Of a DNA stretch of 64,000 nucleotides, positions 1 to 64,000 are shown piece after piece. A program made the position numbers and the translations under genes. Positions within the stretch are counted from its first letter, which is position 1. Every line of letters starts with the position of its first letter. The DNA comes from an uncultured Clostridia bacterium (GTDB taxonomy: Bacteria > Bacillota > Clostridia > Christensenellales > CAG-314), in the NCBI GenBank assembly GCA_944364615.1, contig CALVWF010000005.1, forward strand, positions 76,311 through 140,310, read 5' to 3'. Below the pieces are notes generated by a model. The model saw only the letters and a list, made by a program, of their open reading frames with translations, did no database searches and was not told the DNA's origin.

Positions 1-281
1 GTGACAGAGGGAGTGAGTTTTCCTGCTGGAGAGATATAGAAAAAGCCTTAAACTGCGATATGTACTTCGCTGATCCGTATTGTGCATGGCAGAAAGGAAC
101 GAATGAGAATCTGAACGGACTGCTCCGGGAATTTTATCCGAAAGGAAGAAACCTATCGAGAGTGAGTCCCGCAACCCTGAAAAAGAACCTGGCGTTAATT
201 AACGCCAGGCCTAAGAAAGTTTTGCACTACCAAATTCCACAAGATTTGTTCATTGAAAATCTCTCTTTGTGTTGCACTTGA
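1..281 (+). mobile_element. IS30-family transposase, C-terminal part only (frame open to left window edge)
   Basis: Frame 3 is open from nt 3 to the stop at 279-281. The translation DRGSEFSCWRDIEKALNCDMYFADPYCAWQKGTNENLNGLLREFYPKG matches the conserved tail of the IS30 DDE domain (D-x-G-x-EF ... ADPY-x-x-WQKG-x-NEN-x-NGLLR-x-F/Y-PKG). No terminal inverted repeat could be assigned by eye. Confidence 0.8.
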
Positions 282-303
282 TTTGACAATTCATCTGGTA
301 AAA

Positions 304-1398
304 TCAGCGTCGGCACTCGACTATTATCAAAGGCAACAGCATTTCCTTTTCCGTAAGAGCGGCGTGATGTCCCTTAAACAACATATGTTCGGGACTGAAT
401 ACAAACTGCTTTTCGTTGTCTTTCATTACCAGTATGTAATCGCCAAGCATTTTCAGGCGGTCTGTATACGGACCGAAAAAATTTTCTTTTACCATGTCGG
501 AGACGGCAAACAGCATTGCGTCCTCTTCGTATTTCTTTACTGCGTCTAAAAATTTGTCTTTGTCTTTTACTCTGAATGCTGCCGCCCGCAATTCAAGATA
601 AAAGGGCGTAAGCACAGAATCCTGCAACTGCTTGTCTTCGTACAATCTGATATATCCGCTAATATCTGTCTGACCGTGGTCAGGCGTAATGATCAGTACC
701 GTATCGGTCAGACTGTCTGCAAGTTGCTCAACCTTGTTGTTTATTGTGTTGATGATTTTTCGCGCTTCTGCGCTCGTCACTCCGTAATCGTGCATTACGG
801 AATCGGGCAATCCGCAGTAACAGAAAACAAAGTTTTTGCCCGCTCTGCATGTTGCTTGCTCAACGCCAACGAACAACCCGTCGATGTCGTTGTAAACAAT
901 GTTTCCCGACTGCCTTTTTACGTAAGGCGGATTTACGGTAGTTACATTATATCCTTTGCCCTTGTCGTAAAAACAATTAAACGACACGTATTTTTCCGCG
1001 TCGGGCGAACAAATCCGCCCTCCCGTGTAGGAATCTTTAAACGAATACAGATCCAAACACCGTCCTACACTGTCGAAGTACAGACTCCATCCGAACATTC
1101 CGTGCTGAGACGGATACGTCGCACTGTGCAATGTCGTTGTCGCGTTTGTCGTGGTAGAGGGAAATACGGATGTGATTTTACCGACAATGTGCCGTCTTAA
1201 AAAACTGTCTTCGGGAAGATTTTGTTCAAGCGGATAAATACCCATTCCGTCAAAACAGATGTACACGACGTTTCGGTAACCCTTGTCGAGCACTTCTTGC
1301 AACGAACGTATCTTGGGAATATCGTTTTCGTTACCTAAAAAGCCGCTTAAAGTCGCGCTTACATTCAGTATTGAATTGTTCCAGTCAGGTTTTATCAT
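304..1398 (-). CDS. alkaline-phosphatase-superfamily protein (type I phosphodiesterase / nucleotide pyrophosphatase-like)
   Basis: 364-aa ORF with VYICFDGMG, a SVFPSTTTNATTTL nucleophile/metal segment and ITPDHGQ, the motif set of AlkP-superfamily metalloenzymes. No signal peptide seen. Confidence 0.6.
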   Translation of the reverse strand: MIKPDWNNSILNVSATLSGFLGNENDIPKIRSLQEVLDKGYRNVVYICFDGMGIYPLEQNLPEDSFLRRHIVGKITSVFPSTTTNATTTLHSATYPSQHGMFGWSLYFDSVGRCLDLYSFKDSYTGGRICSPDAEKYVSFNCFYDKGKGYNVTTVNPPYVKRQSGNIVYNDIDGLFVGVEQATCRAGKNFVFCYCGLPDSVMHDYGVTSAEARKIINTINNKVEQLADSLTDTVLIITPDHGQTDISGYIRLYEDKQLQDSVLTPFYLELRAAAFRVKDKDKFLDAVKKYEEDAMLFAVSDMVKENFFGPYTDRLKMLGDYILVMKDNEKQFVFSPEHMLFKGHHAALTEKEMLLPLIIVECRR

Positions 1399-1494
1399 TT
1401 TACCACCTCTTCGAAAAGTTTTTAAAGCGCTCGACGTTTGCCGACATTGACAACCTGACGCTTGTCAACGTATAACGTCTGAACTGTACGATAT

Positions 1495-2487
1495 TCAGAA
1501 AAACAACCAGAACGATCCGTACAGCAACAGCAATGCGGCAAAAATAACGCCTGCAATTATATTATTTTTATAGGGACGTTGTTTATTTTTAAGTACAATT
1601 CCCAGCACAATCGACGCAACGGGAACAGGCAATGTAAAATATAACACCCAAGTGTAATCGACAAACTCAAAGCCACTGACTTGGACAAATGCAAGCACCG
1701 CAGACATTATTCCCATTCCGATAAACAGCGACAGCAACGTAGCAATGAACAGCACTGTGCCGGCAACGCCCAAGCCGTCAGTCATACGTCTGTGCGAAAC
1801 CTTGATATTCGGTCGGTTGAGCAACGATAAAAACGGACAGCCCAACGGCAAACTGTTTCTGTTTACCATAAATGTCAGACCTTGCGATTGTACCAGATAT
1901 ACGTTGTCGATACAATAAATGCGGATAATGTCGTTGTAGCGGACTGCCTTGAACAAATCGGGTTTATTGTTGTGGTAAACTTTGAGGTGCAAACGGTCGT
2001 CAAGAAATTCGATCTTGTACGCCACTTCATTGCATCTGGATTTCATTTTGTCAAAAGTCTTCTTTATATTTAACGTATAAAACAACATGAATAAAAAAGC
2101 CGTTACTGCCATGCCGAAGATGGCACCTGCCGAGTTGTCGGCATTTGTCGATATAGAAACCAATGCCATCAGTGCGAACAAACCTAACGCCGCAGTCACT
2201 AATGACATAGGAGCAACAGACGCGCATTTTACTTTTTGTATTTCACGACTGTCGAAAGAGTATATGATTTCGCTGTTTTTTTCTTCGATATTTCCGTCGG
2301 ACATCAACTCGTCGGTTGAAACGGAAAAAATGGCGGCAAGTCTTTTGATGTTGTCTACCGTCGGAACAGTGATATCTTTTTCCCACATGCTGACCGATTG
2401 CCTGCTTACCGACAGTTGATTGCCCAGTTCCTCCTGAGAAATATTGCTCTTTTTTCTGTAATACTGTATTTTTTCGCCAAGAGTCAT
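1495..2487 (-). CDS. membrane-bound XRE-family helix-turn-helix protein
   Basis: The N-terminal 60 aa are a classic Cro/XRE HTH (SQEELGNQLSVSRQSVSMWEKD...ELM). Several hydrophobic helices follow, split by a soluble insert. An RBS-like AAAGGGGGA lies upstream. Confidence 0.75.
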   Translation of the reverse strand: MTLGEKIQYYRKKSNISQEELGNQLSVSRQSVSMWEKDITVPTVDNIKRLAAIFSVSTDELMSDGNIEEKNSEIIYSFDSREIQKVKCASVAPMSLVTAALGLFALMALVSISTNADNSAGAIFGMAVTAFLFMLFYTLNIKKTFDKMKSRCNEVAYKIEFLDDRLHLKVYHNNKPDLFKAVRYNDIIRIYCIDNVYLVQSQGLTFMVNRNSLPLGCPFLSLLNRPNIKVSHRRMTDGLGVAGTVLFIATLLSLFIGMGIMSAVLAFVQVSGFEFVDYTWVLYFTLPVPVASIVLGIVLKNKQRPYKNNIIAGVIFAALLLLYGSFWLFF

Positions 2488-2994
2488 AATTTATCCCCCT
2501 TTCCGATACTAAAAATATAACACAAACCGAATAAAATTAAAAGCATATTTTACTTGATTGTGTCAAGCAGTACTTGCTTTGTGCTTAAAGTCGTAAAAAG
2601 CGACTGTTTGCAACGATAAATGCAAATAGAGACATATCAATTTAAATACATATGCGCCATATCCGTTGCGGAAAACAAAAACACATGTTTTTAAGTAATA
2701 CCAAAATACATAAACGCTTTAAAAACTTATAAAAAAACGTTGGTGAAACAAACGGAAGTCAATGCCCACGTATATAGTTAAAAAAGCGTCACTTTCAGCT
2801 TAGAGTTTTAAAACAGAAAATGTCCTTCTGTTTTTTACGGTGCGTTACGGCAGTTCACTTGTTGAAACCGCACATGCTGAAATTACCTCTGATTAAAATG
2901 GAATTGTCCTGTTCGTACTTTAATTAAACCGTATTATGACTTCGCACCACACTAAAAGCAAAAAAAACTCCCGTTTACATAAACGGGAGTTACA

Positions 2995-3014
2995 GGTTGC
3001 GGGGATGGGATTTG
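2995..3014 (-). other. orphan 20-nt copy of the 3' end of the tRNA-fMet gene
   Basis: ggttgcggggatgggatttg at 2995-3014 is identical to 3238-3257 (T-arm/acceptor 3' strand of the tRNA at 3237-3314). Each copy is followed on the minus strand by its own hairpin plus T-run. Confidence 0.7.
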
Positions 3015-3236
3015 TAAGGAACGCAGTGACGGCATAGCGTCTTGCATACAGACCAATGACGTCTGCCCTGTACTCTTGTCAAGCGCGTCACCTCATGACG
3101 CTTTTCTTTAAACAACTTCTTTCTTTCTGCACTGTTGCACGTAAGGACAATGTCTTACCGAAATACATCCTGCAATACTACAACGTCAAATCCTCTGTCA
3201 ACGCAAAAAAAAGACAAGTCCTTCGACTTGTCTTAT

Positions 3237-3314
3237 TGGTTGCGGGGATGGGATTTGAACCTCATGACCTTCGGGTTATGAGCCCGATGAGCTACCTGGC
3301 TGCTCTACCCCGCG
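3237..3314 (-). tRNA. initiator tRNA-fMet (anticodon CAU)
   Basis: The reverse complement reads CGCGGGGTAGAGCAGCCAGGTAGCTCATCGGGCTCATAACCCGAAGGTCATGAGGTTCAAATCCCATCCCCGCAACCA. It shows a cloverleaf, a CTCATAA anticodon loop, three G-C pairs closing the anticodon stem and a C1:A72 mismatch, the hallmarks of bacterial initiator tRNA. CCA is encoded. Confidence 0.93.
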
Positions 3315-3454
3315 ATATCAAGCACCGCTTTCCGCCGATGCTCATATATAATACCACTTTAAAATTTATTTGTCAAGTGTTTTGTCATTTTTAATCGACA
3401 AATCAGGTATATGTTTATTTTAAACACTTCAAGACTTGCCACCGTTACCAAAAA

Positions 3455-4009
3455 TTACTTCCATACCTTTTTTACCGCGTATGCGGCAACGGACAAACAT
3501 CCCGTCATTACCTTGTCGTACAGCGGAATGACTGCATTTACTATCAAAGCAACTACCAATATCAGATAGTTTGAAGTAAGTTTCTCAAATACGGCGGGAG
3601 TAAACAGGTAACACGCTCCGAAAGTCAACGCAAGACAGACTTCGCAAAGAGCGTAGTATATCACCCACCTCCACACCTTGGGAATACGGTATTTTACAAC
3701 ACAGTCCGTCACGGTTCTGTATTCGCCGTAAACCTTGACAAGAGCAAACGGCATTGCAAAAACTGCGATAGGCAACACGTATAATATGTTCCCCACTCCT
3801 AAAAATACTCCGAGCACTGCGCTTGCAACGTAACACAGCAGACTGTACAATCCGTTTTTCGCGTCTACAAGCAAAGGTACGCTGACGGCGCACGCGGAAA
3901 TAACGCCCAACATAAACGACAACCACGTTACGTAGTTGGCAAGAAATATCGAAAGTAGTGACACGGCGCTGCAAATTCCGCTCAGTGCCACAAGTCTTGC
4001 TCTTGACAT
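3455..4009 (-). CDS. polytopic membrane protein, function unknown (last gene of the trpS-DUF5685-J-like operon)
   Basis: 184-aa ORF, almost entirely hydrophobic helices (about 5-6 TM). Its start lies 1 nt downstream of the stop of the preceding gene. Confidence 0.6.
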   Translation of the reverse strand: MSRARLVALSGICSAVSLLSIFLANYVTWLSFMLGVISACAVSVPLLVDAKNGLYSLLCYVASAVLGVFLGVGNILYVLPIAVFAMPFALVKVYGEYRTVTDCVVKYRIPKVWRWVIYYALCEVCLALTFGACYLFTPAVFEKLTSNYLILVVALIVNAVIPLYDKVMTGCLSVAAYAVKKVWK

Positions 4010-4010
4010 A

Positions 4011-4625
4011 TCAGCAACCGCTCATACAACTCATGCAGTTGCAACAGGCGTTACACAGCAGACAGTCCATACAGGCATTGCCAGTGCACGTTCCGTTTCC
4101 TGCGCCGGCAGGCATGCCCTGATCCATAGGACGCTCGGTTGTGCGCAACTGATCGGGGTTGACCTTGTCTGACGCCAACAGTTTGGTGAGTTTTTCCATG
4201 CTGTCGGTATAGCGTTTGTTGTGAGGTTCCATCTGAACGGCGTATTCAAGTTGTTTCTTACTTTCCAAAAACCAATTGCGTTTGTAAAATACAATCGATT
4301 GCTGGTAATGCCATTCGGCATCGCGGTTGGAAATCTTGTCCAACAAAGACTGCGCTTCGTCAAGACGATTTTCCTTGGTGCATTGCTGGATGTATTCGTA
4401 GGTTACCGCAGTATCGCCGGAATTACTTCCGTCGGCGAATTGCTGACAGATATCACGGTACGCCATTTCCAGTTGCTGAAGTTTTTCCGCCGCTTCTTCC
4501 CCTTCGTCGCCTTCCTTGTACCTGTCGTTGACGTATTTGGAACGCAACTCATTGTAGCGTTGGTCAACTTCTTCCTTGGTGGCAGTCGATGGCAATCCCA
4601 GTATTTCAAAAGCGTTGTATCCCAT
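4011..4625 (-). CDS. J-domain-like protein with degenerate HPD motif and C-terminal cysteine string
   Basis: The N-terminus FEILGLPSTATKEEVDQRYNELRSKYVNDR aligns to the DnaJ J-domain, but HPD is replaced by VND. The central region is helical and TPR-like. The last 25 aa, CTGNACMDCLLCNACCNCMSCMSGC, contain 9 Cys. Confidence 0.75.
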   Translation of the reverse strand: MGYNAFEILGLPSTATKEEVDQRYNELRSKYVNDRYKEGDEGEEAAEKLQQLEMAYRDICQQFADGSNSGDTAVTYEYIQQCTKENRLDEAQSLLDKISNRDAEWHYQQSIVFYKRNWFLESKKQLEYAVQMEPHNKRYTDSMEKLTKLLASDKVNPDQLRTTERPMDQGMPAGAGNGTCTGNACMDCLLCNACCNCMSCMSGC

Positions 4626-4629
4626 TTGG

Positions 4630-5478
4630 TTACTCCTTGTATTTATCTAAAACTTCTTTTGTCTTTTGTCGAATAAAGCCGTAAATCACGTTGTTTAACA
4701 GACATCTGTACTTAGTCAGGTTGAGATCGTTGTAGCACGACGCTATTTTATTCAGGACTGCGTACATAATGAATGTGATTTCTTCGAGATTTTCTTTTAT
4801 TACATCGGTACTGTTGCCGTTGTAGTATTGCAAAAAGGCATTGTAGTTGTGACTTCCGATGTCTTTAGCGACATCGTCCAGTGCGTCGATAAGGTATATC
4901 CACTTACCTATATTGTAACAAAGATCGTACAAAAATTCGTTGCACTTTTCCCCCATCACCATCTTGGCAAGTTGTGCGGACAGATTGGCAAAGTGATGAC
5001 ACACTGCGTCAAGGTTGTCCGTCGAACGCTGTTCCGCTTCACGCAAGCGGTTGTAATTGTCGTTTAACATCCGAGCAACTTCTTTCCACTTGTTTTCGGC
5101 AATACGGTAACTGCGTCTGAAAAATTTCAATGCCGTTTTCTTTTTTAAAGAACCGCCGTCCTGAACGTCGTCGAGAATGTTTAAGTACACCAACATTATA
5201 TTGGCAACGGCAAGTTTGTCGGTAATGTCCGTCATTTTTAAAATAGTACGTTTGCGAAATGGATGAGCCACGCAACGCTGACGCAGTATTTCGACGTCTT
5301 CTTCAGCAACGCTGTGAAACAGCACGTTGAAAAAGTTGATGTCGTAATTTACCGTCATGCGTGCTATGTCGGGAAAAAACTTCTTGGTGGACATACACAG
5401 ACCGCACATAAAAGTCTGATAAAGTCCCCTTTCGCCCTCCGTCAGTTTGTCCTTTTGTATGTTGACGTAACCGAACAT
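4630..5478 (-). CDS. DUF5685-family protein
   Basis: The N-terminus MFGYVNIQKDKLTEGERGLYQTFMCGLCMS is the signature I recognise for DUF5685 (MFGYV...Y..F.CGLC). The gene sits 4 nt downstream of the trpS stop and 4 nt upstream of the J-like gene. Confidence 0.65.
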   Translation of the reverse strand: MFGYVNIQKDKLTEGERGLYQTFMCGLCMSTKKFFPDIARMTVNYDINFFNVLFHSVAEEDVEILRQRCVAHPFRKRTILKMTDITDKLAVANIMLVYLNILDDVQDGGSLKKKTALKFFRRSYRIAENKWKEVARMLNDNYNRLREAEQRSTDNLDAVCHHFANLSAQLAKMVMGEKCNEFLYDLCYNIGKWIYLIDALDDVAKDIGSHNYNAFLQYYNGNSTDVIKENLEEITFIMYAVLNKIASCYNDLNLTKYRCLLNNVIYGFIRQKTKEVLDKYKE

Positions 5479-5481
5479 CTG

Positions 5482-6483
5482 TTATCCTCTGGGCAAGAAC
5501 CCTATCTTACGATACACCTTGGCAACGGTTTTAGACGCAATACTTTCGGCGCGTTCTGCCCCCTGTCTGAGAATGTCGGTAAGATACTGTTTGTCTTCAA
5601 GCAACTCTGCCTGACGTTGTCTTATCGGTGCAAGAGCGGAAATAACCGCATCGGCAACGGCGTCCTTGAAAACACCGTAACCCAGACCGTCAAACTGCTT
5701 TTCGGCGTCGGCAACGGAAACGCCGCTGCACAACGAGTAAATTGTCAGAAGATTGCTTATTGCAGGTTTGTCTTCGGCAAAACGCACTTCCATTCCTGAA
5801 TCGGTTACTGCGCGACGCAACTTACGGCGAATGGTTTCGTCATCGTCCAGCATGGAAATAAATCCGTTGACATTTTCATCCGACTTGCTCATTTTCGCAA
5901 GAGGATTTTGCAGGCTCATTATTTTGGCGCCCAACTTTGGTATAAATCCTTCCGGCACAACGAATGTCGGAGAATATCTGTTGTTGAATCTTTCCGCGAG
6001 ATTTCTGGCAAGTTCGAGATGTTGAGTCTGATCCTTGCCGATAGGAACAAGATCCGTTCCGTACAGCAGAATGTCCGCTGCCATAAGTACCGGATAATTC
6101 ATCAGTCCCATGTTGAGGTTGTCCGCATGCTTGGCACTTTTATCCTTGAACTGCGTCATACGGTTGAGTTCGCCTATATAACACATTGTGTCGAGAACCC
6201 ATGCAAGTTCGGCGTGAGCGGGGACGTGAGATTGTACGAACACCGTGCTTTTTTCGGGAGATATACCGCTGGCAAGATACAATGCCAACAGACTCATTGC
6301 GTTTTTGCGCAGTTGTGCAGGCTCCTGCCTGATAGTAATAGAATGAAGATCCACAATGCAGTAAATACAATCGTATTCGTCCTGCAACGGAATCCAGTTG
6401 CGCAACGCCCCGAGATAATTGCCCAAAGTAATTGTACCCGTGGGCTGTATTCCGCTAAACACCGTTTTCTTGACCTTTTCCAT
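5482..6483 (-). CDS. trpS: tryptophan--tRNA ligase
   Basis: 333 aa with class I aaRS signatures: GIQPTGTITLGNYLG (HIGH-equivalent) and KMSKSD (KMSKS). The overall TrpRS pattern is present (CIVDLHSIT, VPIGKDQTQHLEL). Confidence 0.95.
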   Translation of the reverse strand: MEKVKKTVFSGIQPTGTITLGNYLGALRNWIPLQDEYDCIYCIVDLHSITIRQEPAQLRKNAMSLLALYLASGISPEKSTVFVQSHVPAHAELAWVLDTMCYIGELNRMTQFKDKSAKHADNLNMGLMNYPVLMAADILLYGTDLVPIGKDQTQHLELARNLAERFNNRYSPTFVVPEGFIPKLGAKIMSLQNPLAKMSKSDENVNGFISMLDDDETIRRKLRRAVTDSGMEVRFAEDKPAISNLLTIYSLCSGVSVADAEKQFDGLGYGVFKDAVADAVISALAPIRQRQAELLEDKQYLTDILRQGAERAESIASKTVAKVYRKIGFLPRG

Positions 6484-6545
6484 AATATTATACCTTCAAA
6501 TCAATTGATATTTTACAGCAGTTTGTTTAAAACAACTTGAATAAT

Positions 6546-6574
6546 ATTTTAACACGACGTTAAACAAGTGTCAA
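6546..6574 (-). promoter_or_regulatory. sigma-A-type promoter of the trpS operon
   Basis: The minus strand reads TTGACA (6574-6569), a 17-nt spacer, then TAAAAT (6551-6546), about 60 nt upstream of the trpS start. Confidence 0.6.
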
Positions 6575-6590
6575 ACATTAGCAGTATTTG

Positions 6591-6623
6591 AAAAAAAACA
6601 GGGAACACATACAGCGTTCCCTG
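6591..6623 (-). terminator. rho-independent terminator after the P-loop gene
   Basis: The minus strand reads cagggaac-gctgtatgt-gttccctg followed by TTTTTTTT. Confidence 0.75.
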
Positions 6624-6641
6624 TCCACAACAAGATTTATG

Positions 6642-7052
6642 TTACTTGATAAACTTCTTTACGAACGGAGGCAACTTTTCCAGTGCGCAACTTGCCGTAA
6701 TTACGAAATCGACATTGTACTTTTCGGAAATTTCTTCGATACCGCTGTACACCTTTTCCATTTGGTCGATGGGTACGCCGACAATCTTCGCCATACCGTC
6801 GATCAGTATCTTTTCGATATCGAAATTAGTGGCAAGCATTCCCTTTATAAACGCAATGAGGCAATCCTGCGTTTCTATTCCGTAAGACTTGGCATCTACC
6901 AGTCTGATGGGTCTGTCAAGGTCGTGCATACGGTTGGTGTCTTTGTCGATGTACACCACTATACCCTTAGCCGTTTTAGCCGATTCGTTGGCATTGTCAA
7001 CAATCTGCTTGGTTTTTCCTGCGCCTTTTTCGCCGTAAATAATCTTTATCAA
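6642..7052 (-). CDS. small P-loop NTPase, function unknown
   Basis: 136 aa with a TTG start preceded by AAGGGGGA. Walker A motif GEKGAGKT at residues 7-14. Confidence 0.6.
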   Translation of the reverse strand: MIKIIYGEKGAGKTKQIVDNANESAKTAKGIVVYIDKDTNRMHDLDRPIRLVDAKSYGIETQDCLIAFIKGMLATNFDIEKILIDGMAKIVGVPIDQMEKVYSGIEEISEKYNVDFVITASCALEKLPPFVKKFIK

Positions 7053-7180
7053 TTGAGTAATCCCCCTTTTGATGGTTTTATTTAATTACCTTTATTTTAT
7101 ACGAATTGCAATAAATTTTCAATAGTTTTGTATAATTTTATAAAATATTTTTATCAGTTACGACTTCGCTCGCATTGACT

Positions 7181-8245
7181 TCACTCCGCCTGCAACTTGG
7201 CTGTCTGGTCGGCAAGTCTCAACGCTTCCACCATCTGTTCTATGTCACCGTTCATAAAATTTTCAATGTTGTACAGCGTAAGCCCTATACGGTGGTCTGT
7301 AACTCTTCCCTGAGGAAAATTGTAGGTGCGTATGCGTTCGCTTCGGTCGCCCGTTCCTACCTGATTTTTTCGTTGCTGAGCGTATTCCTTGTCCTGCTGT
7401 GTGCGGAAGTGGTCGTACAACTTGCTTTTAAGAATGTTCATTGCCTTTTCGCGATTTTTAATCTGACTGCGTTCGTCCTGGCAGTTGACTACTATGCCTG
7501 TGGGCAAATGCGTGATGCGAATGGCACTTTCCGTTTTGTTGACGTGCTGTCCGCCCGCTCCCGACGAACGGTAGGTGTCTATCTTGAGATCTTTTTCGTC
7601 AATGGTTATGTCCACGTCCTTTACTTCCGGCAACACCGCAACGGTAATGGTACTGGTGTGTATTCGTCCCTGCGATTCCGTATCGGGCACACGCTGTACA
7701 CGGTGAACACCGCTTTCGAACTTGAACTTACTGTAAGCGCCTTTGCCCACTACCATGAACACTGCTTCTTTAAGTCCGCCCAATTCGCTTTCGTTTATGT
7801 CCGTTTCCTCTATTTTCCAATGATTTTTCTCCGCAAACATATAGTACATACGTCGGATTTCATTGGCAAAAAGAGCCGCTTCTTCTCCACCCGCTCCCGC
7901 GCGTATTTCTATTATTACGTTTTTGTCGTCGTTGGGATCTTTGGGCAACAGAAGCAACTTCAACTTTTCTTCCAGTTGTTCTTTTTCCTTCTTGCAGCGG
8001 GAAATTTCCGAATGTATCATTTCCAGCATTTCTCTGTCCGTTTCCGTTTCAGCCATTGAAAGATTTTCTTCCAGATCGGAATTCACCTTTTTGTACGCAA
8101 GATAACAGTCGCGTATTTCCTGCAGACCGCTGTGTTCCTTGACCAGTTTCTGCCACTGCTGATTGTCTGCAATGATTTCGGGACGGGAGATCTGTTCCGT
8201 CAGATATTCGTATCTTTCCACTATGTTCTGCAATTTGTCAAACAT
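7181..8245 (-). CDS. prfA: peptide chain release factor 1
   Basis: 354 aa with the GGQ motif (SGAGGQHVNKTESAIRITHLPTG) and the RF1-type PxT-region context. It sits immediately downstream of the PrmC-encoding gene. Confidence 0.95.
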   Translation of the reverse strand: MFDKLQNIVERYEYLTEQISRPEIIADNQQWQKLVKEHSGLQEIRDCYLAYKKVNSDLEENLSMAETETDREMLEMIHSEISRCKKEKEQLEEKLKLLLLPKDPNDDKNVIIEIRAGAGGEEAALFANEIRRMYYMFAEKNHWKIEETDINESELGGLKEAVFMVVGKGAYSKFKFESGVHRVQRVPDTESQGRIHTSTITVAVLPEVKDVDITIDEKDLKIDTYRSSGAGGQHVNKTESAIRITHLPTGIVVNCQDERSQIKNREKAMNILKSKLYDHFRTQQDKEYAQQRKNQVGTGDRSERIRTYNFPQGRVTDHRIGLTLYNIENFMNGDIEQMVEALRLADQTAKLQAE

Positions 8246-8248
8246 ATT

Positions 8249-10006
8249 TTACTTTACCTTTTTTAACCTTGCTATTACTATACGGTCGTTTCCGCCGTAA
8301 TCCTTGATGACCTGAGTATCGTATCTTTCGCCCAGTAACTCCGGTACAGTCTGTCCCTGATTGTAACCTATTTCCAGCACCATTACACCGTTGTCAGTAA
8401 GATGCTCGTGTGCCTGTAATGCCAGAATACGGTAAAACCGCAGTCCGTCCTTGCCTCCGTCAAGCGCAAGATGAGGTTCGTATTTTTTGACGGAATCGTC
8501 AAGCGTTTCAATCACGTCGGATTCCACATAGGGCGGATTGCAAATGATGACGTCAAACTTCCCCTTTATTCGCCTGAACATGTCGCTGCGCACAAACTTC
8601 ACCCTTGCCTTGTTGTCATGTGCGTTTTTGCGTGCCACGTCCAATGCTTTTTCGCTGACGTCTGCAAGAGTTACCTTTGCTTTTTTCTGCAAAGCCACGG
8701 TTATTCCCAACACTCCGCTTCCACAGCACAGGTCAAGAACTTTCTGTCCGTCGCGGATTTGTTTCAACGCCTGTTCGCAAACCAGTTCCGTTTCCTGTCG
8801 CGGAATAAGCACATTGTCCGTCAGTTTAAAATTTCTGCCGTAAAACTCGGTGTTTCCCACAACGTACTGCACCGGTTCGCCCTCTTTGCACCGACGGAAC
8901 GCATTGCGCAGTCTTGTCTGCCAGCCGAACGGTATTTTTAAATCATCGTTAAGTTTATCCAACGAAACATTGAGGCAACGGCTCATCATCCAGTCCACGT
9001 CCCTGTCTGCAATTCCGTCGAAACAACCTTCCTGCCGCATTTGTGCCTTTACCTGTCCGAAAGACAGAGGCACGGGGAAATGTTTTTCTTCCACAGTTTC
9101 GTCGGCGTCCATATGCAACACCGTTCTGAATGCGGTGATTGCCACTTCGCACATACCGTCATCGGGCTCACGCGTGGTGAGACGTTGCATCTGTTTGCCC
9201 AACCATTTGAAGGGACGGAAAAGTATAAAATTGCTCCTTGCCAGCAACATCAGAAATTCGTAACTGATGCCGGCAGTCAACGGCAACAACGCCAGTTTTA
9301 TAAGAAACCGTGCCCAGACGATATCCATTACAAAACCTGCGCCACAGGCGTAAAATATCGCTTCCACTCCGTACATCACAACAATGGATATCAGCAATAC
9401 GAACACAATAAAACTTGTACCGCATCTGTCGTGATATCTGCTGCACTTCTGTACGTTTTCCACCGTCAGTGGAAGTTCGTTTTCGTAACAGGAAATGGTC
9501 TTGTGCTCGGCGCCGTGATACATAAACAATCTTCGGATATCTTTTAAAGTGGTTATTATACTCATATATCCGACAAGCACCAGCATTTTGAACACGCCTT
9601 CAAGCAGAGATTTTAGCCAATGGGCGTCGCTGCTGAACAGCATCATTATAAGTGCGGTCAGTTGCGTGGGCACAAACACAAACAGGAATATAGCCAACGC
9701 AACGCCCAGCAAAATGGAAAAGGTCATCATAGCGCCCATGCCCTTGCCGTCGGAAGTGTCTATTTCGTCTTCCACGATTACCTCAGCCGATTTGCCGATT
9801 ATCTTCATTCCCTCTACCATCGACAGCACAAGATTTACCACTCCGCGCAAAAAGGGTACCTTGCGGTACCAAGGCTTCTTTTTACTTAATCTTTTACTGT
9901 CTATACGGATATCGCCGTTTTCGTCGCGCACTGCCAGAGCAATACTGCTTTCGCCACGCATCATAACGCCTTCGAGTACGGCTTGTCCACCGATTTTTGT
10001 CTTCAT
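8249..10006 (-). CDS. prmC: fusion protein: DUF1385 membrane domain + release-factor glutamine N5-methyltransferase (PrmC/HemK)
   Basis: A single uninterrupted 585-aa ORF. Residues 1-300 carry DUF1385 signatures (GGQAVLEGVMMRG, YHGAEHK, RCGTSF, TM helices). Residues 310-585 carry PrmC signatures (VLDLCCGSG SAM-binding loop, catalytic NPPY in ICNPPYV). Confidence 0.85.
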   Translation of the reverse strand: MKTKIGGQAVLEGVMMRGESSIALAVRDENGDIRIDSKRLSKKKPWYRKVPFLRGVVNLVLSMVEGMKIIGKSAEVIVEDEIDTSDGKGMGAMMTFSILLGVALAIFLFVFVPTQLTALIMMLFSSDAHWLKSLLEGVFKMLVLVGYMSIITTLKDIRRLFMYHGAEHKTISCYENELPLTVENVQKCSRYHDRCGTSFIVFVLLISIVVMYGVEAIFYACGAGFVMDIVWARFLIKLALLPLTAGISYEFLMLLARSNFILFRPFKWLGKQMQRLTTREPDDGMCEVAITAFRTVLHMDADETVEEKHFPVPLSFGQVKAQMRQEGCFDGIADRDVDWMMSRCLNVSLDKLNDDLKIPFGWQTRLRNAFRRCKEGEPVQYVVGNTEFYGRNFKLTDNVLIPRQETELVCEQALKQIRDGQKVLDLCCGSGVLGITVALQKKAKVTLADVSEKALDVARKNAHDNKARVKFVRSDMFRRIKGKFDVIICNPPYVESDVIETLDDSVKKYEPHLALDGGKDGLRFYRILALQAHEHLTDNGVMVLEIGYNQGQTVPELLGERYDTQVIKDYGGNDRIVIARLKKVK

Positions 10007-10429
10007 TTTTCTCCTTGTGTGACAATTTCACATTTAATTAATTATAGCAAACTTTTGCAGATTTAACAACTGTTTAGCAGTATCGCACGCTTATTGCGCT
10101 CCTTTAAGTAACTCAATCACATTGCGAAAAACATACGGTCAACTACTGTTGCGCAGCCACGCTACCGACAGTAAAAGAAAACAACCTGTTTAAGTACTTT
10201 GTCGGTCTTTACCGCGACGATAACTTTAAATGCAAAACCTTAAAAGAAGGCCCGAACGAATTTATTTCGAACGGGCTAATAGAATTTTAAACGATTTATA
10301 TCTATGTTTCGGACAAATATGTTCAATATCAGAGCAATTACTGCGCTGTCGCAAACAGTAATGAAAATATTAAACTTGCTTAACGTAAAAAGGTCAAAGG
10401 TAATACTATATCAATTTACGAAAAATCCG

Positions 10430-12097
10430 TCAAGCACTCTGAACGACGCCCCTTTTGTCCGTAACCTCGGGCGGTATTTCCTGACTGTCCGTCAGAGCCT
10501 CGGCAATGTTGAGCATATGGTCGCCTATACGTTCGTAGTCGGCAAGCAGTTCGGAACAGATGACAATGCGCTCGGCTCCGTCTTCCAACTTACTTTCCAC
10601 GTTTATCTGCCGTTTACGCTCTGCTCGTACAGTACTGTCATTGAGTTCCTCGTAACGGCGTATCTTTTCCAGCAATTTTACATCCTTGAAGTTTTCCAAC
10701 TGCAACAACGCATGTTTGCACTGGTCCCGCATTTCGGTAAGAGCCTGACAGGTTTCCTTGCTTAACCGCAAACCTTGTCTGGAAAGCATCACGGCATAAT
10801 CGCCGAAATTTACCGAGTGATCACTGATTCGTTCTATATCGCTGATGGTGGAAAACAATCGGTTGATCTCCTTTATGTCCACGGGAGACTGTTCGACGGT
10901 AAGCAATTTGGCGATTTTTTGCGATATTTCGAAATTGAATCTGTCCACCTTCTCTTCGTTGCGATTGATTTTTTCCACGTCGTCTGTGTTTCCGGTAATC
11001 ACGGCGTCAAACCCCATTGTGACGTTTTCCACCGTAAGATACAGCATCTTTAGCACGTCGTCTCTCAAAGACTGTAACGCCACTGCCGATGAACCGAGAA
11101 TGTGACGGGAATTTGTCGTAACGTCTTCGAACCATTTGTCGGCAACCGTGCGACGTGACGATTTTTTGTCGGGAAGAATCTTTTCCGACAGACGGGCAAG
11201 ATGCTTGCCGAACGGCAGCAGCAACAACGTCGTTGTTACGTTGAACAAAGTGTGTACTCCCGCTATCTGAGCGACGGGATCGGGAATGATGCTCTCGACA
11301 AACCGAGTAAAGGGAAACAGTACGCATATAACGGTAAATACCGTCGTGCCGATAATGTTGAACAGCAGATGAATGACCGTTGCGCGTTTGGCATTTCTGT
11401 TGGCACCGATAGATGCTATAACCGCCGTTATACAAGTGCCGATGTTCTGACCGAAAAGAACGTAAACCGCGCTGTCAAGTCCTATCACTCCCGTCGCGGC
11501 AAGCGTCTGCAAAATGCCCACAGATGCAGATGACGACTGTATCAATGCGGTAAACAAAGCACCCGCAAGTATACCGAGTAACGGGTTGGAAAAACTGGTC
11601 ATTATGTTTATAAAACCCTGATTGTCACGTAAAGGCTCCATAGCCTCGCTCATGATGCCCATTCCTATAAACAGTATACCCAGTCCGGCAATTATACTTC
11701 CGATGTTCTTTACCGTCTTGTTTTTCAAAAAAGTCAGCATTACAATACCGACAAATGCAATCAACGGCGCGATCGTGCCGATGTTCAACGAAATCAACAA
11801 CCCCGTAACGGTGGTACCTATATTGGCACCCATTATAATCCACACTGCCTGTTGCAATGTCATCAGTTGCGAATTTATAAAGCCCACTACCATAACCGTA
11901 GTTGCGGAGGAAGACTGTATTGCCGCCGTAATGCCTGCGCCTACGGCAACGCCCAGAAATCTGTTGGACGTCAGTTTTTCTATCAGCCGTTTCATCTTGC
12001 TTCCCGCAACGGCTTCAAGATTGCTGCTCATCATCTGCATACCGAACAAAAACAAACCCAGTCCGCCAAGCAGCGGCAGTACCATACTTACTAACAT
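10430..12097 (-). CDS. Na+/phosphate cotransporter family protein with C-terminal PhoU-like domains
   Basis: N-terminal repeats typical of Na/Pi-cotransporter II-related proteins (LGGLGLFLFGMQMMS..., IQSSSATTVMVVG, IQSSSASVGIL). The C-terminus has two PhoU-like helical repeats (ERISDH / ERIGDH). I prefer the ATG at 12097 (RBS AAGGGAG 6 nt upstream) over the TTG at 12124. Confidence 0.85.
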   Translation of the reverse strand: MLVSMVLPLLGGLGLFLFGMQMMSSNLEAVAGSKMKRLIEKLTSNRFLGVAVGAGITAAIQSSSATTVMVVGFINSQLMTLQQAVWIIMGANIGTTVTGLLISLNIGTIAPLIAFVGIVMLTFLKNKTVKNIGSIIAGLGILFIGMGIMSEAMEPLRDNQGFINIMTSFSNPLLGILAGALFTALIQSSSASVGILQTLAATGVIGLDSAVYVLFGQNIGTCITAVIASIGANRNAKRATVIHLLFNIIGTTVFTVICVLFPFTRFVESIIPDPVAQIAGVHTLFNVTTTLLLLPFGKHLARLSEKILPDKKSSRRTVADKWFEDVTTNSRHILGSSAVALQSLRDDVLKMLYLTVENVTMGFDAVITGNTDDVEKINRNEEKVDRFNFEISQKIAKLLTVEQSPVDIKEINRLFSTISDIERISDHSVNFGDYAVMLSRQGLRLSKETCQALTEMRDQCKHALLQLENFKDVKLLEKIRRYEELNDSTVRAERKRQINVESKLEDGAERIVICSELLADYERIGDHMLNIAEALTDSQEIPPEVTDKRGVVQSA

Positions 12098-12399
12098 ATT
12101 TTTCTCCCTTATTCGTACATACAAGTACCGTCAGAACATCGGAAACCAACGAAAATATTTTCCGATATTGTTATTATAAATTGTAAAAATTTTGCCGTCA
12201 AATAATAACAACGTCCTCAAATTAATTTAATATACCGTAATTTTATACCCCCAAAAGTTTTTCTAATACCTATAATCGTTGTTGAAACAGCGATATAACA
12301 GAGTGTTTTTGCCCTTTTATAGCAACAAAAACGGTCTTCCGTGTTGCTTATTGAAAACGAAAGACCGTGCGTATAATAAAATATTATGTAGATATAAGT

Positions 12400-13233
12400 T
12401 CACATCGGCTTGACGGAAAAACCTCTCTGCAAAAGCCAAGAAGTAAGCAGATCCGTCCAGACGCTTGCGTCAGGCTGATTCCACTTGCCCGATTCGAAGT
12501 CCTCCGTCTGTCTGCTCGCAATGCTCAGACCGTGACCGCCTTTTTCGAAAATATGCAGTTCGAAGGGCACTTTATTTTCGGCATATGCCTGTGCCATAAG
12601 AATGCTGTTGGAAACGGGAACGGCGTTGTCTTCACAAGTGTGCCATATAAATGCAGGAGAACTGTCTTTGCGGACAGCCTTTTCGAGAGAAAGTTTTCTG
12701 CGCAGTTCGTCATCTTCGCCGCACAGCACATCGAAGGACCCCTTGTGCTGTATGCTGTCGTCCGACGATATTACGGGATAGCACAGTGCGACGGCATCGG
12801 GTATGCATTGAGTCACCCCTTGTTCTTCCGCGTAGCCGAACAGAGTACCTGTCATTCCAGCAAGATGTCCCCCTGCCGAAAATCCCGCTACGCATATATT
12901 GTCGGCAGAAATGTTGAGCATGTCGGCGTTACTGCGCACATAGGATACCGCCATTGCCCCTTCTATCAACGGAACGGGAAACTCGGTATCCACCGAATAG
13001 CGCAAAACAAACGCGTTAAAGCCCTCCTTCAGAAATCTAAGAGCAACCGGTTCCGCCTCGCGCTGAGAGATAAACCGATACCCGCCTCCCGGGAAAATCA
13101 CCATCGCGGGGTGTCTTTTGGGAGCCAATTCCGTAATAGGCTCGGCGATGTAGCAGGTAAGCACACCTCCGTTGCCCTCTCTTTTACGTCCGAAATGTTG
13201 ATAAAGATCTACTTCCGTTATTTTCATAAGCAC
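12400..13233 (-). CDS. alpha/beta-hydrolase (carbohydrate/acetyl esterase-like)
   Basis: 277 aa with the nucleophile elbow GFSAGGH, an FPGGGY oxyanion region and a C-terminal HIFEKGGHG histidine motif. Confidence 0.7.
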   Translation of the reverse strand: MLMKITEVDLYQHFGRKREGNGGVLTCYIAEPITELAPKRHPAMVIFPGGGYRFISQREAEPVALRFLKEGFNAFVLRYSVDTEFPVPLIEGAMAVSYVRSNADMLNISADNICVAGFSAGGHLAGMTGTLFGYAEEQGVTQCIPDAVALCYPVISSDDSIQHKGSFDVLCGEDDELRRKLSLEKAVRKDSSPAFIWHTCEDNAVPVSNSILMAQAYAENKVPFELHIFEKGGHGLSIASRQTEDFESGKWNQPDASVWTDLLTSWLLQRGFSVKPM

Positions 13234-13237
13234 CTCT

Positions 13238-14344
13238 TTAAACTATACAGATGATAATATACAGTAAAATATTGGCAAAAAGGAAAATCACATTGACCGC
13301 AGTAAAGATAAATAGGTAACGTCCCTTGCTTATTTCGGCGTCGTTAATCGCATTGAAGGAAATAATGCTTGCCATAGACGCTATCAGCGTACCGAGCCCG
13401 CCGAGATTGACCGCTGTAACCAAAGCGGCGGCGTCGGACGTAAAACCAGACAGCAACACTGCGGACGGAACATTGGAAAACACCTGACTTGCCAGTATTC
13501 CCACCAGAATCTCGTTGCCCTGCACCACCGACTTCAAGTAATTGCTTATAACGTCGATGTGTCCGAGATTTCCTATAAACACAAACAGACACACAAAGGT
13601 TAAAAGCAGCGAGTAATCTATCTTGGTAAGAGTGTGTCTGTCCGTCAGAGCGGTAACGATCAGTGCCGCCGCAAAAGCCCACACGACGTTGAGCACTCTT
13701 GCCACACTAAGCAGCACCACTACGAACAACACGACGTAAATAACTACCTTTACCTTGTTTCCCTGCGGCATTTCCATTGCCGGCAATCGCATTTGCATCG
13801 GATGAACAAACAGCACGGAAGCCACAAGCAAAACCAACGACAGTGCGGCATAAGGCAAAACCGCCTGAAGAAACTCCGGCAACCGCATATCGTAAAAATT
13901 GTACAGATACAGGTTCTGAGGATTGCCTATTGGCGTTGCCATACTGCCGAGGTTGGCGGAAACCGTTTCCAGCACTACCACCGTCAGAATGTTACCGCCA
14001 CAATTGCACAGTCGGAACGTCAATATTGTAAAGGGAACAAAAGTTATAAGCGCAACATCGTTGGTGATAAACATCGATGTGAAAAAGCACAAAAGAATGA
14101 GCGTCAATGACACGCTGCGCGTTCCGCCTGTTTTTCTGACAAGAAGAGAAGCAAGGCGGTGAAAGACACCCTGCCCGTTAAGCCCTGCCACTACGCACAT
14201 CAGACAAAACAGCAAAGCCAGCGTGCGGAAATCTATATAGTCGATATATGCCTGCGAAGGAGCGACAAAAAACATGGAAACAACCGCCAATACAAAGGAT
14301 ACCGCAAGCACAATATTACGTTTTAAAAATTTTACTACTGACAT
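13238..14344 (-). CDS. ArsB/NhaD (CitMHS/SLC13-like) superfamily anion permease
   Basis: About 368 aa, fully hydrophobic with roughly 10-12 TM helices. The GNPQNL motif is typical of this permease superfamily. The start is ambiguous (ATG 14344 or GTG 14386). Confidence 0.6.
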   Translation of the reverse strand: MSVVKFLKRNIVLAVSFVLAVVSMFFVAPSQAYIDYIDFRTLALLFCLMCVVAGLNGQGVFHRLASLLVRKTGGTRSVSLTLILLCFFTSMFITNDVALITFVPFTILTFRLCNCGGNILTVVVLETVSANLGSMATPIGNPQNLYLYNFYDMRLPEFLQAVLPYAALSLVLLVASVLFVHPMQMRLPAMEMPQGNKVKVVIYVVLFVVVLLSVARVLNVVWAFAAALIVTALTDRHTLTKIDYSLLLTFVCLFVFIGNLGHIDVISNYLKSVVQGNEILVGILASQVFSNVPSAVLLSGFTSDAAALVTAVNLGGLGTLIASMASIISFNAINDAEISKGRYLFIFTAVNVIFLFANILLYIIICIV

Positions 14345-14472
14345 AACAAGTCTTCTACCGTTTTTCAAGCAGATAAATAATAGCACAACATTAAAAAATA
14401 TACAAACGCTGGCAGCATATTTGTCAACTTAATGCCGTCAATTCACCTGAATTTTTACGTGTTTTTCACCTG

Positions 14473-14520
14473 TTGACAAAAATCACAATCTGTTTCATAA
14501 TATAGTTGCACACGCAACTA
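14473..14520 (+). promoter_or_regulatory. promoter plus palindromic operator candidate for the MarR-ABC operon
   Basis: TTGACA (14473-78), a 17-nt spacer, then CATAAT (14496-501). It is immediately followed by the perfect inverted repeat TAGTTGC-acac-GCAACTA (14503-14520), a typical MarR-type box position. Confidence 0.6.
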
Positions 14521-14542
14521 ATTGTTACGGGGGAGAATAAAA

Positions 14543-14992
14543 ATGGCTACGATGATGAAAAACATCGCTCAGATATGGCGTTGCGCAAATCTTTACCGCG
14601 CAGAAGCCTACGGCGAAGAGGGAATAGGAAGTTTCAGAGACGGTTACCTTATAAACATCTGCCGTAATCCCGGCATAACTCAGGATAAACTGGCGTCGTT
14701 GCTGTACGTTCACAAAAGCAATGTGGCCCGCCAACTGTGCTGGTTGGAAAGCAACGGATTTGTAACACGCAAAGCGGACGACAAAGACAAGAGAAACACT
14801 CTTGTTTTTCCCACTCAAAAAGCCTACGATTATCTTCCGTCTATAAGGGAGGTTCACTCCAGATGGGAACAGCAACTGTGCAAAGGATTTGACGCCGAAC
14901 AACTGCTTCTGTTGCAATCTTTTCTGGAACGCATGGCGGAAAACGCACGCAATTTGGTTACAAAGGAGAACGCTGATGACGAAAAGTCTTAA
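14543..14992 (+). CDS. MarR-family transcriptional regulator
   Basis: 149 aa. Winged-helix core ITQDKLASLLYVHKSNVARQLCWLESNGFVTRKADDKDKRNTLVFPT. RBS GGGGGAG lies upstream of the ATG at 14543. Confidence 0.85.
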   Translation: MATMMKNIAQIWRCANLYRAEAYGEEGIGSFRDGYLINICRNPGITQDKLASLLYVHKSNVARQLCWLESNGFVTRKADDKDKRNTLVFPTQKAYDYLPSIREVHSRWEQQLCKGFDAEQLLLLQSFLERMAENARNLVTKENADDEKS

Positions 14993-16691
14993 AACTTACC
15001 TTGCAAAACACAAAAAACGTCTTGCGTGGGGACTTTCCGTCAAGGTGTTGTCCACTATTGCCGAACTTCTGCTTCCGCTTGTAATGGCTCATCTTATAGA
15101 CAACATCGCCCCGTTAAAGGACTACGTGCTTGTTTTGCTGTGGGGATCGGTAATGCTGTTGTTTGCGGTTATAGCCTGGATAGGAAATGTAGTGGCAAAC
15201 CGTTCCGCATCCAAAGTAGCCCGTGACGTAACGGAAAACCTGAGAAACGATTTGTTTGAAAGCACATTGAAACTTTCCGCTTCACAGCAGGACAGGGTAA
15301 CTGTTCCTTCGCTTGTTTCAAGACTGTCTTCAGACACCTACAACGTGCACAACATGATAGGAATGATGCAAAGACTGGGCGTTCGTGCACCGCTTTTGCT
15401 CATTGGCGGTGTTGCGCTGACCTTTACGGTAGAGCCTGTGCTGGCATGCGTTTTGCTTGCCGTCGTTCCATTGCTTACACTGATAGTCATTTTCATTTCG
15501 TCACGCGGAGTAAGGCTGTACACCGCTTTGCAGAAAAGCACCGACGGTATGGTCAGAAAGGTAAGAGACGATTACACTCTCATAAGAGTAATAAAAGCAC
15601 TGTCGCGAACGGAACACGAAAACCGTCAGTTCGACATTATAAACAAAGACGTTGTGAAACACGAACAGCGTGCAGGCATGGTAATGGGAGCAAGCAATCC
15701 GCTGCTGTCAATGTTTCTTTACCTCGGAATGACGGCGACTGTACTGATAGGAGCGTACCGTGTAAACGCAGGGCATGCTCTTCCCGGAGCGATAATAGCC
15801 TTTACTTCCTATTTTACGGTAATACTAAACGCCGTTATTTCGGTAAGCCGAATTTTTGTAAATCTCACAAAGGGAACTGCTTCGGCTAAACGTATTTGCG
15901 AAATTTTAAACAGCGCCAGCCCCCTTACGGTACTGCCCGCGCAGGAGGCAGAGCAAAATTGTCTGTGCAGATTTGACAACGTCACATTTTCTTACAACGG
16001 AAATCCGGCGATAAAAAATCTGTCTTTTACTCTGGAAAGAGGACAGTCTCTCGGTATCATAGGAGCGACGGGAAGCGGCAAAAGTACGGTGGTAGCACTG
16101 TTGCTCAGGCTGTACGATCCCGACAGCGGTAACATTTACATAGACGGCAAAGACATACGCAGTTACACGCCCAAACAGTTGCGCAGCAGAATAGGCGTAG
16201 TATTGCAAAACGACTTTCTTGCCACGGTAAGCGTTGCGGACAACATACGTTTCAAACGCGACATATCCGACGACGAAATAGTACAGTCGGCGAAATACGC
16301 AGGCGCTCACGATTTCATAACGGCAAAAGAACAGGGTTACGACACCATGCTTACCTCAAAAGGCGCAAATTTCAGCGGAGGACAGAAACAGCGCATCCTG
16401 ATAGCGCGTGCGCTGGCAGGAGATCCCGAAATGCTGATATTGGACGATTCGTCCAGCGCGCTGGATTACCGCACCGACGCACAGTTGCGCCGTACGCTGC
16501 TTGACAACTTTCCCGACACCGCAATTGTAATGGTGGCGCAACGTATCAGTTCCATTCGGTTTGCCGACAAAATACTTGTAATGAAAGAAGGCAGATCCGT
16601 AGGTTTCGGAACGGACAGTCAACTTATGCAGCAATGTCCCGAATACCGAGAAATATATCTTTCTCAGACAGAGTCGGGAGGTGAACAATGA
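14976..16691 (+). CDS. ABC exporter, fused permease/ATPase subunit (heterodimer partner 1)
   Basis: Six-TM exporter domain plus an NBD with Walker A GATGSGKST, signature FSGGQKQR and Walker B LILDDS. The ATG at 14976 has RBS AAGGAG and overlaps the MarR stop. Confidence 0.9.
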   Translation: MTKSLKTYLAKHKKRLAWGLSVKVLSTIAELLLPLVMAHLIDNIAPLKDYVLVLLWGSVMLLFAVIAWIGNVVANRSASKVARDVTENLRNDLFESTLKLSASQQDRVTVPSLVSRLSSDTYNVHNMIGMMQRLGVRAPLLLIGGVALTFTVEPVLACVLLAVVPLLTLIVIFISSRGVRLYTALQKSTDGMVRKVRDDYTLIRVIKALSRTEHENRQFDIINKDVVKHEQRAGMVMGASNPLLSMFLYLGMTATVLIGAYRVNAGHALPGAIIAFTSYFTVILNAVISVSRIFVNLTKGTASAKRICEILNSASPLTVLPAQEAEQNCLCRFDNVTFSYNGNPAIKNLSFTLERGQSLGIIGATGSGKSTVVALLLRLYDPDSGNIYIDGKDIRSYTPKQLRSRIGVVLQNDFLATVSVADNIRFKRDISDDEIVQSAKYAGAHDFITAKEQGYDTMLTSKGANFSGGQKQRILIARALAGDPEMLILDDSSSALDYRTDAQLRRTLLDNFPDTAIVMVAQRISSIRFADKILVMKEGRSVGFGTDSQLMQQCPEYREIYLSQTESGGEQ

Positions 16692-18439
16692 AAACTGCCG
16701 ATAAATCACGTCGTAAAGCAGTATTCATACGACTGCTGAAATATTTTCTTCGGTACAAATTTCTGGTACTGCTGGCTCTTCTGCTGATGCTTGCAAGCAA
16801 CGTTTTCGCTCTTTTAGGACCTTATCTTACCGGTGAGGCAATAAACGCCATAGCGGCCGAAAACGGAGTCGATTTCCCGAAAGTTTTTATGTACTGCTCT
16901 CTTATGGCGATATTCTACGTTGCTTCTTCCGCATTGTCATACCTGTTGTCGGTAATCATGATACGTCTCAGTCAGCGTATCATTTACAACATGCGCAAAG
17001 ACGTGTTCAACAAAATACTTACGTTGCCCGTAGGCTATCTCGATAAAGTTCAGGCGGGAGATCTGATAAACCGCATATCCTACGACATCGACACGATAAA
17101 CGCATCGCTGTCCAACGATATTTTGCAGGCACTGACGGGAATAGTCACCATTACAGGCGCGTTTATAGGAATGGTAATGATTTCTCCTCCGCTGTTGCTG
17201 GTGTTTATAGTTACCGTACCCCTTTCGGTAATAATCACCGTCAAACGCAGCAAATCCGTTCGTCCGCTGTTTCGCAACCGCTCGGCAAAACTTGCCGAAC
17301 TGAACGGTTTTTCGGAAGAAATGCTGTCGGGACTAAAAACAATCACCGCTTACAACAGAGAAAATGAAATCTGCCGCGAGTTCAGCCTGAAAAACACCGA
17401 GGCTGTGGATTCTTATTATAAAGCCGACTACTACGGCAGTCTGATAGGTCCTTCGGTAAACTTCGTCAACAACCTTGCAACCGTTCTTATAAGTACTGCG
17501 GGAGCAATAATGTATCTGTTCGGAATGATACTTATCGGTGACATATCGTCGTTTTTGCTTTACGCGCGCAAGTTTTCGGGGCCTATAAACGAATACGCCA
17601 ACATAATGGGAGAAATACAGTCCGCATTGGCAGCCGCTGAACGCGTGTTCCGTCTGTTGGACGCTCAACCCGAACCGCCCGACAAACCGGACGCGGTACA
17701 ACTTACACAACCCAAAGGGGACATTTCTTTCAACCACGTCAGATTCGGTTACGACAAAGATGTTCCCGTAATTAAAGATCTGTCATTTTCCGTTAAAAGC
17801 GGTCAGACGGTGGCAATCGTAGGCCCTACGGGAGCAGGCAAAACCACTATTGTCAACCTGCTGATGCGTTTTTACGACATAGACGACGGTGAAATAACAC
17901 TCGACGGCAAAGACATACGCGACTACACAAGACAAAGTCTGCGTGCGGCGTTCACAATGGTATTGCAGGATACGTGGCTGTTTGAAGGCACCATATTCGA
18001 CAACATTGCCTACGGCAAACAGGACGCAACGGAAGAAGAAGTCAGAAATGCGGCACGTCGGGCGCACATCGACAGTTTCATCGAATCGCTGCCGCTGTCC
18101 TACCGCACACCCGTAACGGACGGCGGAGTAAACCTGTCCAAAGGACAAAAACAACTGATAACACTTGCGAGAGCAATGCTGTCCACCGCTCATCTGCTGA
18201 TATTGGACGAGGCAACGTCAAATGTCGACACGCAGACGGAAAAGTACATACACGAAGCAATGACGGCGTTGATGCACGACAAAACCTGTTTCGTAATCGC
18301 TCACAGATTGTCCACGATACGCAATGCTGACATTATTCTGGTAATAAAAGACGGGGATATTGCGGAAAAGGGAACGCACGATTCACTGATGCAAAAGAAC
18401 GGCGTTTATGCGGAAATTTACAGAGCACAGTTCGAGTAA
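16688..18439 (+). CDS. ABC exporter, fused permease/ATPase subunit (heterodimer partner 2)
   Basis: TMD plus NBD with Walker A GPTGAGKTT, signature LSKGQKQL and Walker B LILDEATS. A 4-nt ATGA overlap with the upstream subunit suggests translational coupling. Confidence 0.9.
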   Translation: MKTADKSRRKAVFIRLLKYFLRYKFLVLLALLLMLASNVFALLGPYLTGEAINAIAAENGVDFPKVFMYCSLMAIFYVASSALSYLLSVIMIRLSQRIIYNMRKDVFNKILTLPVGYLDKVQAGDLINRISYDIDTINASLSNDILQALTGIVTITGAFIGMVMISPPLLLVFIVTVPLSVIITVKRSKSVRPLFRNRSAKLAELNGFSEEMLSGLKTITAYNRENEICREFSLKNTEAVDSYYKADYYGSLIGPSVNFVNNLATVLISTAGAIMYLFGMILIGDISSFLLYARKFSGPINEYANIMGEIQSALAAAERVFRLLDAQPEPPDKPDAVQLTQPKGDISFNHVRFGYDKDVPVIKDLSFSVKSGQTVAIVGPTGAGKTTIVNLLMRFYDIDDGEITLDGKDIRDYTRQSLRAAFTMVLQDTWLFEGTIFDNIAYGKQDATEEEVRNAARRAHIDSFIESLPLSYRTPVTDGGVNLSKGQKQLITLARAMLSTAHLLILDEATSNVDTQTEKYIHEAMTALMHDKTCFVIAHRLSTIRNADIILVIKDGDIAEKGTHDSLMQKNGVYAEIYRAQFE

Positions 18440-18481
18440 TGCAAACAGTAATGTCAGGTCTTTTACCTACGTTGGCAAAAT

Positions 18482-18529
18482 AAAAACAGCGATACGTTAC
18501 CGTAAACGGAAAACGTATCGCTGTTTTTT
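18482..18529. terminator. bidirectional rho-independent terminator
   Basis: A 13-bp perfect stem acagcgatacgtt / aacgtatcgctgt, flanked by an A-run on the left and a T-run on the right. It lies between convergent genes. Confidence 0.8.
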
Positions 18530-18566
18530 AATTATTCAATAAAATTTATCTCTGTAGGTATTTTCC

Positions 18567-19121
18567 TTACTTGGCAAACTGCTCCAACAACTCGTCTACC
18601 GTGTAAACACGTGCGCCGTAAACTTCTTTAAGGTACTTGATACCGCTCTTGTAGTCTTCCTCGGTAAATGCATCAGTTGCGTCACTTGCCACCACTACAT
18701 TGTAGCCTAAGCAGTAAGCGTCGGCGGATGTGTGTCTTACGCACATGTGAGTGTGCAGTCCCGTCATTACAACCGTGTCCGCTCCCAGTTCGTGCAACAG
18801 CAAGTCGAGATCGGTGTGGAAAAATCCGCTGTACCTGCGCTTGGGCACAACGTAATCCTTGTCGCACAGTTCGAGTTCGGGAATTACTTCCGCCCCTTTG
18901 GTACCTGCAATCGCATGATCTCCCCACAGTTTAAGTTCGTGGTCTATTCCCTTTAAATGTGCGTCGTTGCAGAAAATAACGGGTACTCCCGCTTTTCTTG
19001 CGCCTTCAAGCAATTGCGCCGTCTTCGGAACGATTTTAAGTCCTCTGTCACATTTCAATGCACCCGTCACAAAATCGTTGAGCATATCAACGACCAGAAT
19101 TGCCGTGTTGTTCTTAGCCAT
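18567..19121 (-). CDS. isochorismatase-family cysteine hydrolase (nicotinamidase/PncA-like)
   Basis: 184 aa with LVVDMLNDF (catalytic Asp region), a K in RYSGF context and a GLHTHMCV catalytic Cys motif. Confidence 0.8.
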   Translation of the reverse strand: MAKNNTAILVVDMLNDFVTGALKCDRGLKIVPKTAQLLEGARKAGVPVIFCNDAHLKGIDHELKLWGDHAIAGTKGAEVIPELELCDKDYVVPKRRYSGFFHTDLDLLLHELGADTVVMTGLHTHMCVRHTSADAYCLGYNVVVASDATDAFTEEDYKSGIKYLKEVYGARVYTVDELLEQFAK

Positions 19122-19325
19122 AATACATTACCTCCATTGTCGTCAATAAAAGTATACCACTAATCGGCAAAATGTCAAATTATTGCATAATATACAGTAA
19201 CTTTTACGGCGTCACAGTATTAAAATCGACTGACTTACAAAACATTACAATATTTTTTAAATTTGGGGTTTACTTTTTTAATACAGTAGTGTAAAATTGT
19301 ATTATTAAACAGGAGGTACAAACTT

Positions 19326-19550
19326 ATGGCTAAAAAGAAAGGTTACTTAAACTTGGGACTGGGCTGGTTGCTCAACCTCATTCTCGCTATCATTCCCGTC
19401 ACGAGTTGGTTGCTCGGCGGCATTACGCGTATACAGAGAGGACATTTGATTTCCGGTATTCTTCAATTGCTGTTGATAGGCGAAGTTATCTTCTATTTCG
19501 TCGACCTCGTTACCGTGATTATTTCCGGAGACCTCAGGTTTTTTGCTTGA
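19326..19550 (+). CDS. small two-helix membrane protein
   Basis: 74 aa with a strong RBS (AGGAGG 8 nt upstream) and two hydrophobic helices. A hairpin plus T-run follows at about 19566-19597. Confidence 0.55.
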   Translation: MAKKKGYLNLGLGWLLNLILAIIPVTSWLLGGITRIQRGHLISGILQLLLIGEVIFYFVDLVTVIISGDLRFFA

Positions 19551-19911
19551 AAATCACAACGAACGGCGCAGAACGGGTACACTGTTCTGCGCTTTTTTGC
19601 GCTCCGAACATTTGGACGGATTTTAGCCGTATGGCGTTTTGCAACGCTATTGCGCTTAATAGGCACAAACATTTTACCGCACAGCCGCATTGCAACGCAC
19701 CGCGTATTTATTGACTACCGATGCAACGGTAAATTTCAACCGTTTTAAATGTTGAAGAAAATTCCGAGACGATTTTACGCTGTTCTATATTCGAGCGCAT
19801 TACATCCCGGTCCTCTGTATCTTACACCGCTTGTCGTCGTTGACTGTTACGTCAGGAACATTCATTGCGTATTAAAATTTTAATATGCTCTGTTTTTTTT
19901 GAAAACGGGTG

Positions 19912-19940
19912 TTGACAAACGCAACGTTTGACTGTAAAAT
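19912..19940 (+). promoter_or_regulatory. sigma-A-type promoter of the T-box/trpB unit
   Basis: TTGACA (19912-17), a 17-nt spacer, then TAAAAT (19935-40). Confidence 0.7.
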
Positions 19941-19946
19941 ACATCT

Positions 19947-20220
19947 ATACATACAAACCGTTGAAGCGGAAGTAAAGGCAACGATGACTTCACAGAGAGC
20001 CTGCGATGGTGAAAATCAGGCAAGAAACAAGTTGTCAAATGGGCCGCCGAGGGTGTAGTCAAATGCACTTGTGCAAAGTATTCTACAACGTGTTGACATA
20101 CGTCAGTTGTCGGGAATATGTCTGTATTCCTCAAAGCGCACGGCGGCAGCCGTGAATCAGGGTGGCACCGCGGATAGTTTATTCGTCCTTGACAGAGTTT
20201 TTCTGTCGAGGACTTTTTTT
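19947..20220 (+). promoter_or_regulatory. T-box riboswitch leader, probable Trp (UGG) specifier
   Basis: Stem I elements AGAGAG (about 19994) and GGTGAAAA (about 20008), and a candidate specifier UGG at 20040-42 followed by a purine. The conserved T-box sequence AATCAGGGTGGCACCGCG is at 20155-20172. The terminator gtccttgacagag/ctgtcgaggac plus T7 is at 20185-20220. The downstream gene is trpB. Confidence 0.85.
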
Positions 20221-20360
20221 GTTTTAAACAATATCGGAGGTAAAAATGACTTTACTTACAAGACGATGGCGCACGTTCGAGTAAACGCAACAACAAAAAA
20301 CGCGACAAATTTTCAGATGAAAAGAAAAAAATTTAATTTTAAAACTTAAAGAGGTACAAA

Positions 20361-21581
20361 ATGAAAGTCAACAACATAGATTTCGAAACTTATTTAAAAG
20401 ATTACCCCGACGACAGGGGATACTTCGGCAAATACGGAGGCTGTTATATAGACGGAAAACTGCAAAAAGCAATGCAGGAAATAACCGACGCTTACTTTAC
20501 AATCTGCAAGTCTCGCAAGTTCATAAACGAACTTCGGCGCATACGCAAGGAGTTTCAAGGAAGACCTACGCCCGTTTCCCATCTCGAAAGGCTGTCCAAC
20601 AAACTGGGCAATGTACAGTTGTACGCCAAACGTGAAGATCTCAACCATACGGGAGCGCACAAACTCAATCACTGTATGGGCGAAGCGTTGCTTGCCAAGT
20701 ATATGGGCAAAACAAAGTTGATTGCGGAAACGGGAGCGGGACAGCACGGAGTGGCTCTTGCCACCGCCGCCGCTTACTTCGGATTGCAATGCGACATATA
20801 TATGGGAAGCGTAGACATAAAAAAGCAGGCTCCCAACGTAGCGAGAATGAAGATACTCGGAGCAAAAGTAATAGAAGTTACCGACGGAATGCAGACGCTG
20901 AAAGAGGCTGTGGACAGCGCGTTCGAAGCCTACGGCAGAGAATACGACCATGCCATTTACTGTATAGGCTCGGTTGTGGGACCTCATCCCTTCCCGATGA
21001 TGGTAAGAGATTTTCAAAGCGTGGTAGGAATAGAAGCGCGCAGTCAGTTTACCGAAATGACGGGAGAACTGCCCGATGCCGTCGTAGCCTGCGTGGGAGG
21101 CGGTTCGAATTCGATGGGAATATTTGCCGGATTTTTAAACGACCACGTTAAATTGTACGGAGTAGAACCGTTGGGACGGGGAAAAAATACGGGTGACCAC
21201 GCCGCAAGTCTCAACTACGGAACGGAAGGAATAATGCACGGTTTCAACAGTCTGATGCTGAAAGACGACAAGGGAAATCCCGCGCCCGTTTATTCGGTTG
21301 CCAGCGGACTGGATTACCCGTCGTCGGGGCCCGAACATGCGTTCTTACACGATGTTGGCAGAATAAAATACGACGTGATTTCCGACGACGAAACAATCGA
21401 CGCCTTTTTCACGCTGTCCAGACTGGAGGGAATTATTCCTGCAATAGAAAGCGCGCATGCTGTTGCCTACGCAATGAAACTGGCCAAAACAATGAAGAAA
21501 GGATCGGTACTTATAAATCTGTCGGGCAGAGGAGACAAAGACATGGATTTTATAATTGAAAAATACGGTATACGTTTATGA
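20361..21581 (+). CDS. trpB: tryptophan synthase beta chain (stand-alone; no trpA or other trp genes nearby)
   Basis: 406 aa. The PLP-lysine region [23 protein letters not shown] and GGGSNSMG are all canonical TrpB motifs. Confidence 0.9.
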
Positions 21582-21643
21582 TTCGCTGTAACGAAACGGA
21601 CGTTGCGCACCCCATAGCAACGGTTCGGTTTCTTTACATACCG

Positions 21644-21672
21644 CACGCCGACATTAAGTCGGCGTGTTTTTT
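21644..21672 (+). terminator. rho-independent terminator of trpB
   Basis: cacgccgac-attaa-gtcggcgtg followed by TTTTTT. Confidence 0.8.
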
Positions 21673-21771
21673 GTTTGCACGTGTCAATACACAGATCTGA
21701 CGAATTGGCACTATCATTTCAATTTCCGGAATTGTTTACAAGTCACGAAAAAATTTAAATCACTTTGCAGT

Positions 21772-21804
21772 AAAAAAGGGCGAAAAGGTCACACCTTTTC
21801 GCCC
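21772..21804 (-). terminator. rho-independent terminator closing the starch locus
   Basis: The minus strand reads gggcgaaaagg-tgtga-ccttttcgccc followed by TTTTTT, 40 nt downstream of the MalK-like stop. Confidence 0.8.
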
Positions 21805-21845
21805 CTCTGTCTTGTTAAAAAACCGACGACGTCACCAATCGAACA

Positions 21846-23882
21846 TCAGATGATGCGTATTCCTCGCAAGGTTTCCACTACTCCCAACCTGGGAAGATTG
21901 AGCGCGAGTTTTACGTTGTCGCCCTGCTTTACACCGCTGTTGCCGAGATACACATTGACTTGTGCTTCGCCTGCTTTTACAACGGCGATTTTTTCCGTTC
22001 CGTAGTCCAGTATTTTTTCCACAACGCCCTCTATACCGCTGTCGGCTGTCATCACGTCGTATATACCGAAGTCCACGGTCAGTTCCGTTTCAAACGCTTT
22101 GCGTCCCAAAGCGTTGAAAATCTTTGTCGCGATATAGTCTGTAAGGTAAATTTCTGCCCCGGCAACTTCAAGTGCGAAGTTGTATTTCTTTTTGCCCGTC
22201 TGCTCCTTTACGACGCGGGCGCTTAACGTGTTTGTAAGCGCAAATGCCTCAGTAACTTTTTCCTCGCCTGTAAAGGTCACTTTTTTCCAATCAACGGCAA
22301 CGGAAAGCGTCTTCACGTTGTCCACGCCGTTGCCGATGGCAAACAGTTTGTTTTTGTTTACTTTCAGTCTCAGCAAACGCGTCTTGCCTATATCTTCCAC
22401 CGACTCTATTTCGGCGTCGAAAGCCTTGTTAAACTGCAACTCGTATTGTTCGAACTGTTCGCAAGGGTAGGTTTTAACCAGATTTTTAAGTGCTTTGTTA
22501 GCGTATTTTTCCCCTACAGGCTCAACGGAACACAATTTGTGCGATTCTTCCACAGAGGTTAGTGGCGTTTCAAAGCCCTTGAATATAAACGCGTCGGATG
22601 GGATGTTGAGGATGTAGTCGCCGTCGGGCAAATCTATTGCAGACGGCAATGCGATGTCAGCGCCCAACAAATCGACCTTGCCGCTCTTTACCTTTGCTTT
22701 TACAAGATTGTATTGCGGAATTCGCGGCATAATGGTCATTTCCGTTTCGTTGTCAAACAGATGTATGCACTGCGGGTCTATCGCGACGGTGATGTCCTGA
22801 TTTTTGTCTATTTCCGCCTTCGGATCGACTTTTAACGTAAGACGTGTGGACGAATCGCCTATAGCGTCGTTTTCCTCGTCCAGTTCACAGTAAACAATAG
22901 TTTCGCTTCCCAACGCTTCGATAAGACTTGTACGACAGGTAAACGCCGTTTCCTTGTGCTCCGATACAAATTTTTCATCCCAATGAACGTCCTCAGGTCT
23001 GACTCCCAGAGTCACCGTCGTGTTGCCGTCCAGATATTTACCGTCCGTCTTTGCCACGACATCTTCGTCCAGCAAAATTTTCCTGTTGTTTGCAAACGTG
23101 ACTTCCACCTTTCCGCCCTCCGTCTTTTTCAACGTGGCGTCGAAGAAGTTCATTTGCGGAGTGCCTATAAACCCTGCCACAAATTTGTTTGCCGGATATT
23201 TGTAAAGATTTTTGGGAGTATCTATCTGCTGTACAACGCCCAGTTTCATTACCACTATTCTCGTACCCATTGTCATGGCTTCAACCTGGTCGTGAGTTAC
23301 GTAAATGAATGTGGTCTGCAACTTGTTGTGAAGTTTACTTATTTCCGTTCTCATCTGAGCGCGCAGTTTAGCGTCAAGGTTACTGAGCGGTTCGTCCAAC
23401 AGGAACACCTTGGGATCACGCACTATCGCTCTGCCCAGCGAAACTCTCTGACGCTGACCGCCCGACAACGCGCGGGGTTTTCTGTCAAGGAATTGTTCGA
23501 TATCCAATATACGCGCCGCTTCGTTGACTCTGTCGTTGATTTCTTCCTTGGTAAACTTTTTGCTCAGTTCCAACGCGAAAGCCATATTTTCCCGAACCGT
23601 CATATGAGGATACAGAGCATAGTTCTGGAAAACCATTGCAATGTTTCTTTCCTTCGGTTCGACGTCGTTTACCACCTCGTCGCCTATCATAAGTTCGCCC
23701 GCCGTAATTTCTTCCAACCCCGCTATCATCCTCAGAGTTGTACTTTTACCGCAGCCGGAAGGTCCTACAAAGACAATAAACTCCTTGTCTTCTATTTCCA
23801 TACAGAAATCGTTGACGGCTTTGACTCCGTTTGCGCCGTTGTCATACACTTTGTATATGTGTTTTAAACTTAAACTTGCCAT
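21846..23882 (-). CDS. sugar ABC transporter ATPase (MalK/MsmX-like) with roughly 280-aa C-terminal extension
   Basis: Residues 1-395 form a complete MalK-type NBD plus TOBE-like regulatory domain (Walker [38 protein letters not shown]). Residues 396-678 are an extra region with no motif I recognise, except TOBE-like beta-rich repeats. Confidence 0.85.
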
Positions 23883-23896
23883 AACACAATTACCTC

Positions 23897-26782
23897 TTAA
23901 TCCTGAACAAGTATATATGTTGTGTAAGCAGGCACAACTACCGCGCCGTTACCAACAGTTACAGTACTGTCGAAATTGAACGTACCGTCCTTGCTGTTGC
24001 CAATCAGTCTCCAACTGTCGCTGAAAGTTATACTGCTGCTTGTGGTACCTGCATTGCAGATAACCATCACTTTACTGTATTGATCGGCAGCATTCATTCT
24101 TTCCGTACAGAATACGAGCGTCTGCGAATTTGCACCCGGCATTGCGTATCCGTCGGAGAAGTTGTAAATACCGTTGGTCATTATCGCGTCGCCGCGACAA
24201 ATCGTAGTGAACCGCTGTGTACGCAGTTCTATAAGTCCCTTGTACCAATTGAACAGCGAAGCAAATTCTTCCTGTCTGTAATAGTCAAATGCGTTGATTT
24301 TGTCCTGAGCATTGTAACTGTTGTGGTTGCCGTATTTGGTACGAGCGATTTCCTCTCCTGCAAGTATGAAACTTGTGCCTTTGCCCATAAGCGTGATGGA
24401 AGCAGCCATCATGTTTCGGCGAAGAACAAGGCTGTTGCCCTCCGAGTACACGGTGGGAGTCACCGTACCTACCGTCGTTGCCACCAACTGATCCCACAAC
24501 GTGTAGTTGTCGTGTGACGTTGTATAAATTACTGACTTGTCAGAGGTAAGTTGTCCCCAGTGAGATCCTCCCTGCATACCTACCAGCAACCTGTTGTAAA
24601 TGTCCGAGGATGTATTGCCGTTGACAAATCCGGAAGACAGCGAGTTGTTACCCTTTACGCCCTCTCTTACCGTATCGTTAAACACCTTTATTCCTTCGCT
24701 GAGCAGATGTACGTTGCTCATATTTGCGACGGACAAACCGTAGGCGGGATCCAGTCCTACCGTTGCGGCTGCCCAAGGTTCGCCGTACATGAGTATTCCG
24801 GAACCCCCTTCCACCTTGGTGTCGAGTGCCTGACGTATCATGTTCATTGTTTCGGTGTCGTGGCATCCCATCAGGTCAAAACGGAAACCGTCGATGTGGT
24901 ATTCCTGTGCCCAGTACAGCAACGAATTTATCATGTAACTGCGGTACATTTCTCTTTCGCTTGCAGTTTCGTTACTGCAACCTGTGCCGTCGCTTAGGTT
25001 GTAAATTCCTAAAAGATTGGTTGTCCACGACTGCATACCGAATGTGCCCGCCTCGCCTGACAGTTCCTGACGGTAATAGTAACCGGGAACGGTCTGATCG
25101 AACCAACCGTTTGAAGTATACGTGTGATTGTACACAACGTCCATAATCACACCGATACCTGCCTGATGCAACGCCTGCACCATCTGCTTGAATTCGTTTA
25201 TACGCACGGCGCCGTCTTCGGCATTTGTTGCGTAACTTCCCTCGGGGACATTGTAGTTTTTAGGATCGTATCCCCAGTTTTGCTTCGTAGCGTAATCGAT
25301 ATTGTTGTTATACTCCTCGTCCACCGTTGCGAAATCGTAGACGGGATTGAGATGTACATATGTAACGCCCAGTTCTTTAAGATAAGAAATACCGGTCTTT
25401 ACGTTGTCGTTTCCTTTGGCTGTGGTGTCCTGTTCGGTAAAGGCAAGATACTTGCCCTTGTAAGTAATACCGCTGTCGGCGGAAATGGAAAAGTCACGCA
25501 CGTGTATTTCCCATATAACGGGAACAAGCGAATTGTTTTGCCTTATTTCTTCGGCAAGTTTCAGATCCTCATCCCATCCGTCGGGATCGGTAGCATCCAG
25601 GTCGCACACCATTGCTCTGTTGCCGTTTATTCCTACCGCTGTAGCGTAAGGATCGCACACTTCGTTTACCGAACCCGCAACATAGTTGGTGTACGTATAA
25701 TAAATTCCGTCCAGATCGCCTTTTACCGTTGCTTCCCATACTCCCTTGCCGGTCATGGTCATCGCTACGGCACTGTCATACAAAGTGTCATCCGTTTCGT
25801 CCCCGGAAACATACAGATTTATAAGGACGTTGGTAGAAACGGGAGCCCACAATCTGAATGTAGTTTCTGTGGGAGTATAAGTGCAACCCAATTCGATGTC
25901 TGTCAGCCCGTCGCCGTCGGCGTCGGCAGGAAGACAATCGCTTTTAAACTGTTCGGACAGGTAAAGTCTTGTCTTGTCTATGGCAGTCGGGAATGCGTAC
26001 CCGTCCATCCACAACATATAATCGGCATTCCAGTCGAAGTTGTCGATGTCCACGGCAATTCTGCTGTTGAGACCTTCGCCCGTAAGCACTTCCGTCACGT
26101 TGCCTGACGCTACCTGTTCGCCCTGTTCGTCTGCAATCGTGTCCGTCACTTCGTAAATTCTGTAGCCTGTTTCGTTGGTTACCAAAGACGTGGTCTGAAT
26201 ATACACGTTGTTGAAATCGTCAAATCTTGCCGATTCGATTCGTTCAAATGCCGATTGCGCAGCGGCAAGCGAAGTGTAATTGTTCTTGTCACCTGCAATT
26301 ATCCAAACCTCGTAAGTGTTGTTCTGGTCAAGAGTCACTTCGAGGAATCTGTCGCTGGACAGGTCTTTTCCCTTGTTACCGCACCAGTAAGGAGTATAGG
26401 TGTTTGTTTCGTCCACATACGCCCTTACCATTATCAGTCCGAGTTTCTTACCCGATTTGACCGCACTTGTTTCCATTGCGTTCAATGTAATCGTGTAGGT
26501 CTGTCCGATGTTGTCGTCCCTGTAAAAATCCGGATCCTTGCCGTCGGTGGGCACAATCTTACCGATGTCTATCCAGTAGTACGCTCCCCATGAGATGTCG
26601 TTTTTACCCTCCCACTGGTCGTATTCGTACTGCCCGTCACCGTTGTAAAAGTGTACGATCACCTTAGCCGAATCACTGTTTTCGGCGATTGCATTGCCTA
26701 TTGTCTGAACAGGCAACAGATTAAACGCCATTACAAACAGCAAAACAATGCTCAAAATTCTGATTTTGTTTAATGTCTTCAT
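23897..26782 (-). CDS. pulA: secreted type I pullulanase (GH13, with N-terminal CBM41/48-like modules)
   Basis: The start is taken at [20 protein letters not shown] (Sec signal, AIA/EN). The longer ORF would overlap malG. GH13 regions are present: [20 protein letters not shown] (pullulanase-specific) and TSHDN. A CBM48-like TFRLWAP...GVWE segment precedes the catalytic domain. Confidence 0.88.
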
Positions 26783-26792
26783 AACATACCTC

Positions 26793-27698
26793 TCAGCCTT
26801 TAACGGCACCGCCCGTAATACCTTCCACAAAATATCTTTGCAGAAGCAGGAACAGAATCGTAATGGGGACAGCAACGCACACTGCGCCTGCCGCAAACAG
26901 ATTGTACCACTGCGCAGGTATTTCCGCCATTGCTATCCACCTGTACAATCCCACCGCAACTGTATAGGCTCCGCTGTTTTCTTTAAGAATAAAACTTGCA
27001 AATATAAAGTCGCCCCAAGGCGCCGTAAAACTCATCAACGCCGTGTAAACTATGATAGGTTTGGACAACGGAAGCATTATTTTTCTGAACACCTGACTGT
27101 TTGTTGCGCCGTCGATACGTGCTGCCTCGTCCAGCGATTTGCTGACGGTGTCGAAAAATCCCTTTGAAACGTAGTAACCCAAAGCCGCACTTCCCGAGTA
27201 AACCATTATAAGAGCAAGAATTTGTTTCCAGTTTTCCACGTTTCCGGCAAGTCCGATGCCTTTGAATATGTAATAAATGGCAACCATACTCATAAAGCCC
27301 GGAAACATTCCCAGTATAAGTCCGATGTTCTGAATGGTCTTTCTCGACTTGAAACGGAAACGGCTCATAACATATGCCATGCTCAGCGTGAAAAACGTAG
27401 ACAGTACCATGCACGCAAGAGATATGATCAATGTGTTGAGATACCATGTCGGAAATTCGGTTTCCGTAAACAATTTTACATACCAGTTGACGGTATAATG
27501 GGACGGAAGTATGTCCGGCGATCCGTAAGTGGACTGATAAGGAGCATCCGGTTCCATACCGAAGGATTGTAATATAAGCCATATCAAAGGCAATATCCAG
27601 CAAATACTCAAAATGGTGAGGATTGTGTAAATTGCCGATTTACTGATGGCTTTACGGCGTTTCATACCGCCGTTAGTCTTTTTAAAATCGTAATCCAT
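26793..27698 (-). CDS. sugar ABC transporter permease (MalG-like)
   Basis: 301 aa, 6 TM, with the EAA loop LDEAARIDGATNSQVFRKIMLP. A 1-nt TAATG overlap with the upstream permease. Confidence 0.9.
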   Translation of the reverse strand: MDYDFKKTNGGMKRRKAISKSAIYTILTILSICWILPLIWLILQSFGMEPDAPYQSTYGSPDILPSHYTVNWYVKLFTETEFPTWYLNTLIISLACMVLSTFFTLSMAYVMSRFRFKSRKTIQNIGLILGMFPGFMSMVAIYYIFKGIGLAGNVENWKQILALIMVYSGSAALGYYVSKGFFDTVSKSLDEAARIDGATNSQVFRKIMLPLSKPIIVYTALMSFTAPWGDFIFASFILKENSGAYTVAVGLYRWIAMAEIPAQWYNLFAAGAVCVAVPITILFLLLQRYFVEGITGGAVKG

Positions 27699-29185
27699 TA
27701 TTGGAAATCCTCCTCATTCTTAGTACTCGAAGAGCGTCTGTAAGTTATAAGCGACACAATGGAACAAATAATAAACGTCAGAATACCTATAGTGGAAGCC
27801 AGGTTGTAGTTTCCCGTGTCATTGGTAAGGCTGTACAGCCACGTTACCAGAAGCGAAGTCGAGCCTGCGCCCTGACTGAGTTCGCCGAAAGGACCTCCTC
27901 CTGTCAGAAGGTATATAACGTTAAAGTTGTTGATATTGCCTATAAACTGAGTTATAAGGTAAGGCCCCGTGACAAACAGTATGTAAGGCAACGTTATCTT
28001 GCGGAACATCTTGAATTTGCCTGCGCCGTCGATACGAGCCGATTCGTACAGATCTTGCGGAATGTTCATAAGAATACCCGACGTAATCAGCATCGAATAG
28101 GGAATACCGATCCACAAATTGACGGAAATGACAATAAGTCTTGCGCTGGAAGCCGTTTCGAACCAGTTGGTACGGGGGAATCCGAGTTGAACCAACAAAT
28201 TCATTATAGGTCCGAATTCGCTCAACATACTGCGCATCAGCAACAGACTGACAAACTGCGGAATGGCAATTGTCAATACAAAACACAGTCGCCATATTTT
28301 CTTGCCTTTTATTCCTTTGCTGTTTATCAGAAGCGCAAGTCCCACACCTAAAAAGTAGTTTAAAAATGTTGCGCATATTGCCCACACTATCGTCCAGCCA
28401 AGTACGGGGAAAAACGTACTGGAAAGATCGTTGGACCCCAGAAGTTTAATAAAGTTTTCAAATCCTACCCATGTAAAACCGCTTGTTTCGGGGTGAGCCG
28501 AATCGTAGTTGGTAAAGGCAATCAGTATCATGAATATCAACGGAAGTATGGTAAATATTACAACTCCCGCAAACGCCACTACCAACAACAGTATGTAAAA
28601 CTTTTTGTCAAACAGCGATTGCATGTCCTGTCTGAACGTAGAGGGTTTTACTCCTATTACGCTGTCTTTATAATTGGCAACCGCACTGCGTATATTTAAA
28701 AGGTACACCGCAATAAAAGCGAACACCACAATTACGGCAACTACGCCGTACAACAAAAACAGCATTGAGTTGTCGCCAGGGACATTTACTTCGATGCCGG
28801 TACCGAGATCTACGTCGTAGTAAGTGTAGGTAAAGTTTGTACCCAATGTTACCAGCCCGGCAAGAGAACCTACTCCGTTAAAAGCCATATAAAGTATAAA
28901 CAGCAACTCAATGGCAAGATATCCCAGACCTTTGACGATCTGACCGTGTGCAAACGCACCGCTACCCATAATAAAGTAACTGCATCTGACGCCTGCGTCC
29001 CCCTCGGCAAAGTTTCTGCCGAAACGGACAAATCCGTCTGCTATTTTTCTACCGAATTTTTTGAGGTTTGTGGGGATTTTTCTGAAAAACCCCACAAACG
29101 ATCTGCCGAAATTCCTAAACCAACCGGCAATTTTATTGCCGACGTTTGCAAAGAATCGCGACGCTTTATTAGAAGAACCTGTCAT
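27698..29185 (-). CDS. sugar ABC transporter permease (MalF-like) with basic N-terminal extension
   Basis: 495 aa with the EAA loop LYESARIDGAGKFKMFRKITLP. The N-terminal roughly 60 aa carry a repeated FGR/FxR basic motif before the first TM helix. Confidence 0.9.
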   Translation of the reverse strand: MTGSSNKASRFFANVGNKIAGWFRNFGRSFVGFFRKIPTNLKKFGRKIADGFVRFGRNFAEGDAGVRCSYFIMGSGAFAHGQIVKGLGYLAIELLFILYMAFNGVGSLAGLVTLGTNFTYTYYDVDLGTGIEVNVPGDNSMLFLLYGVVAVIVVFAFIAVYLLNIRSAVANYKDSVIGVKPSTFRQDMQSLFDKKFYILLLVVAFAGVVIFTILPLIFMILIAFTNYDSAHPETSGFTWVGFENFIKLLGSNDLSSTFFPVLGWTIVWAICATFLNYFLGVGLALLINSKGIKGKKIWRLCFVLTIAIPQFVSLLLMRSMLSEFGPIMNLLVQLGFPRTNWFETASSARLIVISVNLWIGIPYSMLITSGILMNIPQDLYESARIDGAGKFKMFRKITLPYILFVTGPYLITQFIGNINNFNVIYLLTGGGPFGELSQGAGSTSLLVTWLYSLTNDTGNYNLASTIGILTFIICSIVSLITYRRSSSTKNEEDFQ

Positions 29186-29240
29186 AAAAATGCTTTCTCC
29201 TTCCAGTCTAATTGACTTTTAAATCAATCGCGTTGACGTA

Positions 29241-30467
29241 TCAGTTGCCCAGCAATCCTGCCTCGATGGTTTCAAGTTGTCCTTGCCATGCCGATGCAGC
29301 CTGAGTCTTTTTGAATACGCCTCCAAGGAACGTTCCCATAGGAGTCCAGTAACTTGACATCTGTGTGAACGCAGGTTTAAGACGTGTGTATTCCGCCTGA
29401 GTGATTACTACTTCTACTGCCTGAACACCGCTGTTTTCCGCTTCGGCATACAGCTCAAGGTTGGTAGGACAAAATTCTCTGTCTGTCAGTCTGATGTACT
29501 GATTGTCGTAGTTTGCAAGAAAGGCTGCAAGTTTAGCACATTCTTCGGGGTATTTCGTATTGCGGTTAACACCGTACAGTTTTACACCGCTGAAAGATAC
29601 CATTTGCGTGTCTTTGCCGTCAAGTTTTATTGTAGGCAACTTGGCGACCGCGTATTTGGAACCCAAAGCCGTCTTGAATTGTTCTACCATGTGAGGTCCG
29701 CTTATAATTGCCGCTACGTTACCGTTTTTCAATGCAGTAGCCTGTTCTTCTTCCGCAATGCTGTTGAACTTTGCCTTGCTTCCCAAATCAGCGATGTACT
29801 GGCATCCTTTCAAAGCGTATTCGTTGGCAATGTCCACGTCAGTGACGTCCTGACCGTCGGCGCCGAACAGTTCCATTCCTGCCGTGAAGAGGAATATACT
29901 TGTGTAATAAGCGTCGTCCATATCCATACCGATGTTGTATTCGGCACCGGTATTTGCCGAAATGAGAGTTTCAAGACTCTTGACCTGATCGGCACTGAGC
30001 AGGTCTTTGTTGTAATACAAGAAACAGTTTTCGTATGTATAGGGATAAGCGTAATACTGATTGTTGTATTTTGCCGCAACTTCCGCAATGCTTATCTGTT
30101 CGTCGGCAATTGTGGAATAGTACTGTGTGGGAACAGCCATTATCGCGTTGTTGTTGACAAGTGCTCCCAACTGGTCGGACGCGAAACTGAACACGTCGGC
30201 TGCAGTGGTAGGTTCGGAAATTACTCTGGTTCCTGCAACGTCTTCACCAACCGTCTGAACGGTCCAGTTGTAAGTGTTGTCGGGATTTGCAAGTTCGTAA
30301 TTGTACAGCATTTCCTCTACCATTGTCTGGTCCAGTTCGGCGCACCATACTTTTAAATTATATTCGCCCGATTCGCCGCCTTCTTCGGCAGGTGTACAGC
30401 CCGTCGCAGACAGGCACATTGTAAATGCGATGATCAACATCATTGTTACTGCAAATATTTTTTTCAT
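29241..30467 (-). CDS. extracellular solute-binding lipoprotein (maltodextrin-binding, MalE-like)
   Basis: The start is at MKKIFAVTMMLIIAFTMCLSATGC (lipobox ATGC, RBS AAGGAG). The type-I SBP pattern resembles maltose/maltodextrin binders (LKVWCAE..., AIISGPHM). Confidence 0.85.
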   Translation of the reverse strand: MKKIFAVTMMLIIAFTMCLSATGCTPAEEGGESGEYNLKVWCAELDQTMVEEMLYNYELANPDNTYNWTVQTVGEDVAGTRVISEPTTAADVFSFASDQLGALVNNNAIMAVPTQYYSTIADEQISIAEVAAKYNNQYYAYPYTYENCFLYYNKDLLSADQVKSLETLISANTGAEYNIGMDMDDAYYTSIFLFTAGMELFGADGQDVTDVDIANEYALKGCQYIADLGSKAKFNSIAEEEQATALKNGNVAAIISGPHMVEQFKTALGSKYAVAKLPTIKLDGKDTQMVSFSGVKLYGVNRNTKYPEECAKLAAFLANYDNQYIRLTDREFCPTNLELYAEAENSGVQAVEVVITQAEYTRLKPAFTQMSSYWTPMGTFLGGVFKKTQAASAWQGQLETIEAGLLGN

Positions 30468-30502
30468 TGTTTTTCTCCTTAAATATATATTGATCATTAA
30501 TT

Positions 30503-32428
30503 TCATTCAAAATCCGACTGCCACTTACCGTCTTTGTAGTAAATGTTGTCGAAATCGATGGTCAGGTCAGCCGTCTTATCGTTGTCATCACCTGTTCCCG
30601 CGTTGAAAATGATTTTTTCCGCTTTACCGCGAATGGTGATACTGTACCAGCCGTCTTTACCTTCCACAGCCTGCATTTTGTTGCCCGGCCAAGCATTGGT
30701 GACTTCCGTTGACGTAATTTCTACGTTGGGTGTGCTTTCCGTTGTGCCTGTGCTGAAATACAATTCGTGAGTTCCCATCTTGAAATAGAAATCGTAGATG
30801 CCGTCTTTGGCTATCACTATGTTGCCCTCTTCGTCAACAGTGTACAACGACTCGTCTACCCACGATTCAACACCGTTGTAGTAATTGTGTTGCGTTTCGC
30901 CCAGTTGAACTATCTTGAACTTACTTCCGGCAGAAAGTCTCAGTCCTTTAAACATATACTGATTGCTGCCGTCGAAGGACAGTTTTACACTGCTTTCCGT
31001 CGTCCACGCTTCGCCAAGACCTATATCGCCCATTATGACGAAATCTCCCACTGAAGGAGTTACCGCCTGCTGAGACTCGCGCCAAGCGTAAGCGTAAACA
31101 TTTTCCCAACCGTCAGCATTGTAGTAGTAAATCGTGGTATAGACAATACTTTCAATGTAAATATTCTTACCTTCGGAAGAGTAATCGAGATAGATGTCGT
31201 ATTCGCCCTGAGGCAATAAGATATTGCCCTCCGAATCCTGCTTAGCGGAAACTTCCTCCGCGTTGCTCAGTTTGGCGTAACCGTAAACTTCCTCACCGTA
31301 AGTGATGTTGACCGCATGCGTTCCGTCAAGTATAACCGCTTTCCACAGCATACGGGTACCGCTAAGAGAAGTATAAGTCATTCCGTCGGAGAAATCCCCG
31401 TTGACGCCCATCAGTTTGTAGTTCTTTTGCTGAGGTTGATCGTCGGGATCCGCCGGATCGGTAACATCGTCCGCAAAGGATATAGTCACCGTTGCGGTTA
31501 CCGTAACGTCATCTTCCGTATAGGTTACCGTAACAGTCTTGTCTCCCGCCGAGCCGTTGTGTTCGACTATGTCGGTGGTAAAATCGTAAACTTTTTTCTC
31601 GGCGTCGTTGTCGTAAAGTGCCGTAACGATCAGATACGCGTTGATGTCAGTCGTTCCTACCTGCAACTGCGGTCCCGTATAGAACGCCGTTATCGATACA
31701 AGTTTGCCCTGCGAAGGATCGGGATCGACAGGCAAACCGCCCGTGAGATCCGCCTCGGCGAAATTGCTCCAATCGCCGTCATCGTACCCTGTTACCTTTA
31801 CTTTAACCGCCAACTCGTACACCTTGTTTTCAAGTGTGGCAAGAATTGCGGAAATATCGAGAGTAATGTTGCCCGTAATGGAATTGGGTTTTATTTCGTA
31901 ATCGGCAAGACTTATTTCCGTTATTTCCGTTGCGCCCTTTTCACGTACTCCCAACACATATTCCGCATTGTTTTCCGTAACCTTACGCCATTTCAACGAA
32001 TGGGTTTCTCCGTCGTAGGTCAGATTTGAAACGGTACTTGCCTGACGCGAATACACAAAGGTCACCGCCTGCGCCCATTCGGACAGATTGTAAGGTATCA
32101 ATTTGTCCCCCTGTGTTTCCACTTTGACCGCACGAACGGTAACGCTGTTTTGTTCGCCGCTCTTTAACATCGAGGTGACTTCCGCGCCCGCAGTCTTGAT
32201 ATTGTAAGAAGTGTTCTGCGTCATAAACTGTGTTGACGCGTTTCCGTTAAACGCCAGCATATATCTGTCTGCGCCCTCAACCGCGTCCCAACTGATTACA
32301 AGACTGTTGCTTACAGTCAGGTTGGAAGGCGTTTCGCATCGGGTGTTGCTGCAGCCTGCAAGATTTGCAATACACAGCGCAAGCACGAGAATACCGCTTA
32401 ATATGACAATGGATCTTCTTTTAAACAT
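30503..32428 (-). CDS. surface lipoprotein with Fn3-like, Ig-like and CBM26-like starch-binding modules
   Basis: Lipobox LAGC. There are two Fn3-like repeats (SWDAVEGADRY type) and one Ig-like repeat. The C-terminal CBM26-like module is split by a nested roughly 128-aa domain (YYYNADGWENVYAYAW ... NAWPGNKMQAVEGKDGWYSITI...IIFNAG). Confidence 0.75.
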   Translation of the reverse strand: MFKRRSIVILSGILVLALCIANLAGCSNTRCETPSNLTVSNSLVISWDAVEGADRYMLAFNGNASTQFMTQNTSYNIKTAGAEVTSMLKSGEQNSVTVRAVKVETQGDKLIPYNLSEWAQAVTFVYSRQASTVSNLTYDGETHSLKWRKVTENNAEYVLGVREKGATEITEISLADYEIKPNSITGNITLDISAILATLENKVYELAVKVKVTGYDDGDWSNFAEADLTGGLPVDPDPSQGKLVSITAFYTGPQLQVGTTDINAYLIVTALYDNDAEKKVYDFTTDIVEHNGSAGDKTVTVTYTEDDVTVTATVTISFADDVTDPADPDDQPQQKNYKLMGVNGDFSDGMTYTSLSGTRMLWKAVILDGTHAVNITYGEEVYGYAKLSNAEEVSAKQDSEGNILLPQGEYDIYLDYSSEGKNIYIESIVYTTIYYYNADGWENVYAYAWRESQQAVTPSVGDFVIMGDIGLGEAWTTESSVKLSFDGSNQYMFKGLRLSAGSKFKIVQLGETQHNYYNGVESWVDESLYTVDEEGNIVIAKDGIYDFYFKMGTHELYFSTGTTESTPNVEITSTEVTNAWPGNKMQAVEGKDGWYSITIRGKAEKIIFNAGTGDDNDKTADLTIDFDNIYYKDGKWQSDFE

Positions 32429-32449
32429 TTTTGTCTACCTCCACGATCG

Positions 32450-34939
32450 TCATTGCCAAGCAAACTTGGGAGCGCCGTCGCCCGACGTCCAGTTTTGCGA
32501 CGAAGAAATTTTGTTAAGAGTTTCCACAAATTGCTGAGATGACAGTTGTTCCGAAGTAATCGTTACGTCACCCGCAGCGACCTCGTTGCCGTCGAGTATA
32601 ATCTTGTTGGATTGTTTTGTGCCGTTGGCAAGCGAACTGTATTCGCTTGTGCCTTCGAGATAGAAACAATCGGTAAGCATCGTGCTGTAACCTGCCAGCG
32701 AGCCGCACACCGTACTGACTCCGTTGACCACTTCCGACGGCGCAACGCTCCACGAACCCGTTTCGAAACTGTCTGAAAGCCGATACATATTTCCGTTTAT
32801 AGAAGTTATGTCGGGAGTCTGATTGTAAATCGTACCCGAATAGTTTGCACGGCTGAAAATAATACCGTCAAAGTGTTCCATCTGAATGTCTATATAGTAG
32901 TAATTTTTCGTACCTACAGTAAAGTGAGTCATCTGTTCGCCCGGCCATGTGGTAGAACCGCCCGTGCCCCAGTAGTAGCAGTAAACTACCGCATTGTCGG
33001 CGGTTATCCAGTAATTTGTGTCGCCTGCGTCCAGATAAATGCGTTTGTATGAGGCAAGTACATCTTCGTCGACTGAAACCTCAGCCATGTTGTAACATCC
33101 CACAACTCCTCTCGTAAGGCTTGTGGTAGCGTAGTTGTTGCCTGCTATGCCGCCCACGGCGGTAACGCCACGGACGTTTCCTTTGTTGTAGCAATAGAAT
33201 ACGCCTGCTCCCGCGACGGTAAGCGAACCCGTTTCGTCCGTGCCGTCGTTTCCGTTACTGCCCGCTATACCGCCCACGTCCGTCGAACCGGTAATTGCTC
33301 CGTGATTGGAACAATATCTGACCATGGGAGAAAAGTCGTAAATGCCGTCAAGCAAAACGTTGTAATTGTAGCCTACAATACCGCCTACGCTTTTCTTGGC
33401 GGTCACTGCGCCGTAGTTGTCGCACATTGCGACGGTACCGGCATTTCTGCCGACTATTCCGCCTGTACTGAGATTGCCTTCAACCGTTGCACGGTTGATA
33501 CAGGAAGATACCGAACCTTCGTTGTATATTACCAAACCGCCCGTTTCCCTGTTTCCGCTGACGTAAACGTCGCTTTCGTTGACGCAACCTATGACATTGC
33601 CCCTGTTGATACTGACAAGACTTGCGGCGCCGTCGTTTACCGCAACTACGGAACTGTTTCTGACAGTAACGTTTTGTATAAGACCTCTGTTGGTGAAACA
33701 AAGTATTGCAACGTCGCCACCCTTTTCGTGCATTACTCCGTCATTGGTCTTGACAGTCCATGTACGCCAGTCGGCGTTGTCGATCACAAGGTTTTTGATC
33801 ACCGCTTCTTCGTTGACGGAATCGAACAGAGAGGAATAGCCGTCACGGTAGTAAACGGTAAGATTCTTTACCGAGTGTCCCTTGCCATCCAGTACTCCGC
33901 TGAATGAGCCCAACTTGTAGGTGTTGGAACCGTATTCGTCCTCTTTCAACTCTATTTCTTCAAATTCGATGTCGTTGCCCAGTACGTAATGCATGCTGAG
34001 TCCTACGCCTTCGTAAAACTCGATGTATCTGAACTCGTCCGCCGTGGTGATTACAAACGGGTTTTCCGCGCTGCCGTCGCCGTTGCCTTCTTTGAAATAC
34101 ACCACATCCGTTTCGTCACTCGAAGTGTAGAATCCGTTGGTGTTTCCTGCGGAAACGCTCTTGGTGAGGTAGCCCGACGACATATCCACAACGTTTGTAT
34201 TGACGGAAACAACCGAATTGTTGTAGTCACGCAGGTAGTAGGTATCCGCGCCCACCACTGCGTCAAACATCAGCACCTGACCTTCCATACGCACGTTGGT
34301 GGGAGCAGGCAACTGCATTGTTCCCGTTTGCGGATAGTATATTACCGTAACCGTACTGCTGTCCTGATAATATACGCCGTCTCCCTTGTAAGTGATGGAA
34401 ACGGAAAGTTTGTCACCCGTTTCCACGGAAAGGTCGTAGGACGTGGCAGTTACGTCCACATCTCTTTCTTCACCGTTGACGGTAAAGACTATGTCCGTTG
34501 CGTCGGAGTTGGCAAACCAGTTTAAAACGCCGTCGGTAACGCCGTTTATTACAGGATAAAGCAATTTGCCGCCGCTTAAAGTAAAGGTAACTTCTTCCGA
34601 CCAATTGCTTTGCGTGCCGTCTCGGGCGACCGCTCTTACCTTAATTACAAACTTACCGTCGGCAGGTCTGTCCTCGTAATCATACAAATTGTACGTGGTA
34701 AATTTGACAGGCACTACCGTTCCGTTGACGGACAGTTCGTAGGAAAAGGCACCCGACACACGGTCCCATGTAACCGATCCCGTTGCGTCGACGGAAACCT
34801 GTTCGGGCGGGTCGATCGATGTCTTGCCCTCGTCGTCCGGTTCCGAGTCGGGATTGCATGCCGTCAGAGACAGCATGCAAAGACTCAACGTCAGAATAAT
34901 TGACAAAATCAAAATTAAAATCTTACTGTATTTTTTCAT
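32450..34939 (-). CDS. surface lipoprotein with Fn3-like repeats, GLUG-motif repeat region and C-terminal CBM26-like module
   Basis: Lipobox LTAC. The N-terminus has Fn3-like repeats (TWDRVSGAFSYEL). The central region repeats G-G-I-(V/A)-G motifs (TGGIVGRNAG, VGGIVGYNY, VGGIAGSNG, VGGIAGNNY), i.e. GLUG-type repeats. The C-terminus reads YCYYWGTGGSTTWPGEQMTHF...GIIFS. Confidence 0.7.
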   Translation of the reverse strand: MKKYSKILILILSIILTLSLCMLSLTACNPDSEPDDEGKTSIDPPEQVSVDATGSVTWDRVSGAFSYELSVNGTVVPVKFTTYNLYDYEDRPADGKFVIKVRAVARDGTQSNWSEEVTFTLSGGKLLYPVINGVTDGVLNWFANSDATDIVFTVNGEERDVDVTATSYDLSVETGDKLSVSITYKGDGVYYQDSSTVTVIYYPQTGTMQLPAPTNVRMEGQVLMFDAVVGADTYYLRDYNNSVVSVNTNVVDMSSGYLTKSVSAGNTNGFYTSSDETDVVYFKEGNGDGSAENPFVITTADEFRYIEFYEGVGLSMHYVLGNDIEFEEIELKEDEYGSNTYKLGSFSGVLDGKGHSVKNLTVYYRDGYSSLFDSVNEEAVIKNLVIDNADWRTWTVKTNDGVMHEKGGDVAILCFTNRGLIQNVTVRNSSVVAVNDGAASLVSINRGNVIGCVNESDVYVSGNRETGGLVIYNEGSVSSCINRATVEGNLSTGGIVGRNAGTVAMCDNYGAVTAKKSVGGIVGYNYNVLLDGIYDFSPMVRYCSNHGAITGSTDVGGIAGSNGNDGTDETGSLTVAGAGVFYCYNKGNVRGVTAVGGIAGNNYATTSLTRGVVGCYNMAEVSVDEDVLASYKRIYLDAGDTNYWITADNAVVYCYYWGTGGSTTWPGEQMTHFTVGTKNYYYIDIQMEHFDGIIFSRANYSGTIYNQTPDITSINGNMYRLSDSFETGSWSVAPSEVVNGVSTVCGSLAGYSTMLTDCFYLEGTSEYSSLANGTKQSNKIILDGNEVAAGDVTITSEQLSSQQFVETLNKISSSQNWTSGDGAPKFAWQ

Positions 34940-34954
34940 AGCAAATCGTTTAAA

Positions 34955-37645
34955 TTATTTGTAAATTACCGATGAATAAGGAGCAAGCGAGAATTCGCCG
35001 GCACCGCTGTCCGCAAGTACCACCTGACTGCCTCCTACCTTGTAATTGTAAACTTCGTCACGGCTGAAATTGTGGTAGCAGTAATAAGTTACTCCGTTGT
35101 AGGTCAGCGTGTAGGCAAATATCTGCGCCTCCGATTGCAACGGCTGATATTTACCGTATTTGATGACATCGTCGGTATGTTTGAGTTCCGTCCATCTCAT
35201 TGTATAGGACAGCATACTGTTGCTGTCTGCCAACTGTTCTTTTACACCGTCCAGACTGACATTGTAATCGTCCCACTTTACGTAGTAGGTGACGTCGCCG
35301 CTGATACTGTACGATGTAGTCTGTTCGGTGGCTGTCTTCTCCCACTTGAATGGCTGACGGTACTGTCTGTCGACGTGCGGACTTGTCTTTGTTTCGCCGT
35401 CGCCGAAGTTACTGCTCATTCCCAGTTCGTCGCCGTAGTAAATAAACGAAATACCCGGCAGACTCATCATTGTTGACATTACCACCTTCGCACGCTGAAC
35501 AGCCAACGCACTGTTACTGCTGTCCACCTTTTTGCCGAACCAGTTGGAGGAGGTATCTCCGCCCACGACATTGTTGAGCAAACGCGGAATGTCATGATTT
35601 GACGTAAACAGCGTATCTATTGCCTGAACGTCTTCGCGGTACTTGCTGTAAGTACTGAGAGTACCCTGATAAGACCACGTGTCGGTAAACAACGACGAAG
35701 TGTTGGTGCCGTTGGGCTTGTCCGCGACGGTACCGGCGTTTATACCGCTGAACATCTGAGGACTGCCTGCCTTGAAGTCCAGTATCTGAGCAAAGTTGTA
35801 GTATGCGTAGAAGTTGAGCATACTGTCAAGACCTTGGTAATACGGAGCGACGTTATAGGCGTTTCCGTCAAAGTTTTCCCCTACTATGTACGCATTGGGG
35901 TACTGTTCCTTGACTCTTGCGTTAAACTCTTTAAAGAAGTGGATGTTTTTGGTAAGGTTGCTGCTGTAGTCCGTACTGGTCGCAGCATCGTAGTCTTTTA
36001 TAATGATGTCGCCTGCGCCTTTGGCAATTTCGTCTTCCATATAAATGTGCTTTACCGCGTCGATACGGAATCCGTCCACACCCAGTCCGAGCCAGTAGGT
36101 CGCAACGTCCACTATTGCGTCACGCGTGGCCTGATAATCGTAGTTGAGTTCGGGCATACTGGTGGCAAACTTGCCGTAGTAGGAATAGTTCTTGTCGCTG
36201 AATTGATGCCACGAACTGCTTTCTTCGGGCACGCTGTTGTTGTTGCGCCACTGATAGAAACTGCGGTAAACGGGATCCAACTGCGACGATTTCTGGAACC
36301 AGACGTTGTTTACCGACGTGTGATTGAGTACAAGGTCCATGATGACCGTCATTCCGCGCTTTTCCGTTTCGGCAAGCAATTCCTTGTAGTCGTCAAGCGT
36401 ACCGAATTTCGGGTCTACTTCTTTGTAATCGATTATGTCGTAACCGTGGTAACTGTCGGACAACTGAATGGGAGTCAGCCACAGTACGTCAACGTTTAAC
36501 TGTTCGAGGTAATCGAGGTTGTTGGTGATACCCTTTATATCCCCGTAGCCGTCGCCGTCGCTGTCGGCAAAGGACGCTACCATGATCTGGTAACCTACAC
36601 CCTTTACGGTGTCGAATTCAACGCTACCCCCTGCCGTTTCCGCAGTATCGTAGGGACTGGGAGCGGAACTGTTGACGTTGAACAGACTGACGTTTGTGCC
36701 GTCATCCCCTTCGTACGGGTTGGTCATTTCGCCGACATCCGCAATCGAATAGGCGTAATCGTACACGTGTTCCTGCGTTGCAAAAATGTGCACACTGCCG
36801 TTTTCGCGCAACTTGTCCACGAAAAAGTTACCCGTGTCGCTTGCCTTGGGAATAAACTGATTGCCGCCGTCGCTTACCCAGTGTCCGCCGTTTTCAAGCG
36901 CGCTTTGCTTGGAATCCTCGTCGACGATCAGAAATCCTATGTAATTGTCGGTGTAGTTGTCTTCCTTGAAAATGTCGCCCTTGACGTAATTGCCTGCCGA
37001 CTTCAAAAAGGTTGTAGTGACATCCTTGTCGTTGCCTGCATTGTCGTAAACCTTGGTAAGGTCTACGTCGCACGTTGCGCCGCCCAGTTCGTCAACAACT
37101 ATGTTGTTGTGCTCGTCGCGAACCCAGTCGAATTCCACACCGGTAAACGCCTTGGGCCATACCCACAGATTGTACTTTTCGTACTCTTCCGCCACGTTGT
37201 TGAAACGCTTGTAGTGAATGTACAGATGTCCTTCAACGCTGTTGGCGTTCAGTTGCTCTTCGTACTGCTGTTTTTCCTCATCGCTTACGGCGTCCCACTT
37301 GGCGTACAGAGTCAGATTGTACGCAGGCATCGAACTGAAATCGGTGTAGGGCTGTTCCCATGTACCGTAATCGGTAAACCAGCCGCCGAATTTGTAGCCC
37401 GGATATGTGGGATCGTCAGGCTGTGTGATGGGCTCTCCCGCCTTTGCCGTAATCGGTTTGATCTGCGAAGCCGCCGTGTCTGTCGACGCCGTGTAAAACA
37501 ACATGGTATATACGGCATCCCCCTTTTGGTCGTCCCTCTGCGACGGCCGGCACGCTGTCAGTACGGGACTCAAAGCCCCGACAATGATCACCAGCGACAG
37601 CAACAGAGCAATTTTCTTTAAAAATTTAAGTTTCACCTTAGTCAC
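34955..37645 (-). CDS. cell-surface GH13 alpha-amylase lipoprotein (with Listeria-Bacteroides repeat and CBM41/PUD-like module)
   Basis: Lipobox LTAC, an Flg_new-type repeat (YPGYKFGGWFTDYGTWEQPY...LYAKW) and a PUD-like segment (LYIHYKRF...YNLWVWP). GH13 regions are present: DGDGYGDIKG, DLVLNHTS, GVDGFRIDAVKH, VGENF and FTSNHD. Confidence 0.88.
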   Translation of the reverse strand: MTKVKLKFLKKIALLLSLVIIVGALSPVLTACRPSQRDDQKGDAVYTMLFYTASTDTAASQIKPITAKAGEPITQPDDPTYPGYKFGGWFTDYGTWEQPYTDFSSMPAYNLTLYAKWDAVSDEEKQQYEEQLNANSVEGHLYIHYKRFNNVAEEYEKYNLWVWPKAFTGVEFDWVRDEHNNIVVDELGGATCDVDLTKVYDNAGNDKDVTTTFLKSAGNYVKGDIFKEDNYTDNYIGFLIVDEDSKQSALENGGHWVSDGGNQFIPKASDTGNFFVDKLRENGSVHIFATQEHVYDYAYSIADVGEMTNPYEGDDGTNVSLFNVNSSAPSPYDTAETAGGSVEFDTVKGVGYQIMVASFADSDGDGYGDIKGITNNLDYLEQLNVDVLWLTPIQLSDSYHGYDIIDYKEVDPKFGTLDDYKELLAETEKRGMTVIMDLVLNHTSVNNVWFQKSSQLDPVYRSFYQWRNNNSVPEESSSWHQFSDKNYSYYGKFATSMPELNYDYQATRDAIVDVATYWLGLGVDGFRIDAVKHIYMEDEIAKGAGDIIIKDYDAATSTDYSSNLTKNIHFFKEFNARVKEQYPNAYIVGENFDGNAYNVAPYYQGLDSMLNFYAYYNFAQILDFKAGSPQMFSGINAGTVADKPNGTNTSSLFTDTWSYQGTLSTYSKYREDVQAIDTLFTSNHDIPRLLNNVVGGDTSSNWFGKKVDSSNSALAVQRAKVVMSTMMSLPGISFIYYGDELGMSSNFGDGETKTSPHVDRQYRQPFKWEKTATEQTTSYSISGDVTYYVKWDDYNVSLDGVKEQLADSNSMLSYTMRWTELKHTDDVIKYGKYQPLQSEAQIFAYTLTYNGVTYYCYHNFSRDEVYNYKVGGSQVVLADSGAGEFSLAPYSSVIYK

Positions 37646-37743
37646 TCCTGAAAATATGCTGATTTATAGAATTTCAAATTTAATACCGTAATTTTCCACC
37701 GCAGTACAGAACACTGTTCCGCACTGCGGGGAGATAATTAAAA

Positions 37744-39774
37744 TTACACTTCGCTTTGCATACCCAAATTCCAGTTGTCTCCCGGTATGGTCACATACAA
37801 GCCCGACATCAATTCAAGATTGTTGGTCTGATTCCACTTATTGTTCCAGTTGTTTTCCGTAGAACTTCCGTTCATACGGCAAACTATCATAGTTGCGGGA
37901 ACAAATTTTTCGCCGTTGTAATCTTTGACATTGGAAATATCCACGGCAAAGTACCTGTATTGCAATACGTCGTTGATATTCTGTCCGCCTACCGCCGTAA
38001 AGTCAAGCCAACATTCCTGCTTTTCTTCACCGTTCATTGTATAAAGGTTTACCGCAAATCTTGCTCCGTCACTTGTCCAGCCAGTATTTTGCGTCAAATC
38101 CAACACTACAATATTGCTGACATCTTGCTGAGCCGACCAACCTGTAATTGCGTAGTACGGCTTTGAAGTATCGCCAAGTGACAATGTGTTTGTCTGGTAA
38201 ACTGTACCGTTTTTACTTCCGTTAAATATTATATTTTCTGCCGTCGCGTCCACAGTAATCGAATACCATTTGCCTTCCACGGCGGTCATTGCCGTTCCGG
38301 GCCATTCACCGAGATGTTTGACTTCCGTTTCTCCCGTTCCCGACCATGCATAGGCGCTGACACTTTCCCATCCTGCAAAGTTGTAGAAATAGTAGGTGTT
38401 TGCGGTTACTTCAACTACCGTAACGGTAAAAGTCGCCGTCTTCGGGTTGTCTTCGCCGTAAGTAACGGTAACGGTAACGGTTTTTTCGCCTGCGACAGAA
38501 GTGTCAACCGACGACAAAGTGTATCCTTCCGTAATCCGTTCGGTCGTTCCGTCGCTGAATATGGCGTAAACCAAAACCTTGCCGGCGTCGAGTTTGCCGT
38601 TTATTTCAATCTCACCGCCTTCGTAAACTGCCTTTATCGAGTCAAAAACTTTTTCAACCGTAAGATTGTCTATAGTAAGTTGGAACGCTCCGCATGTCAG
38701 CGTCACGCTACCCGTCTGACCGACAGTATCGCTGACTACATCCGTCACTTCCGCAGACTGTGCGGGTTGCGTCGTGTCTCCGAGATCGTACGCTATGTCA
38801 TACACAGCATATACGTCGTCAATGTCGACGGTACCGTTGTGTTTGAGCACCAACGGCTGTTCCTCGTTCCTTAAGGTTGCCGTCAATCCCGAAGCAACGT
38901 AAACTTCCGTCTGGCACGTCAATGTAACTTCGCCGTCCGTATAGCCTAAAGTTACATTGTGTTTGCCTGCAGTTGACGAAATGTCGCTTGCGGTAAAGTT
39001 TTCCACTTCTTTAGAAGATCCGTCGCTGTAAGTTGCGGTGACCGTTACGTTGACAGAGGTCACCTCTTCCCCTGCCTTTACGGGGACACCTGTATACTGA
39101 GCGGTAACTTCGGTAAGCAGCGGTTGCTCGATTGTCGGCGTGTCGGTCGCAATTTTTATCGGACCACTTTCCGAATATTTGCTGTAACCTGCGACTAACG
39201 AATAATTTGCCCCTGAAATGACGTAGTCGTCACCGCCGTCAGCTGCGTTAATGACAAAAAATCCTGCGTACTTGCTGCCGTCTTCCGATTGGAAGTTGTA
39301 CAGATACAAAGCACGTCCCGTATTTTTCAGTTCGTTTAAATCGACCGTGGTGCTTTTGCCGTTGACGGTAAACGTAACCGTCTGTATTGCGTCGGCACTG
39401 CGCGACGTCTGAATATCAAAACCTTCTAAAGCACCCGCGTCGACAGCCGTACTGTCACTTGCAATGTTTAAAATATTGTTCGATTTGCCTGCCTGTCCCA
39501 ACTCAGCCAACTTCTGATCCATATAGACAAAATAGTAGCCGTCGTTGGAAAACACCATACCCGACACATCATTGTTGTCGGGATCATCGTCAAGCGTCAC
39601 CATAGAGATATATTCGGCAACAGCCATACGACAGTTGGACATCGCCGCAGACTTATTGGCAGATTCGACTACATTACTGAAAGTCGGTATAAGCACTGCC
39701 GCCAATATCGCTATGACCGCAATTACTATTACCAGTTCGGTAATTGTAAAAGCCTTCCTTTTTGATCTGTACAT
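37744..39774 (-). CDS. prepilin-type N-terminal domain protein with Ig-like repeats and a CBM26-like starch-binding module
   Basis: The N-terminus MYRSKRKA/FTITELVIVIAVIAILAAVLIPTF is a class III (type IV pilin-like) signal with Glu at +5. Three roughly 80-aa Ig-like repeats follow, then YYFYNFAGWESVSAYAW...GEWPGTAMTAVEGKWYSITV...NIIFNG (CBM26-like). The Trp-rich C-terminal roughly 130 aa are unassigned. Confidence 0.75.
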   Translation of the reverse strand: MYRSKRKAFTITELVIVIAVIAILAAVLIPTFSNVVESANKSAAMSNCRMAVAEYISMVTLDDDPDNNDVSGMVFSNDGYYFVYMDQKLAELGQAGKSNNILNIASDSTAVDAGALEGFDIQTSRSADAIQTVTFTVNGKSTTVDLNELKNTGRALYLYNFQSEDGSKYAGFFVINAADGGDDYVISGANYSLVAGYSKYSESGPIKIATDTPTIEQPLLTEVTAQYTGVPVKAGEEVTSVNVTVTATYSDGSSKEVENFTASDISSTAGKHNVTLGYTDGEVTLTCQTEVYVASGLTATLRNEEQPLVLKHNGTVDIDDVYAVYDIAYDLGDTTQPAQSAEVTDVVSDTVGQTGSVTLTCGAFQLTIDNLTVEKVFDSIKAVYEGGEIEINGKLDAGKVLVYAIFSDGTTERITEGYTLSSVDTSVAGEKTVTVTVTYGEDNPKTATFTVTVVEVTANTYYFYNFAGWESVSAYAWSGTGETEVKHLGEWPGTAMTAVEGKWYSITVDATAENIIFNGSKNGTVYQTNTLSLGDTSKPYYAITGWSAQQDVSNIVVLDLTQNTGWTSDGARFAVNLYTMNGEEKQECWLDFTAVGGQNINDVLQYRYFAVDISNVKDYNGEKFVPATMIVCRMNGSSTENNWNNKWNQTNNLELMSGLYVTIPGDNWNLGMQSEV

Positions 39775-39891
39775 ATACGCTTCTCCTTTTCTTTATTTTA
39801 CAGCATTTAAATAAATCGATATTTACGGAATACCGTCGTTAAACAGACCCGATTATTTGCAACGGACGGTATTTCCGTTTAAAACACGTCA

Positions 39892-39925
39892 CACCGTCGC
39901 AGACAAATCGGCGTCTGCGACGGTG
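39892..39925 (-). terminator. 13-bp hairpin between the first two genes of the starch locus (terminator/attenuator candidate)
   Basis: Perfect stem caccgtcgcagac / gtctgcgacggtg with an 8-nt loop. Only a short, interrupted T-tract follows on the minus strand, so it may be a partial terminator or an RNA-processing/stability element. Confidence 0.45.
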
Positions 39926-39962
39926 AATTTACACGTCATTTGTATAAAGAATGGTTTTTGTA

Positions 39963-42602
39963 TCAACCGATCGTTGCTACCCATTCCGTACCGTTGTAGT
40001 AAGGCGTTTCGGCATTGAGATCGAGATTTGCCGTCTTGTTTCCGCTGTTGTCGTTGAAGATGATCTTTTGCGCTCTTTCGTCAACACTTATACTGTACCA
40101 GCCGTCCTGTCCTTCAACCGCCGTCATTGCCGTTCCCGGCCATGTTTCCGTCAGAGTAACGGACGTCACCTGCATGTTGGGTGTACTTTCCGTAGTGCCT
40201 GTTTCGAAATACAATTCGTGAGTTCCCATCTTGAAATAGAAATCGTAGATGCCGTCTTTGGAAATCACTATGTTACCGTCGGAGGAATAGGTGTACAACG
40301 ACGCGTCTACATATTTTTCAAGTATGTTGTAATAAGTGTGTCCCGTTTCTCCCAGTTGCACTATCTTAAACTGCATTCCCGCCGAAAGTCTCAGCCCCTT
40401 GAATTCGTACTGGTTTGCGCTTTCGTTGTAGAACAGTTTTACACTGCTTTCCGTCGTCCACGCTTCGCCAAGACCTATATCGCCCATTATTACGAAATCT
40501 CCCGTTGCAGGAGTAACGGGTACCGCCTCTTCCATCCAGGCATAGGCATATACACTTGCCCAGCCATCGGCGTTGTAGAAGTAATAGGTAGTCTTGGGAA
40601 GTTCGTTGACTGTAACTTCAACAGTCGTTGTCTCGGTAATGCCGTTTTCGATATACGTTACGGTTACCGCCTGCAGGCCTGTCTTCGTGTTGACGAAGTC
40701 CGTCGTGTAATCCGTTACCGTTGCGCTTGCCGCTCCGTTGTAGTTTGCCGTTACCGTAAGTTCCAGCGTTCCTCCGTATTCTACGGTCGTTTCCGTTGCA
40801 ACGGCGGTTATTCCCGTAAGTTCTCTTGTAAACGTAACTTCCACTTCGGCTATCTTGCCTTGGTAAGTCACTACGTATATTGCCGTTCCTTCAACTGCGT
40901 TTGTGCTGCCCGCTTTGAGCGCAACAGACACGTTTTCTGTGTCGGAAACGGGTTGCCTTTCATTGTTGCTCATCACCTTGGTAACTTCAAGGTCGCTTGC
41001 CGTAATTTCCGTATTTACAAACACGACGCCCTGTGTAGTAAAGGTTACTTCGATACTTTCCAGCACTACAGGCACTTCGGGTTGTTCCGCTCTGCACACC
41101 GTGCAGAATCCGTCAACGTAGGTGTGTTCTTCCTTGGCAGTTGCGTATCCGCATGCGCACTCGTTCCAGTGGTGTGTGCTGTTGTGTTGCATTGTAAATT
41201 CTTCATGGGGCTGTGTGCTGTCGGCCTTTACGCTCAGACAGATTTCACATTCTTTCCAGTGATTGGTTTCGTCGTACTTTACTTCGTACCGATGTTCGAC
41301 CGCACGGACTTCGCCGCAAACGTTACAGTCAGCGTCGCAATCGTTGTCGTAAGTGTGTTCGGCAGTCGTTTCTCTTACTGCTCCACATTTATTACATGTT
41401 GCGTCACAGTCTCCGCTGTATTCGTGTATGCAGGGCATTGTCGGATACCACTTGTCTCCGTAAACGTAGTAATTGTTTACTCCGTCGATTTCGAGATTGT
41501 CTGTCTGATTAGTTCCGTCGTTGAAAATAACGTTTACCGCATTCTGATTGACGTCGATGTAATACCATCCGTTGTTTTCGGTATCCGCAGTCATTGCCGT
41601 TCCCGGCCACTCTCCGGTGTATTTTAAACTGCCCGTCCACGCATAGGCATTTACCGTTGCCCAACCGTCGGTATTATAGAAATACAATCTGTAAGTGGGT
41701 GCAACCGCAGGAGCCTGTACGGTAAAGTCTGCACCCCACTGTCCTGCGCCTGTCAGGTCGTTGTAGGCGTAGTAGTTGTTTTCGCCGTCGTAAGTCAGGT
41801 TACCCGTTTGGGCAGTGCCGTTGTTGAAAATCAACTTGTTGGGCGTCATACCCTCTTCGAAAGAGTAGGAAAACCAGCCGTCCTGACCGTCAACTGCAGT
41901 CATCGGTTCGCCGGGCCAGTCGCCTGTAAGTTCCGGTTCGTAAGTATATACGTTTACCGTCGTCCAACCGTCTTCACTTTTGAAATATATTGTGTCGCCG
42001 CCGGGTTGAGGAGCGGTACTGTCAACTACTTCAACAGAAAAAGTGCACGTCTTGGTAATGCCGTCTTCGGTGTAAGTAACAGTCAATGTCTTGACGCCTA
42101 TTGTGGAAGAATCCAAAGTGCTCACTTCGAATTCGGAAACTTTTTTAGTGGTCTGATCGCTGTAAGTTGCGGTCACACTTACAAAAGAAGTATTGAGAGG
42201 CGCATTAAGTTCTACCGGTTTGCCCACGTAAACTGCCGTAACGGACACGAGTTCGGCTTTGGCTACTTTTTTCCTCCAGCCTGCGTAAAACGTTGTGTCG
42301 GCAGTTATCTTGTTGATGGGACTTTGCGTTACACCGCTGGAAAGGAAGGTTTCTTCTATAAGACATTCCTTGTCTACAAACCAGCCTTTAAAGGTGTAGT
42401 CGGGTCTGTCGGGATCGGCAGGTTTCGTGGCACGATCGCCTTCTTCTACCTTTACGGTGTACGGTGCGGGTGCTCCGTCATAATTGTAATCGAAAGTCAC
42501 CGTATATGTAACAGGTTCAGTTGCTGCCGGTTTGCATGCGACAAGGCTGACCGCAAGCGTCGCGACCAGCAAAACCGACAAGAAAACTTTACAAAATCTC
42601 AT
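39963..42602 (-). CDS. surface lipoprotein with Listeria-Bacteroides repeat, Ig-like repeats, three CBM26-like modules and a Cys/His-rich insert
   Basis: Lipobox LVAC and an Flg_new repeat (YTFKGWF...FYAGW). CBM26-like modules lie at about aa 204-280, 303-385 and 671-879; the last is split by the nested domain. A Cys/His-rich segment spans aa 391-505. Confidence 0.78.
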   Translation of the reverse strand: MRFCKVFLSVLLVATLAVSLVACKPAATEPVTYTVTFDYNYDGAPAPYTVKVEEGDRATKPADPDRPDYTFKGWFVDKECLIEETFLSSGVTQSPINKITADTTFYAGWRKKVAKAELVSVTAVYVGKPVELNAPLNTSFVSVTATYSDQTTKKVSEFEVSTLDSSTIGVKTLTVTYTEDGITKTCTFSVEVVDSTAPQPGGDTIYFKSEDGWTTVNVYTYEPELTGDWPGEPMTAVDGQDGWFSYSFEEGMTPNKLIFNNGTAQTGNLTYDGENNYYAYNDLTGAGQWGADFTVQAPAVAPTYRLYFYNTDGWATVNAYAWTGSLKYTGEWPGTAMTADTENNGWYYIDVNQNAVNVIFNDGTNQTDNLEIDGVNNYYVYGDKWYPTMPCIHEYSGDCDATCNKCGAVRETTAEHTYDNDCDADCNVCGEVRAVEHRYEVKYDETNHWKECEICLSVKADSTQPHEEFTMQHNSTHHWNECACGYATAKEEHTYVDGFCTVCRAEQPEVPVVLESIEVTFTTQGVVFVNTEITASDLEVTKVMSNNERQPVSDTENVSVALKAGSTNAVEGTAIYVVTYQGKIAEVEVTFTRELTGITAVATETTVEYGGTLELTVTANYNGAASATVTDYTTDFVNTKTGLQAVTVTYIENGITETTTVEVTVNELPKTTYYFYNADGWASVYAYAWMEEAVPVTPATGDFVIMGDIGLGEAWTTESSVKLFYNESANQYEFKGLRLSAGMQFKIVQLGETGHTYYNILEKYVDASLYTYSSDGNIVISKDGIYDFYFKMGTHELYFETGTTESTPNMQVTSVTLTETWPGTAMTAVEGQDGWYSISVDERAQKIIFNDNSGNKTANLDLNAETPYYNGTEWVATIG

Positions 42603-42642
42603 TGTAAATCCTCCTGAAATTTAGAGATACTAAGATATAATA

Positions 42643-42671
42643 ATTATAATCTTGAGTATATCGAATGTCAA
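42643..42671 (-). promoter_or_regulatory. consensus sigma-A promoter of the starch locus
   Basis: The minus strand reads TTGACA (42671-66), a 17-nt spacer, then TATAAT (42648-43). AGGAGG and the ATG at 42602 lie about 35 nt downstream. Confidence 0.7.
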
Positions 42672-43066
42672 TACCGAACTTTGCCACAAAGCGGTACATT
42701 TTTGAAAAATCAATAGTTGAAATTTATATTTTTAACACCACGTACTGTAAAAAATATGTAAATAATTATTTTTGAGAAAATTTAAAATTTTTTTTAGTTT
42801 TTTTTGACGTACGTAGCAGAAAAAAAATGTTAAATACAAATGTAGTTTGTTTTTGTCCTAACATTTGCAATCGCATCTGTTTGAACCGAATTGCATGTAA
42901 AATACCGCAGTAATAAAGATGTTCCGAAACAGTTTGTCTTGCATCCGAAAAGCAACTTCGGAAATGCCGTATAACTACAAAAACAACCTTAATTCAGTAA
43001 AAAAACAAGCCGACAAAACACAGAGTTTGTCGGCAGAGCATCTTATAAAACAACGTTAATTCAATT

Positions 43067-44041
43067 TTACCGTACAACGATTTTCTGATCGGTAAACAAT
43101 GGCAAAATTTCCAATGACGACTGATTTTTTCTGTTGTCGGTCAGCGAAACTTTTGTGATGCTGTTGTCAGAATAAGTCTTGTAGTAGTAATCCGCGTTTG
43201 TTGCGTCTATACAGCAGGAATATCTCGTAATGTCGTACAGCCTTCGGGAAGTTACCACCGATCCCCGTACCATTGCCACGCTGTCAAGAATGTGCATTAC
43301 CTGCGAAACACAGGACAGTGTGTCGGTGTCGCAATCCGACATATATTTTAAAAATACCGTTCGGACAAATCTGGACGCTGAGGAAAAGTCTCCCGGCAGC
43401 CCTATTGCTCCCATGCCTTCACCGAAATAGGAGGCGGACAGCCTGTCGCCAAAGCCCCCCGTTGTGTTTTCGGCAGACAAATTGAGGTATTGCCTTATAT
43501 TCTCGGTGTGAAACGGAAAGGGAGGATTGTTGGTAAGAACACCGTAGCCGTTGGCGTAAATTTTTCTTCCCTCATCGGTAAATTCCGCCACAATGCTTCT
43601 GTTTCTGTCGGAAACAATCCAGTGCAACGGAGCGACAGGAAGATTTTCAGTAAAAGCGACGTCTGCAACTTCCGTTTCCGACAACAGGCTTTCCGCCTGC
43701 GCAACGCTGTCGCACTGCCCGAGAACGTACGGTATAAGTTCGTATGGCGCTAATGCGTTTGCACTGTTTTTGACGGTTTGGGAATAATGAGCATTTTGCG
43801 GAAAATACAGACCTGCCATACACAGTCCTTTTTCGTTGACTGCTTCGGCATACAACGGATAACCGTCGGTTACGTTTGCCATTCCAATCATTGCGTATCT
43901 GACAGTAAACGAAGGTTGTAATTTCATGGGCAACAGAAAATTACGAGGAGTAATCACTACCTTTTCTCCGAATCCTTGCTCTATATCCATATTGCGTCCG
44001 AAATAAAAATTGCCGTTGACAAATGTAAATGCCGTACACAT
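43067..44041 (-). CDS. choloylglycine hydrolase family protein (bile salt hydrolase / penicillin V acylase-type Ntn hydrolase)
   Basis: MCTAFTFVNGNFYFGRNMDIE has Cys2 as the N-terminal nucleophile followed by the R/D catalytic residues of the family. The start is chosen at 44041 (RBS AAGGAAA) so that Cys is residue 2; the track ORF starts 18 nt upstream. Confidence 0.85.
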   Translation of the reverse strand: MCTAFTFVNGNFYFGRNMDIEQGFGEKVVITPRNFLLPMKLQPSFTVRYAMIGMANVTDGYPLYAEAVNEKGLCMAGLYFPQNAHYSQTVKNSANALAPYELIPYVLGQCDSVAQAESLLSETEVADVAFTENLPVAPLHWIVSDRNRSIVAEFTDEGRKIYANGYGVLTNNPPFPFHTENIRQYLNLSAENTTGGFGDRLSASYFGEGMGAIGLPGDFSSASRFVRTVFLKYMSDCDTDTLSCVSQVMHILDSVAMVRGSVVTSRRLYDITRYSCCIDATNADYYYKTYSDNSITKVSLTDNRKNQSSLEILPLFTDQKIVVR

Positions 44042-44433
44042 AAAATTTTCCTTTGACATCTTCCTTTAATTGATGATAAAGGTATTTTTGACAAAATTAT
44101 TAGCATTGTTACGTCTCTGCATAAATTAAAAACGCAACGTCACCTGTGACAGTAGGACGCTGTTGTAAAAAGCGTTCATGTAGTTCGACTGCCAATATAT
44201 CGTACGGATTTATTTTTTATTGCAACTGCAGATTGCCGTTTGCAGGCACTTTAAAATACAGTAAAGGCTGTTACATTGATACAAGGATTCGGAAGACTGA
44301 AACAAACAGATTTCAATATTTTAAACAAATGCAACAAGGCAAAAATCACCTTCCGACTAAAAACGCAAAAAGGTACAACTCTTTACGAAATATCCGTTTG
44401 AACAAACTTACACAGTTGCCCGACAAACGCAAC

Positions 44434-44464
44434 GGCCGTGACCGACATTCAGTCGGTCACGGCC
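44434..44464 (-). terminator. hairpin downstream of the giant LRR gene
   Basis: 13-bp perfect stem ggccgtgaccgac / gtcggtcacggcc with a 5-nt loop. The U-tract is weak. Confidence 0.5.
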
Positions 44465-44516
44465 GTTTAATGTTTAAAAATTTCAATACGTCGGTTAAAA
44501 TCCGATTGTAACGGCA

Positions 44517-47500
44517 TTACCAATATCTGATGTTTCCGTCTTCGTAATACCAGAAATTACCTTCCGATTCGGGTGGCGTCTCACTGTACCAATAACGGTT
44601 GGATACTTTCTGCAAATAATAATTCGACGGAAAAACATCCACATTGTTCCACTGTTCCTCACTGCATTGGAAGTAAACCTCAGACAACGAATTACAACCT
44701 TCGAACGCTCCGTAATAAATGTATTCCAAGTCGCCTCCCAACACCAAAGTTTGTAACGATGTACAACTTTCGAACGCGTAGTCTTCAATCACTCTTACTT
44801 CAAACGGAAGACGTACTTCCGTGAGCATCGAACAACCGCTGAAAGCGTATTCGCCCACTTCCGTAAGACCGGAACCGAATTTAACCTGTTCCAATGCTAC
44901 GCAATCTTCAAAGGCGTGATTGCCTACCGACAAAATTCCGTCGTAAAAGTCTATCGATTGAATGTTTTCGCATCCGTAAAATGCGTAATCCTCTATGATT
45001 GTAAGATTGTGAGGCAGGGAAACGTGCGAAACCAGCTTATTGCCTGTGAAGGTGACTCCTACGGAAACTATAGTGTGTCCGTCAAATTCGTCGGGCATGT
45101 AATACTTACCCTCGCCGCTTTCGGATTCCAACGCCGTCAGCAATGCCTTGTCGCCGTACAGAATGTAACTGTAGTAATTTGGGTTGACGACATTGCTACA
45201 ACTCATATACGTTGCTTCGGCTCCTTCCGACCAATCTGTAGCCCATCCTTCGGGAACAGTCGACGATTCACAGTAAATTTCGGCTTCGGTGCCGTATACC
45301 AACCGACTTCCCGCACGTTCGACAGATTGCGAAAGGAACACGCCAAACAATGACGGACACTCGGCAAAAGCATTTTGCGCCAGATAGGTGACCGATTGAG
45401 GTACCGTCACCAGACTGACATCGGCAGAACCGTAGAAAATGTCGCCCAGTCTTGTTACCGACAATCCGTCCACCTGCTGAGGTATTACGACGTCCCTGTC
45501 AGTACCCTTGTATTTGGTGAGCACCGCACCGTCTCCGCGCACTACGTAATCGTACAGTTGATTGGAAGTAACGTTGTTGTAACCCCACACTACGTTTGCT
45601 CCGTTTCCCCACGAATTGTCCCATCCTGACGGCTTTGCCGCCGCTTCGCAGTAAACCGTCTTGCAAGCATGGTCGAAAGCCCAGTAGCCTACATATTCCG
45701 TTTCGGCATTTATGACGATTGTGAGCGCAAAGCAACCGCTGAAAGCGTAATCGCCTATTTTAGTAACCGTCGCGGGCAATGTAATGTCCGCAAGAGACGT
45801 ACAGTTGGAAAATGCGCTGTTCCCTATTGCAGTGACATTGTCTGACATAGTTACCGACACGAGGTTGCTGCAATTTGACAACAACGCATCCGACACTTCG
45901 GTAATTCCGTCGGGCAATACTATTTCGGTCAGACCGCAATTGCCGAAAGCACCGCTGCCGATATATTCAATACCGTCTGGCAACGTGATTTCCGTCAAAC
46001 GACTTGCGTTAAAGGCATTGTCGCCAATACTTACGGTACTGTCGGGTAACTGAATTTGCAAAAGCGCAGTGTTCGTAAAGGAATTTGCACCGATGTCTGT
46101 AACGCTGTCAGGCATTGTCAGTAGTTGCAACTCGTAACAGTAAGCAAACATACCTTCCGCAATGCTCTTCAGACCGTGAGGCAATGTGACTTCCTGCAGT
46201 TGCGTGCAGTAGTTGAAGGCATATTGACCTACGCTCAGAACGGAGTCGGGAATTGCAACGGAGGTTAAGTTCGAATTGGAAAAGGCGTATTCGCCTATAT
46301 ATTCGCAGGTACTGTTTTCTTGGAAAGTCAGTGACTTCAAAATGACGTTTTCGAACAACCTGTCGGGAATTGCGTTTACCTTGTCGCCTATCGTAACGTC
46401 TACGTTGCCGTTGGCAAGCAACGACAAAATTACCGATTGCGAAACATTCTGCAAATCCGTATTGATGTACAGTTTTTCCAGTTGGTAAACGGAAATGTAG
46501 GTTTCCGAAGGACTGAATGTCACACCTTCCATCAGATACAGGTTTTTCAGCGAGTACATATCCAGCGTGCTTATCTCTCCGTTAAAGACGTACAGATCCG
46601 TAAGACTTAAAGATTGAAATGTTTCCAATGCGGTTGCGGGAATCTGCGCCTTTGTTACGTTCCAGCACTGCGAAAAAGCGCCTGCGCCCAAAGTCTGTAC
46701 CGATTGAGGCAGGTACAACTCTGTAATGTTGTAACAATAGGTAAAGGCATTGTCGCCCACAGACAGCAAATTGGACGGAAGCGTCAACGTGTAAAACTGC
46801 GAATTGGTAAACGCATTGCTTCCGATCGCGGTCACGCTGTCGGGTAATTGCAAACTTTCCGCCTGCAAAGAATTGAAGTTGTCGTTGCCGATATACGCAC
46901 AACTGCCGTTTGCTTCAAACTGCAATGTTCTGACCGAAATATTCGCAAAAAATCCGTCGGCAATACGTTCCACTCTTTCGCCTATGACAACGTCTATAGG
47001 AGAAACCGACTCTTTCATAAACACCGCGTAGCCCGTACAGTTGACTGCGTTTAATTCAACCCGTTCAAGCGTTTCGATGTATTGGAATGCGCAATTGCCT
47101 ATTTGCGTCACGCTTTCGGGAATGACTACGGAAGTCAGTCTTCCGTAGCGATAAAATGCGAAATCGCCTACCGACGTCACTCCGTCGGGAATGGTCAATT
47201 CGCCTTCCGCGAGAGTACCGTCTATATAAATGCTGTCCGCCATTGCGCTGTAAGGATATCCGTCGTTGCACGACATCGCAATACCGAACCACTGTTTTAA
47301 AGTACCTTGGTAATAAAGGTTGCCCGGTCGTTCGGTAGAGTATCCCGCAAGAGTAATCGTAGTTATACCGGAACCTATACGCAATGTTTTGTTCTCGCCT
47401 GTCCACCCCGTAAGGCTGTTGAAATCAAGGTGCGAAGTACCGTTGCCCACTACTATTTCCGCAAGTGAAGCCAAAGTACTTGCGTCCATGACGTCGGAAA

Positions 47501-50500
47501 TGTGTCCGTTTGTTTGCGCGTCCTTTCCGATATAGGGCAATCTGACGTATTCAAGCGAAGTCATACCGCTAAGGCCGTATATTGCCGTCACTCCGTCTCC
47601 TATTTCCAGACGGGTGATATAACCGGCGGAAGCAAGCGCTGAACCGCTGATTGCGGAATTGCCCGTAACGGTAAGTTCGGTAAGAGTCTTTGGCAGATAT
47701 TTTGAATTGTAACCGGTTGTCCAATCAGGCAGGCCTTCGGGAGCGAACAGACGTCCCAGAGCACTGACATTACCGAAAATATTTGACGACACCGTCATTT
47801 TGCCTACGGACGTACATCCGTAAAATGCCGATTCGCCTATTTCCGTTACACTGTCGGGAATGATTATTTCCTTTACGGCAACGGCATTTACAAAGGCAAA
47901 TGCACCGACGGCAGTAAAGCCCTGCGGTATATCGATCACTGTCAGAGGCTGTCCTTCGAAAACGTAGTTTCCGCTGTTTGCAAAGGGATTGGACGTTCTC
48001 GACGCAAACCGAATGTTCAGCCAGTCGCCCACCGTTCCGTCGTAAACCACATTTCCGCCAAATTGCTCGAACGCCGTTTCGGCAATGTATCTGACGGAAA
48101 CGGGCAATTCCAATTGCTCAATAGCGCAATACGCGAATGCGGAAAAACCTATACTTTCCACAGCAGACATATCGGCGTTTAATGTAGTAAGTTGCATACA
48201 ACCGCTGAAAGCGCCATCCGCAATTGCGGTAAGAGGTTGACTGTAAGTAACTGTTTCCACATTGCTGTTGGCAAAACCGCCTGCAACGGATGAGTTTGTC
48301 ACCACCACTTTTTTCAGGTTTTGCGGCAGCGTATCACCGAACAAATCGGTCAACATACCGCCCTCAGACGCACCCACAAAGGGAACGGTAAGTTCGGTGA
48401 CGTCGGTACATTGAGCAAATGCGCCTCTTTCTATCGCAACGACGGGTTTGCCGTCGACAGTTTCGGGAACGACGATTTTTAGAGGATTGTAGTCTGTTAA
48501 AGTATATCCCGTTACTTTAACGCCGTCGCCGAAATCCTCGGTTCGGAATGTCTTAACGGTGTTATAAGAGGCGTAAAGATTTAAGTTGTCTCTTATAATG
48601 ATGCTTTCCACAAACTGTCCGTTGATATCCTTCCAACCGACAAATTCGCTTGTACTGTTTTCGTCATCGCTTGCGGAAACGGCTTCGCCCGTAACCGCGT
48701 ACAGTGTTCCTTCCAGCACAGACTCCGTGCGGACGATGCTTCCGTCATCATTGAGATATATCACTTCAAAGTAGTTTTCCGCCTGCTTCCACACCAGCGT
48801 AGCATTTTGCACGAAACTTCTTGTTTCTTCGATATACGACTCCCATTCGGTGGAATAGATGTCTTTTAAGTTCAACGTGGAAGCAATTTCCACATACATT
48901 ACGTCAGGTCTGCCGTACACCGTCAACGAACCTATAGACAAATTCTCGTCTTCATAGTCATACAGGTATATTTCCGTGACGTTGGCAGGCAATGTGACGT
49001 TGTTGACGTGGGCGGTAATTCCCTCACCGCAACCGAGAGCAAATGTGATTTCGTTGTCGGAGGGAAGTATCTCTATTTTTTCCATTGTGTCGGCACACAG
49101 CAGATTGCCAAACGACGTGACCGTGGACGGTACCGTAAGAGAAGTAACTGCGGTGTAACGGAACGCGTTGTCTTCAATAGCAGTCAGGCCTTCGGGAAGT
49201 TGCAACGAAGCAAGCGACGTGCAACCGTAAAACGCAAACAATCCTATTTCCCTGATCTTGTCGGAAAATACCACCTGCTCAAGTGAAGTACAGCCGTAAA
49301 ATGCCGAACCTGCCACCGTCGAAACGCCGTTAAGGTAAGCGGATTGCAATGCGGTACAACCTTCAAATGTGCTTGTCGACAACGTTGCGGAATCGCACAG
49401 CAACTTTACCGTTTGCAACAAACTGCATTCCTGAAATGCGTTCAGTCCCAAACTTACGTTGCCTTCAGTAAACTCTATTTCCGTCAGAGCGGTGTTGCGG
49501 AAAGCGAAATCGCCAACATAAGAAATTCCTTCGGGGAAATTGATTACGGCAAGCCGTTCGCAACCGTTAAAAGCACCGTTGCCTATTCTCGTTACCGTTG
49601 AGGGCAGTTGCAGGCTTTCAATTGAAGTAAAGGCAAATTGATTGTCGGGTATTTCCGTAATGCCTGCGGGCAAAACCACTTCACGAAGGGGAAGCAGATT
49701 ACCTTCGGAACCGAGCCCGAGTTGAGGTAACGTTTCTCTGTTGCCGGTGTAAACTACTTTTTCTATGACGGAATAAGTGAAGTGATTGTACTTCACGCTG
49801 TCGGGAATAGTTACCGAAACCAGAGACGGACACTCACAAATTATATCTGTAATACCGTACGGCACAGTCAATTCGGCAATATTTTGTCCGTACAGTGTCA
49901 GTTTGCCCTCGAAATAGGGAATTTCCGGACAAACGGAACTTTCGGTGTCTATTGTAATCTCTTCCAACTCGGAGGGAATGTTGTAACTTACACCGTCGGG
50001 CAGTCTGTTGAACTCTACCGAACGCAGATTGTCCGGCAAAATTATTTCCTTCAACTTGTCACCGAACAATGCCCCGTCAATGTCAATTTTTTCAGTGTTG
50101 ACGGAAGCAACAAAAGTCAACTTTTCAATGTTGGGAAATTTGGGCAAAGGAGTGGAACTGTCGTTGTACGTAGCGGTATCTATCACCACTTCTTTAACGG
50201 AAGGCAACGAGTCGCCTTCGTTTTCGGCATACGCTTGTTTGTGGTAGCCGGTGTAAATCATTATGTACCGAGGCGTAACCTGACTGTAATCAACGGTTTC
50301 CAGTTGACCGTTTATCAACAAAAACAAGTTGTTGCCATCTTTGTCTCTGACTATCGCGCCGTCGACATAAAAATTGTCGTTGTCTTCGATTATAACGTTT
50401 TCAAATCCGTATATGTTTGCCCAGCCGAGATTTTCTGACGTTCCGCGTATTTCCTGCAATCCCGAAGGTATTACCAGAGTTTTGCCGGAAATGTTACATT

Positions 50501-51629
50501 CTTCCGAAATTATAGTCACGTCATCGGGTATTGTCACAATGTCGGATTTGCCGAGGTACTCTTTAAGTACACCGTTTTCCACATAAAATTCTTCCACAAC
50601 GGGCTGCAAATCGAAATTTTCGTAGAAGTTTTGTCTGTATTCGTCCACGTACTGCTTTACTTTTGAAAACTCTCCCGAGTCTTCCCAGACGCTGTATGCG
50701 TCGATATAGTTTTGCTTCATGTAATCTATATCTTGTGCAACGCCGTCGGCGGTTATATTAAGCAACTGTAACAGTTTGCGTGCGTTCTGCAAAACAACGC
50801 TTTTGCCGCTGTCGTAGTCGATTACAGGCAGTACAGAAGATTCGCCGTTTGCCTTGTCGGAGTAATATGGATCGAGAATTGCCTGGTAGGTTTCCATACT
50901 GTCAAGGAAACTTATTTCTATACGGCAATTTACAACCATATCGGACAAATCCGACATTACATCTCCCGTTTCGCCGCAATCCAGTCTGAAACTGAGATAC
51001 TGTCCGTCGGCATATCCGGTAAACGTAAAGGAATTAATGCCGTTGCTGTCATTTAAATAAACTTCCACTTGCGTAAATGCGACATCCTGCGCCGTTGTAC
51101 CGGAATAGGAACTGTATGTACATCGTACATAAGACGTCAGTGTGTCTTCGAGGTCGGTAGTCGTTGTAACCGAATAGCCGTCCTCTTCTTCCGTGATACT
51201 GTAACATGCGTCGTTACGTACGTTAAACGGGGTTGTGAGAAATTCGATTCCTGTGATACTGCCCAACTTTGCGTAACTTAACGGAGCAATCTGCATGTCA
51301 AGCACAGTGTTGGGAACAGTGTCTTTCCAGATACCTACCGTCTGAGAATATCTTGTAGGCGACATACCGAGTTTTTGCAATTGCGAAACGATGTCAGTCA
51401 TTGCTTCGCCGCTGACAACTGACATGTTTTGCTTGTCTGTCGACGGAGCAGACTCCTCCTGCTCGACAGGTACGCTGTTGGCAATATCCGCTACCGCCTT
51501 TTGAAAAGACATGTTCGCTTTTTCAAATTTTAAAAAGCCGTTGTCTGCAATTTCCGTCGGGGTGCACGCCGCCAACATCAAAGCGACAATCATTACCGCA
51601 GCCAGTAACGTAATCAAATACTTTTTCAT
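44517..51629 (-). CDS. giant BspA-type leucine-rich-repeat surface lipoprotein (about 2,370 aa)
   Basis: The start is at MKKYLITLLAAVMIVALMLAAC (lipobox LAAC, RBS GGAAAGGAG). Dozens of roughly 23-aa repeats follow the pattern IPDSVTxIGxxAFxxCxxL (LRR_5/BspA type). Blocks are separated by cap segments such as CEAAAKPSGWDNSWGNGANVVWGYN and CESSTVPEGWATDWSEG. Confidence 0.88.
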   Translation of the reverse strand: MKKYLITLLAAVMIVALMLAACTPTEIADNGFLKFEKANMSFQKAVADIANSVPVEQEESAPSTDKQNMSVVSGEAMTDIVSQLQKLGMSPTRYSQTVGIWKDTVPNTVLDMQIAPLSYAKLGSITGIEFLTTPFNVRNDACYSITEEEDGYSVTTTTDLEDTLTSYVRCTYSSYSGTTAQDVAFTQVEVYLNDSNGINSFTFTGYADGQYLSFRLDCGETGDVMSDLSDMVVNCRIEISFLDSMETYQAILDPYYSDKANGESSVLPVIDYDSGKSVVLQNARKLLQLLNITADGVAQDIDYMKQNYIDAYSVWEDSGEFSKVKQYVDEYRQNFYENFDLQPVVEEFYVENGVLKEYLGKSDIVTIPDDVTIISEECNISGKTLVIPSGLQEIRGTSENLGWANIYGFENVIIEDNDNFYVDGAIVRDKDGNNLFLLINGQLETVDYSQVTPRYIMIYTGYHKQAYAENEGDSLPSVKEVVIDTATYNDSSTPLPKFPNIEKLTFVASVNTEKIDIDGALFGDKLKEIILPDNLRSVEFNRLPDGVSYNIPSELEEITIDTESSVCPEIPYFEGKLTLYGQNIAELTVPYGITDIICECPSLVSVTIPDSVKYNHFTYSVIEKVVYTGNRETLPQLGLGSEGNLLPLREVVLPAGITEIPDNQFAFTSIESLQLPSTVTRIGNGAFNGCERLAVINFPEGISYVGDFAFRNTALTEIEFTEGNVSLGLNAFQECSLLQTVKLLCDSATLSTSTFEGCTALQSAYLNGVSTVAGSAFYGCTSLEQVVFSDKIREIGLFAFYGCTSLASLQLPEGLTAIEDNAFRYTAVTSLTVPSTVTSFGNLLCADTMEKIEILPSDNEITFALGCGEGITAHVNNVTLPANVTEIYLYDYEDENLSIGSLTVYGRPDVMYVEIASTLNLKDIYSTEWESYIEETRSFVQNATLVWKQAENYFEVIYLNDDGSIVRTESVLEGTLYAVTGEAVSASDDENSTSEFVGWKDINGQFVESIIIRDNLNLYASYNTVKTFRTEDFGDGVKVTGYTLTDYNPLKIVVPETVDGKPVVAIERGAFAQCTDVTELTVPFVGASEGGMLTDLFGDTLPQNLKKVVVTNSSVAGGFANSNVETVTYSQPLTAIADGAFSGCMQLTTLNADMSAVESIGFSAFAYCAIEQLELPVSVRYIAETAFEQFGGNVVYDGTVGDWLNIRFASRTSNPFANSGNYVFEGQPLTVIDIPQGFTAVGAFAFVNAVAVKEIIIPDSVTEIGESAFYGCTSVGKMTVSSNIFGNVSALGRLFAPEGLPDWTTGYNSKYLPKTLTELTVTGNSAISGSALASAGYITRLEIGDGVTAIYGLSGMTSLEYVRLPYIGKDAQTNGHISDVMDASTLASLAEIVVGNGTSHLDFNSLTGWTGENKTLRIGSGITTITLAGYSTERPGNLYYQGTLKQWFGIAMSCNDGYPYSAMADSIYIDGTLAEGELTIPDGVTSVGDFAFYRYGRLTSVVIPESVTQIGNCAFQYIETLERVELNAVNCTGYAVFMKESVSPIDVVIGERVERIADGFFANISVRTLQFEANGSCAYIGNDNFNSLQAESLQLPDSVTAIGSNAFTNSQFYTLTLPSNLLSVGDNAFTYCYNITELYLPQSVQTLGAGAFSQCWNVTKAQIPATALETFQSLSLTDLYVFNGEISTLDMYSLKNLYLMEGVTFSPSETYISVYQLEKLYINTDLQNVSQSVILSLLANGNVDVTIGDKVNAIPDRLFENVILKSLTFQENSTCEYIGEYAFSNSNLTSVAIPDSVLSVGQYAFNYCTQLQEVTLPHGLKSIAEGMFAYCYELQLLTMPDSVTDIGANSFTNTALLQIQLPDSTVSIGDNAFNASRLTEITLPDGIEYIGSGAFGNCGLTEIVLPDGITEVSDALLSNCSNLVSVTMSDNVTAIGNSAFSNCTSLADITLPATVTKIGDYAFSGCFALTIVINAETEYVGYWAFDHACKTVYCEAAAKPSGWDNSWGNGANVVWGYNNVTSNQLYDYVVRGDGAVLTKYKGTDRDVVIPQQVDGLSVTRLGDIFYGSADVSLVTVPQSVTYLAQNAFAECPSLFGVFLSQSVERAGSRLVYGTEAEIYCESSTVPEGWATDWSEGAEATYMSCSNVVNPNYYSYILYGDKALLTALESESGEGKYYMPDEFDGHTIVSVGVTFTGNKLVSHVSLPHNLTIIEDYAFYGCENIQSIDFYDGILSVGNHAFEDCVALEQVKFGSGLTEVGEYAFSGCSMLTEVRLPFEVRVIEDYAFESCTSLQTLVLGGDLEYIYYGAFEGCNSLSEVYFQCSEEQWNNVDVFPSNYYLQKVSNRYWYSETPPESEGNFWYYEDGNIRYW

Positions 51630-52541
51630 AACTTCTCCTTTCCGACTCCGTTGTCCGAAAATATATTGCACTACTTCGAAATCTTACTACCCGAAAACAA
51701 TGATGTAACTTACAGCATCTGTCCGAATAATTATATTACATTAATATATATTTTGATTATATCACAACAGTATACGTTGTCAATAACTTTACTGTCTGCT
51801 GTATTAAACAAAATACACTTAATATATTAAAATTTTCAAACGTGTACTTTTAAAGTTAAATGAAAATTGCGTCTGTCACTGAATCCCGTTTGCAAAATGC
51901 CCGATGTCCTTCGAATCACTATCATTCATTGCAATTATCGATTGCAAATGAGTTGTGTTATCGCAAAAAAAATCAGACCGATAAAACCGAACAACGGTCA
52001 TGACAACAAACAAACAGCGAAAATAAACTTTCGAACCTACGTTTTTAAAAGTTGTTTTGTCTGTTTTTCGAACAAGTTGTAATGACAAATATACCGTGTT
52101 ATGTTCCGAATAAAAGGAAGGTACTCACATTAAAGGAAATAAAGCCCTGCGGTCGGCACAAAAACAACTGCACAAACAGGGGGCGTGACTTTCGGTAAAT
52201 CCAGACAAAATATGCCCTGACATAAAAGACAGCAAATGGATTGGCAGAGACAGCGAGAAATCCGCAAGGATCAATTTCATTGCGACGGAATAATTTTTTC
52301 CTATCGTCACGTTATTTTGATTTCAAGACAGCGGAGCAGTGAAGAACAGGCGACGGGAGAACGGAAAAAGGAAGCACCATACTGTGCCCTTTCATTGTGA
52401 GACTGCCGTACAGGCTCTAAAAAAAAAACGATATACAATAAAAATACGGCAACCAAGTTTTACCATAGTTGCCGTGTGCTTACACTGGCGGAGCGAATAA
52501 ACGCCCGACTAAACCTTTTTACGGGTTCAGTCGGGTACCGC

Positions 52542-52740
52542 TTGGCGGAGACGGAGGGATTCGCAAGGAGCGAAGCGACGGAATAGCGAAAGCGACTTGT
52601 CGCTTGAGCGTCACGTTATTTCGATGTCTTGACGGCAAAGCAATGTGTGTGGCGAAGCAATACGGAGTAATAAAAAGAAAAAGACACCCATTGGTGTCTT
52701 TCTTTTTGTTGCGACTACAGGCGAGCCACACGCTGGCGGA
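52542..52740. repeat. 199-bp direct repeat, copy A (starts with a 21-nt tRNA 3'-end mimic)
   Basis: Identical to 55537-55734 except for one T/C substitution and one A-run length difference. The first 21 nt, tggcggagacggagggattcg, are the reverse complement of CGAATCCCTCCGTCTCCGCCA (T-loop, T-stem, acceptor, G73, CCA). The repeat contains an internal bidirectional hairpin (gacaccca-ttgg-tgtc) and ends with ctggcgga. Confidence 0.9.
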
Positions 52741-52782
52741 GCGTTAGTAACGTAAATCGAATATTCTGCCTTATAACCTCGA

Positions 52783-54363
52783 TTATGCGATACTTTGCAT
52801 AAACTCGTCCATTACAATATTGTAATTTGAGCCGAAAACGCCGTCAAAATTATAGTTAATACAACAGTTTAGGACGTTATTAAACCCATATTTTTCTATC
52901 AAATAATAGGTAAAGGCATAAGCCTCGGGATATGTTAAAACGTTTCCGCCTTTACTTGTACAAGAATATATTTTACATATCGCATTCGTTGCATACGGAA
53001 ATGTAATTCGCGATTTATAACTGCTATCTTTTAAGGTGATTTCTCCGATACATTTTTCAATGAGTGCAAAATCAAATTCGGACAAAGTATCGAATTGACC
53101 GCCGTTATTCTGGTAACGTGTATTGACCGTGTTTACAAAATCGGCAATGCCACCTGTTAATGTTTTATCTGTAAATGATAGATAAAACCGATTATTTATA
53201 TCAGAAATATGTTTAGAAACATACCGAGATAAATACTCCGCTACGCCTTCGCCTATCCACGCTTCGTCGGTGGGGTTACTTTTTAATGTAACGGCGTGGA
53301 TTGTTTCGTGTACATATTCGCTTGGGTCAAGCAAGTATATTTTACGATTATTAACATCACAGCACGTTTTAATTTCTCTGTCGGAAACAAAGTATTCGAG
53401 ATTGTCGGAATACCTTTGATTTACAAAATCGTAACTGTCGGGAGCGTTACTTTTTATATAATTCAATATTTTGGCACATTCTGCATTGCCTGCCGACAAA
53501 TGATATAAAACTCTTTCTGGTGTATCAAAACTTGCGGTTTCGCGTTTGGAAGAAAACGCATCGAGATTGTAAATCCGATTTGCCGTACTGATTACAAGCG
53601 GATAAGACAAAAATTTCTGACTGTATATCGCTTCGTCAAGCCACGACAAATCAAAAGATATATTAAACTTGCGGTTTATACCTAAAAATGAAAGGTATTC
53701 GGTTCTGTAATCCGTTAAGTTTGCATTTATAAAGTTTTTGTGTCCGTATGTGTTTATAACGAAATCACTGAAAGAATACGCCGTTTTTATTGCATTATCC
53801 GTATTATCATTAAAATCGTCGATAAAGTAAGCCGAAAATAGTGTTAATTCTAAATCTTTACCGTTTGCGTAATGTTCTTTAATTTCTTCATTGCTGTATT
53901 CACAATTAAAGGCGTGGGCATATGCTCCGTATTGTTTCCAATACTCGGTTGATTGAATATAAGCCCCTGCAAAAGCCTTTCTGTAACTGCCACTTTTTAC
54001 AGCACTTTCATTGCAAATTAAAACTTCGTTTTGATATACTGCTTTATCGTTTCCTAAAATATATTCATCGGCAATAATATAGCACTTAATTTGCGTGTCC
54101 AAATTGAATACACTTGTAAGTGTAGAATAATCGTCTTGCATTAAATTTATCAAATCGCTGATTTCGTCTTTTGAATTGCTTACACTGTTTTCAACGTGCA
54201 ATTCTATGTTTTTATCTTTTAATATATTGCAAGTGGTGCTTTTATAATAGGGAATATACTCATATACTTTTGTTTGATAATTTTTGTCTTTGTTACACGC
54301 CGAAAAAACTATCAAGCAAGATAAAAGAGATAAACATATAATCAAAATAAGCCTTTTTCTCAT
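52783..54363 (-). CDS. AT-rich lipoprotein with HExxH / EGxAEY gluzincin-like metalloprotease motif
   Basis: 526 aa with lipobox FSAC. YVHETIHAVTLKSNPTDEAWIGEGVAEYLS matches the peptidase-MA-like pattern (HExxH, about 20 aa, then E). The gene is visibly more AT-rich than the flanking chromosome. Confidence 0.6.
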   Translation of the reverse strand: MRKRLILIICLSLLSCLIVFSACNKDKNYQTKVYEYIPYYKSTTCNILKDKNIELHVENSVSNSKDEISDLINLMQDDYSTLTSVFNLDTQIKCYIIADEYILGNDKAVYQNEVLICNESAVKSGSYRKAFAGAYIQSTEYWKQYGAYAHAFNCEYSNEEIKEHYANGKDLELTLFSAYFIDDFNDNTDNAIKTAYSFSDFVINTYGHKNFINANLTDYRTEYLSFLGINRKFNISFDLSWLDEAIYSQKFLSYPLVISTANRIYNLDAFSSKRETASFDTPERVLYHLSAGNAECAKILNYIKSNAPDSYDFVNQRYSDNLEYFVSDREIKTCCDVNNRKIYLLDPSEYVHETIHAVTLKSNPTDEAWIGEGVAEYLSRYVSKHISDINNRFYLSFTDKTLTGGIADFVNTVNTRYQNNGGQFDTLSEFDFALIEKCIGEITLKDSSYKSRITFPYATNAICKIYSCTSKGGNVLTYPEAYAFTYYLIEKYGFNNVLNCCINYNFDGVFGSNYNIVMDEFMQSIA

Positions 54364-54462
54364 AAAACGCCCTCACAATAACGGCTATATTGTTTTTCTA
54401 TTATACACGATTTTGCTATTAAATTCAAGTAAAAAGCCATTGTAAACTTCAAATGGCACTTT

Positions 54463-54649
54463 GGCGGGTGCTTGACTATACGAGCGGCTCGGCTGCGCCT
54501 CGCCGTTCAAGCACCCGCCATATGAGCAGACGGAACAAAGCGAAACTCAAAAGCGCACGGGAACGGGCGGTCGTCGCTGAACCGCTTGGCGATCCGCCCT
54601 TATCTCCCGTGCGGCTGTATTTGAGTAGTGATGCCTTGCATGCCGTCTG
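54463..54649. other. GC-rich structured non-coding element (two adjacent long hairpins)
   Basis: Hairpin 1 has a perfect 13-bp stem, ggcgggtgcttga (54463-75) / tcaagcacccgcc (54507-19). Hairpin 2 spans 54527-54649 and has four stacked helices: cagacgg/ccgtctg, actcaaa/tttgagt, gcacggga/tcccgtgc and gggcgg/ccgccc, plus tcgc/gcga. No credible ORF is present. Confidence 0.6.
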
Positions 54650-54916
54650 TTCTTGCATATCGGCGTTTTGTAGACCTTCACATACGGCGCAGTATCCTTA
54701 CTGTAACGGTTTTGATACGGAAAAGTATACTTTCACCTACTCACGCTTAAAGCGAAAAACAGTGTATAATTTTAAGTGCCGAAACGGAGAAAAAGCCAAT
54801 GCACAAAAAAATTGTAAAATTTTCCGCTTAAACCCTTGCTTTTTGCCGTTTTCGAGCCTAAATAGTGAGGGGTATTTTTCTTCCTCTCAAAAATCAAGTG
54901 CGAGGAGGTGATAAAC

Positions 54917-55054
54917 GTGCTAAAAACAGAACTCGAAATCGTTACTGTCGGGACGCCCGACATAACGGCATTGTCAGACGATGAAAGACGTGTTTTCTTT
55001 GAAACGATAATGGCAAGAGTTTTGAAATTGGCAAAAGAACGGAATGAATTGTAA
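54917..55054 (+). CDS. small hypothetical protein (45 aa, GTG start)
   Basis: A strong RBS (GAGGAGGTG) lies 6 nt upstream of the GTG. The translation is VLKTELEIVTVGTPDITALSDDERRVFFETIMARVLKLAKERNEL. It is missing from the ORF track because it is under 60 aa. Confidence 0.4.
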   Translation: MLKTELEIVTVGTPDITALSDDERRVFFETIMARVLKLAKERNEL

Positions 55055-55536
55055 TGTAATGAAACGGAACTAATATAACGGAAATGGAATTGACAGAAAG
55101 GAATGTTCGGGGCGCAACGTACTACGCCGCCCCATTAGATAGATAACCGAATAGTGACCGAAACGGATTGAACCGAAAGTAATCAGCGGTAAATAAAACA
55201 ACAGAGCCGATACGCAGGCGTTTAAGATTTCCGAAAAGTGACGGGAACGCGCCGTAAAGCAAAGGGCAAAGTATGAAACGATAACAGGATTGTTTTGTAT
55301 TTTGTCCTTTTTCTTTTTCACTAAAAAATACACAAAAAGGAGTATAATTTTGTTGTAGAATAAACATAAAATAGACGGCATAAGCCGTCTATTTTGTATA
55401 GTTGCCGTGTTCATCTCTTTTCTGCGTCAAGTAGAAGTCAGACCATTGGGGGAACATAAACTTCGGTATCGATTATGATACCGGCAACCCCCTTAATACA
55501 AAAATAATAGAGCCGCGGGTTCAAACGCGACTCTGT

Positions 55537-55734
55537 TTGGCGGAGACGGAGGGATTCGCAAGGAGCGAAGCGACGGAATAGCGAAAGCGACTTGTCGCTT
55601 GAGCGTCACGTTATTTCGATGTCCTGACGGCAAAGCAATGTGTGTGGCGAAGCAATACGGAGTAATAAAAAGAAAAGACACCCATTGGTGTCTTTCTTTT
55701 TGTTGCGACTACAGGCGAGCCACACGCTGGCGGA
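55537..55734. repeat. 199-bp direct repeat, copy B
   Basis: See copy A. Same orientation, 198 nt, and it begins with the same 21-nt tRNA 3'-end mimic. Confidence 0.9.
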
Positions 55735-55838
55735 CTCGATGAGACCCCAACTGAACACCTTTTATTTAGCTATGAAAACATATCGTATAAGATTGTCCAC
55801 GAAGAGGATGCTTAATTTGCATCCTATTTTTTAATGCC

Positions 55839-56012
55839 TTTCGTGGCGTCGTTGTACCACAGCAGTAAGCGGCAAGTCAACGGAAAAATTTATCGCTTAA
55901 AACTCAAAGAGAAGGAACAGTCATACTCGACTTAGAGTATGACTATTTTATTTTTACGATTTTTATCTAACAGGACAATCCAATGCAATACATTTTTCTT
56001 TTCGTTGACTTC
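55839..56012 (+). repeat. roughly 170-bp module, copy 1 (conserved motif + terminator hairpin + TTGACT box)
   Basis: tttcgtggcg...aagtcaa...tatcgcttaaaactcaaa, then a perfect 10-bp hairpin agtcatactc/gagtatgact plus a T-run, then ttttcgttgacttc. It is collinear with 57269-57436. Confidence 0.7.
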
Positions 56013-56066
56013 CGGGAGACTGTATTAAGGCTTACAGATAAGAGCTTTCTTGATAGGTTTAAAATA

Positions 56067-57110
56067 TTACAAATAATCAGGTAAGCCTAACGGATTACGT
56101 AAAGTTTCTATTTCTTCATTTGTTCTTGCAACAAAATATTCCTCATAATCCCACTGTGCTCTGTCATAATCCTCTTTGAAAACAAATTTACAGTGGTTTT
56201 TAAAAAACTCGGATACACCCTTAAGAATATTAATTATCAACTCGTTGTTAAAACTAATATACCAATACGCCATATCACCAGCTTCATATGCTGCACCACC
56301 TTTTAATTTTGCCAGCACTTCGGGATAATTTTCTTTTAGTTTTTTATATGTAGATAAACTATTATGTTTGATAAAATGCCATATTAAGTACATTTTATCG
56401 TATTCTTTAAATCCTTCAAGTCCCTTGATTTGTTTCGCTGTCTTGTTTTTAAAGTTATATAAATTATCACGCTTGAATTGTTTGCCACAAAAACCGTTTT
56501 TATATAAAATTTTAACTGTCATAGCTTCTATTTTAGACGTCATCTGATGAAAAAACTGAGCATATAAACTCATATATAGTTTAACCCTTTTGTCTTGTGC
56601 CTTCGCTTTGGCACGAATATTCCGCATCAAAGTATTAGTACAAGCTTCTTCATGGTCAACAATACCGCTCGTAAAAAGATCATCATCGCCAGGCGTGTAT
56701 TCTTTCGCTTTTATAGCTTTGATTTCTTTTTCAATCAAAGGCATATAATCCTTTTCCCATTCATTTAATATGTCTTCTATTAATGGAATTATTAAATTAC
56801 AGTTATAATCTTCCCTTTGCTTTTTAGAAGGGAAATAGTAATGCGTACGACGCGCTTTCATTATATCAAGCTGTTTTTCTGACAACCCTATTTTTTTGCC
56901 ATATCTTTCTATATCTATTTTTACTCTTCTTTTATCTCCGGCTTTAGAAATAAAAACCCCATAGTATCTTGTGTCATCATAACGGTGTTCTTCTTCAAGT
57001 TGTGAATACAACTTAAGATTAGCATCTTTACACTTCACTTTATCCTTTTCCTCCATGATAGTAATTAAGGCATCCCAAAGGATGCCTTTGCCAAATTGAT
57101 TATTCAGCAT
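56067..57110 (-). CDS. AT-rich hypothetical protein (347 aa), orphan cargo gene
   Basis: A long ORF, the only minus-strand gene in this segment. It is Lys/Glu/Tyr-rich, has no signal peptide and no motif I can assign. It is flanked by the duplicated roughly 170-bp module. Confidence 0.7.
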   Translation of the reverse strand: MLNNQFGKGILWDALITIMEEKDKVKCKDANLKLYSQLEEEHRYDDTRYYGVFISKAGDKRRVKIDIERYGKKIGLSEKQLDIMKARRTHYYFPSKKQREDYNCNLIIPLIEDILNEWEKDYMPLIEKEIKAIKAKEYTPGDDDLFTSGIVDHEEACTNTLMRNIRAKAKAQDKRVKLYMSLYAQFFHQMTSKIEAMTVKILYKNGFCGKQFKRDNLYNFKNKTAKQIKGLEGFKEYDKMYLIWHFIKHNSLSTYKKLKENYPEVLAKLKGGAAYEAGDMAYWYISFNNELIINILKGVSEFFKNHCKFVFKEDYDRAQWDYEEYFVARTNEEIETLRNPLGLPDYL

Positions 57111-57268
57111 TACATATAAGTGCTAACCATCACTCCGACAATGTTGCCCATAGATGGAAATTTGGCATCAACCATATCCAAATTCTCTTATATATTTAAG
57201 TATAACATATACTAAACGAAAAATCAATCAAACATATTGCCATTTAGATTACTCTCCAAATTTTGCCG

Positions 57269-57436
57269 TTTCGTGGCGGCTATCGTAGCACAGATTTCGC
57301 AGAAGTCAATGCGAAACAATATCGCTTAAAAATCAAATATCTCTTAACTCCGAAGCCGGGAAGTAATTTCTTCTCGGCTTTTTCTTTGAAAATCTAATGA
57401 CTTAAAAGCAATATTTTTTCGTTTGTCATTGACTTC
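57269..57436 (+). repeat. roughly 170-bp module, copy 2 (upstream of the small-gene operon)
   Basis: tttcgtggcg...aagtcaa...tatcgcttaaaaatcaaa, then the hairpin gaagccgggaag/cttctcggctt plus a T-run, then ttttcgtttgtcattgacttc (TTGACT at 57429-34, a possible -35 box). Confidence 0.7.
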
Positions 57437-57527
57437 TGTTTCCCACCACTTCTAATGTACAGACCTATACTCAATCAATGCTACTTCGCCTCTGCCGAAA
57501 GGCAAAATAAATTTGGAGGTAAATCCT

Positions 57528-57791
57528 ATGGAAAACAAAGTTTCCCAAATTCCTGAATTCAAGAGGTATTATCTCTCAGAATTCGAACTCTATGACGGTG
57601 AAGAATTCATCACCTTCAACATCGTAGGAATCGATGCTGCTAAAAACGAAATCCAGATAGCCGTTACTAACAGAGGCAAAATAAGCGTTATCACTTACGA
57701 CCTTCTGACAGATAAAAACGGCAGACTGTATTTCGAATACGGCGCTATGTTTGAACACGTCCATTTGAACAACTTCAAGGAGGTTGCATAA
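57528..57791 (+). CDS. hypothetical protein (87 aa), first gene of the mobile-element operon
   Basis: RBS GGAGG lies 7 nt upstream of the ATG at 57528. A TAATG overlap with the next gene. Confidence 0.6.
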   Translation: MENKVSQIPEFKRYYLSEFELYDGEEFITFNIVGIDAAKNEIQIAVTNRGKISVITYDLLTDKNGRLYFEYGAMFEHVHLNNFKEVA

Positions 57792-58204
57792 TGAAACTGA
57801 CCCTTGCTAATGTCAAAGAAATAAAACGAAACTCAAGCAGCCCTCTTACAAAACGGGTATGCAACTACGTTATCGATGAATGGAGCGACTATTCGGATAA
57901 GAAGAATATCTTTACCGACGTGCTTTATCACGGTTGCCAGTCTGGTATCGTAGGCGAACTGATCTACTACACAGATACTGTGCGTTTTTACAAACAGTAC
58001 AGACAGGAAATTAACGACCTTTTGTACGACACGATGAACGGAACGGGGCTTTACTCCCCTTCCGAACTTTTCGGAGATAAGTGGGACAAGGAAGATCCGC
58101 TTGCACAGGATACATACAATCAAAACTTGCTGGCATGGTTCGGCTTTGAAGAAACACTTAGAAACATCGCTTACAACTTTGAACAATTAGAAAATTATAT
58201 TTAA
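57791..58204 (+). CDS. hypothetical protein (137 aa), conjugative-element-associated
   Basis: RBS AAGGAGG and translational coupling. I have seen the YHGCQSGIVGELIYYTDT...LAWFGFEE pattern in Firmicutes mobile elements but cannot name a family with confidence. Confidence 0.6.
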   Translation: MKLTLANVKEIKRNSSSPLTKRVCNYVIDEWSDYSDKKNIFTDVLYHGCQSGIVGELIYYTDTVRFYKQYRQEINDLLYDTMNGTGLYSPSELFGDKWDKEDPLAQDTYNQNLLAWFGFEETLRNIAYNFEQLENYI

Positions 58205-58217
58205 GGAGAAAAAGACT

Positions 58218-58628
58218 ATGAAAACGACTATCACCAAGAAAGAAAAAGCAATCGAAATCATGAAGAAAATGGACATCTATAAACCGTACATCAAAGGATT
58301 CAAAGAAAACGACCAAGTTTGCTTCTTTGAACAATTCGGCGGTTTCTGGATCGACCAAGAGCCTGAACTTTACGCAAAGATGAAAGCAATCGAAAACGAA
58401 CACAAATGCAAAGTCTATGCCGTTACGCACGAATACACGGAATTCGGAGAGCTTTACGACTTCCTTATCGTAACAGACTATCCTGAAGAATGGGAAACAC
58501 TTGTGTACAGTCAAGGCAACCGTCATACGGCTTTTGCTTACGTCTGGAACAAAGACGATGACTGGTGTTCGGAATTCGGCAGTATTACCGTACAGAGCTT
58601 CGGTGGCGGCATCAAAAGAATTGCGTGA
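58218..58628 (+). CDS. hypothetical protein (136 aa)
   Basis: RBS AAGGAG, a compact operon context and acidic composition. Confidence 0.6.
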   Translation: MKTTITKKEKAIEIMKKMDIYKPYIKGFKENDQVCFFEQFGGFWIDQEPELYAKMKAIENEHKCKVYAVTHEYTEFGELYDFLIVTDYPEEWETLVYSQGNRHTAFAYVWNKDDDWCSEFGSITVQSFGGGIKRIA

Positions 58629-58636
58629 GGCGGAAT

Positions 58637-58939
58637 ATGAAAGTTTACTTAGTTGTATTTGAATGGTCTACCGAAGATGACTCGGACGTAGATATTGAAG
58701 CTTATGACAGCTATGAAAAAGCTGCTATGCGGTTTCATGAACGCATAAACGAGGAAAAGACGGATATGTCTTGGGTGCATGAAGCTTTCGATGAAAATGA
58801 CGACATTCTTGACGGATATGATTTCGATGAATGCCAGCCAGACACGAGCTTGGAAACTTATGCATATTGGAACATCACAAATAAATATAACTGGCAGATG
58901 CACGATTACATCGCCCTCATACAGCTGGAGGTGAAATAA
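58637..58939 (+). CDS. hypothetical acidic protein (100 aa)
   Basis: The ATG at 58637 is preceded by GAGG, and the stop abuts the next ATG. The protein is highly acidic (many D/E). Confidence 0.55.
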   Translation: MKVYLVVFEWSTEDDSDVDIEAYDSYEKAAMRFHERINEEKTDMSWVHEAFDENDDILDGYDFDECQPDTSLETYAYWNITNKYNWQMHDYIALIQLEVK

Positions 58940-59188
58940 ATGAAACACACAGATGAAGTTCAATCGATCCTGACGGCAATCTTTGCTATCAACAGAACAA
59001 ACGAACACGAGGACAAAGATATTTCCCTTGTCCTCGATTACGCTTTCCGCAGATTTTACAGCTCAAATACCAACCTGCTTACTCTCGCTTGTATCGGTAA
59101 AACAAAAACTCAAATCATGCCGGAAGTGACGCAACTGTTAGAAACAACCACACAATATAAAAAGTATTTGGAGGAATATGAAAAATGA
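58940..59188 (+). CDS. hypothetical protein (82 aa)
   Basis: RBS GGAGGTG. ATGA overlap with the next ORF. Confidence 0.55.
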   Translation: MKHTDEVQSILTAIFAINRTNEHEDKDISLVLDYAFRRFYSSNTNLLTLACIGKTKTQIMPEVTQLLETTTQYKKYLEEYEK

Positions 59189-59376
59189 AACCGTACAAAA
59201 CACAGGCTCATATCCATTCTCTCAACGGAAAGATGGATGATATCACCGTACTCGAAGATTTAGGAAACAACGATTATATCGTGGACTACAAGGGCGTGAA
59301 ATGTCACGCCCTTTTTAATTGGTTCAACTGTACCTATTACGCAGACGATGTTTACACAATCATCAAGGAGGTTTAA
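59185..59376 (+). CDS. hypothetical protein (63 aa)
   Basis: RBS GGAGG upstream. Coupled start. Confidence 0.5.
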   Translation: MKPYKTQAHIHSLNGKMDDITVLEDLGNNDYIVDYKGVKCHALFNWFNCTYYADDVYTIIKEV

Positions 59377-59380
59377 CACT

Positions 59381-59755
59381 ATGGCTAAATTAGCAGAACT
59401 CAAAAAATATCTGGATTATGAATTCTCTTCGGGATGTTATACCGGGGACGACTATAAATCCTTTCAGACGAAGTACATAAATTACCTGAAAGCTATGTGC
59501 AAAGAGAATCACTGGCGGTTAGTGAACGTATGCAGAAACCACTACTGCTTTTCTGCCTTTATCCAAAGCAGTCAAAACAAATTTGTGTACATCTCTATTA
59601 GCGATGTCAGACATTTTTCAAACGAATGGTACGACCATGTTCTCATTCGCACGGCAAAAAACGAAGTCGATTACAGAGGGGGTTTTAACCACTACACCAC
59701 TCTTGACAAACTGGACGTAAAAGCGGCTGAACTCTTGGACGACATGCCGTTTTAA
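59381..59755 (+). CDS. hypothetical protein (124 aa)
   Basis: The ATG at 59381 is preceded by AAGGAGG. The track ORF start at 59348 lacks an RBS. Confidence 0.55.
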   Translation: MAKLAELKKYLDYEFSSGCYTGDDYKSFQTKYINYLKAMCKENHWRLVNVCRNHYCFSAFIQSSQNKFVYISISDVRHFSNEWYDHVLIRTAKNEVDYRGGFNHYTTLDKLDVKAAELLDDMPF

Positions 59756-59766
59756 GGAGATGCAAT

Positions 59767-60039
59767 ATGAAATCAATCATTGAAGAACTTTACTACGGAA
59801 ATATCGATGCAAAAGAAGACATTGTACTTCCTGAAAAGAAACGCAAAAAAGAACTTGCGCTTTACGACAAACTGAAAGCCACTCTATCCAAAGAAAGCGA
59901 TGAACTTTTTGAAAAATTTATCGAAATTACAGAAGATCATTACGATGAATTGATGCGCATGATTTTCAAACGTGGAGTTTCAACAGGAATTATGCTTGCT
60001 GCCGAAGCGTTTGTCGAAGGAGAAAAACTATGCGATTGA
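59767..60039 (+). CDS. hypothetical protein (90 aa; DUF6809-like by recollection)
   Basis: RBS AAGGAG. The N-terminal pattern IIEELYYGNIDAKE recurs in Clostridia mobile elements. The family name is tentative. Confidence 0.5.
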   Translation: MKSIIEELYYGNIDAKEDIVLPEKKRKKELALYDKLKATLSKESDELFEKFIEITEDHYDELMRMIFKRGVSTGIMLAAEAFVEGEKLCD

Positions 60040-61049
60040 ATCTTGAAGCCAAAACAAAAGAACAGGAACTCATAAAAGCGTACCTCGAAGAAAACGCAAG
60101 CGAAATAATTTCAGATAAAATCAACAACGGTACGCCTTTTGAAAAGGACCGAAAAACTTTTATCAACAAAAAGACGCTGGACGGATTTATGAAATACGCA
60201 TCAGACGAGGCAAGAAAACTTGCCTCGAAAGGTGCAAATTCAGCGTGTGTAGAAGATAAAGTCGTTTATGGCTGGGCTGTCCACTATTTCGAAGAAGACA
60301 GTATCGAAGATACGCTCTTAAACGATGACGGTACCGAATATAAACCCGCTCCGAAATCGACGCCTGCAAAAGTCAAAAAAGTCGAACCAAAAAAACCAGA
60401 ACAGCGTCAACCGACGCTCTTTGATTTTATGGAACCGCAGAAATCGGAACCCGAAGTCAAAGACGAAAACAATGATGACGAGGACGAACAGCCTTCGCAA
60501 GAAGAAATCGACGAAATCCTTGCCGAAATCGCCGAAGAAGAAAACAAAAAAGCAACTCAGAAAAAGCTGTCCCCTTTCTATGAAAAATATCTGGAAATAG
60601 AACACTCTTATCCTGATTACGTGGTTGCTTATCGGCTCGGTGACTTCTACGAAGTGTTCGGCGAAAAAGCCGTACAAATTTCCGAAGAATGTAATCTTAC
60701 TTTAACAGGCCGTGACGTCGGACTTGAAACCCGAATCCCGATGGTCGGATTCCCCTACCACGCCGCTGAACTGTATTTTGACAAAATTCAGCGCAATCAC
60801 CGCTTGGTCATTATCAATTCTGACGGCACATTGAAAGAACTTTCCAACCCGCAATCCGCTATCAATCTTGATACCGGCGAAATCTACGATGAAATGACCG
60901 AAGAAGAAATGCGGGAATTTGACGGAGATATCGAAGAACCGCAAGACATTGACGACGAACCCGAAGATTTGTTTGACGCAACAGCTTTTGATAAAACTGC
61001 CCTTTGCAAATTAGATGCAATCTTCGGAGATAAACTTACTTTGAGGTGA
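60030..61049 (+). CDS. mobile-element protein containing a stand-alone MutS domain I (mismatch-binding domain)-like module
   Basis: Residues 180-266, LSPFYEKYLEIEHSYPDYVVAYRLGDFYEVFGEKAVQISEECNLTLTGRDVGLETRIPMVGFPYHAAELYFDKI, align position-for-position with the E. coli MutS N-terminus ([30 protein letters not shown]...ISLTKRG...IPMAGIPYHAVENYLAKL), including the GDFYE Phe-x-Glu motif. No MutS ATPase, clamp or core domains are present. The N-terminal roughly 95 aa and an acidic linker are unassigned. Confidence 0.7.
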   Translation: MRLNLEAKTKEQELIKAYLEENASEIISDKINNGTPFEKDRKTFINKKTLDGFMKYASDEARKLASKGANSACVEDKVVYGWAVHYFEEDSIEDTLLNDDGTEYKPAPKSTPAKVKKVEPKKPEQRQPTLFDFMEPQKSEPEVKDENNDDEDEQPSQEEIDEILAEIAEEENKKATQKKLSPFYEKYLEIEHSYPDYVVAYRLGDFYEVFGEKAVQISEECNLTLTGRDVGLETRIPMVGFPYHAAELYFDKIQRNHRLVIINSDGTLKELSNPQSAINLDTGEIYDEMTEEEMREFDGDIEEPQDIDDEPEDLFDATAFDKTALCKLDAIFGDKLTLR

Positions 61050-61052
61050 AAT

Positions 61053-62372
61053 ATGAGAGAAACAGACATCAAACCTATCCCGAAATACATACTAAACCAA
61101 ATCCGAAAGGCGGATAATAAAAACTATCCTAACCCAGACGGACACGTTCGCTGTTATGCCTATCTTACCACTTGGAAAAACGAGCTTGTGAAAGTGACCG
61201 TTGCCGTGAAAAACCGCTACAAAAAATGGTACTGCAAGCAAGTTGCCGTTCACGGACTGAACTCGAAAAAATGCTTTGTGAAAGATATGGAATACTGCTA
61301 TTGCGCAAGTATGGGTTTTCGTTTCGGCTGGTACGAAGAAGGCTTGCAAAAATGCGAAAACTGGTACGAACGCGGTTGGTGCTGGGCTGACGATAAATAT
61401 TACGATCCGTATGCCGAACTCATCAACCCAAACTTTATAGACCGCTTACCGGAGTTCAAATACAGCGCATATAAACTGTTTCAGGGTTGCGATATTTTCA
61501 AATATTTACGGCTTTACAGACAGTATCCCCAGATTGAAATGCTGATGAAACTCGGCTTTACAAGCATTGCCATGAGCGCAACCATATTAAAGCGTTGCGG
61601 AACGGACAAAGCTTTCTGCAAATGGCTCATTTCCAACAAAGCATTGCTTCAAAGCAGACACTACTATATCGACGTCATTGTGCGAGCATATAAGACGAAA
61701 AAATCGCTTGAACAGTTGCAGTCATATAAGGAAGCAAAGCTCCGACTAATCCACGACAGCAGTCTTGCTCCAATCAAAGAACTGTTCAAAGGAAAAGACC
61801 TTGAACGGTTCTTTGACTATATGTTAAAACAACAGACCAACCAGAACACTTATCTTGACTATCTGAAAGCCTGCCAAAATCTCGGACTCGATATGACAGA
61901 AGACAAGAACCGTTTCCCCCACGATTTCAAACGCTGGCACGATATCCGCATCGACCAGTACGCCACAAAAAAAGCAATCGAAGATGAAGAAAAACACAAG
62001 GAACTGTATATTCAATTTGCCGCCGTTGCGGAAAAATATCTATCCTTGCAACACGCAAAACGAAGCGCGTTTGTATGCATTATCGCAAAAAGCCCGGCAG
62101 ATCTAATTCGAGAAGGCGAAGCCTTGCATCACTGCGTAGGCAGAATGAATTATGAGCAACGTATGGTACGGGAAGAATCGCTCATCTTCTTTATCCGAAA
62201 CAAACAGGAACCCAACACTCCGTTCGTTACAGTCGAATACTCAATATCGCAAAAGAAAGTCCTGCAATGTTACGGAGAACACGATCACAAACCGAACGAA
62301 GACGTACTGCATTATGTCAACAAAGTATGGCTCCCTTACGCTAACAGAACACTTAAACAAATTGCAGCATAG
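61053..62372 (+). CDS. PcfJ-like protein
   Basis: 439 aa. The C-terminal motif LIREGEALHHCVGRMNYEQRMVREESLIFFIR...PFVTVEY is the conserved core of PcfJ-like proteins of Gram-positive conjugative plasmids/ICEs. Confidence 0.7.
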   Translation: MRETDIKPIPKYILNQIRKADNKNYPNPDGHVRCYAYLTTWKNELVKVTVAVKNRYKKWYCKQVAVHGLNSKKCFVKDMEYCYCASMGFRFGWYEEGLQKCENWYERGWCWADDKYYDPYAELINPNFIDRLPEFKYSAYKLFQGCDIFKYLRLYRQYPQIEMLMKLGFTSIAMSATILKRCGTDKAFCKWLISNKALLQSRHYYIDVIVRAYKTKKSLEQLQSYKEAKLRLIHDSSLAPIKELFKGKDLERFFDYMLKQQTNQNTYLDYLKACQNLGLDMTEDKNRFPHDFKRWHDIRIDQYATKKAIEDEEKHKELYIQFAAVAEKYLSLQHAKRSAFVCIIAKSPADLIREGEALHHCVGRMNYEQRMVREESLIFFIRNKQEPNTPFVTVEYSISQKKVLQCYGEHDHKPNEDVLHYVNKVWLPYANRTLKQIAA

Positions 62373-62385
62373 GAGGAATTAAACA

Positions 62386-62670
62386 ATGGCAAACTATTTC
62401 AGAATTACAGCTTATCACCCGACCGAAAATCTCTCGGTCATTATGGACTCAAACGGACTGTTTGAAAAGCTCTGGCAATTCTCATCCTTTATGGTCTCCA
62501 AAGGCTTCAAAATCATCGAAGTCGGAGGTGAAGACAAATTCAACGAAGGCGATATGCCAAAAGCCGAACAAGATACCGTTCACGTTATCCTGCGTGCTTG
62601 TAAAAGCGGTGAACCGGAAATTACTGGCAACCGCATTACAGTAGAAGGAAAATCCTACACAACTATATGA
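62386..62670 (+). CDS. hypothetical protein (94 aa), last gene of the operon
   Basis: RBS AGGAGG. A bidirectional terminator follows. Confidence 0.55.
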   Translation: MANYFRITAYHPTENLSVIMDSNGLFEKLWQFSSFMVSKGFKIIEVGGEDKFNEGDMPKAEQDTVHVILRACKSGEPEITGNRITVEGKSYTTI

Positions 62671-62674
62671 AACG

Positions 62675-62702
62675 AAAAAGCCGCTTCATTGCGGCTTTTT
62701 TT
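62675..62702. terminator. bidirectional rho-independent terminator
   Basis: aagccgc-ttcatt-gcggctt, flanked by an A-run and a T-run. Confidence 0.8.
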
Positions 62703-62707
62703 ATGCT

Positions 62708-62950
62708 TTATTCTATTTCCAAATCTTCTGACATAAATATCGAATCGTCCAAAAATTCAATCACTGTCATTTTGAACCCACGAGCTATCATCATAACGGT
62801 ATTTAACTCTATACCCTTATTCCTTGCGCTCATTATGCCGTTCATCGTGCCGTGTTGAATTCCAGAATCTTGTTCTAACCGATACTGCGTCATCTTCCTT
62901 TCTATTAATAATTGATTTATGCGTTTCGCAACTGCTTGGCAAATAGTCAA
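62708..62950 (-). CDS. XRE-family HTH transcriptional regulator
   Basis: VAKRINQLLIERKMTQYRLEQDSGIQHGTMNGIMSARNKGIELNTVMMIARGFKMTVIEFL is a Cro/C1-type HTH. The start is probably the TTG at 62950 (GAGGTG 7 nt upstream); the alternative TTG at 62965 is the one used by the ORF track. Confidence 0.7.
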   Translation of the reverse strand: MTICQAVAKRINQLLIERKMTQYRLEQDSGIQHGTMNGIMSARNKGIELNTVMMIARGFKMTVIEFLDDSIFMSEDLEIE

Positions 62951-63095
62951 AATAATACACCTCAAACTCTTTATAAATAGTTTATCAATATAAGGCGTTA
63001 AAAATACGGAGTTAGAACGCCGTATTGATTGCGTTGCAAACTTGAAAAGCGTATAATATAGGAAGTTATAACTTCATATTTTCAAGGAGTCCCCT

Positions 63096-63602
63096 TTGAT
63101 TGCAACTTTTATAGGTCATCGCAAAATTCAAAACTGTGAAATATTAACTACAAGGCTAAAAGAAACTATCATCCGTCTAATTGACGATAAACAGGTTGAT
63201 ACTTTTTTGTTCGGCAGCCGAAGTGCTTTCGATGATTTATGCCTTGAAACAATCACTGAAATACAACAGATCCGTCCACACATAAAACGAATATACATCA
63301 GAGCCTCTTATCCATATATCAACAGCAACTATGAAACATACCTGCTCAAATTCTATGATGCTACCTATTTCCCAGACAAAATCGAGAAAGCAGGAAAAGC
63401 CTCTTATGTAGAACGCAACGAATATATGATTGACAAGGCGGACTTCTGTATTTTTTATTATAACGAAAACTATCAACTTCCACTTAAACCGGCAACCAGA
63501 AAACGTATCTTCTCTTTTCAACCGAAAAGCGGAACCAAAATCGCATACGATTATGCCGTGCAAAAGAAAAAGACAATTATAAACCTATTCAGTGAACCAT
63601 AA
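63096..63602 (+). CDS. SLOG/DUF1273 (YpsA-like) family protein
   Basis: TTG start with AAGGAG 6 nt upstream. FIGHRK...TFLFGSRSAFDDLC...ERNEYMIDKADFCIFYY resembles the Rossmann-like SLOG fold motifs of DUF1273. It is divergent from the XRE gene. Confidence 0.5.
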   Translation: MIATFIGHRKIQNCEILTTRLKETIIRLIDDKQVDTFLFGSRSAFDDLCLETITEIQQIRPHIKRIYIRASYPYINSNYETYLLKFYDATYFPDKIEKAGKASYVERNEYMIDKADFCIFYYNENYQLPLKPATRKRIFSFQPKSGTKIAYDYAVQKKKTIINLFSEP

Positions 63603-63732
63603 CATACCCTTCGAATACGGTAGTGGGATATTTGCGTGTGCTTGTTTTTACACATTTTTATGGATACATTTAGAGGGAAAGATCGGGGCATTAAAAAAGG
63701 TGCATGGAGTTGTTTTCCATACACCTTTTTTG

Positions 63733-64000
63733 TTATTTTTTGAGCTTATAACGCAGGACGGAGGCAATATCTACTTTGTAGATAATATCGATCACTCTGT
63801 CTTCGCCTTCGGTTTTAGGCGCACTGCCCACGACGATTCGGTCAATCAGTTCGTAGCACATTTCTCGAGTAAGTTCCGGCGCGTCAAAGTATTTCTTGAT
63901 GCTTCGTATAAAATCGTCGGCACTCTGCATCATATTTGACGTTTCGGTCAGCTTTGCTTCCAGCTCGGCTATTTCCGTTTCAAGTTTCTTCTGTTCTTCC
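63733..64000 (-). CDS. large serine recombinase, C-terminal end only (frame open to right window edge)
   Basis: The translation ...EEQKKLETEIAELEAKLTETSNMMQSADDFIRSIKKYFDAPELTREMCYELIDRIVVGSAPKTEGEDRVIDIIYKV is a coiled-coil followed by the DUF4368-type tail found at the C-terminus of Clostridial large serine recombinases (TndX/TnpX-like). Confidence 0.7.
   Translation of the reverse strand, partial: EEQKKLETEIAELEAKLTETSNMMQSADDFIRSIKKYFDAPELTREMCYELIDRIVVGSAPKTEGEDRVIDIIYKVDIASVLRYKLKK

Follow-up and report, generated by a model that had tools for sequence, protein, structure and literature searches.

The window analysed here, a 64-kb stretch of DNA from an uncultured gut Clostridia bacterium whose nearest named relative is Candidatus Limihabitans, contains ten genes (g1–g10) that follow one another in an unbroken series on the minus strand between positions 21846 and 42602 (Table 1). 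Five of the products are lipoproteins, namely three CBM26 binding proteins (g1, g4, and g5), a GH13 amylase (g3), and MalE (g6); the remaining products are a type IV pilin with a CBM26 module, the permeases MalF and MalG, a type I pullulanase that is secreted, and an ATPase of the MalK/MsmX type with 678 aa. A perfect TTGACA-17-TATAAT promoter precedes the array, a strong terminator follows it, and its neighbors are trpB (TIGR00263, 531 bits) and a bile-salt hydrolase gene (NF038245, 374 bits). The array, its boundaries, and its neighbors had been recognized in the first-pass annotation, and the gene order proposed there was retained, but some sizes and distances required revision. The true start of g9 is M39 of a 999-aa ORF, which gives 961 aa; the second GTG is probably the start of g3, giving 893 aa instead of 896; and g6 probably starts with the ATG at 30467 and comprises 408 aa, while its ORF runs on to 30506. 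With the best-supported starts, the intergenic distances extend from a 1-nt overlap to 188 nt, instead of the 1–190 nt reported before.

Table 1. Genes and transcription-related features of the putative starch locus.
Feature	Coordinates	Strand	Evidence and remarks
g1, 879-aa lipoprotein	39963..42602	-	lipobox LVAC; Flg_new, Ig-like domains, three CBM26
g2, 676-aa modular type IV pilin	37744..39774	-	N_methyl and CBM26
g3, lipoprotein GH13 alpha-amylase, 893-896 aa	34955..37645	-	lipobox LTAC
g4, 829-aa lipoprotein	32450..34939	-	lipobox LTAC; FN3-like repeats, GGIxG-repeat region
g5, 641-aa lipoprotein	30503..32428	-	lipobox LAGC; FN3-like and Ig-like domains
g6, MalE-type maltodextrin-binding lipoprotein, probably 408 aa	29241..30467	-	SBP_bac_8, 97 bits; lipobox ATGC
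g7, MalF-type permease, 495 aa	27698..29185	-	BPD_transp_1, 77.6 bits
g8, MalG-type permease, 301 aa	26793..27698	-	BPD_transp_1, 67.9 bits; start overlaps g7 stop codon
g9, secreted type I pullulanase, 961 aa	23897..26782	-	TIGR02104, 560 bits (cut-off 504.5)
g10, 678-aa MalK/MsmX-type ABC ATPase	21846..23882	-	ABC_tran, OB_MalK, TOBE_2
Promoter TTGACA-17-TATAAT, sigma-70-type, perfect	42643..42671	-	40 nt 5' of g1 start codon
Intrinsic terminator GGGCGAAAAGG-tgtga-CCTTTTCGCCC, then TTTTTT	21771..21804	-	42 nt 3' of g10 stop codon
Hairpin in g1–g2 gap, 14-bp perfect stem, without canonical U-tract	39892..39925	-	RNA folding

A comparison with related genomes, which had been recommended at the outset, revealed an identical gene order of the starch locus in strains L001–L003. 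The same order was found in Ca. Limihabitans stercoravium (L006), at 56% identity, and in a third lineage (L007). The gene order and the promoter are kept across species; the cargo of the pilin varies.

Six CBM26 modules were counted across four proteins, in agreement with the initial estimate of at least six, and five of them exceeded the Pfam threshold; in two of these five (the C-terminal module of g1 and that of g5), the module is split by a nested insert of ~125 aa. In g1 (Pfam: CBM26, 156 bits in three stretches; Flg_new, 40.5 bits), the modules begin at residues 205 and 306 and occupy residues 673–879, the last one being split according to the alignment, and a Cys-rich repeat region lies at residues 390–505. 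The module of g5 (residues 433–641, 43.8 bits in two stretches, likewise divided in the alignment) shares 66% identity with the C-terminus of g1, and its insert gave a weak match to SusF_SusE (E = 0.0033, 18.2 bits, cut-off 27.5). The sixth module, at residues 651–712 of g4, is CBM26-like and scored 25.8 bits, under the Pfam cut-off of 28.1. The g4 protein had no match in PDB or NCBIfam, and its signal peptide is kept in L006 and L007. The label “GLUG,” given to this protein earlier, was dropped (E = 2.3, not supported at threshold).

In the amylase g3, Flg_new is located N-terminal to the catalytic domain (residues 353–831; alpha-amylase domain, 258 bits). The solved structures closest to g3 are those of AmyA (1wza) and of the T. 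maritima glucanotransferase, and SusG matches too. The pullulanase g9 carries a Sec signal peptide that lacks a lipobox, CBM48, a GH13 domain, and a borderline PUD match (24.9 bits, cut-off 25); the best solved relatives are Amy10 and Amy12 of R. bromii (E about 1e-128). As originally noted for most of these motifs, LPXTG, SLH, dockerin, cohesin, and SusC/D were not found in the ten proteins. Judging by family membership, the CBM26 proteins are expected to bind starch, and g3 and g9 are predicted to hydrolyze it.

Together with MalEFGK, these proteins are consistent with the proposed capture, degradation, and import of alpha-glucan, although the “granular” nature of the starch had been deduced from the CBM26 family. 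It is conceivable, if somewhat less probable, that the locus targets soluble alpha-glucan (maltodextrins, glycogen, pullulan, or the products of primary degraders) and not granular or resistant starch. CBM26 binds maltooligosaccharides besides starch, short-oligosaccharide binding by R. bromii CBM26 being cited in PMC13271388, and neither CBM74 nor another granule-specialized module was detected with Pfam. However, six CBM26 together with unassigned beta-rich modules would provide high multivalency, which is typical of the capture of insoluble substrates.

Among the transporter components, g6 is closest in solved structures to MalE1 (5mk9) and to a binding protein of the CUT1 family (4ua8). 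The NCBIfam MalF model matched g7 with E = 2.5e-55, under its cut-off; this permease has an N-terminal extension of ~65 aa rich in basic and aromatic residues, and its N-terminus is kept in L006 and L007. Cytoplasmic maltodextrin enzymes are absent from the locus, and the pathway therefore continues elsewhere.

The ATPase g10 agrees with MalK of E. coli and MsmX of B. subtilis in its nucleotide-binding and OB/TOBE regulatory domains. Its residues 1–385 share 59% and 52% identity with the MsmX-type ATPases of C. thermocellum and B. subtilis, respectively, with a TM-score of at least 0.9 to MsmX-type structures when normalized to the solved chain. However, the family matches (ABC_tran, OB_MalK, and TOBE_2) stop around residue 380 of the 678-residue protein; the sugar-transport ATPases of known structure among the matches listed measure 340–393 aa. 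While residues 1–384 comprise the nucleotide-binding domain and the canonical regulatory domain (RD), the extension consists of two diverged copies of the latter, X1 (385–545) and X2 (546–678; together nt 21849–22730), so that the regulatory domain occurs three times in tandem. The internal repeats were recovered with hhalign (RD vs. X1, 90%; RD vs. X2, 96%; X1 vs. X2, 97%), and the AF2 model had a pLDDT of 83.5 and a pTM of 0.79. None of the solved structures among the matches covers the extension. Its relatives are rare, 74 among 1.84 billion representatives.

MalK of E. coli sequesters MalT, and its regulatory domain mediates the binding of MalT and EIIA-Glc. The extension of g10 could be viewed in the same way, as a device that senses a ligand or captures a remote transcription factor and replaces a local LacI/MalR protein. 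The duplicated domain is itself the MalK regulatory domain, the extension is kept in orthologous loci (675 aa in L006 and 682 aa in L017), and, as the first-pass annotation had stated, there is no regulator gene close to the locus; the one helix-turn-helix protein detected in the window is of the Xre type (1495–2487), and no cre site was found near the locus either. Nevertheless, we regard such a role as quite improbable. Similar long MalKs adjoin LacI genes in two other loci, one for alpha-glucan and one for fructan (L013 and L015), and therefore the extension is no obvious replacement of a regulator; another adjoins nagA/nagB (L014), and the perfect conserved consensus promoter suits strong constitutive expression equally well. 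The earlier suggestion that regulation operates through the MalK extension thus gained no support, and the locus appears to be regulated constitutively or remotely.

The promoter sequence occurs once in the 64-kb window (expected, 0.02), and the sister species L007 has the same hexamers and spacing as well as the AAAGTTsGGTA motif that flanks them. At the other end, the terminator has a GC-rich stem of 12 bp, and the terminator scan revealed no canonical minus-strand terminator inside the locus. The layout suggests that the ten genes are expressed as a single transcript. In the strict sense, this is not assured because of a conserved hairpin 3' of g1, which may represent a partial terminator or an mRNA-stabilizing element. 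The intergenic RNA between g1 and g2 has a folding energy of -55.8 kcal/mol (z = -4.4), and a similar CACCGTTG...CAACGGTG hairpin occurs at the equivalent position in L007 and 5' of the pilin gene in L006. With its strong 14-bp stem, its position common to both relatives, and its location in the 188-nt gap, the largest in the locus, the hairpin might stop most of the g1 transcript, making two transcription units. It seems rather unlikely to us that g2–g10 depend on read-through or an unrecognized promoter in this manner, and equally so that the g1 product is made in large excess. The hairpin has no U-tract and was therefore not called by the terminator scan, no promoter with at least 10/12 consensus matches was found in the gap, and the remaining gaps do not exceed 107 nt, several being 10–21 nt or overlapping.

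The g2 pilin scored 23.3 bits for N_methyl (cut-off 21.2) and 58.4 bits for CBM26. It is composed of a pilin module (~1–200), Ig-like domains, CBM26 (461–545), and a conserved C-terminal domain of unknown family (~550–676). Its class III signal peptide reads KRKA/FTITE, with Glu at mature position 5, and mature residue 1 of solved pilins aligns with F9. The orthologues carry the canonical KG/FTITE signal, and in the pilins of the type IV pilus clusters examined, position -1 is normally Ala. Residues 1–200 share 44% identity (E = 1e-48) with a stand-alone 236-aa pilin of a type IV pilus cluster, which adjoins Peptidase_A24 and T2SSF genes. From the sequence, the pilin module is complete; its head fold was not structurally confirmed because the AF2 model was poor (pLDDT 50.9).

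Such a protein requires a prepilin peptidase and probably also a type IV pilus assembly system. This machinery is absent from the 64-kb window and was found in the sister species and in L011; hence, the earlier description of the locus as “self-contained” could not be upheld. On a single 992-kb contig of the sister genome, ~480 kb separate the orthologous starch locus from a pilus cluster that encodes Peptidase_A24 (prepilin peptidase), T2SSF (platform protein), and T2SSE (ATPase). Within the alpha-1 helix region, which spans the first 50 residues of the mature protein, the starch pilin of the sister species is 78% identical to the 131-aa pilin of this cluster. We infer that g2 would be cleaved and assembled into a filament. 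A cargo of 470–1400 aa is bulky for filament incorporation.

A plausible alternative, although not the one we favor, is that the pilin-like N-terminus only anchors the protein in the membrane or directs its export and that g2 is never polymerized, its hydrophobic alpha-1N holding the cleaved protein in the membrane like the sugar-binding proteins of the Sulfolobus solfataricus bindosome (PMC3047682). Those surface proteins capture sugars for ABC uptake, bear class III (prepilin-type) signals like g2, and require an assembly system resembling that of type IV filaments (PMC3047682), offering a precedent; they are, however, archaeal and are the solute-binding proteins of the transporter itself, whereas the MalE of our locus is a common lipoprotein and g2, with its pilin head, is a putative polysaccharide binder. 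Furthermore, no pilus genes lie anywhere near g2 in the window, its cargo is both very large and variable (pilins of 676 to 1618 aa across orthologous loci), and many related Clostridia proteins fuse the same N-terminus to alkaline phosphatase, beta-helix domains, and others, which looks like a general display signal. On the other hand, g2 keeps the whole globular pilin module and not the signal alone, the alpha-1 region shares 74–78% identity with the stand-alone pilins encoded in pilus clusters, as expected for packing in a filament core, and Streptococcus sanguinis filaments present large modular pilins (PMC8179133).

As a class, modular type IV pilins have been described before (PMC8179133), exemplified by PilB (vWA module) and PilC (lectin module) of S. 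sanguinis (PMC8179133; PMC9934059). These share with g2 a monoderm host and the succession of class III signal peptide, small pilin module, and grafted adhesive modules, and they provide a precedent for carbohydrate-binding cargo. In contrast, the g2-type cargo is much larger and differs between strains, in g2 it consists of a CAZy starch-binding module and Ig-like domains, and the g2 gene belongs to a catabolic operon outside the pilus cluster. CBM26 and starch terms do not occur in the partial supplement text of PMC8179133, and we found no description of a pilin-fused starch-binding module as a display mode in Gram-positive bacteria.

Gram-positive polysaccharide utilization loci (gpPULs) are known from Roseburia and from Eubacterium rectale, the starch locus of the latter being one of them (Sheridan, 2016; PMC5320581). 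They resemble the locus in that they are one-strand clusters of GH13 and ABC transporter genes from gut Clostridia and use CBM26 for starch. However, the definition of gpPUL demands a regulator, which g1–g10 lack, and our locus encodes four separate non-catalytic binding proteins. The amylases of E. rectale and Roseburia are described as cell-wall anchored (PMC13271388), while the anchors here are lipoboxes and a pilin. The Ruminococcus bromii amylosome (PMC4611034; PMC9112005) is likewise a starch specialist system of gut Clostridia; g9 is closest to its pullulanases Amy10 and Amy12, and both systems have non-catalytic CBM26 binders (cf. Sas proteins), but no cohesin or dockerin modules were found in the g1–g10 proteins. 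With SusCDEFG of Bacteroides thetaiotaomicron, the locus shares the logic of non-catalytic lipoprotein binders (cf. SusE and SusF) and a lipoprotein GH13 amylase (cf. SusG) beside an importer, extending to the sequence match of g3 to SusG and the weak resemblance of the split-CBM26 insert to SusE/F domains. Here, however, both the SusC/SusD pair and an outer membrane are lacking, MalEFGK serves as the importer, and the binders carry CBM26; the resemblance is best understood as functional analogy, not family membership. The surface architecture, initially considered unlike the described models, is thus only partly so: lipoprotein tethering mirrors Sus and modular pilins are known, and it is the combination of both in one starch operon that appears to be new.

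Overall, we consider it likely that the locus is an alpha-glucan (starch) utilization operon. The ten genes would be expressed from the consensus promoter, and the lipid-anchored multi-domain proteins g1, g4, and g5 would hold starch on the cell surface, as would the modular pilin g2 with the CBM26 of its cargo. The lipid-anchored amylase g3 and the released pullulanase g9 would convert starch to maltodextrins, which MalE may capture for import through MalF/MalG, powered by the g10 ATPase with its three tandem regulatory domains. A prepilin peptidase encoded elsewhere would process g2, which is most likely displayed on a type IV filament or at its tip; if so, the starch binder would be carried past the cell wall.

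Based on the domain content of its products, the locus is best read as an operon for harvesting starch or maltodextrin. Our ORF scan recovered ten minus-strand ORFs in a row (21846-42602), here called g1 to g10 in the order of transcription, in agreement with the first-pass annotation. Gene assignments were made with Pfam, NCBIfam and PDB sequence searches, and the starts of g9 and probably also of g3 and g6 lie downstream of the maximal-ORF starts. The perfect promoter and the strong terminator that had been placed at the two ends of the array were both recovered, the promoter being the sole perfect match within the window (expected 0.02). The neighbours had also been named correctly, as trpB and the bile-salt hydrolase each scored above their own NCBIfam equivalog cut-offs.

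Coordinates of the genes and other features discussed in the text (window positions unless a locus is named)
Feature	Position	Strand	Content
g1	39963-42602	-	879 aa; Flg_new and three CBM26 stretches
g2	37744-39774	-	676 aa; prepilin motif N_methyl, scoring above the Pfam cut-off, and one CBM26
g3	34955-37645	-	893-896 aa; GH13 amylase
g4	32450-34939	-	829 aa; a single CBM26-like stretch with 25.8 bits, below the 28.1 cut-off
g5	30503-32428	-	641 aa; CBM26 split into two pieces
g6-g8	26793-30506	-	MalE-, MalF- and MalG-type
g9	23897-26782	-	961 aa; pullulanase of type I, above the NCBIfam equivalog cut-off; R. bromii Amy10/Amy12 are nearest
g10	21846-23882	-	678 aa; MalK/MsmX-type ATPase; recognisable domains stop near residue 380
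Promoter	42671-42643		TTGACA-17-TATAAT
Terminator	21804-21771		strong
Hairpin between g1 and g2	39892-39925		14-bp perfect stem
Split CBM26 module of g1	39966-40586		residues 673-879
Split CBM26 module of g5	30506-31132		residues 433-641
Cys/His-rich region of g1	41088-41435		residues 390-505
N-terminal tail of MalF	28991-29185		residues 1-65
Pilin length variants	L001 1-4689; P0003, P0012; L006 245-4738		676, 997, 1143, 1497, 1618 aa
Pilin-headed large proteins	L012 1672-12574; L011 10001-16877		
Xre-type protein	1495-2487		helix-turn-helix
RF-1 gene	7181-8245		release factor
DUF1385-PrmC-type fusion	8249-10006	-	585 aa
T-box leader	19952-20193	+	upstream of stand-alone trpB
BspA-type protein	44517-51671	-	2384 aa; LRR_5, 679 bits, 9 stretches
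Probable mobile-element remnant	52000-64000		G+C 0.35-0.43

Classical lipoboxes were found in g1, g3, g4 and g5, and that of MalE is compatible with the PROSITE pattern; the signal of g9 is plain Sec. Neither LPXTG nor SLH motifs were found in the ten proteins, and Pfam gave no cohesin or dockerin match in them at E <= 0.01, which bears out the absence of these elements reported previously. Motif mapping agreed with the earlier count of six CBM26 modules across four proteins. Their assignment to a starch-binding family was upheld for g1 (156 bits over three stretches), g2 (58.4 bits, residues 462-529) and g5 (43.8 bits), all of which exceed the CBM26 cut-off, and not for g4, whose stretch misses it. 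The former GLUG label of g4 lies below any threshold and was dropped; a PDB sequence search with g4 or g5 returned nothing useful. According to the alignment, g1 and g5 each contain a predicted CBM26 into which ~125 aa are inserted behind the first strand pair; the module resumes at a WPGxxM motif. The two split modules share 66% identity, and the pilin orthologues contain this module as well. The nested insert resembles the SusE/SusF starch-binding domain model SusF_SusE weakly (E = 0.003-0.005, below the cut-off). A further region of g1, Cys/His-rich and with repeated CxxC and HxW...C motifs, matched no Pfam family; the pilin orthologues P0016-P0019 have an expanded version of it.

Key gut bacteria feed on starch that has escaped digestion, and to our knowledge few architectures for its capture are understood, namely those of Bacteroides Sus, of the R. 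bromii amylosome and of sortase-anchored multi-CBM amylases. The locus is similar to Sus in its SusE/F/G logic, but it has MalEFGK where Sus has SusC/D and is not a member of that family; no SusC (TonB-dependent transporter) or SusD domains were found in the ten proteins, the only match being the weak, sub-cut-off SusF_SusE hit of g5. Unlike the amylosome it has no dockerins, and unlike the sortase-anchored amylases of the E. rectale Amy13K type it has no LPXTG. The locus suggests a further capture architecture in uncultured Clostridia, in which Sus-like lipid-anchored binders and an amylase would operate with no outer membrane and a starch-binding module on a type IV pilin would tie pilus biology to polysaccharide foraging. 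It also presents three testable oddities: a CBM26 that encloses a nested domain, an ATPase of MalK type whose regulatory domain is triplicated, and a regulator-less operon with a consensus promoter.

The most novel element, as far as it can be judged from sequence, appears to be a starch-binding modular type IV pilin encoded within the operon. The N-terminus of g2 reads MYRSKRKA/FTITELVIVIAVIAILAAVLIP, equally written MYRSKRKA/FTITELVIVIAVIAILAAVLIPTF (the slash precedes mature position 1); a short basic leader, Phe at position 1, Glu at position 5 and a subsequent hydrophobic stretch constitute a class III signal, and the N_methyl model of Pfam scored 23.3 bits against a cut-off of 21.2. Position -1 is Ala and not Gly. 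The orthologues of other species carry the canonical KG/FTITE, and Ala at -1 is the rule among pilins inside L011 and L012, two type IV pilus gene clusters. In 13 solved type IV pilins, mature residue 1 aligns to residue F9 of g2. The AF2 model of g2 is poor (pLDDT 50.9, with the head below 50) and supports only the long alpha-1 helix, modelled at residues 11-60, and the CBM26 region. The homology to stand-alone pilins extends beyond the signal: over residues 1-200, g2 shares 44% identity (E = 1e-48) with a 236-aa pilin that sits in L011, a cluster not assignable to the species of g2. Other pilins, a prepilin peptidase of the Peptidase_A24 family and a platform gene (T2SSF) complete that cluster as far as it was annotated. 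An alpha-1 helix with a globular pilin module is thereby predicted, and the CBM26 follows it as a grafted non-pilus module; Ig-like Big_3 domains are annotated on relatives of at least 94% identity. Since a class III signal, a pilin module and a grafted CBM26 are combined in one protein, g2 is a modular type IV pilin by the sequence definition.

Modular pilins have been described for S. sanguinis PilB/PilC, and a survey covered more than 1,200 proteins with 264 architectures (PMC8179133). In a limited literature search, we found no description of CBM26 combined with a pilin or with a lipoprotein in such an architecture, nor of a catabolic operon that includes a modular pilin gene; the sole paper on pilins and CBM26 that was found concerned sortase-type pilins of bifidobacteria. 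Starch and CBM26 terms do not occur in the partial supplement text of PMC8179133, which, as an incomplete text, carries little weight.

The cargo of the pilin is strikingly variable in length, with 997, 1143 and 1618 aa in close strains compared to 676 aa here, and 1070-1497 aa in the versions of other species. One allele, P0012, bears the Cys-rich and Ig-like modules otherwise belonging to g1, and this pattern suggests an exchange of modules between the adjacent g1 and pilin genes.

In the proposed mechanism, multivalent CBM26 binders and the GH13 amylase would be lipid-tethered at the outer face of the membrane, one more CBM26 binder would be borne by the type IV pilin, the free pullulanase would debranch, and MalE, MalF and MalG with the long ATPase would import the products. 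The first-pass annotation had regarded the locus as a machine for capture, degradation and import of granular starch. The domain content (CBM26, GH13, pullulanase, MalEFGK) supports this in part, and the substrate may be granular starch. Function is read throughout from the genes of an uncultured organism.

The g2 protein may be polymerised into a filament, or it may merely be anchored in the manner of the Sulfolobus-type bindosome (PMC3047682). The 64-kb window has no genes for pilus machinery (prepilin peptidase, assembly). In the sister species, the starch locus (L007) and the pilus cluster L012, with Peptidase_A24, T2SSF and T2SSE, lie on one 992-kb contig, about 480 kb apart, and the first 50 mature residues of the starch pilin are 78% identical to the 131-aa pilin of the same species. 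In L012, four genes for pilin-headed large proteins immediately precede the pilus machinery. In related Clostridia, many proteins of 450-860 aa with the pilin N-terminus KKA/FTITELVIVIAVIAILAAVLIPTF were observed, fused to alkaline phosphatase, beta-helix, Flg_new and other domains (P0059, P0082, P0071, P0110).

A joint reading, which we put forward tentatively and consider rather doubtful, is that the type IV filament acts as a starch-grappling device: operon-encoded CBM26 modular pilins would be displayed on a pilus built by remote machinery, the class III signal would be a general display route in the clade for large binders and enzymes, and the strain-variable cargo would be swapped with g1. 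The idea of a general display route derives from the pilin-headed alkaline phosphatases and beta-helix proteins of the related genomes. If true, the starch-grappling filament would be a third Gram-positive solution to starch capture beside amylosomes and sortase-anchored amylases.

The gene order is conserved, as comparative genomics, proposed earlier as a check, has indicated. An identical g5 protein occurs on 16 metagenome contigs. The genome collection yielded a single species representative, Candidatus Limihabitans stercoravium (56% identity), which is a MAG of the Clostridia and has the same order in its locus L006. In L007, which represents a third lineage, the succession of a g1-like lipoprotein, a pilin-CBM26 protein, a GH13 lipoprotein, an 829-aa protein, a 654-aa protein and MalEFG was found, and the perfect promoter hexamers, their spacing and the flanking AAAGTTsGGTA motif are retained. 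The 188-nt gap between g1 and g2 contains a hairpin (intergenic fold z = -4.4) without a U-tract; L007 has a similar hairpin at the same position (about 9820-9850), and one also lies 5' of the L006 pilin gene (about 55-90). The hairpin between g1 and g2 may act as an attenuator of transcription or lend stability to the g1 message.

No DNA-binding or two-component domain was detected in the scanned ORFs inside or beside the locus, and the sole helix-turn-helix protein found within 64 kb, of Xre type, is 20 kb away; the earlier statement that the locus has no local regulator thus holds. A cre/MalR-like operator had been suggested as a search target upstream, and none was found near the promoter in a cre/LacI scan (TGWAANCGNTNWCA, at most one mismatch), which gave 3 matches in 64 kb compared to 7.5 expected. 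Inverted repeats at 42600-43070 were limited to AT-rich, low-information pairs, Rfam searches of the whole window and of the leader at a permissive setting revealed no RNA element in or upstream of the locus, and the available sequence of the orthologous loci (strains, L006, L007) contains no LacI-type gene. A gpPUL (Gram-positive polysaccharide utilisation locus) is defined by an enzyme, a transporter and a transcriptional regulator (Sheridan et al. 2016, PMC5320581). At least one polysaccharide-degrading enzyme is required, and the locus has the GH13 amylase g3 and the type I pullulanase g9; transport is represented by the MalE, MalF, MalG and MalK homologues (g6-g8, g10). Because the definition needs a regulator, the locus would work like a gpPUL and yet falls outside the definition on this third point.

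The ATPase g10 is 59% identical over residues 1-385 to C. thermocellum Clo1313_2554 and 52% to B. subtilis MsmX; it passed the UgpC-type subfamily model of NCBIfam (467 bits, cut-off 432) and failed the MalK equivalog (426 bits, cut-off 568). Its extension of 294 residues has no Pfam or PDB match. A homologue search with the extension alone returned nothing, though the parent protein sits in that collection, and an exhaustive search of 1.84 billion cluster representatives gave 74 relatives, about two dozen of them MalK-like proteins of 617-848 aa. The AF2 model is confident (pLDDT 83.5, pTM 0.79) and contains two further beta-rich domains; Foldseek with this model retrieved only ordinary MalK/MsmX chains covering half of the query, no solved chain spanning the extension. 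When the extension was aligned to the canonical regulatory domain with BLASTP, no signal was obtained. Only an hhalign-type profile-profile comparison revealed the repeat: both extra domains are diverged copies of the MalK regulatory domain (probabilities of 90% and 96% when compared with the canonical domain, and of 97% between the two). A nucleotide-binding domain and a first regulatory domain are both present in g10. The protein departs from the one-regulatory-domain MalK/MsmX format of about 360-390 aa by two extra copies. Alpha-glucan loci that are orthologous or similar (L006, L017) also encode long MalKs; others were found beside LacI genes in one alpha-glucan and one fructan locus (L013 and L015), and adjoining nagA/nagB (L014). 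The extension is real, rare and conserved. The first-pass annotation had considered regulation through this extension, which is disfavoured by the long MalKs adjoining LacI genes, as they leave no specific tie to regulator-less loci.

The tail of MalF is basic and Phe/Gly-rich, with repeated GxFxxFGR-like motifs; L006 and L007 have retained it, and the MalF of the long-MalK locus L013 bears a comparable tail. As pure speculation, it might contact the extra MalK domains.

Several features elsewhere in the window were noted. The T-box leader scored 92.7 bits (E = 1e-20), just below the Rfam gathering score of 93. The protein encoded just past the bile-salt hydrolase gene consists nearly entirely of BspA-type leucine-rich repeats. 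At the end of the window, the G+C content falls from about 0.45-0.49, and genes for PcfK-like/MutS_I, PcfJ-like and YpsA-family proteins are found with ORFs matching no family; this is probably a mobile-element remnant. Finally, a gene for a fusion of DUF1385 with a PrmC-type methyltransferase is followed directly downstream by the RF-1 gene.

Follow-up and report, generated by a model that had tools for sequence, protein, structure and literature searches.

The window analyzed here, which is the whole stretch of 64,000 nucleotides, contains in its right-hand part several copies of a non-coding cassette, a 2.8-kb AT-rich insert that separates two of them, and a further mobile element on the right (Table 1). 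For comparison, we used related metagenomic contigs from gut Clostridia, labelled L001, L010, and so on. The two near-identical direct repeats reported by an earlier sequence-only reading are real, and the same coordinates were recovered (52542-52740 and 55537-55734, as a 140-nt block at 99% identity and a 68-nt block with a one-base offset). The repeats thus differ by one substitution (T/C) and one change in A-run length, exactly as described before, and the variant right edge of copy B also reads GTCCGCCAG as given there. However, the window holds three cassette copies, not two. A third, diverged copy of an internal motif had been placed at about 52300; a third copy does exist there, but it is an entire degenerate unit (U0) and not the motif alone.

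Table 1. Features of the cassette array, the insert, and the right-hand mobile element (window coordinates; a slash marks a junction)
Feature	Position	Strand	Description
Unit U0, old degenerate third cassette	52236..52493	-	Alignable over its full length with units A, B, and L106 unit 2; degenerate tRNA 3' fragment (TGGCAGAGACAGCGAGAAATCCG, + strand), CAAGG, GCGACGGAATA, CGTCACGTTATTTTGAT, terminator-like hairpin; end, CTGGCGGAG
CTCCGCCA core at U0 head	52486..52493	-	Junction ...gggcgtttattCG/CTCCGCCA/gtgtaagcacacgg
48-nt spacer D49, unit A to U0	52494..52541	-	Intrinsic terminator hairpin, 52535-52504
Unit A (repeat copy A)	52542..52741	-	Cassette matches L010 and L106; CTCCGCCA, 52741-52734; 63-nt segment with terminator (hairpin 52703-52678); X107, ~107 nt; tRNA-Ser(CGA) end, 52563-52543
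Conserved structured motif	52564..52616	+	Immediately beside T-loop junction; second copy, 55559-55611
Right end of serine-recombinase element	52742..52765	-	...attcgatttacgttactaaCG, then CTCCGCCA
526-aa ORF, cargo	52783..54363	-	Lipoprotein-like signal peptide (MRKRLILIICLSLLSCLIVFSAC...)
Conserved non-coding hairpin region	54444..54626		GGCGGGTGCTTGA...TCAAGCACCCGCC; inside mechanically listed 152-aa ORF
45-aa ORF, element cargo region	54917..55054	+	
Breakpoint versus intact or less decayed relatives	55330..55342		Comparison with L013, L099, L103
Segment Z169	55368..55536	-	Terminators 55534-55509 and 55395-55368, directly 3' of unit B tRNA fragment
Unit B (repeat copy B)	55537..55735	-	Anatomy as unit A; head, gag/TCCGCCA
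Motif B	55822..55910	+	~70% similar to terminal motif of right-hand element; followed by hairpin
347-aa ORF, no assigned function	56067-57110	-	3' of Motif B hairpin
Motif A, sharp left terminus of right-hand element core	57253..57340	+	Homology to L001, L003, L048 begins at 57252/57253
DUF7222 gene			Right-hand element (Pfam)
PcfK + MutS_I gene	60030-61049		Right-hand element (Pfam)
PcfJ gene	61053-62372		Right-hand element (Pfam)
YpsA-like gene	63096-63602		Right-hand element (Pfam)
LSR1, large serine recombinase, C-terminal part	63733..64000	-	Resolvase, Recombinase, Zn_ribbon_recom, DUF4368

On the minus strand, each cassette begins with CTCCGCCA, the last 8 nt of tRNA-Ser, and continues with an intrinsic terminator, a segment of ~107 nt that closes with a conserved hairpin motif, and the 21-nt 3' end of tRNA-Ser(CGA), which begins in the T loop. 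The window contains the 21-mer (CGAATCCCTCCGTCTCCGCCA) only twice, both times on the minus strand (52543-52563, 55538-55558), with zero matches expected in shuffles when up to three mismatches are permitted. The CTCCGCCA core occurs four times, always on the minus strand (52486, 52543, 52734, and 55538), compared to a mean of 1.1 in shuffles, of which 3 in 100 reached four. An intrinsic terminator follows directly after each minus-strand tRNA fragment of the window's units, and 15 terminator-like sites were found versus 4.4 ± 1.8 in shuffles. In addition, U0 carries an extra insertion of ~55 nt holding a second hairpin. The hairpin of D49, which comes directly 3' of unit A's 21-nt tRNA fragment, is also present in L099 (5886-5964), after a CTCCGCCA core to which ~24 nt from the end of the insert are attached. 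At the head of unit B, the sequence is gagTCCGCCA and not CGCTCCGCCA, so identity with the tRNA locus stops 7 nt short of the tRNA 3' end and this junction may differ in origin. Z169 has a counterpart of 91% identity in L048 (5704-5878), located there between a CCGCCA junction and the adjoining terminus of a PcfJ-type element.

Neither ARAGORN nor Rfam detected a tRNA at the repeats, in agreement with the previous statement that the sequence past the T loop cannot fold into one. The sole tRNA of the window is a tRNA-Met (3237-3314), and no intact tRNA-Ser lies within it. Intact tRNA-Ser(CGA) genes are present in L010 (8546-8636) and L106 (11954-12044), and both end in the exact 21-mer, which establishes the start of the repeats as a true tRNA 3' end, as had been proposed. 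In L010, the tRNA end (...GGTTCGAATCCCTCCGTCTCCGCCA) runs straight into one cassette unit. L106 is another sample's version of this locus (upstream identity, 99%) and has two units in direct tandem behind the tRNA, 98.5% and 93% identical to the window unit, with no insert between them. As the repeats also occur in tandem with nothing between, they cannot be attL and attR of the 2.8-kb insert. The 199 bp that had been regarded as a duplicated target are therefore better described as a composite cassette with junctions at the T loop and at the terminal CTCCGCCA, and the unit was not found as a dispersed repeat away from such sites. Window positions 52670-55734 are 100% identical to L010 over 3065 bp, and the rest of L010 has no match in the window. 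No empty-site allele or circular junction was found, all contigs of this lineage being collinear with the window; all retrieved contigs end inside the right-hand recombinase gene.

The insert is AT-rich, as noted before, with a GC content of 0.36-0.39 compared to 0.45-0.50 in most of the window leftward; GC drops to 0.41-0.43 across the final 2 kb left of the insert. Over 2661 bp, its identity to L013 is 99.4%, and it corresponds to the cargo half of a ~5.5-kb element, which is intact in L013 and adjoins a tRNA-Ser there. The intact element encodes a 497-aa large serine recombinase (Resolvase, Recombinase, and Zn_ribbon_recom), a rolling-circle Rep (PF23343), and the 526-aa lipoprotein-like protein, which has no Pfam match and was found in exact form in at least five genomic contexts. 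The non-coding hairpin region of the insert has homologs in several serine-recombinase loci. Beyond the breakpoint, Rep and serine-recombinase genes are located in L013, and a C-terminal remnant of the recombinase in L099 and L103. The insert has no recombinase of its own, and its left arm (Z169) is unlike that of the intact element, so one deletion or replacement, if not more, must belong to its past. Judged by these comparisons, the 2.8-kb insert is the decayed remnant of a small integrative element using a serine recombinase. The previous suggestion of a decayed island placed tandemly beside a larger mobile element on the right thus held, the insert being an element remnant that lacks recombinase and Rep, while the tyrosine integrase proposed for it was not found and its intact relative carries a large serine recombinase instead.

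On examination of the element ends, four different sequences were found downstream of the right end (...cgatttacgttactaaCG/CTCCGCCA), which meets them at CGCTCCGCCA: one common to the window, L010, and L013, a tRNA-Ser(TGA)-type downstream sequence in L008, and two in L099 (7815 and 5933). This end behaves as an attR-type junction. In L008 and L013, the left arm (gtaagaacc... plus terminator) directly follows the CCA of tRNA-Ser(GCT), and in L099 it is attached to two other tRNA-Ser-type 3' fragments. As read from the sequences, the two ends joined give cgATTTAcgTTACTaaCGCTCCGCCAGTAAgaaccTAAATcg, an imperfect inverted repeat round the core, which matches the expectation for a serine-integrase attP.

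We also analyzed the mobile element on the right. Its large serine recombinase gene (LSR1) already lies within the window on the minus strand and runs past the right end, whereas the sequence-only reading had expected an integrase beyond 64 kb. Among the 80 loci related to LSR1, 60 were scanned for tRNAs; tRNA-Ser genes were present at two, neither on the upstream side of the recombinase gene, which does not favour an intact tRNA directly past the 64-kb end. In L001, L048, and L082, the counterpart of the left terminus of the right-hand core (57253) faces a tRNA, in the orientation opposite to that predicted.

Since the cassettes abut an intact tRNA-Ser(CGA) elsewhere and the insert's end joins at CGCTCCGCCA to four partners, we propose, with a probability of roughly 0.6, that the repeats are neighbouring units of a tRNA-anchored array that were parted by an insertion at the repeated CTCCGCCA core. 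The earlier idea of tRNA-derived attachment-site junctions in a tandem array is broadly right, although wrong in its details. The comparisons show that the 199-bp repeats belong to a set of three copies of a non-coding cassette of 191 bp, at home in the 3' flank of tRNA-Ser(CGA). As the cassette runs from the last 8 nt of the tRNA to a fresh 21-nt tRNA end, it can be stacked head to tail behind the tRNA, and each copy restores a CTCCGCCA core with a terminator after it. The order of events and the enzyme responsible for each junction we infer as follows. Small elements with a large serine recombinase and a rolling-circle Rep probably recombine at this core. One of them may have entered the core between two cassettes; subsequent loss of its genes for recombinase and Rep would account for the 2.8-kb insert, in which the 526-aa gene is retained. 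Another insertion may have taken place between unit A and the old U0, with decay since then to the 48-nt spacer, and the head of unit B would abut a further mobile composite ending in another large serine recombinase at 63733. If this is true, the repeats are array units older than the insertion and pushed apart by it, not a target duplication that the insertion made. A like architecture is present elsewhere. L084 has 196-bp repeats 3419 bp apart, both opening with the 3' fragment of a tRNA broken in the T loop, and these bracket a restriction-modification gene beside a Rep and a serine recombinase. L099 contains a direct repeat of ~290 nt, read from the sequences, in two copies at a distance of ~3.3 kb, and a tRNA-Ser fragment forms the end of either copy.

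It is also conceivable, if rather unlikely, that the cassette is no scar but has a function or mobility of its own, as a miniature element, an RNA, or an ssDNA site that is built on the conserved motif, targets tRNA-like hairpin loops, and brings a replacement tRNA 3' end and terminator. On the plus strand, the motif consists of CAAGGA, a mini-hairpin GCGAAGC, GAC GGAATA, a helix (GCGAAAGCGAC/GTCGCTTGAGC), and GTCA, and it is also present in L106, L084, L087, and L001. The order NAAGGA, hairpin, GAC GGAAUA, helix, and GUCA is kept in four families with an overall identity of just 36-53%, with compensatory changes in the helix-closing pairs and variable hairpin lengths. The motif always lies beside a hairpin-loop break, which falls in the T loop of tRNA-Ser(CGA), of another tRNA (L084), or of a tmRNA (L087), or in the anticodon loop of a pseudo-tRNA-Ser, and in L001 it forms a discrete 71-nt insertion. 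Three unrelated cassette families are alike in size (191, 196, and ~207 bp) and share the covarying motif, which fits poorly with random decay scars. On the other hand, no promoter-like site was found in the unit and no match in Rfam, independent examples number just four or five, none of the neighbouring proteins recurs consistently, and the Rep-bearing elements L013 and L018 do not have the motif; ordinary serine-recombinase islands also have a conserved end motif beside the direct repeat (PMC3146451).

Homologous recombination, without any site-specific enzyme, would explain the repeats if incoming or circular DNA with one cassette and the 2.8 kb had recombined into a resident one (Campbell-type) or a 3-kb segment had been duplicated. 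The 99% identity over 199 bp is enough for RecA-dependent recombination, and the block identical to L010 is flanked there by a repeat of just 71-73 bp, the second unit being truncated next to an IS30-like gene. Furthermore, the insert lacks a recombinase and its site is attR-type, not attP-type; to our knowledge, serine integrases alone do not recombine an attR-type site with attB. However, four unrelated downstream sequences meet the insert's end precisely at CGCTCCGCCA, which shows that its original placement was site-specific, L008 and L099 have the insert at CTCCGCCA cores without flanking cassette homology, and the 48-nt scar with the same core between unit A and U0 would be left unexplained. 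We regard this explanation as improbable. A tyrosine-integrase island or satellite that duplicated the 3' part of its target tRNA, with the repeats as attL/attR and both integrase and intact tRNA beyond 64 kb, would account for the start of the 21-nt identity block in the T loop, a classical crossover sublocation of such integrases, and for the head orientation of unit B, which would place a minus-strand tRNA rightward, but it is no more probable: no such integrase was seen among the scanned proteins at 52.8-63.6 kb or in the insert's intact relatives, the recombinases linked to these elements are serine recombinases, the cassettes of L106 stand in tandem without an island between, the insert's own end joins at CTCCGCCA and not at the T loop, and tRNA-Ser lies near few loci of the right-hand recombinase family.

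Several known systems resemble the proposed array. Integrative and mobilizable elements (IMEs) of Firmicutes with Rep-like relaxases are reported to be small integrated elements, often in tandem with conjugative ones, with genes for an integrase and a rolling-circle-type initiator in addition to cargo (Guedon et al. 2017, PMC5704250); by its gene content, the element here may belong to them, with mobilization and oriT putative. The Int/attP unit of the Ralstonia filamentous phages phiRSM1 and phiRSM3 also pairs a serine recombinase with a pII/G2P-type rolling-circle Rep. Its att core (TGGCGGAGAGGGT in phiRSM1) is the 3' end of tRNA-Ser(UCG) (anticodon CGA) in reverse orientation and begins with TGGCGGAG, as does the core here (PMC3816273). 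In contrast, the phiRSM recombinase is of the small resolvase/invertase type and not a 497-aa large serine recombinase as in L013, the hosts here are Clostridia and not Betaproteobacteria, virion genes are not evident, and the window copy has lost recombinase and Rep.

In tandem element arrays at tRNA/tmRNA genes (accretion arrays, CIMEs), tRNA 3'-end copies mark boundaries as in the window, elements without recombination genes lie between att sites beside elements having them, and composition varies from strain to strain (concept in PMC3146451 and PMC7192596). Here, however, the repeated piece is more than an att core, namely a composite cassette of 191 bp that has junctions of two types. In addition, cassettes are stacked directly on one another, and the anchoring tRNA is absent from the window. 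The ssrA islands of Dehalococcoides (McMurdie et al. 2011, PMC3146451) form such arrays, including islands without integration genes; a CcrB-like serine recombinase inserts them in the T loop, with a ~20-bp direct repeat of the RNA gene 3' end and a short conserved motif immediately upstream of it. In comparison, the target here is tRNA-Ser(CGA), with a tmRNA in L087 only, the motif has a different sequence with variable hairpins, the T-loop junctions have no neighbouring DsiB/DsiA-type module, and the site-specific recombinase uses the terminal CTCCGCCA and not the T loop.

The sequence-only reading had reported two direct repeats at 52542-52740 and 55537-55734, and these are real, differing by one substitution and one A-run length change. 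Their start, taken there for a tRNA 3' end, is a true one, and the intact tRNA-Ser(CGA) genes of two related loci (L010 and L106) end in the identical 21-mer. Within the window this 21-mer (CGAATCCCTCCGTCTCCGCCA) is found on the minus strand at the start of both repeat copies only, none being expected by chance, and the tRNA match at the repeats is limited to the final 21 nt of the tRNA. The repeats are indeed not tRNA genes: ARAGORN and Rfam RF00005 call none at 52.2-55.8 kb. Shorter copies of the tRNA end had been placed at 52486 and at the right edge of copy A, and CTCCGCCA was located at both; its four occurrences in the window (52486, 52543, 52734 and 55538, minus strand) are confined to the repeat region. 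A third copy of an internal motif near 52300 is present as well, but it is not the motif alone: end-to-end alignment reveals a complete old unit (U0), which bears an additional insertion of ~55 nt. The insert between the repeats is AT-rich as described (GC 0.36-0.39); left of it, GC is 0.45-0.50 across most of the window and 0.41-0.43 in the 2 kb adjoining the insert.

The repeats belong to a 191-bp non-coding unit, whose parts are listed in the table together with the order of the array. The T-loop junction of the unit reads ...CTCCTTG|CGAATCC, the repeat being 21 nt, and a terminator directly follows each 21-nt fragment. In total, 15 terminator-like sites were counted in the region, versus 4.4 +/- 1.8 in shuffles, and the same scan found no promoter-like sites inside the units. 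A search of Rfam 15 with 52-58 kb (to E <= 5) returned nothing at the gathering threshold; the best sub-threshold hit (E = 0.24) was terminator-like.

Features of the repeat array and of the adjoining right-hand element (window coordinates; the second column numbers the array in minus-strand order)
Feature	Order	Position	Strand	Details
Right-hand composite	1			ends ...catcgag
Unit B	2	55537-55735		head TCCGCCA
Terminator after 21-nt fragment, unit B		55534-55509
Z169	3	55368-55536		two terminators
Cargo, then right end of element	4
Hairpin region		54444-54626		within the 152-aa ORF 54453-54911
526-aa gene		52783-54363	minus
Unit A	5	52542-52741		head CTCCGCCA
Unit A, head CTCCGCCA		52741-52734	minus (tRNA sense)
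Unit A, 63-nt segment with intrinsic terminator		hairpin 52703-52678	minus
Unit A, X107			minus	~107 nt, between terminator segment and tRNA fragment
Unit A, last 21 nt of tRNA-Ser		52563-52543	minus	starts in T loop
Terminator after 21-nt fragment, unit A		52535-52504
D49 hairpin	6	52494-52541		48 nt, ends ...ttattCG
Unit U0	7	52236-52493		head CTCCGCCA
Flank, then 2384-aa LRR_5 gene	8	44517-51671 (ORF)	minus
Motif B		55822-55910
347-aa ORF		56067-57110	minus
Motif A		57253-57340
PcfK-like + MutS_I gene		60030-61049	plus	339 aa
Large serine recombinase gene		begins 63733	minus	DUF4368 tail

Relatives of the region (loci and contigs from related genomes and metagenomes, given L-numbers) were found by looking up the window's proteins in public assemblies, and L106 by an exact-match scan of metagenome contigs using the T-loop junction. 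L010 (GCA_963602855.1, contig CAVCKL010000001.1) has an intact tRNA-Ser(CGA) at 8546-8636, which terminates in ...GGTTCGAATCCCTCCGTCTCCGCCA and is followed without a gap by the unit, then by the same 2.8-kb insert, by CTCCGCCA with the 63-nt terminator segment, and by an IS30-like gene. The window is 100% identical to L010 over 3065 bp (52670-55734), and the remainder of L010 has no match to the window. L106 covers the locus of L010 again, with 99% identity upstream. Behind its tRNA-Ser(CGA), two units stand in direct tandem at a period of 191 bp and without an insert; they are 98.5% and 93% identical to the unit of the window. Therefore, the unit is a stackable cassette behind tRNA-Ser(CGA). 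In stacking, the final 8 nt of each 21-nt fragment double as the head of the next unit, and in both L010 and L106 only 170 nt of non-coding DNA separate the tRNA from the next 21-nt repeat. The insert-free locus of L106 is a different genomic locus from that of the window. No tRNA-Ser lies within the window; all fetched contigs of its lineage stop inside the recombinase gene near 64-65 kb, and the longest of them (L017) is still without the recombinase N-terminus. Every contig carrying the flanking genes (searched via the CBAH and 347-aa proteins) is collinear with the window, and neither empty-site alleles nor excised circles were found among them. The junction 21-mer has no exact match in viral contigs.

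The insert encodes a 526-aa protein with a lipoprotein-like signal peptide and no Pfam match, and the exact protein is present in at least five contexts. No integrase was detected inside 52742-55536: Pfam matched neither of the two ORFs scanned (526 aa and 45/48 aa), and apart from a doubtful one of 152 aa no further long ORF is listed. An intact relative is found in L013, where tRNA-Ser(GCT) is followed by a terminator and ~270 nt, a 497-aa large serine recombinase, a 294-aa Rep (PF23343, ORF2/G2P type), a 45-aa ORF, the hairpin region, the 526-aa gene and the end ...cgatttacgttactaaCG|CTCCGCCA. The recombinase has all three of the Resolvase catalytic domain, the Recombinase domain and the zinc ribbon (Zn_ribbon_recom). 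Identity between the window and L013 is 99.4% over 52670-55330, with divergence beyond; the insert of the window is without the recombinase and Rep genes, the breakpoint lying at 55330-55342. Remnants of the recombinase persist elsewhere (65 C-terminal aa in L099 and L103, 84 aa in L008). Neither megablast of window 52400-55800 against a phage collection nor tblastn of the L013 Rep against a plasmid collection gave a match.

The ends of this element are site-specific. Four distinct downstream partners were seen joined to its right end at CGCTCCGCCA: the terminator segment of tRNA-Ser(CGA) in the window, L010 and L013; the tRNA-Ser(TGA)-type downstream region in L008 (compare L001); and, in L099, a further segment at 7815 and the D49 hairpin at 5933. 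In L008 and L013, the left arm follows the CCA of tRNA-Ser(GCT); in L099 it follows two further 3' fragments of the tRNA-Ser type. This pattern of end joining makes the CTCCGCCA at copy A's right edge an attR-type junction of this decayed element. Read from the sequences, the joined element ends constitute an imperfect inverted repeat round CGCTCCGCC; they would have the form expected of a serine-integrase attP, reconstructed as cgATTTAcgTTACTaaCGCTCCGCCAGTAAgaaccTAAATcg.

The simplest reading of the region is an ancestral tandem array of units, similar to that of L106, whose repeated cores would later have served as insertion sites. The 199-bp repeats would then be neighbouring array units that were pushed apart, rather than products of the insertion. 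The earlier interpretation, a decayed or satellite island in tandem with a larger mobile element, is partly supported. We infer both the order of events and the enzyme responsible for each junction. A competing view, that 52.5-65.5 kb is one element with the 52486-52506 junction as the far att site of the right-hand recombinase, draws on a similar site between Rep and that recombinase in L018, L019, L044, L076 and L083-85; it was rejected because the boundary of core homology is sharp at 57253 in L001, L003 and L048, and because the 52486 core is simply the head of the third unit. The site in question is symmetric (ccgTTTAttTTCG-CTCCGC-CGAAagGTAAA), lies between Rep and serine-recombinase genes (L018 4757, L019 2140, L044 3678, L076 9632 and L083-L085) and has a core similar to the 3' end of tRNA-Ser; it may be an attP or a tandem-junction site.

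The array can be set beside known systems. To our knowledge, tyrosine integrases and a bare att core characterize nearly all tRNA-anchored island arrays described so far. It is established that integrative elements form tandem arrays at tRNA or tmRNA genes, and that cis-mobilizable remnants occur between att sites (PMC3146451, PMC7192596). In Dehalococcoides ssrA islands, which use a serine recombinase, the break lies in the T loop, a conserved motif adjoins the 20-bp repeat, and the islands form tandem arrays (PMC3146451); phiRSM1 combines a serine recombinase and a pII-type Rep with a target at the 3' end of tRNA-Ser(UCG) and the core TGGCGGAGAGGGT (PMC3816273). Like the Dehalococcoides islands, the unit of the window has a T-loop break, a 21-nt repeat and an adjoining conserved motif; unlike them, L010 and L106 carry no DsiB/DsiA integration module beside the tRNA. 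The present case departs from these precedents in its large-type recombinase, in having uncultured gut Clostridia as hosts, and in the junctions of the element, which were seen with tRNA-Ser(GCT) and with CGA-type and TGA-type flanks or fragments. The foremost difference is the 191-bp cassette, which stacks by itself and contains a covarying motif.

This motif lies on the plus strand of the unit, directly beside the T-loop break, and consists of CAAGGA, GCGAAGC, GAC GGAATA, a helix and GTCA. It was also found in the second unit of L106 and in L084, L087 and L001. L084 (MAG BRZ_V bin16) is an independent analogue of the arrangement in the window: its 196-bp repeats (4759-4954 and 8178-8373) are 96% identical and 3419 bp apart, and each begins with the 3' fragment of a different tRNA from that of the window, cut in the T loop. 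They flank an 855-aa fused restriction-modification gene; recN lies to one side, and both Rep and a serine recombinase lie to the opposite side. In L087, the motif adjoins a T-loop fragment; an intact tmRNA gene lies ~185 nt from this fragment, beyond a terminator. In L001 (4250-4652), an intact tRNA-Ser(TGA) has upstream of it two ~206-bp units in tandem that are 98% identical. Each unit is a pseudo-tRNA-Ser that copies the tRNA leader and the 5' portion as far as the T stem; its D-arm region contains a 39-nt insertion, and its anticodon loop contains the motif as a separate insertion of 71 nt. Overall identity among the motif families is 36-53%, and the closing pairs of the GGAAUA-GUCA helix are preserved across families via compensatory changes (GCCGT/ACGGC in L084; GCGAG/CTCGC in L087; GC, tandem G.A and AAG/CTT in the window; GT, tandem G.A and GC in L001). 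The first hairpin of the motif ranges in length from 7 to 28 nt. The motif is not matched in Rfam and was not found in L013 or L018, and a literature search for the motif string returned unrelated primer hits only.

With regard to its role, the motif may be a recognition site of element ends, by analogy with the Dehalococcoides islands, and the variable hairpins would argue for recognition in a folded single strand. The YG^AA context of the T-loop junction, together with a subterminal hairpin, is suggestive of IS91, Helitron, IS605, integron attC or intron readings; no enzyme fitting any of these lies adjacent to the junction. A tRNA-like minihelix fold suits the L084 and L087 units, fails for the unit of the window, and was discarded. 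We also consider, at roughly one chance in five, that the cassette is built round an undescribed structured element of ~53-71 nt, which would mark, and perhaps direct, insertion into tRNA-like hairpin loops. Its layout is NAAGGA, a variable hairpin, GAC GGAAUA, the covarying helix and GUCA, and the loops it abuts are the T loops of tRNA-Ser, another tRNA and tmRNA, and the anticodon loop of a pseudo-tRNA. Such an element could be a miniature non-autonomous mobile element, a site that an HUH Rep or relaxase recognizes or nicks in single-stranded form, or the scaffold of an RNA that would be antisense to the tRNA 3' end over its 5' 21 nt and would stop at the bidirectional terminator of the cassette.

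Serine-recombinase and Rep elements of uncultured gut Clostridia use a terminal CTCCGCCA, which is common to the tRNA-Ser genes of these loci, and the stackable 191-bp cassette multiplies this core and brings a terminator each time. Cassettes could be landing pads at which elements accumulate without damage to the tRNA, and the motif beside each tRNA fragment is a testable lead to their origin. Such arrays also disrupt metagenome assembly, contigs from several samples ending at the repeats or within the recombinase gene.

The right-hand element carries plus-strand genes for DUF7222, PcfK-like with MutS_I, PcfJ and YpsA-like proteins (Pfam), and its homology with L001, L003 and L048 starts sharply at 57252/57253, at the conserved terminal motif A. 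The recombinase gene at its far end had been suggested by neighbouring loci to encode a Rep, which was ruled out by translation and Pfam. For this recombinase family, 80 loci were found in Clostridia and Christensenellales MAGs; a tRNA-Ser gene was present in 2 of the 60 family loci scanned, in neither case upstream of the recombinase gene. Motif A and a nearby tRNA are on the same strand in L001, L048 and L082, an orientation opposite to that required by the earlier prediction of an intact minus-strand tRNA beyond 64 kb.

The PcfJ/PcfK element has its terminus marked by a conserved block of ~85 nt (..TTTGCCGTTTCGTGGCGG..GTAGCACAG.TTTCGC.GAAGTCAATGCGAAA..). This block is represented by motif A and by motif B, ~70% similar, which precedes a 347-aa ORF without a Pfam match that lies between the two. 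Within the serine-recombinase family, at least 14 loci contain such blocks, and one in L008 (11717-11789) stands without any element, just 3' of a tRNA-Ser-type terminator; an att arm, a promoter and a leader are the candidate roles. The exact 347-aa protein occurs on 17 contigs, and the nine short ones compared are all collinear with the window. The fusion of a PcfK-like protein with MutS domain I (the mismatch-binding domain) is unusual for a mobile element. An otherwise near-identical copy of the right-hand element in L005 carries an IS with an rve-type transposase in the PcfJ-YpsA interval (2617-3842). On the other side, the 2384-aa ORF directly flanks the array, and related contigs call a 2370-aa protein with LRR_5 repeats; further left are genes for choloylglycine hydrolase and for amylase or CBM26 surface proteins.

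Hairpins with core-like loops were observed at several loci. The hairpin region of the window, in the mechanically listed 152-aa ORF, contains a long hairpin (GGCGGGTGCTTGA...TCAAGCACCCGCC) and ~100 nt, and is 70-75% conserved in L030, L031, L032, L068, L070, L071 and L074. Hairpins with CGCTCCGCC in the loop are present in L001 (12575-12640), L046, L061, L074, L041 (12650) and the window (54450-54520), and halves of such hairpins sit at junctions (window 63634-63654, L106 ~12480-12510 and L099 7345-7385). Hairpins of the type seen in the window may be att sites or origins. In L041, from another MAG, the terminator hairpin just 3' of tRNA-Ser(CGA) (12640-12700) carries CGCTCCGCCG in its loop, the same core as that of the recombination junctions described above.
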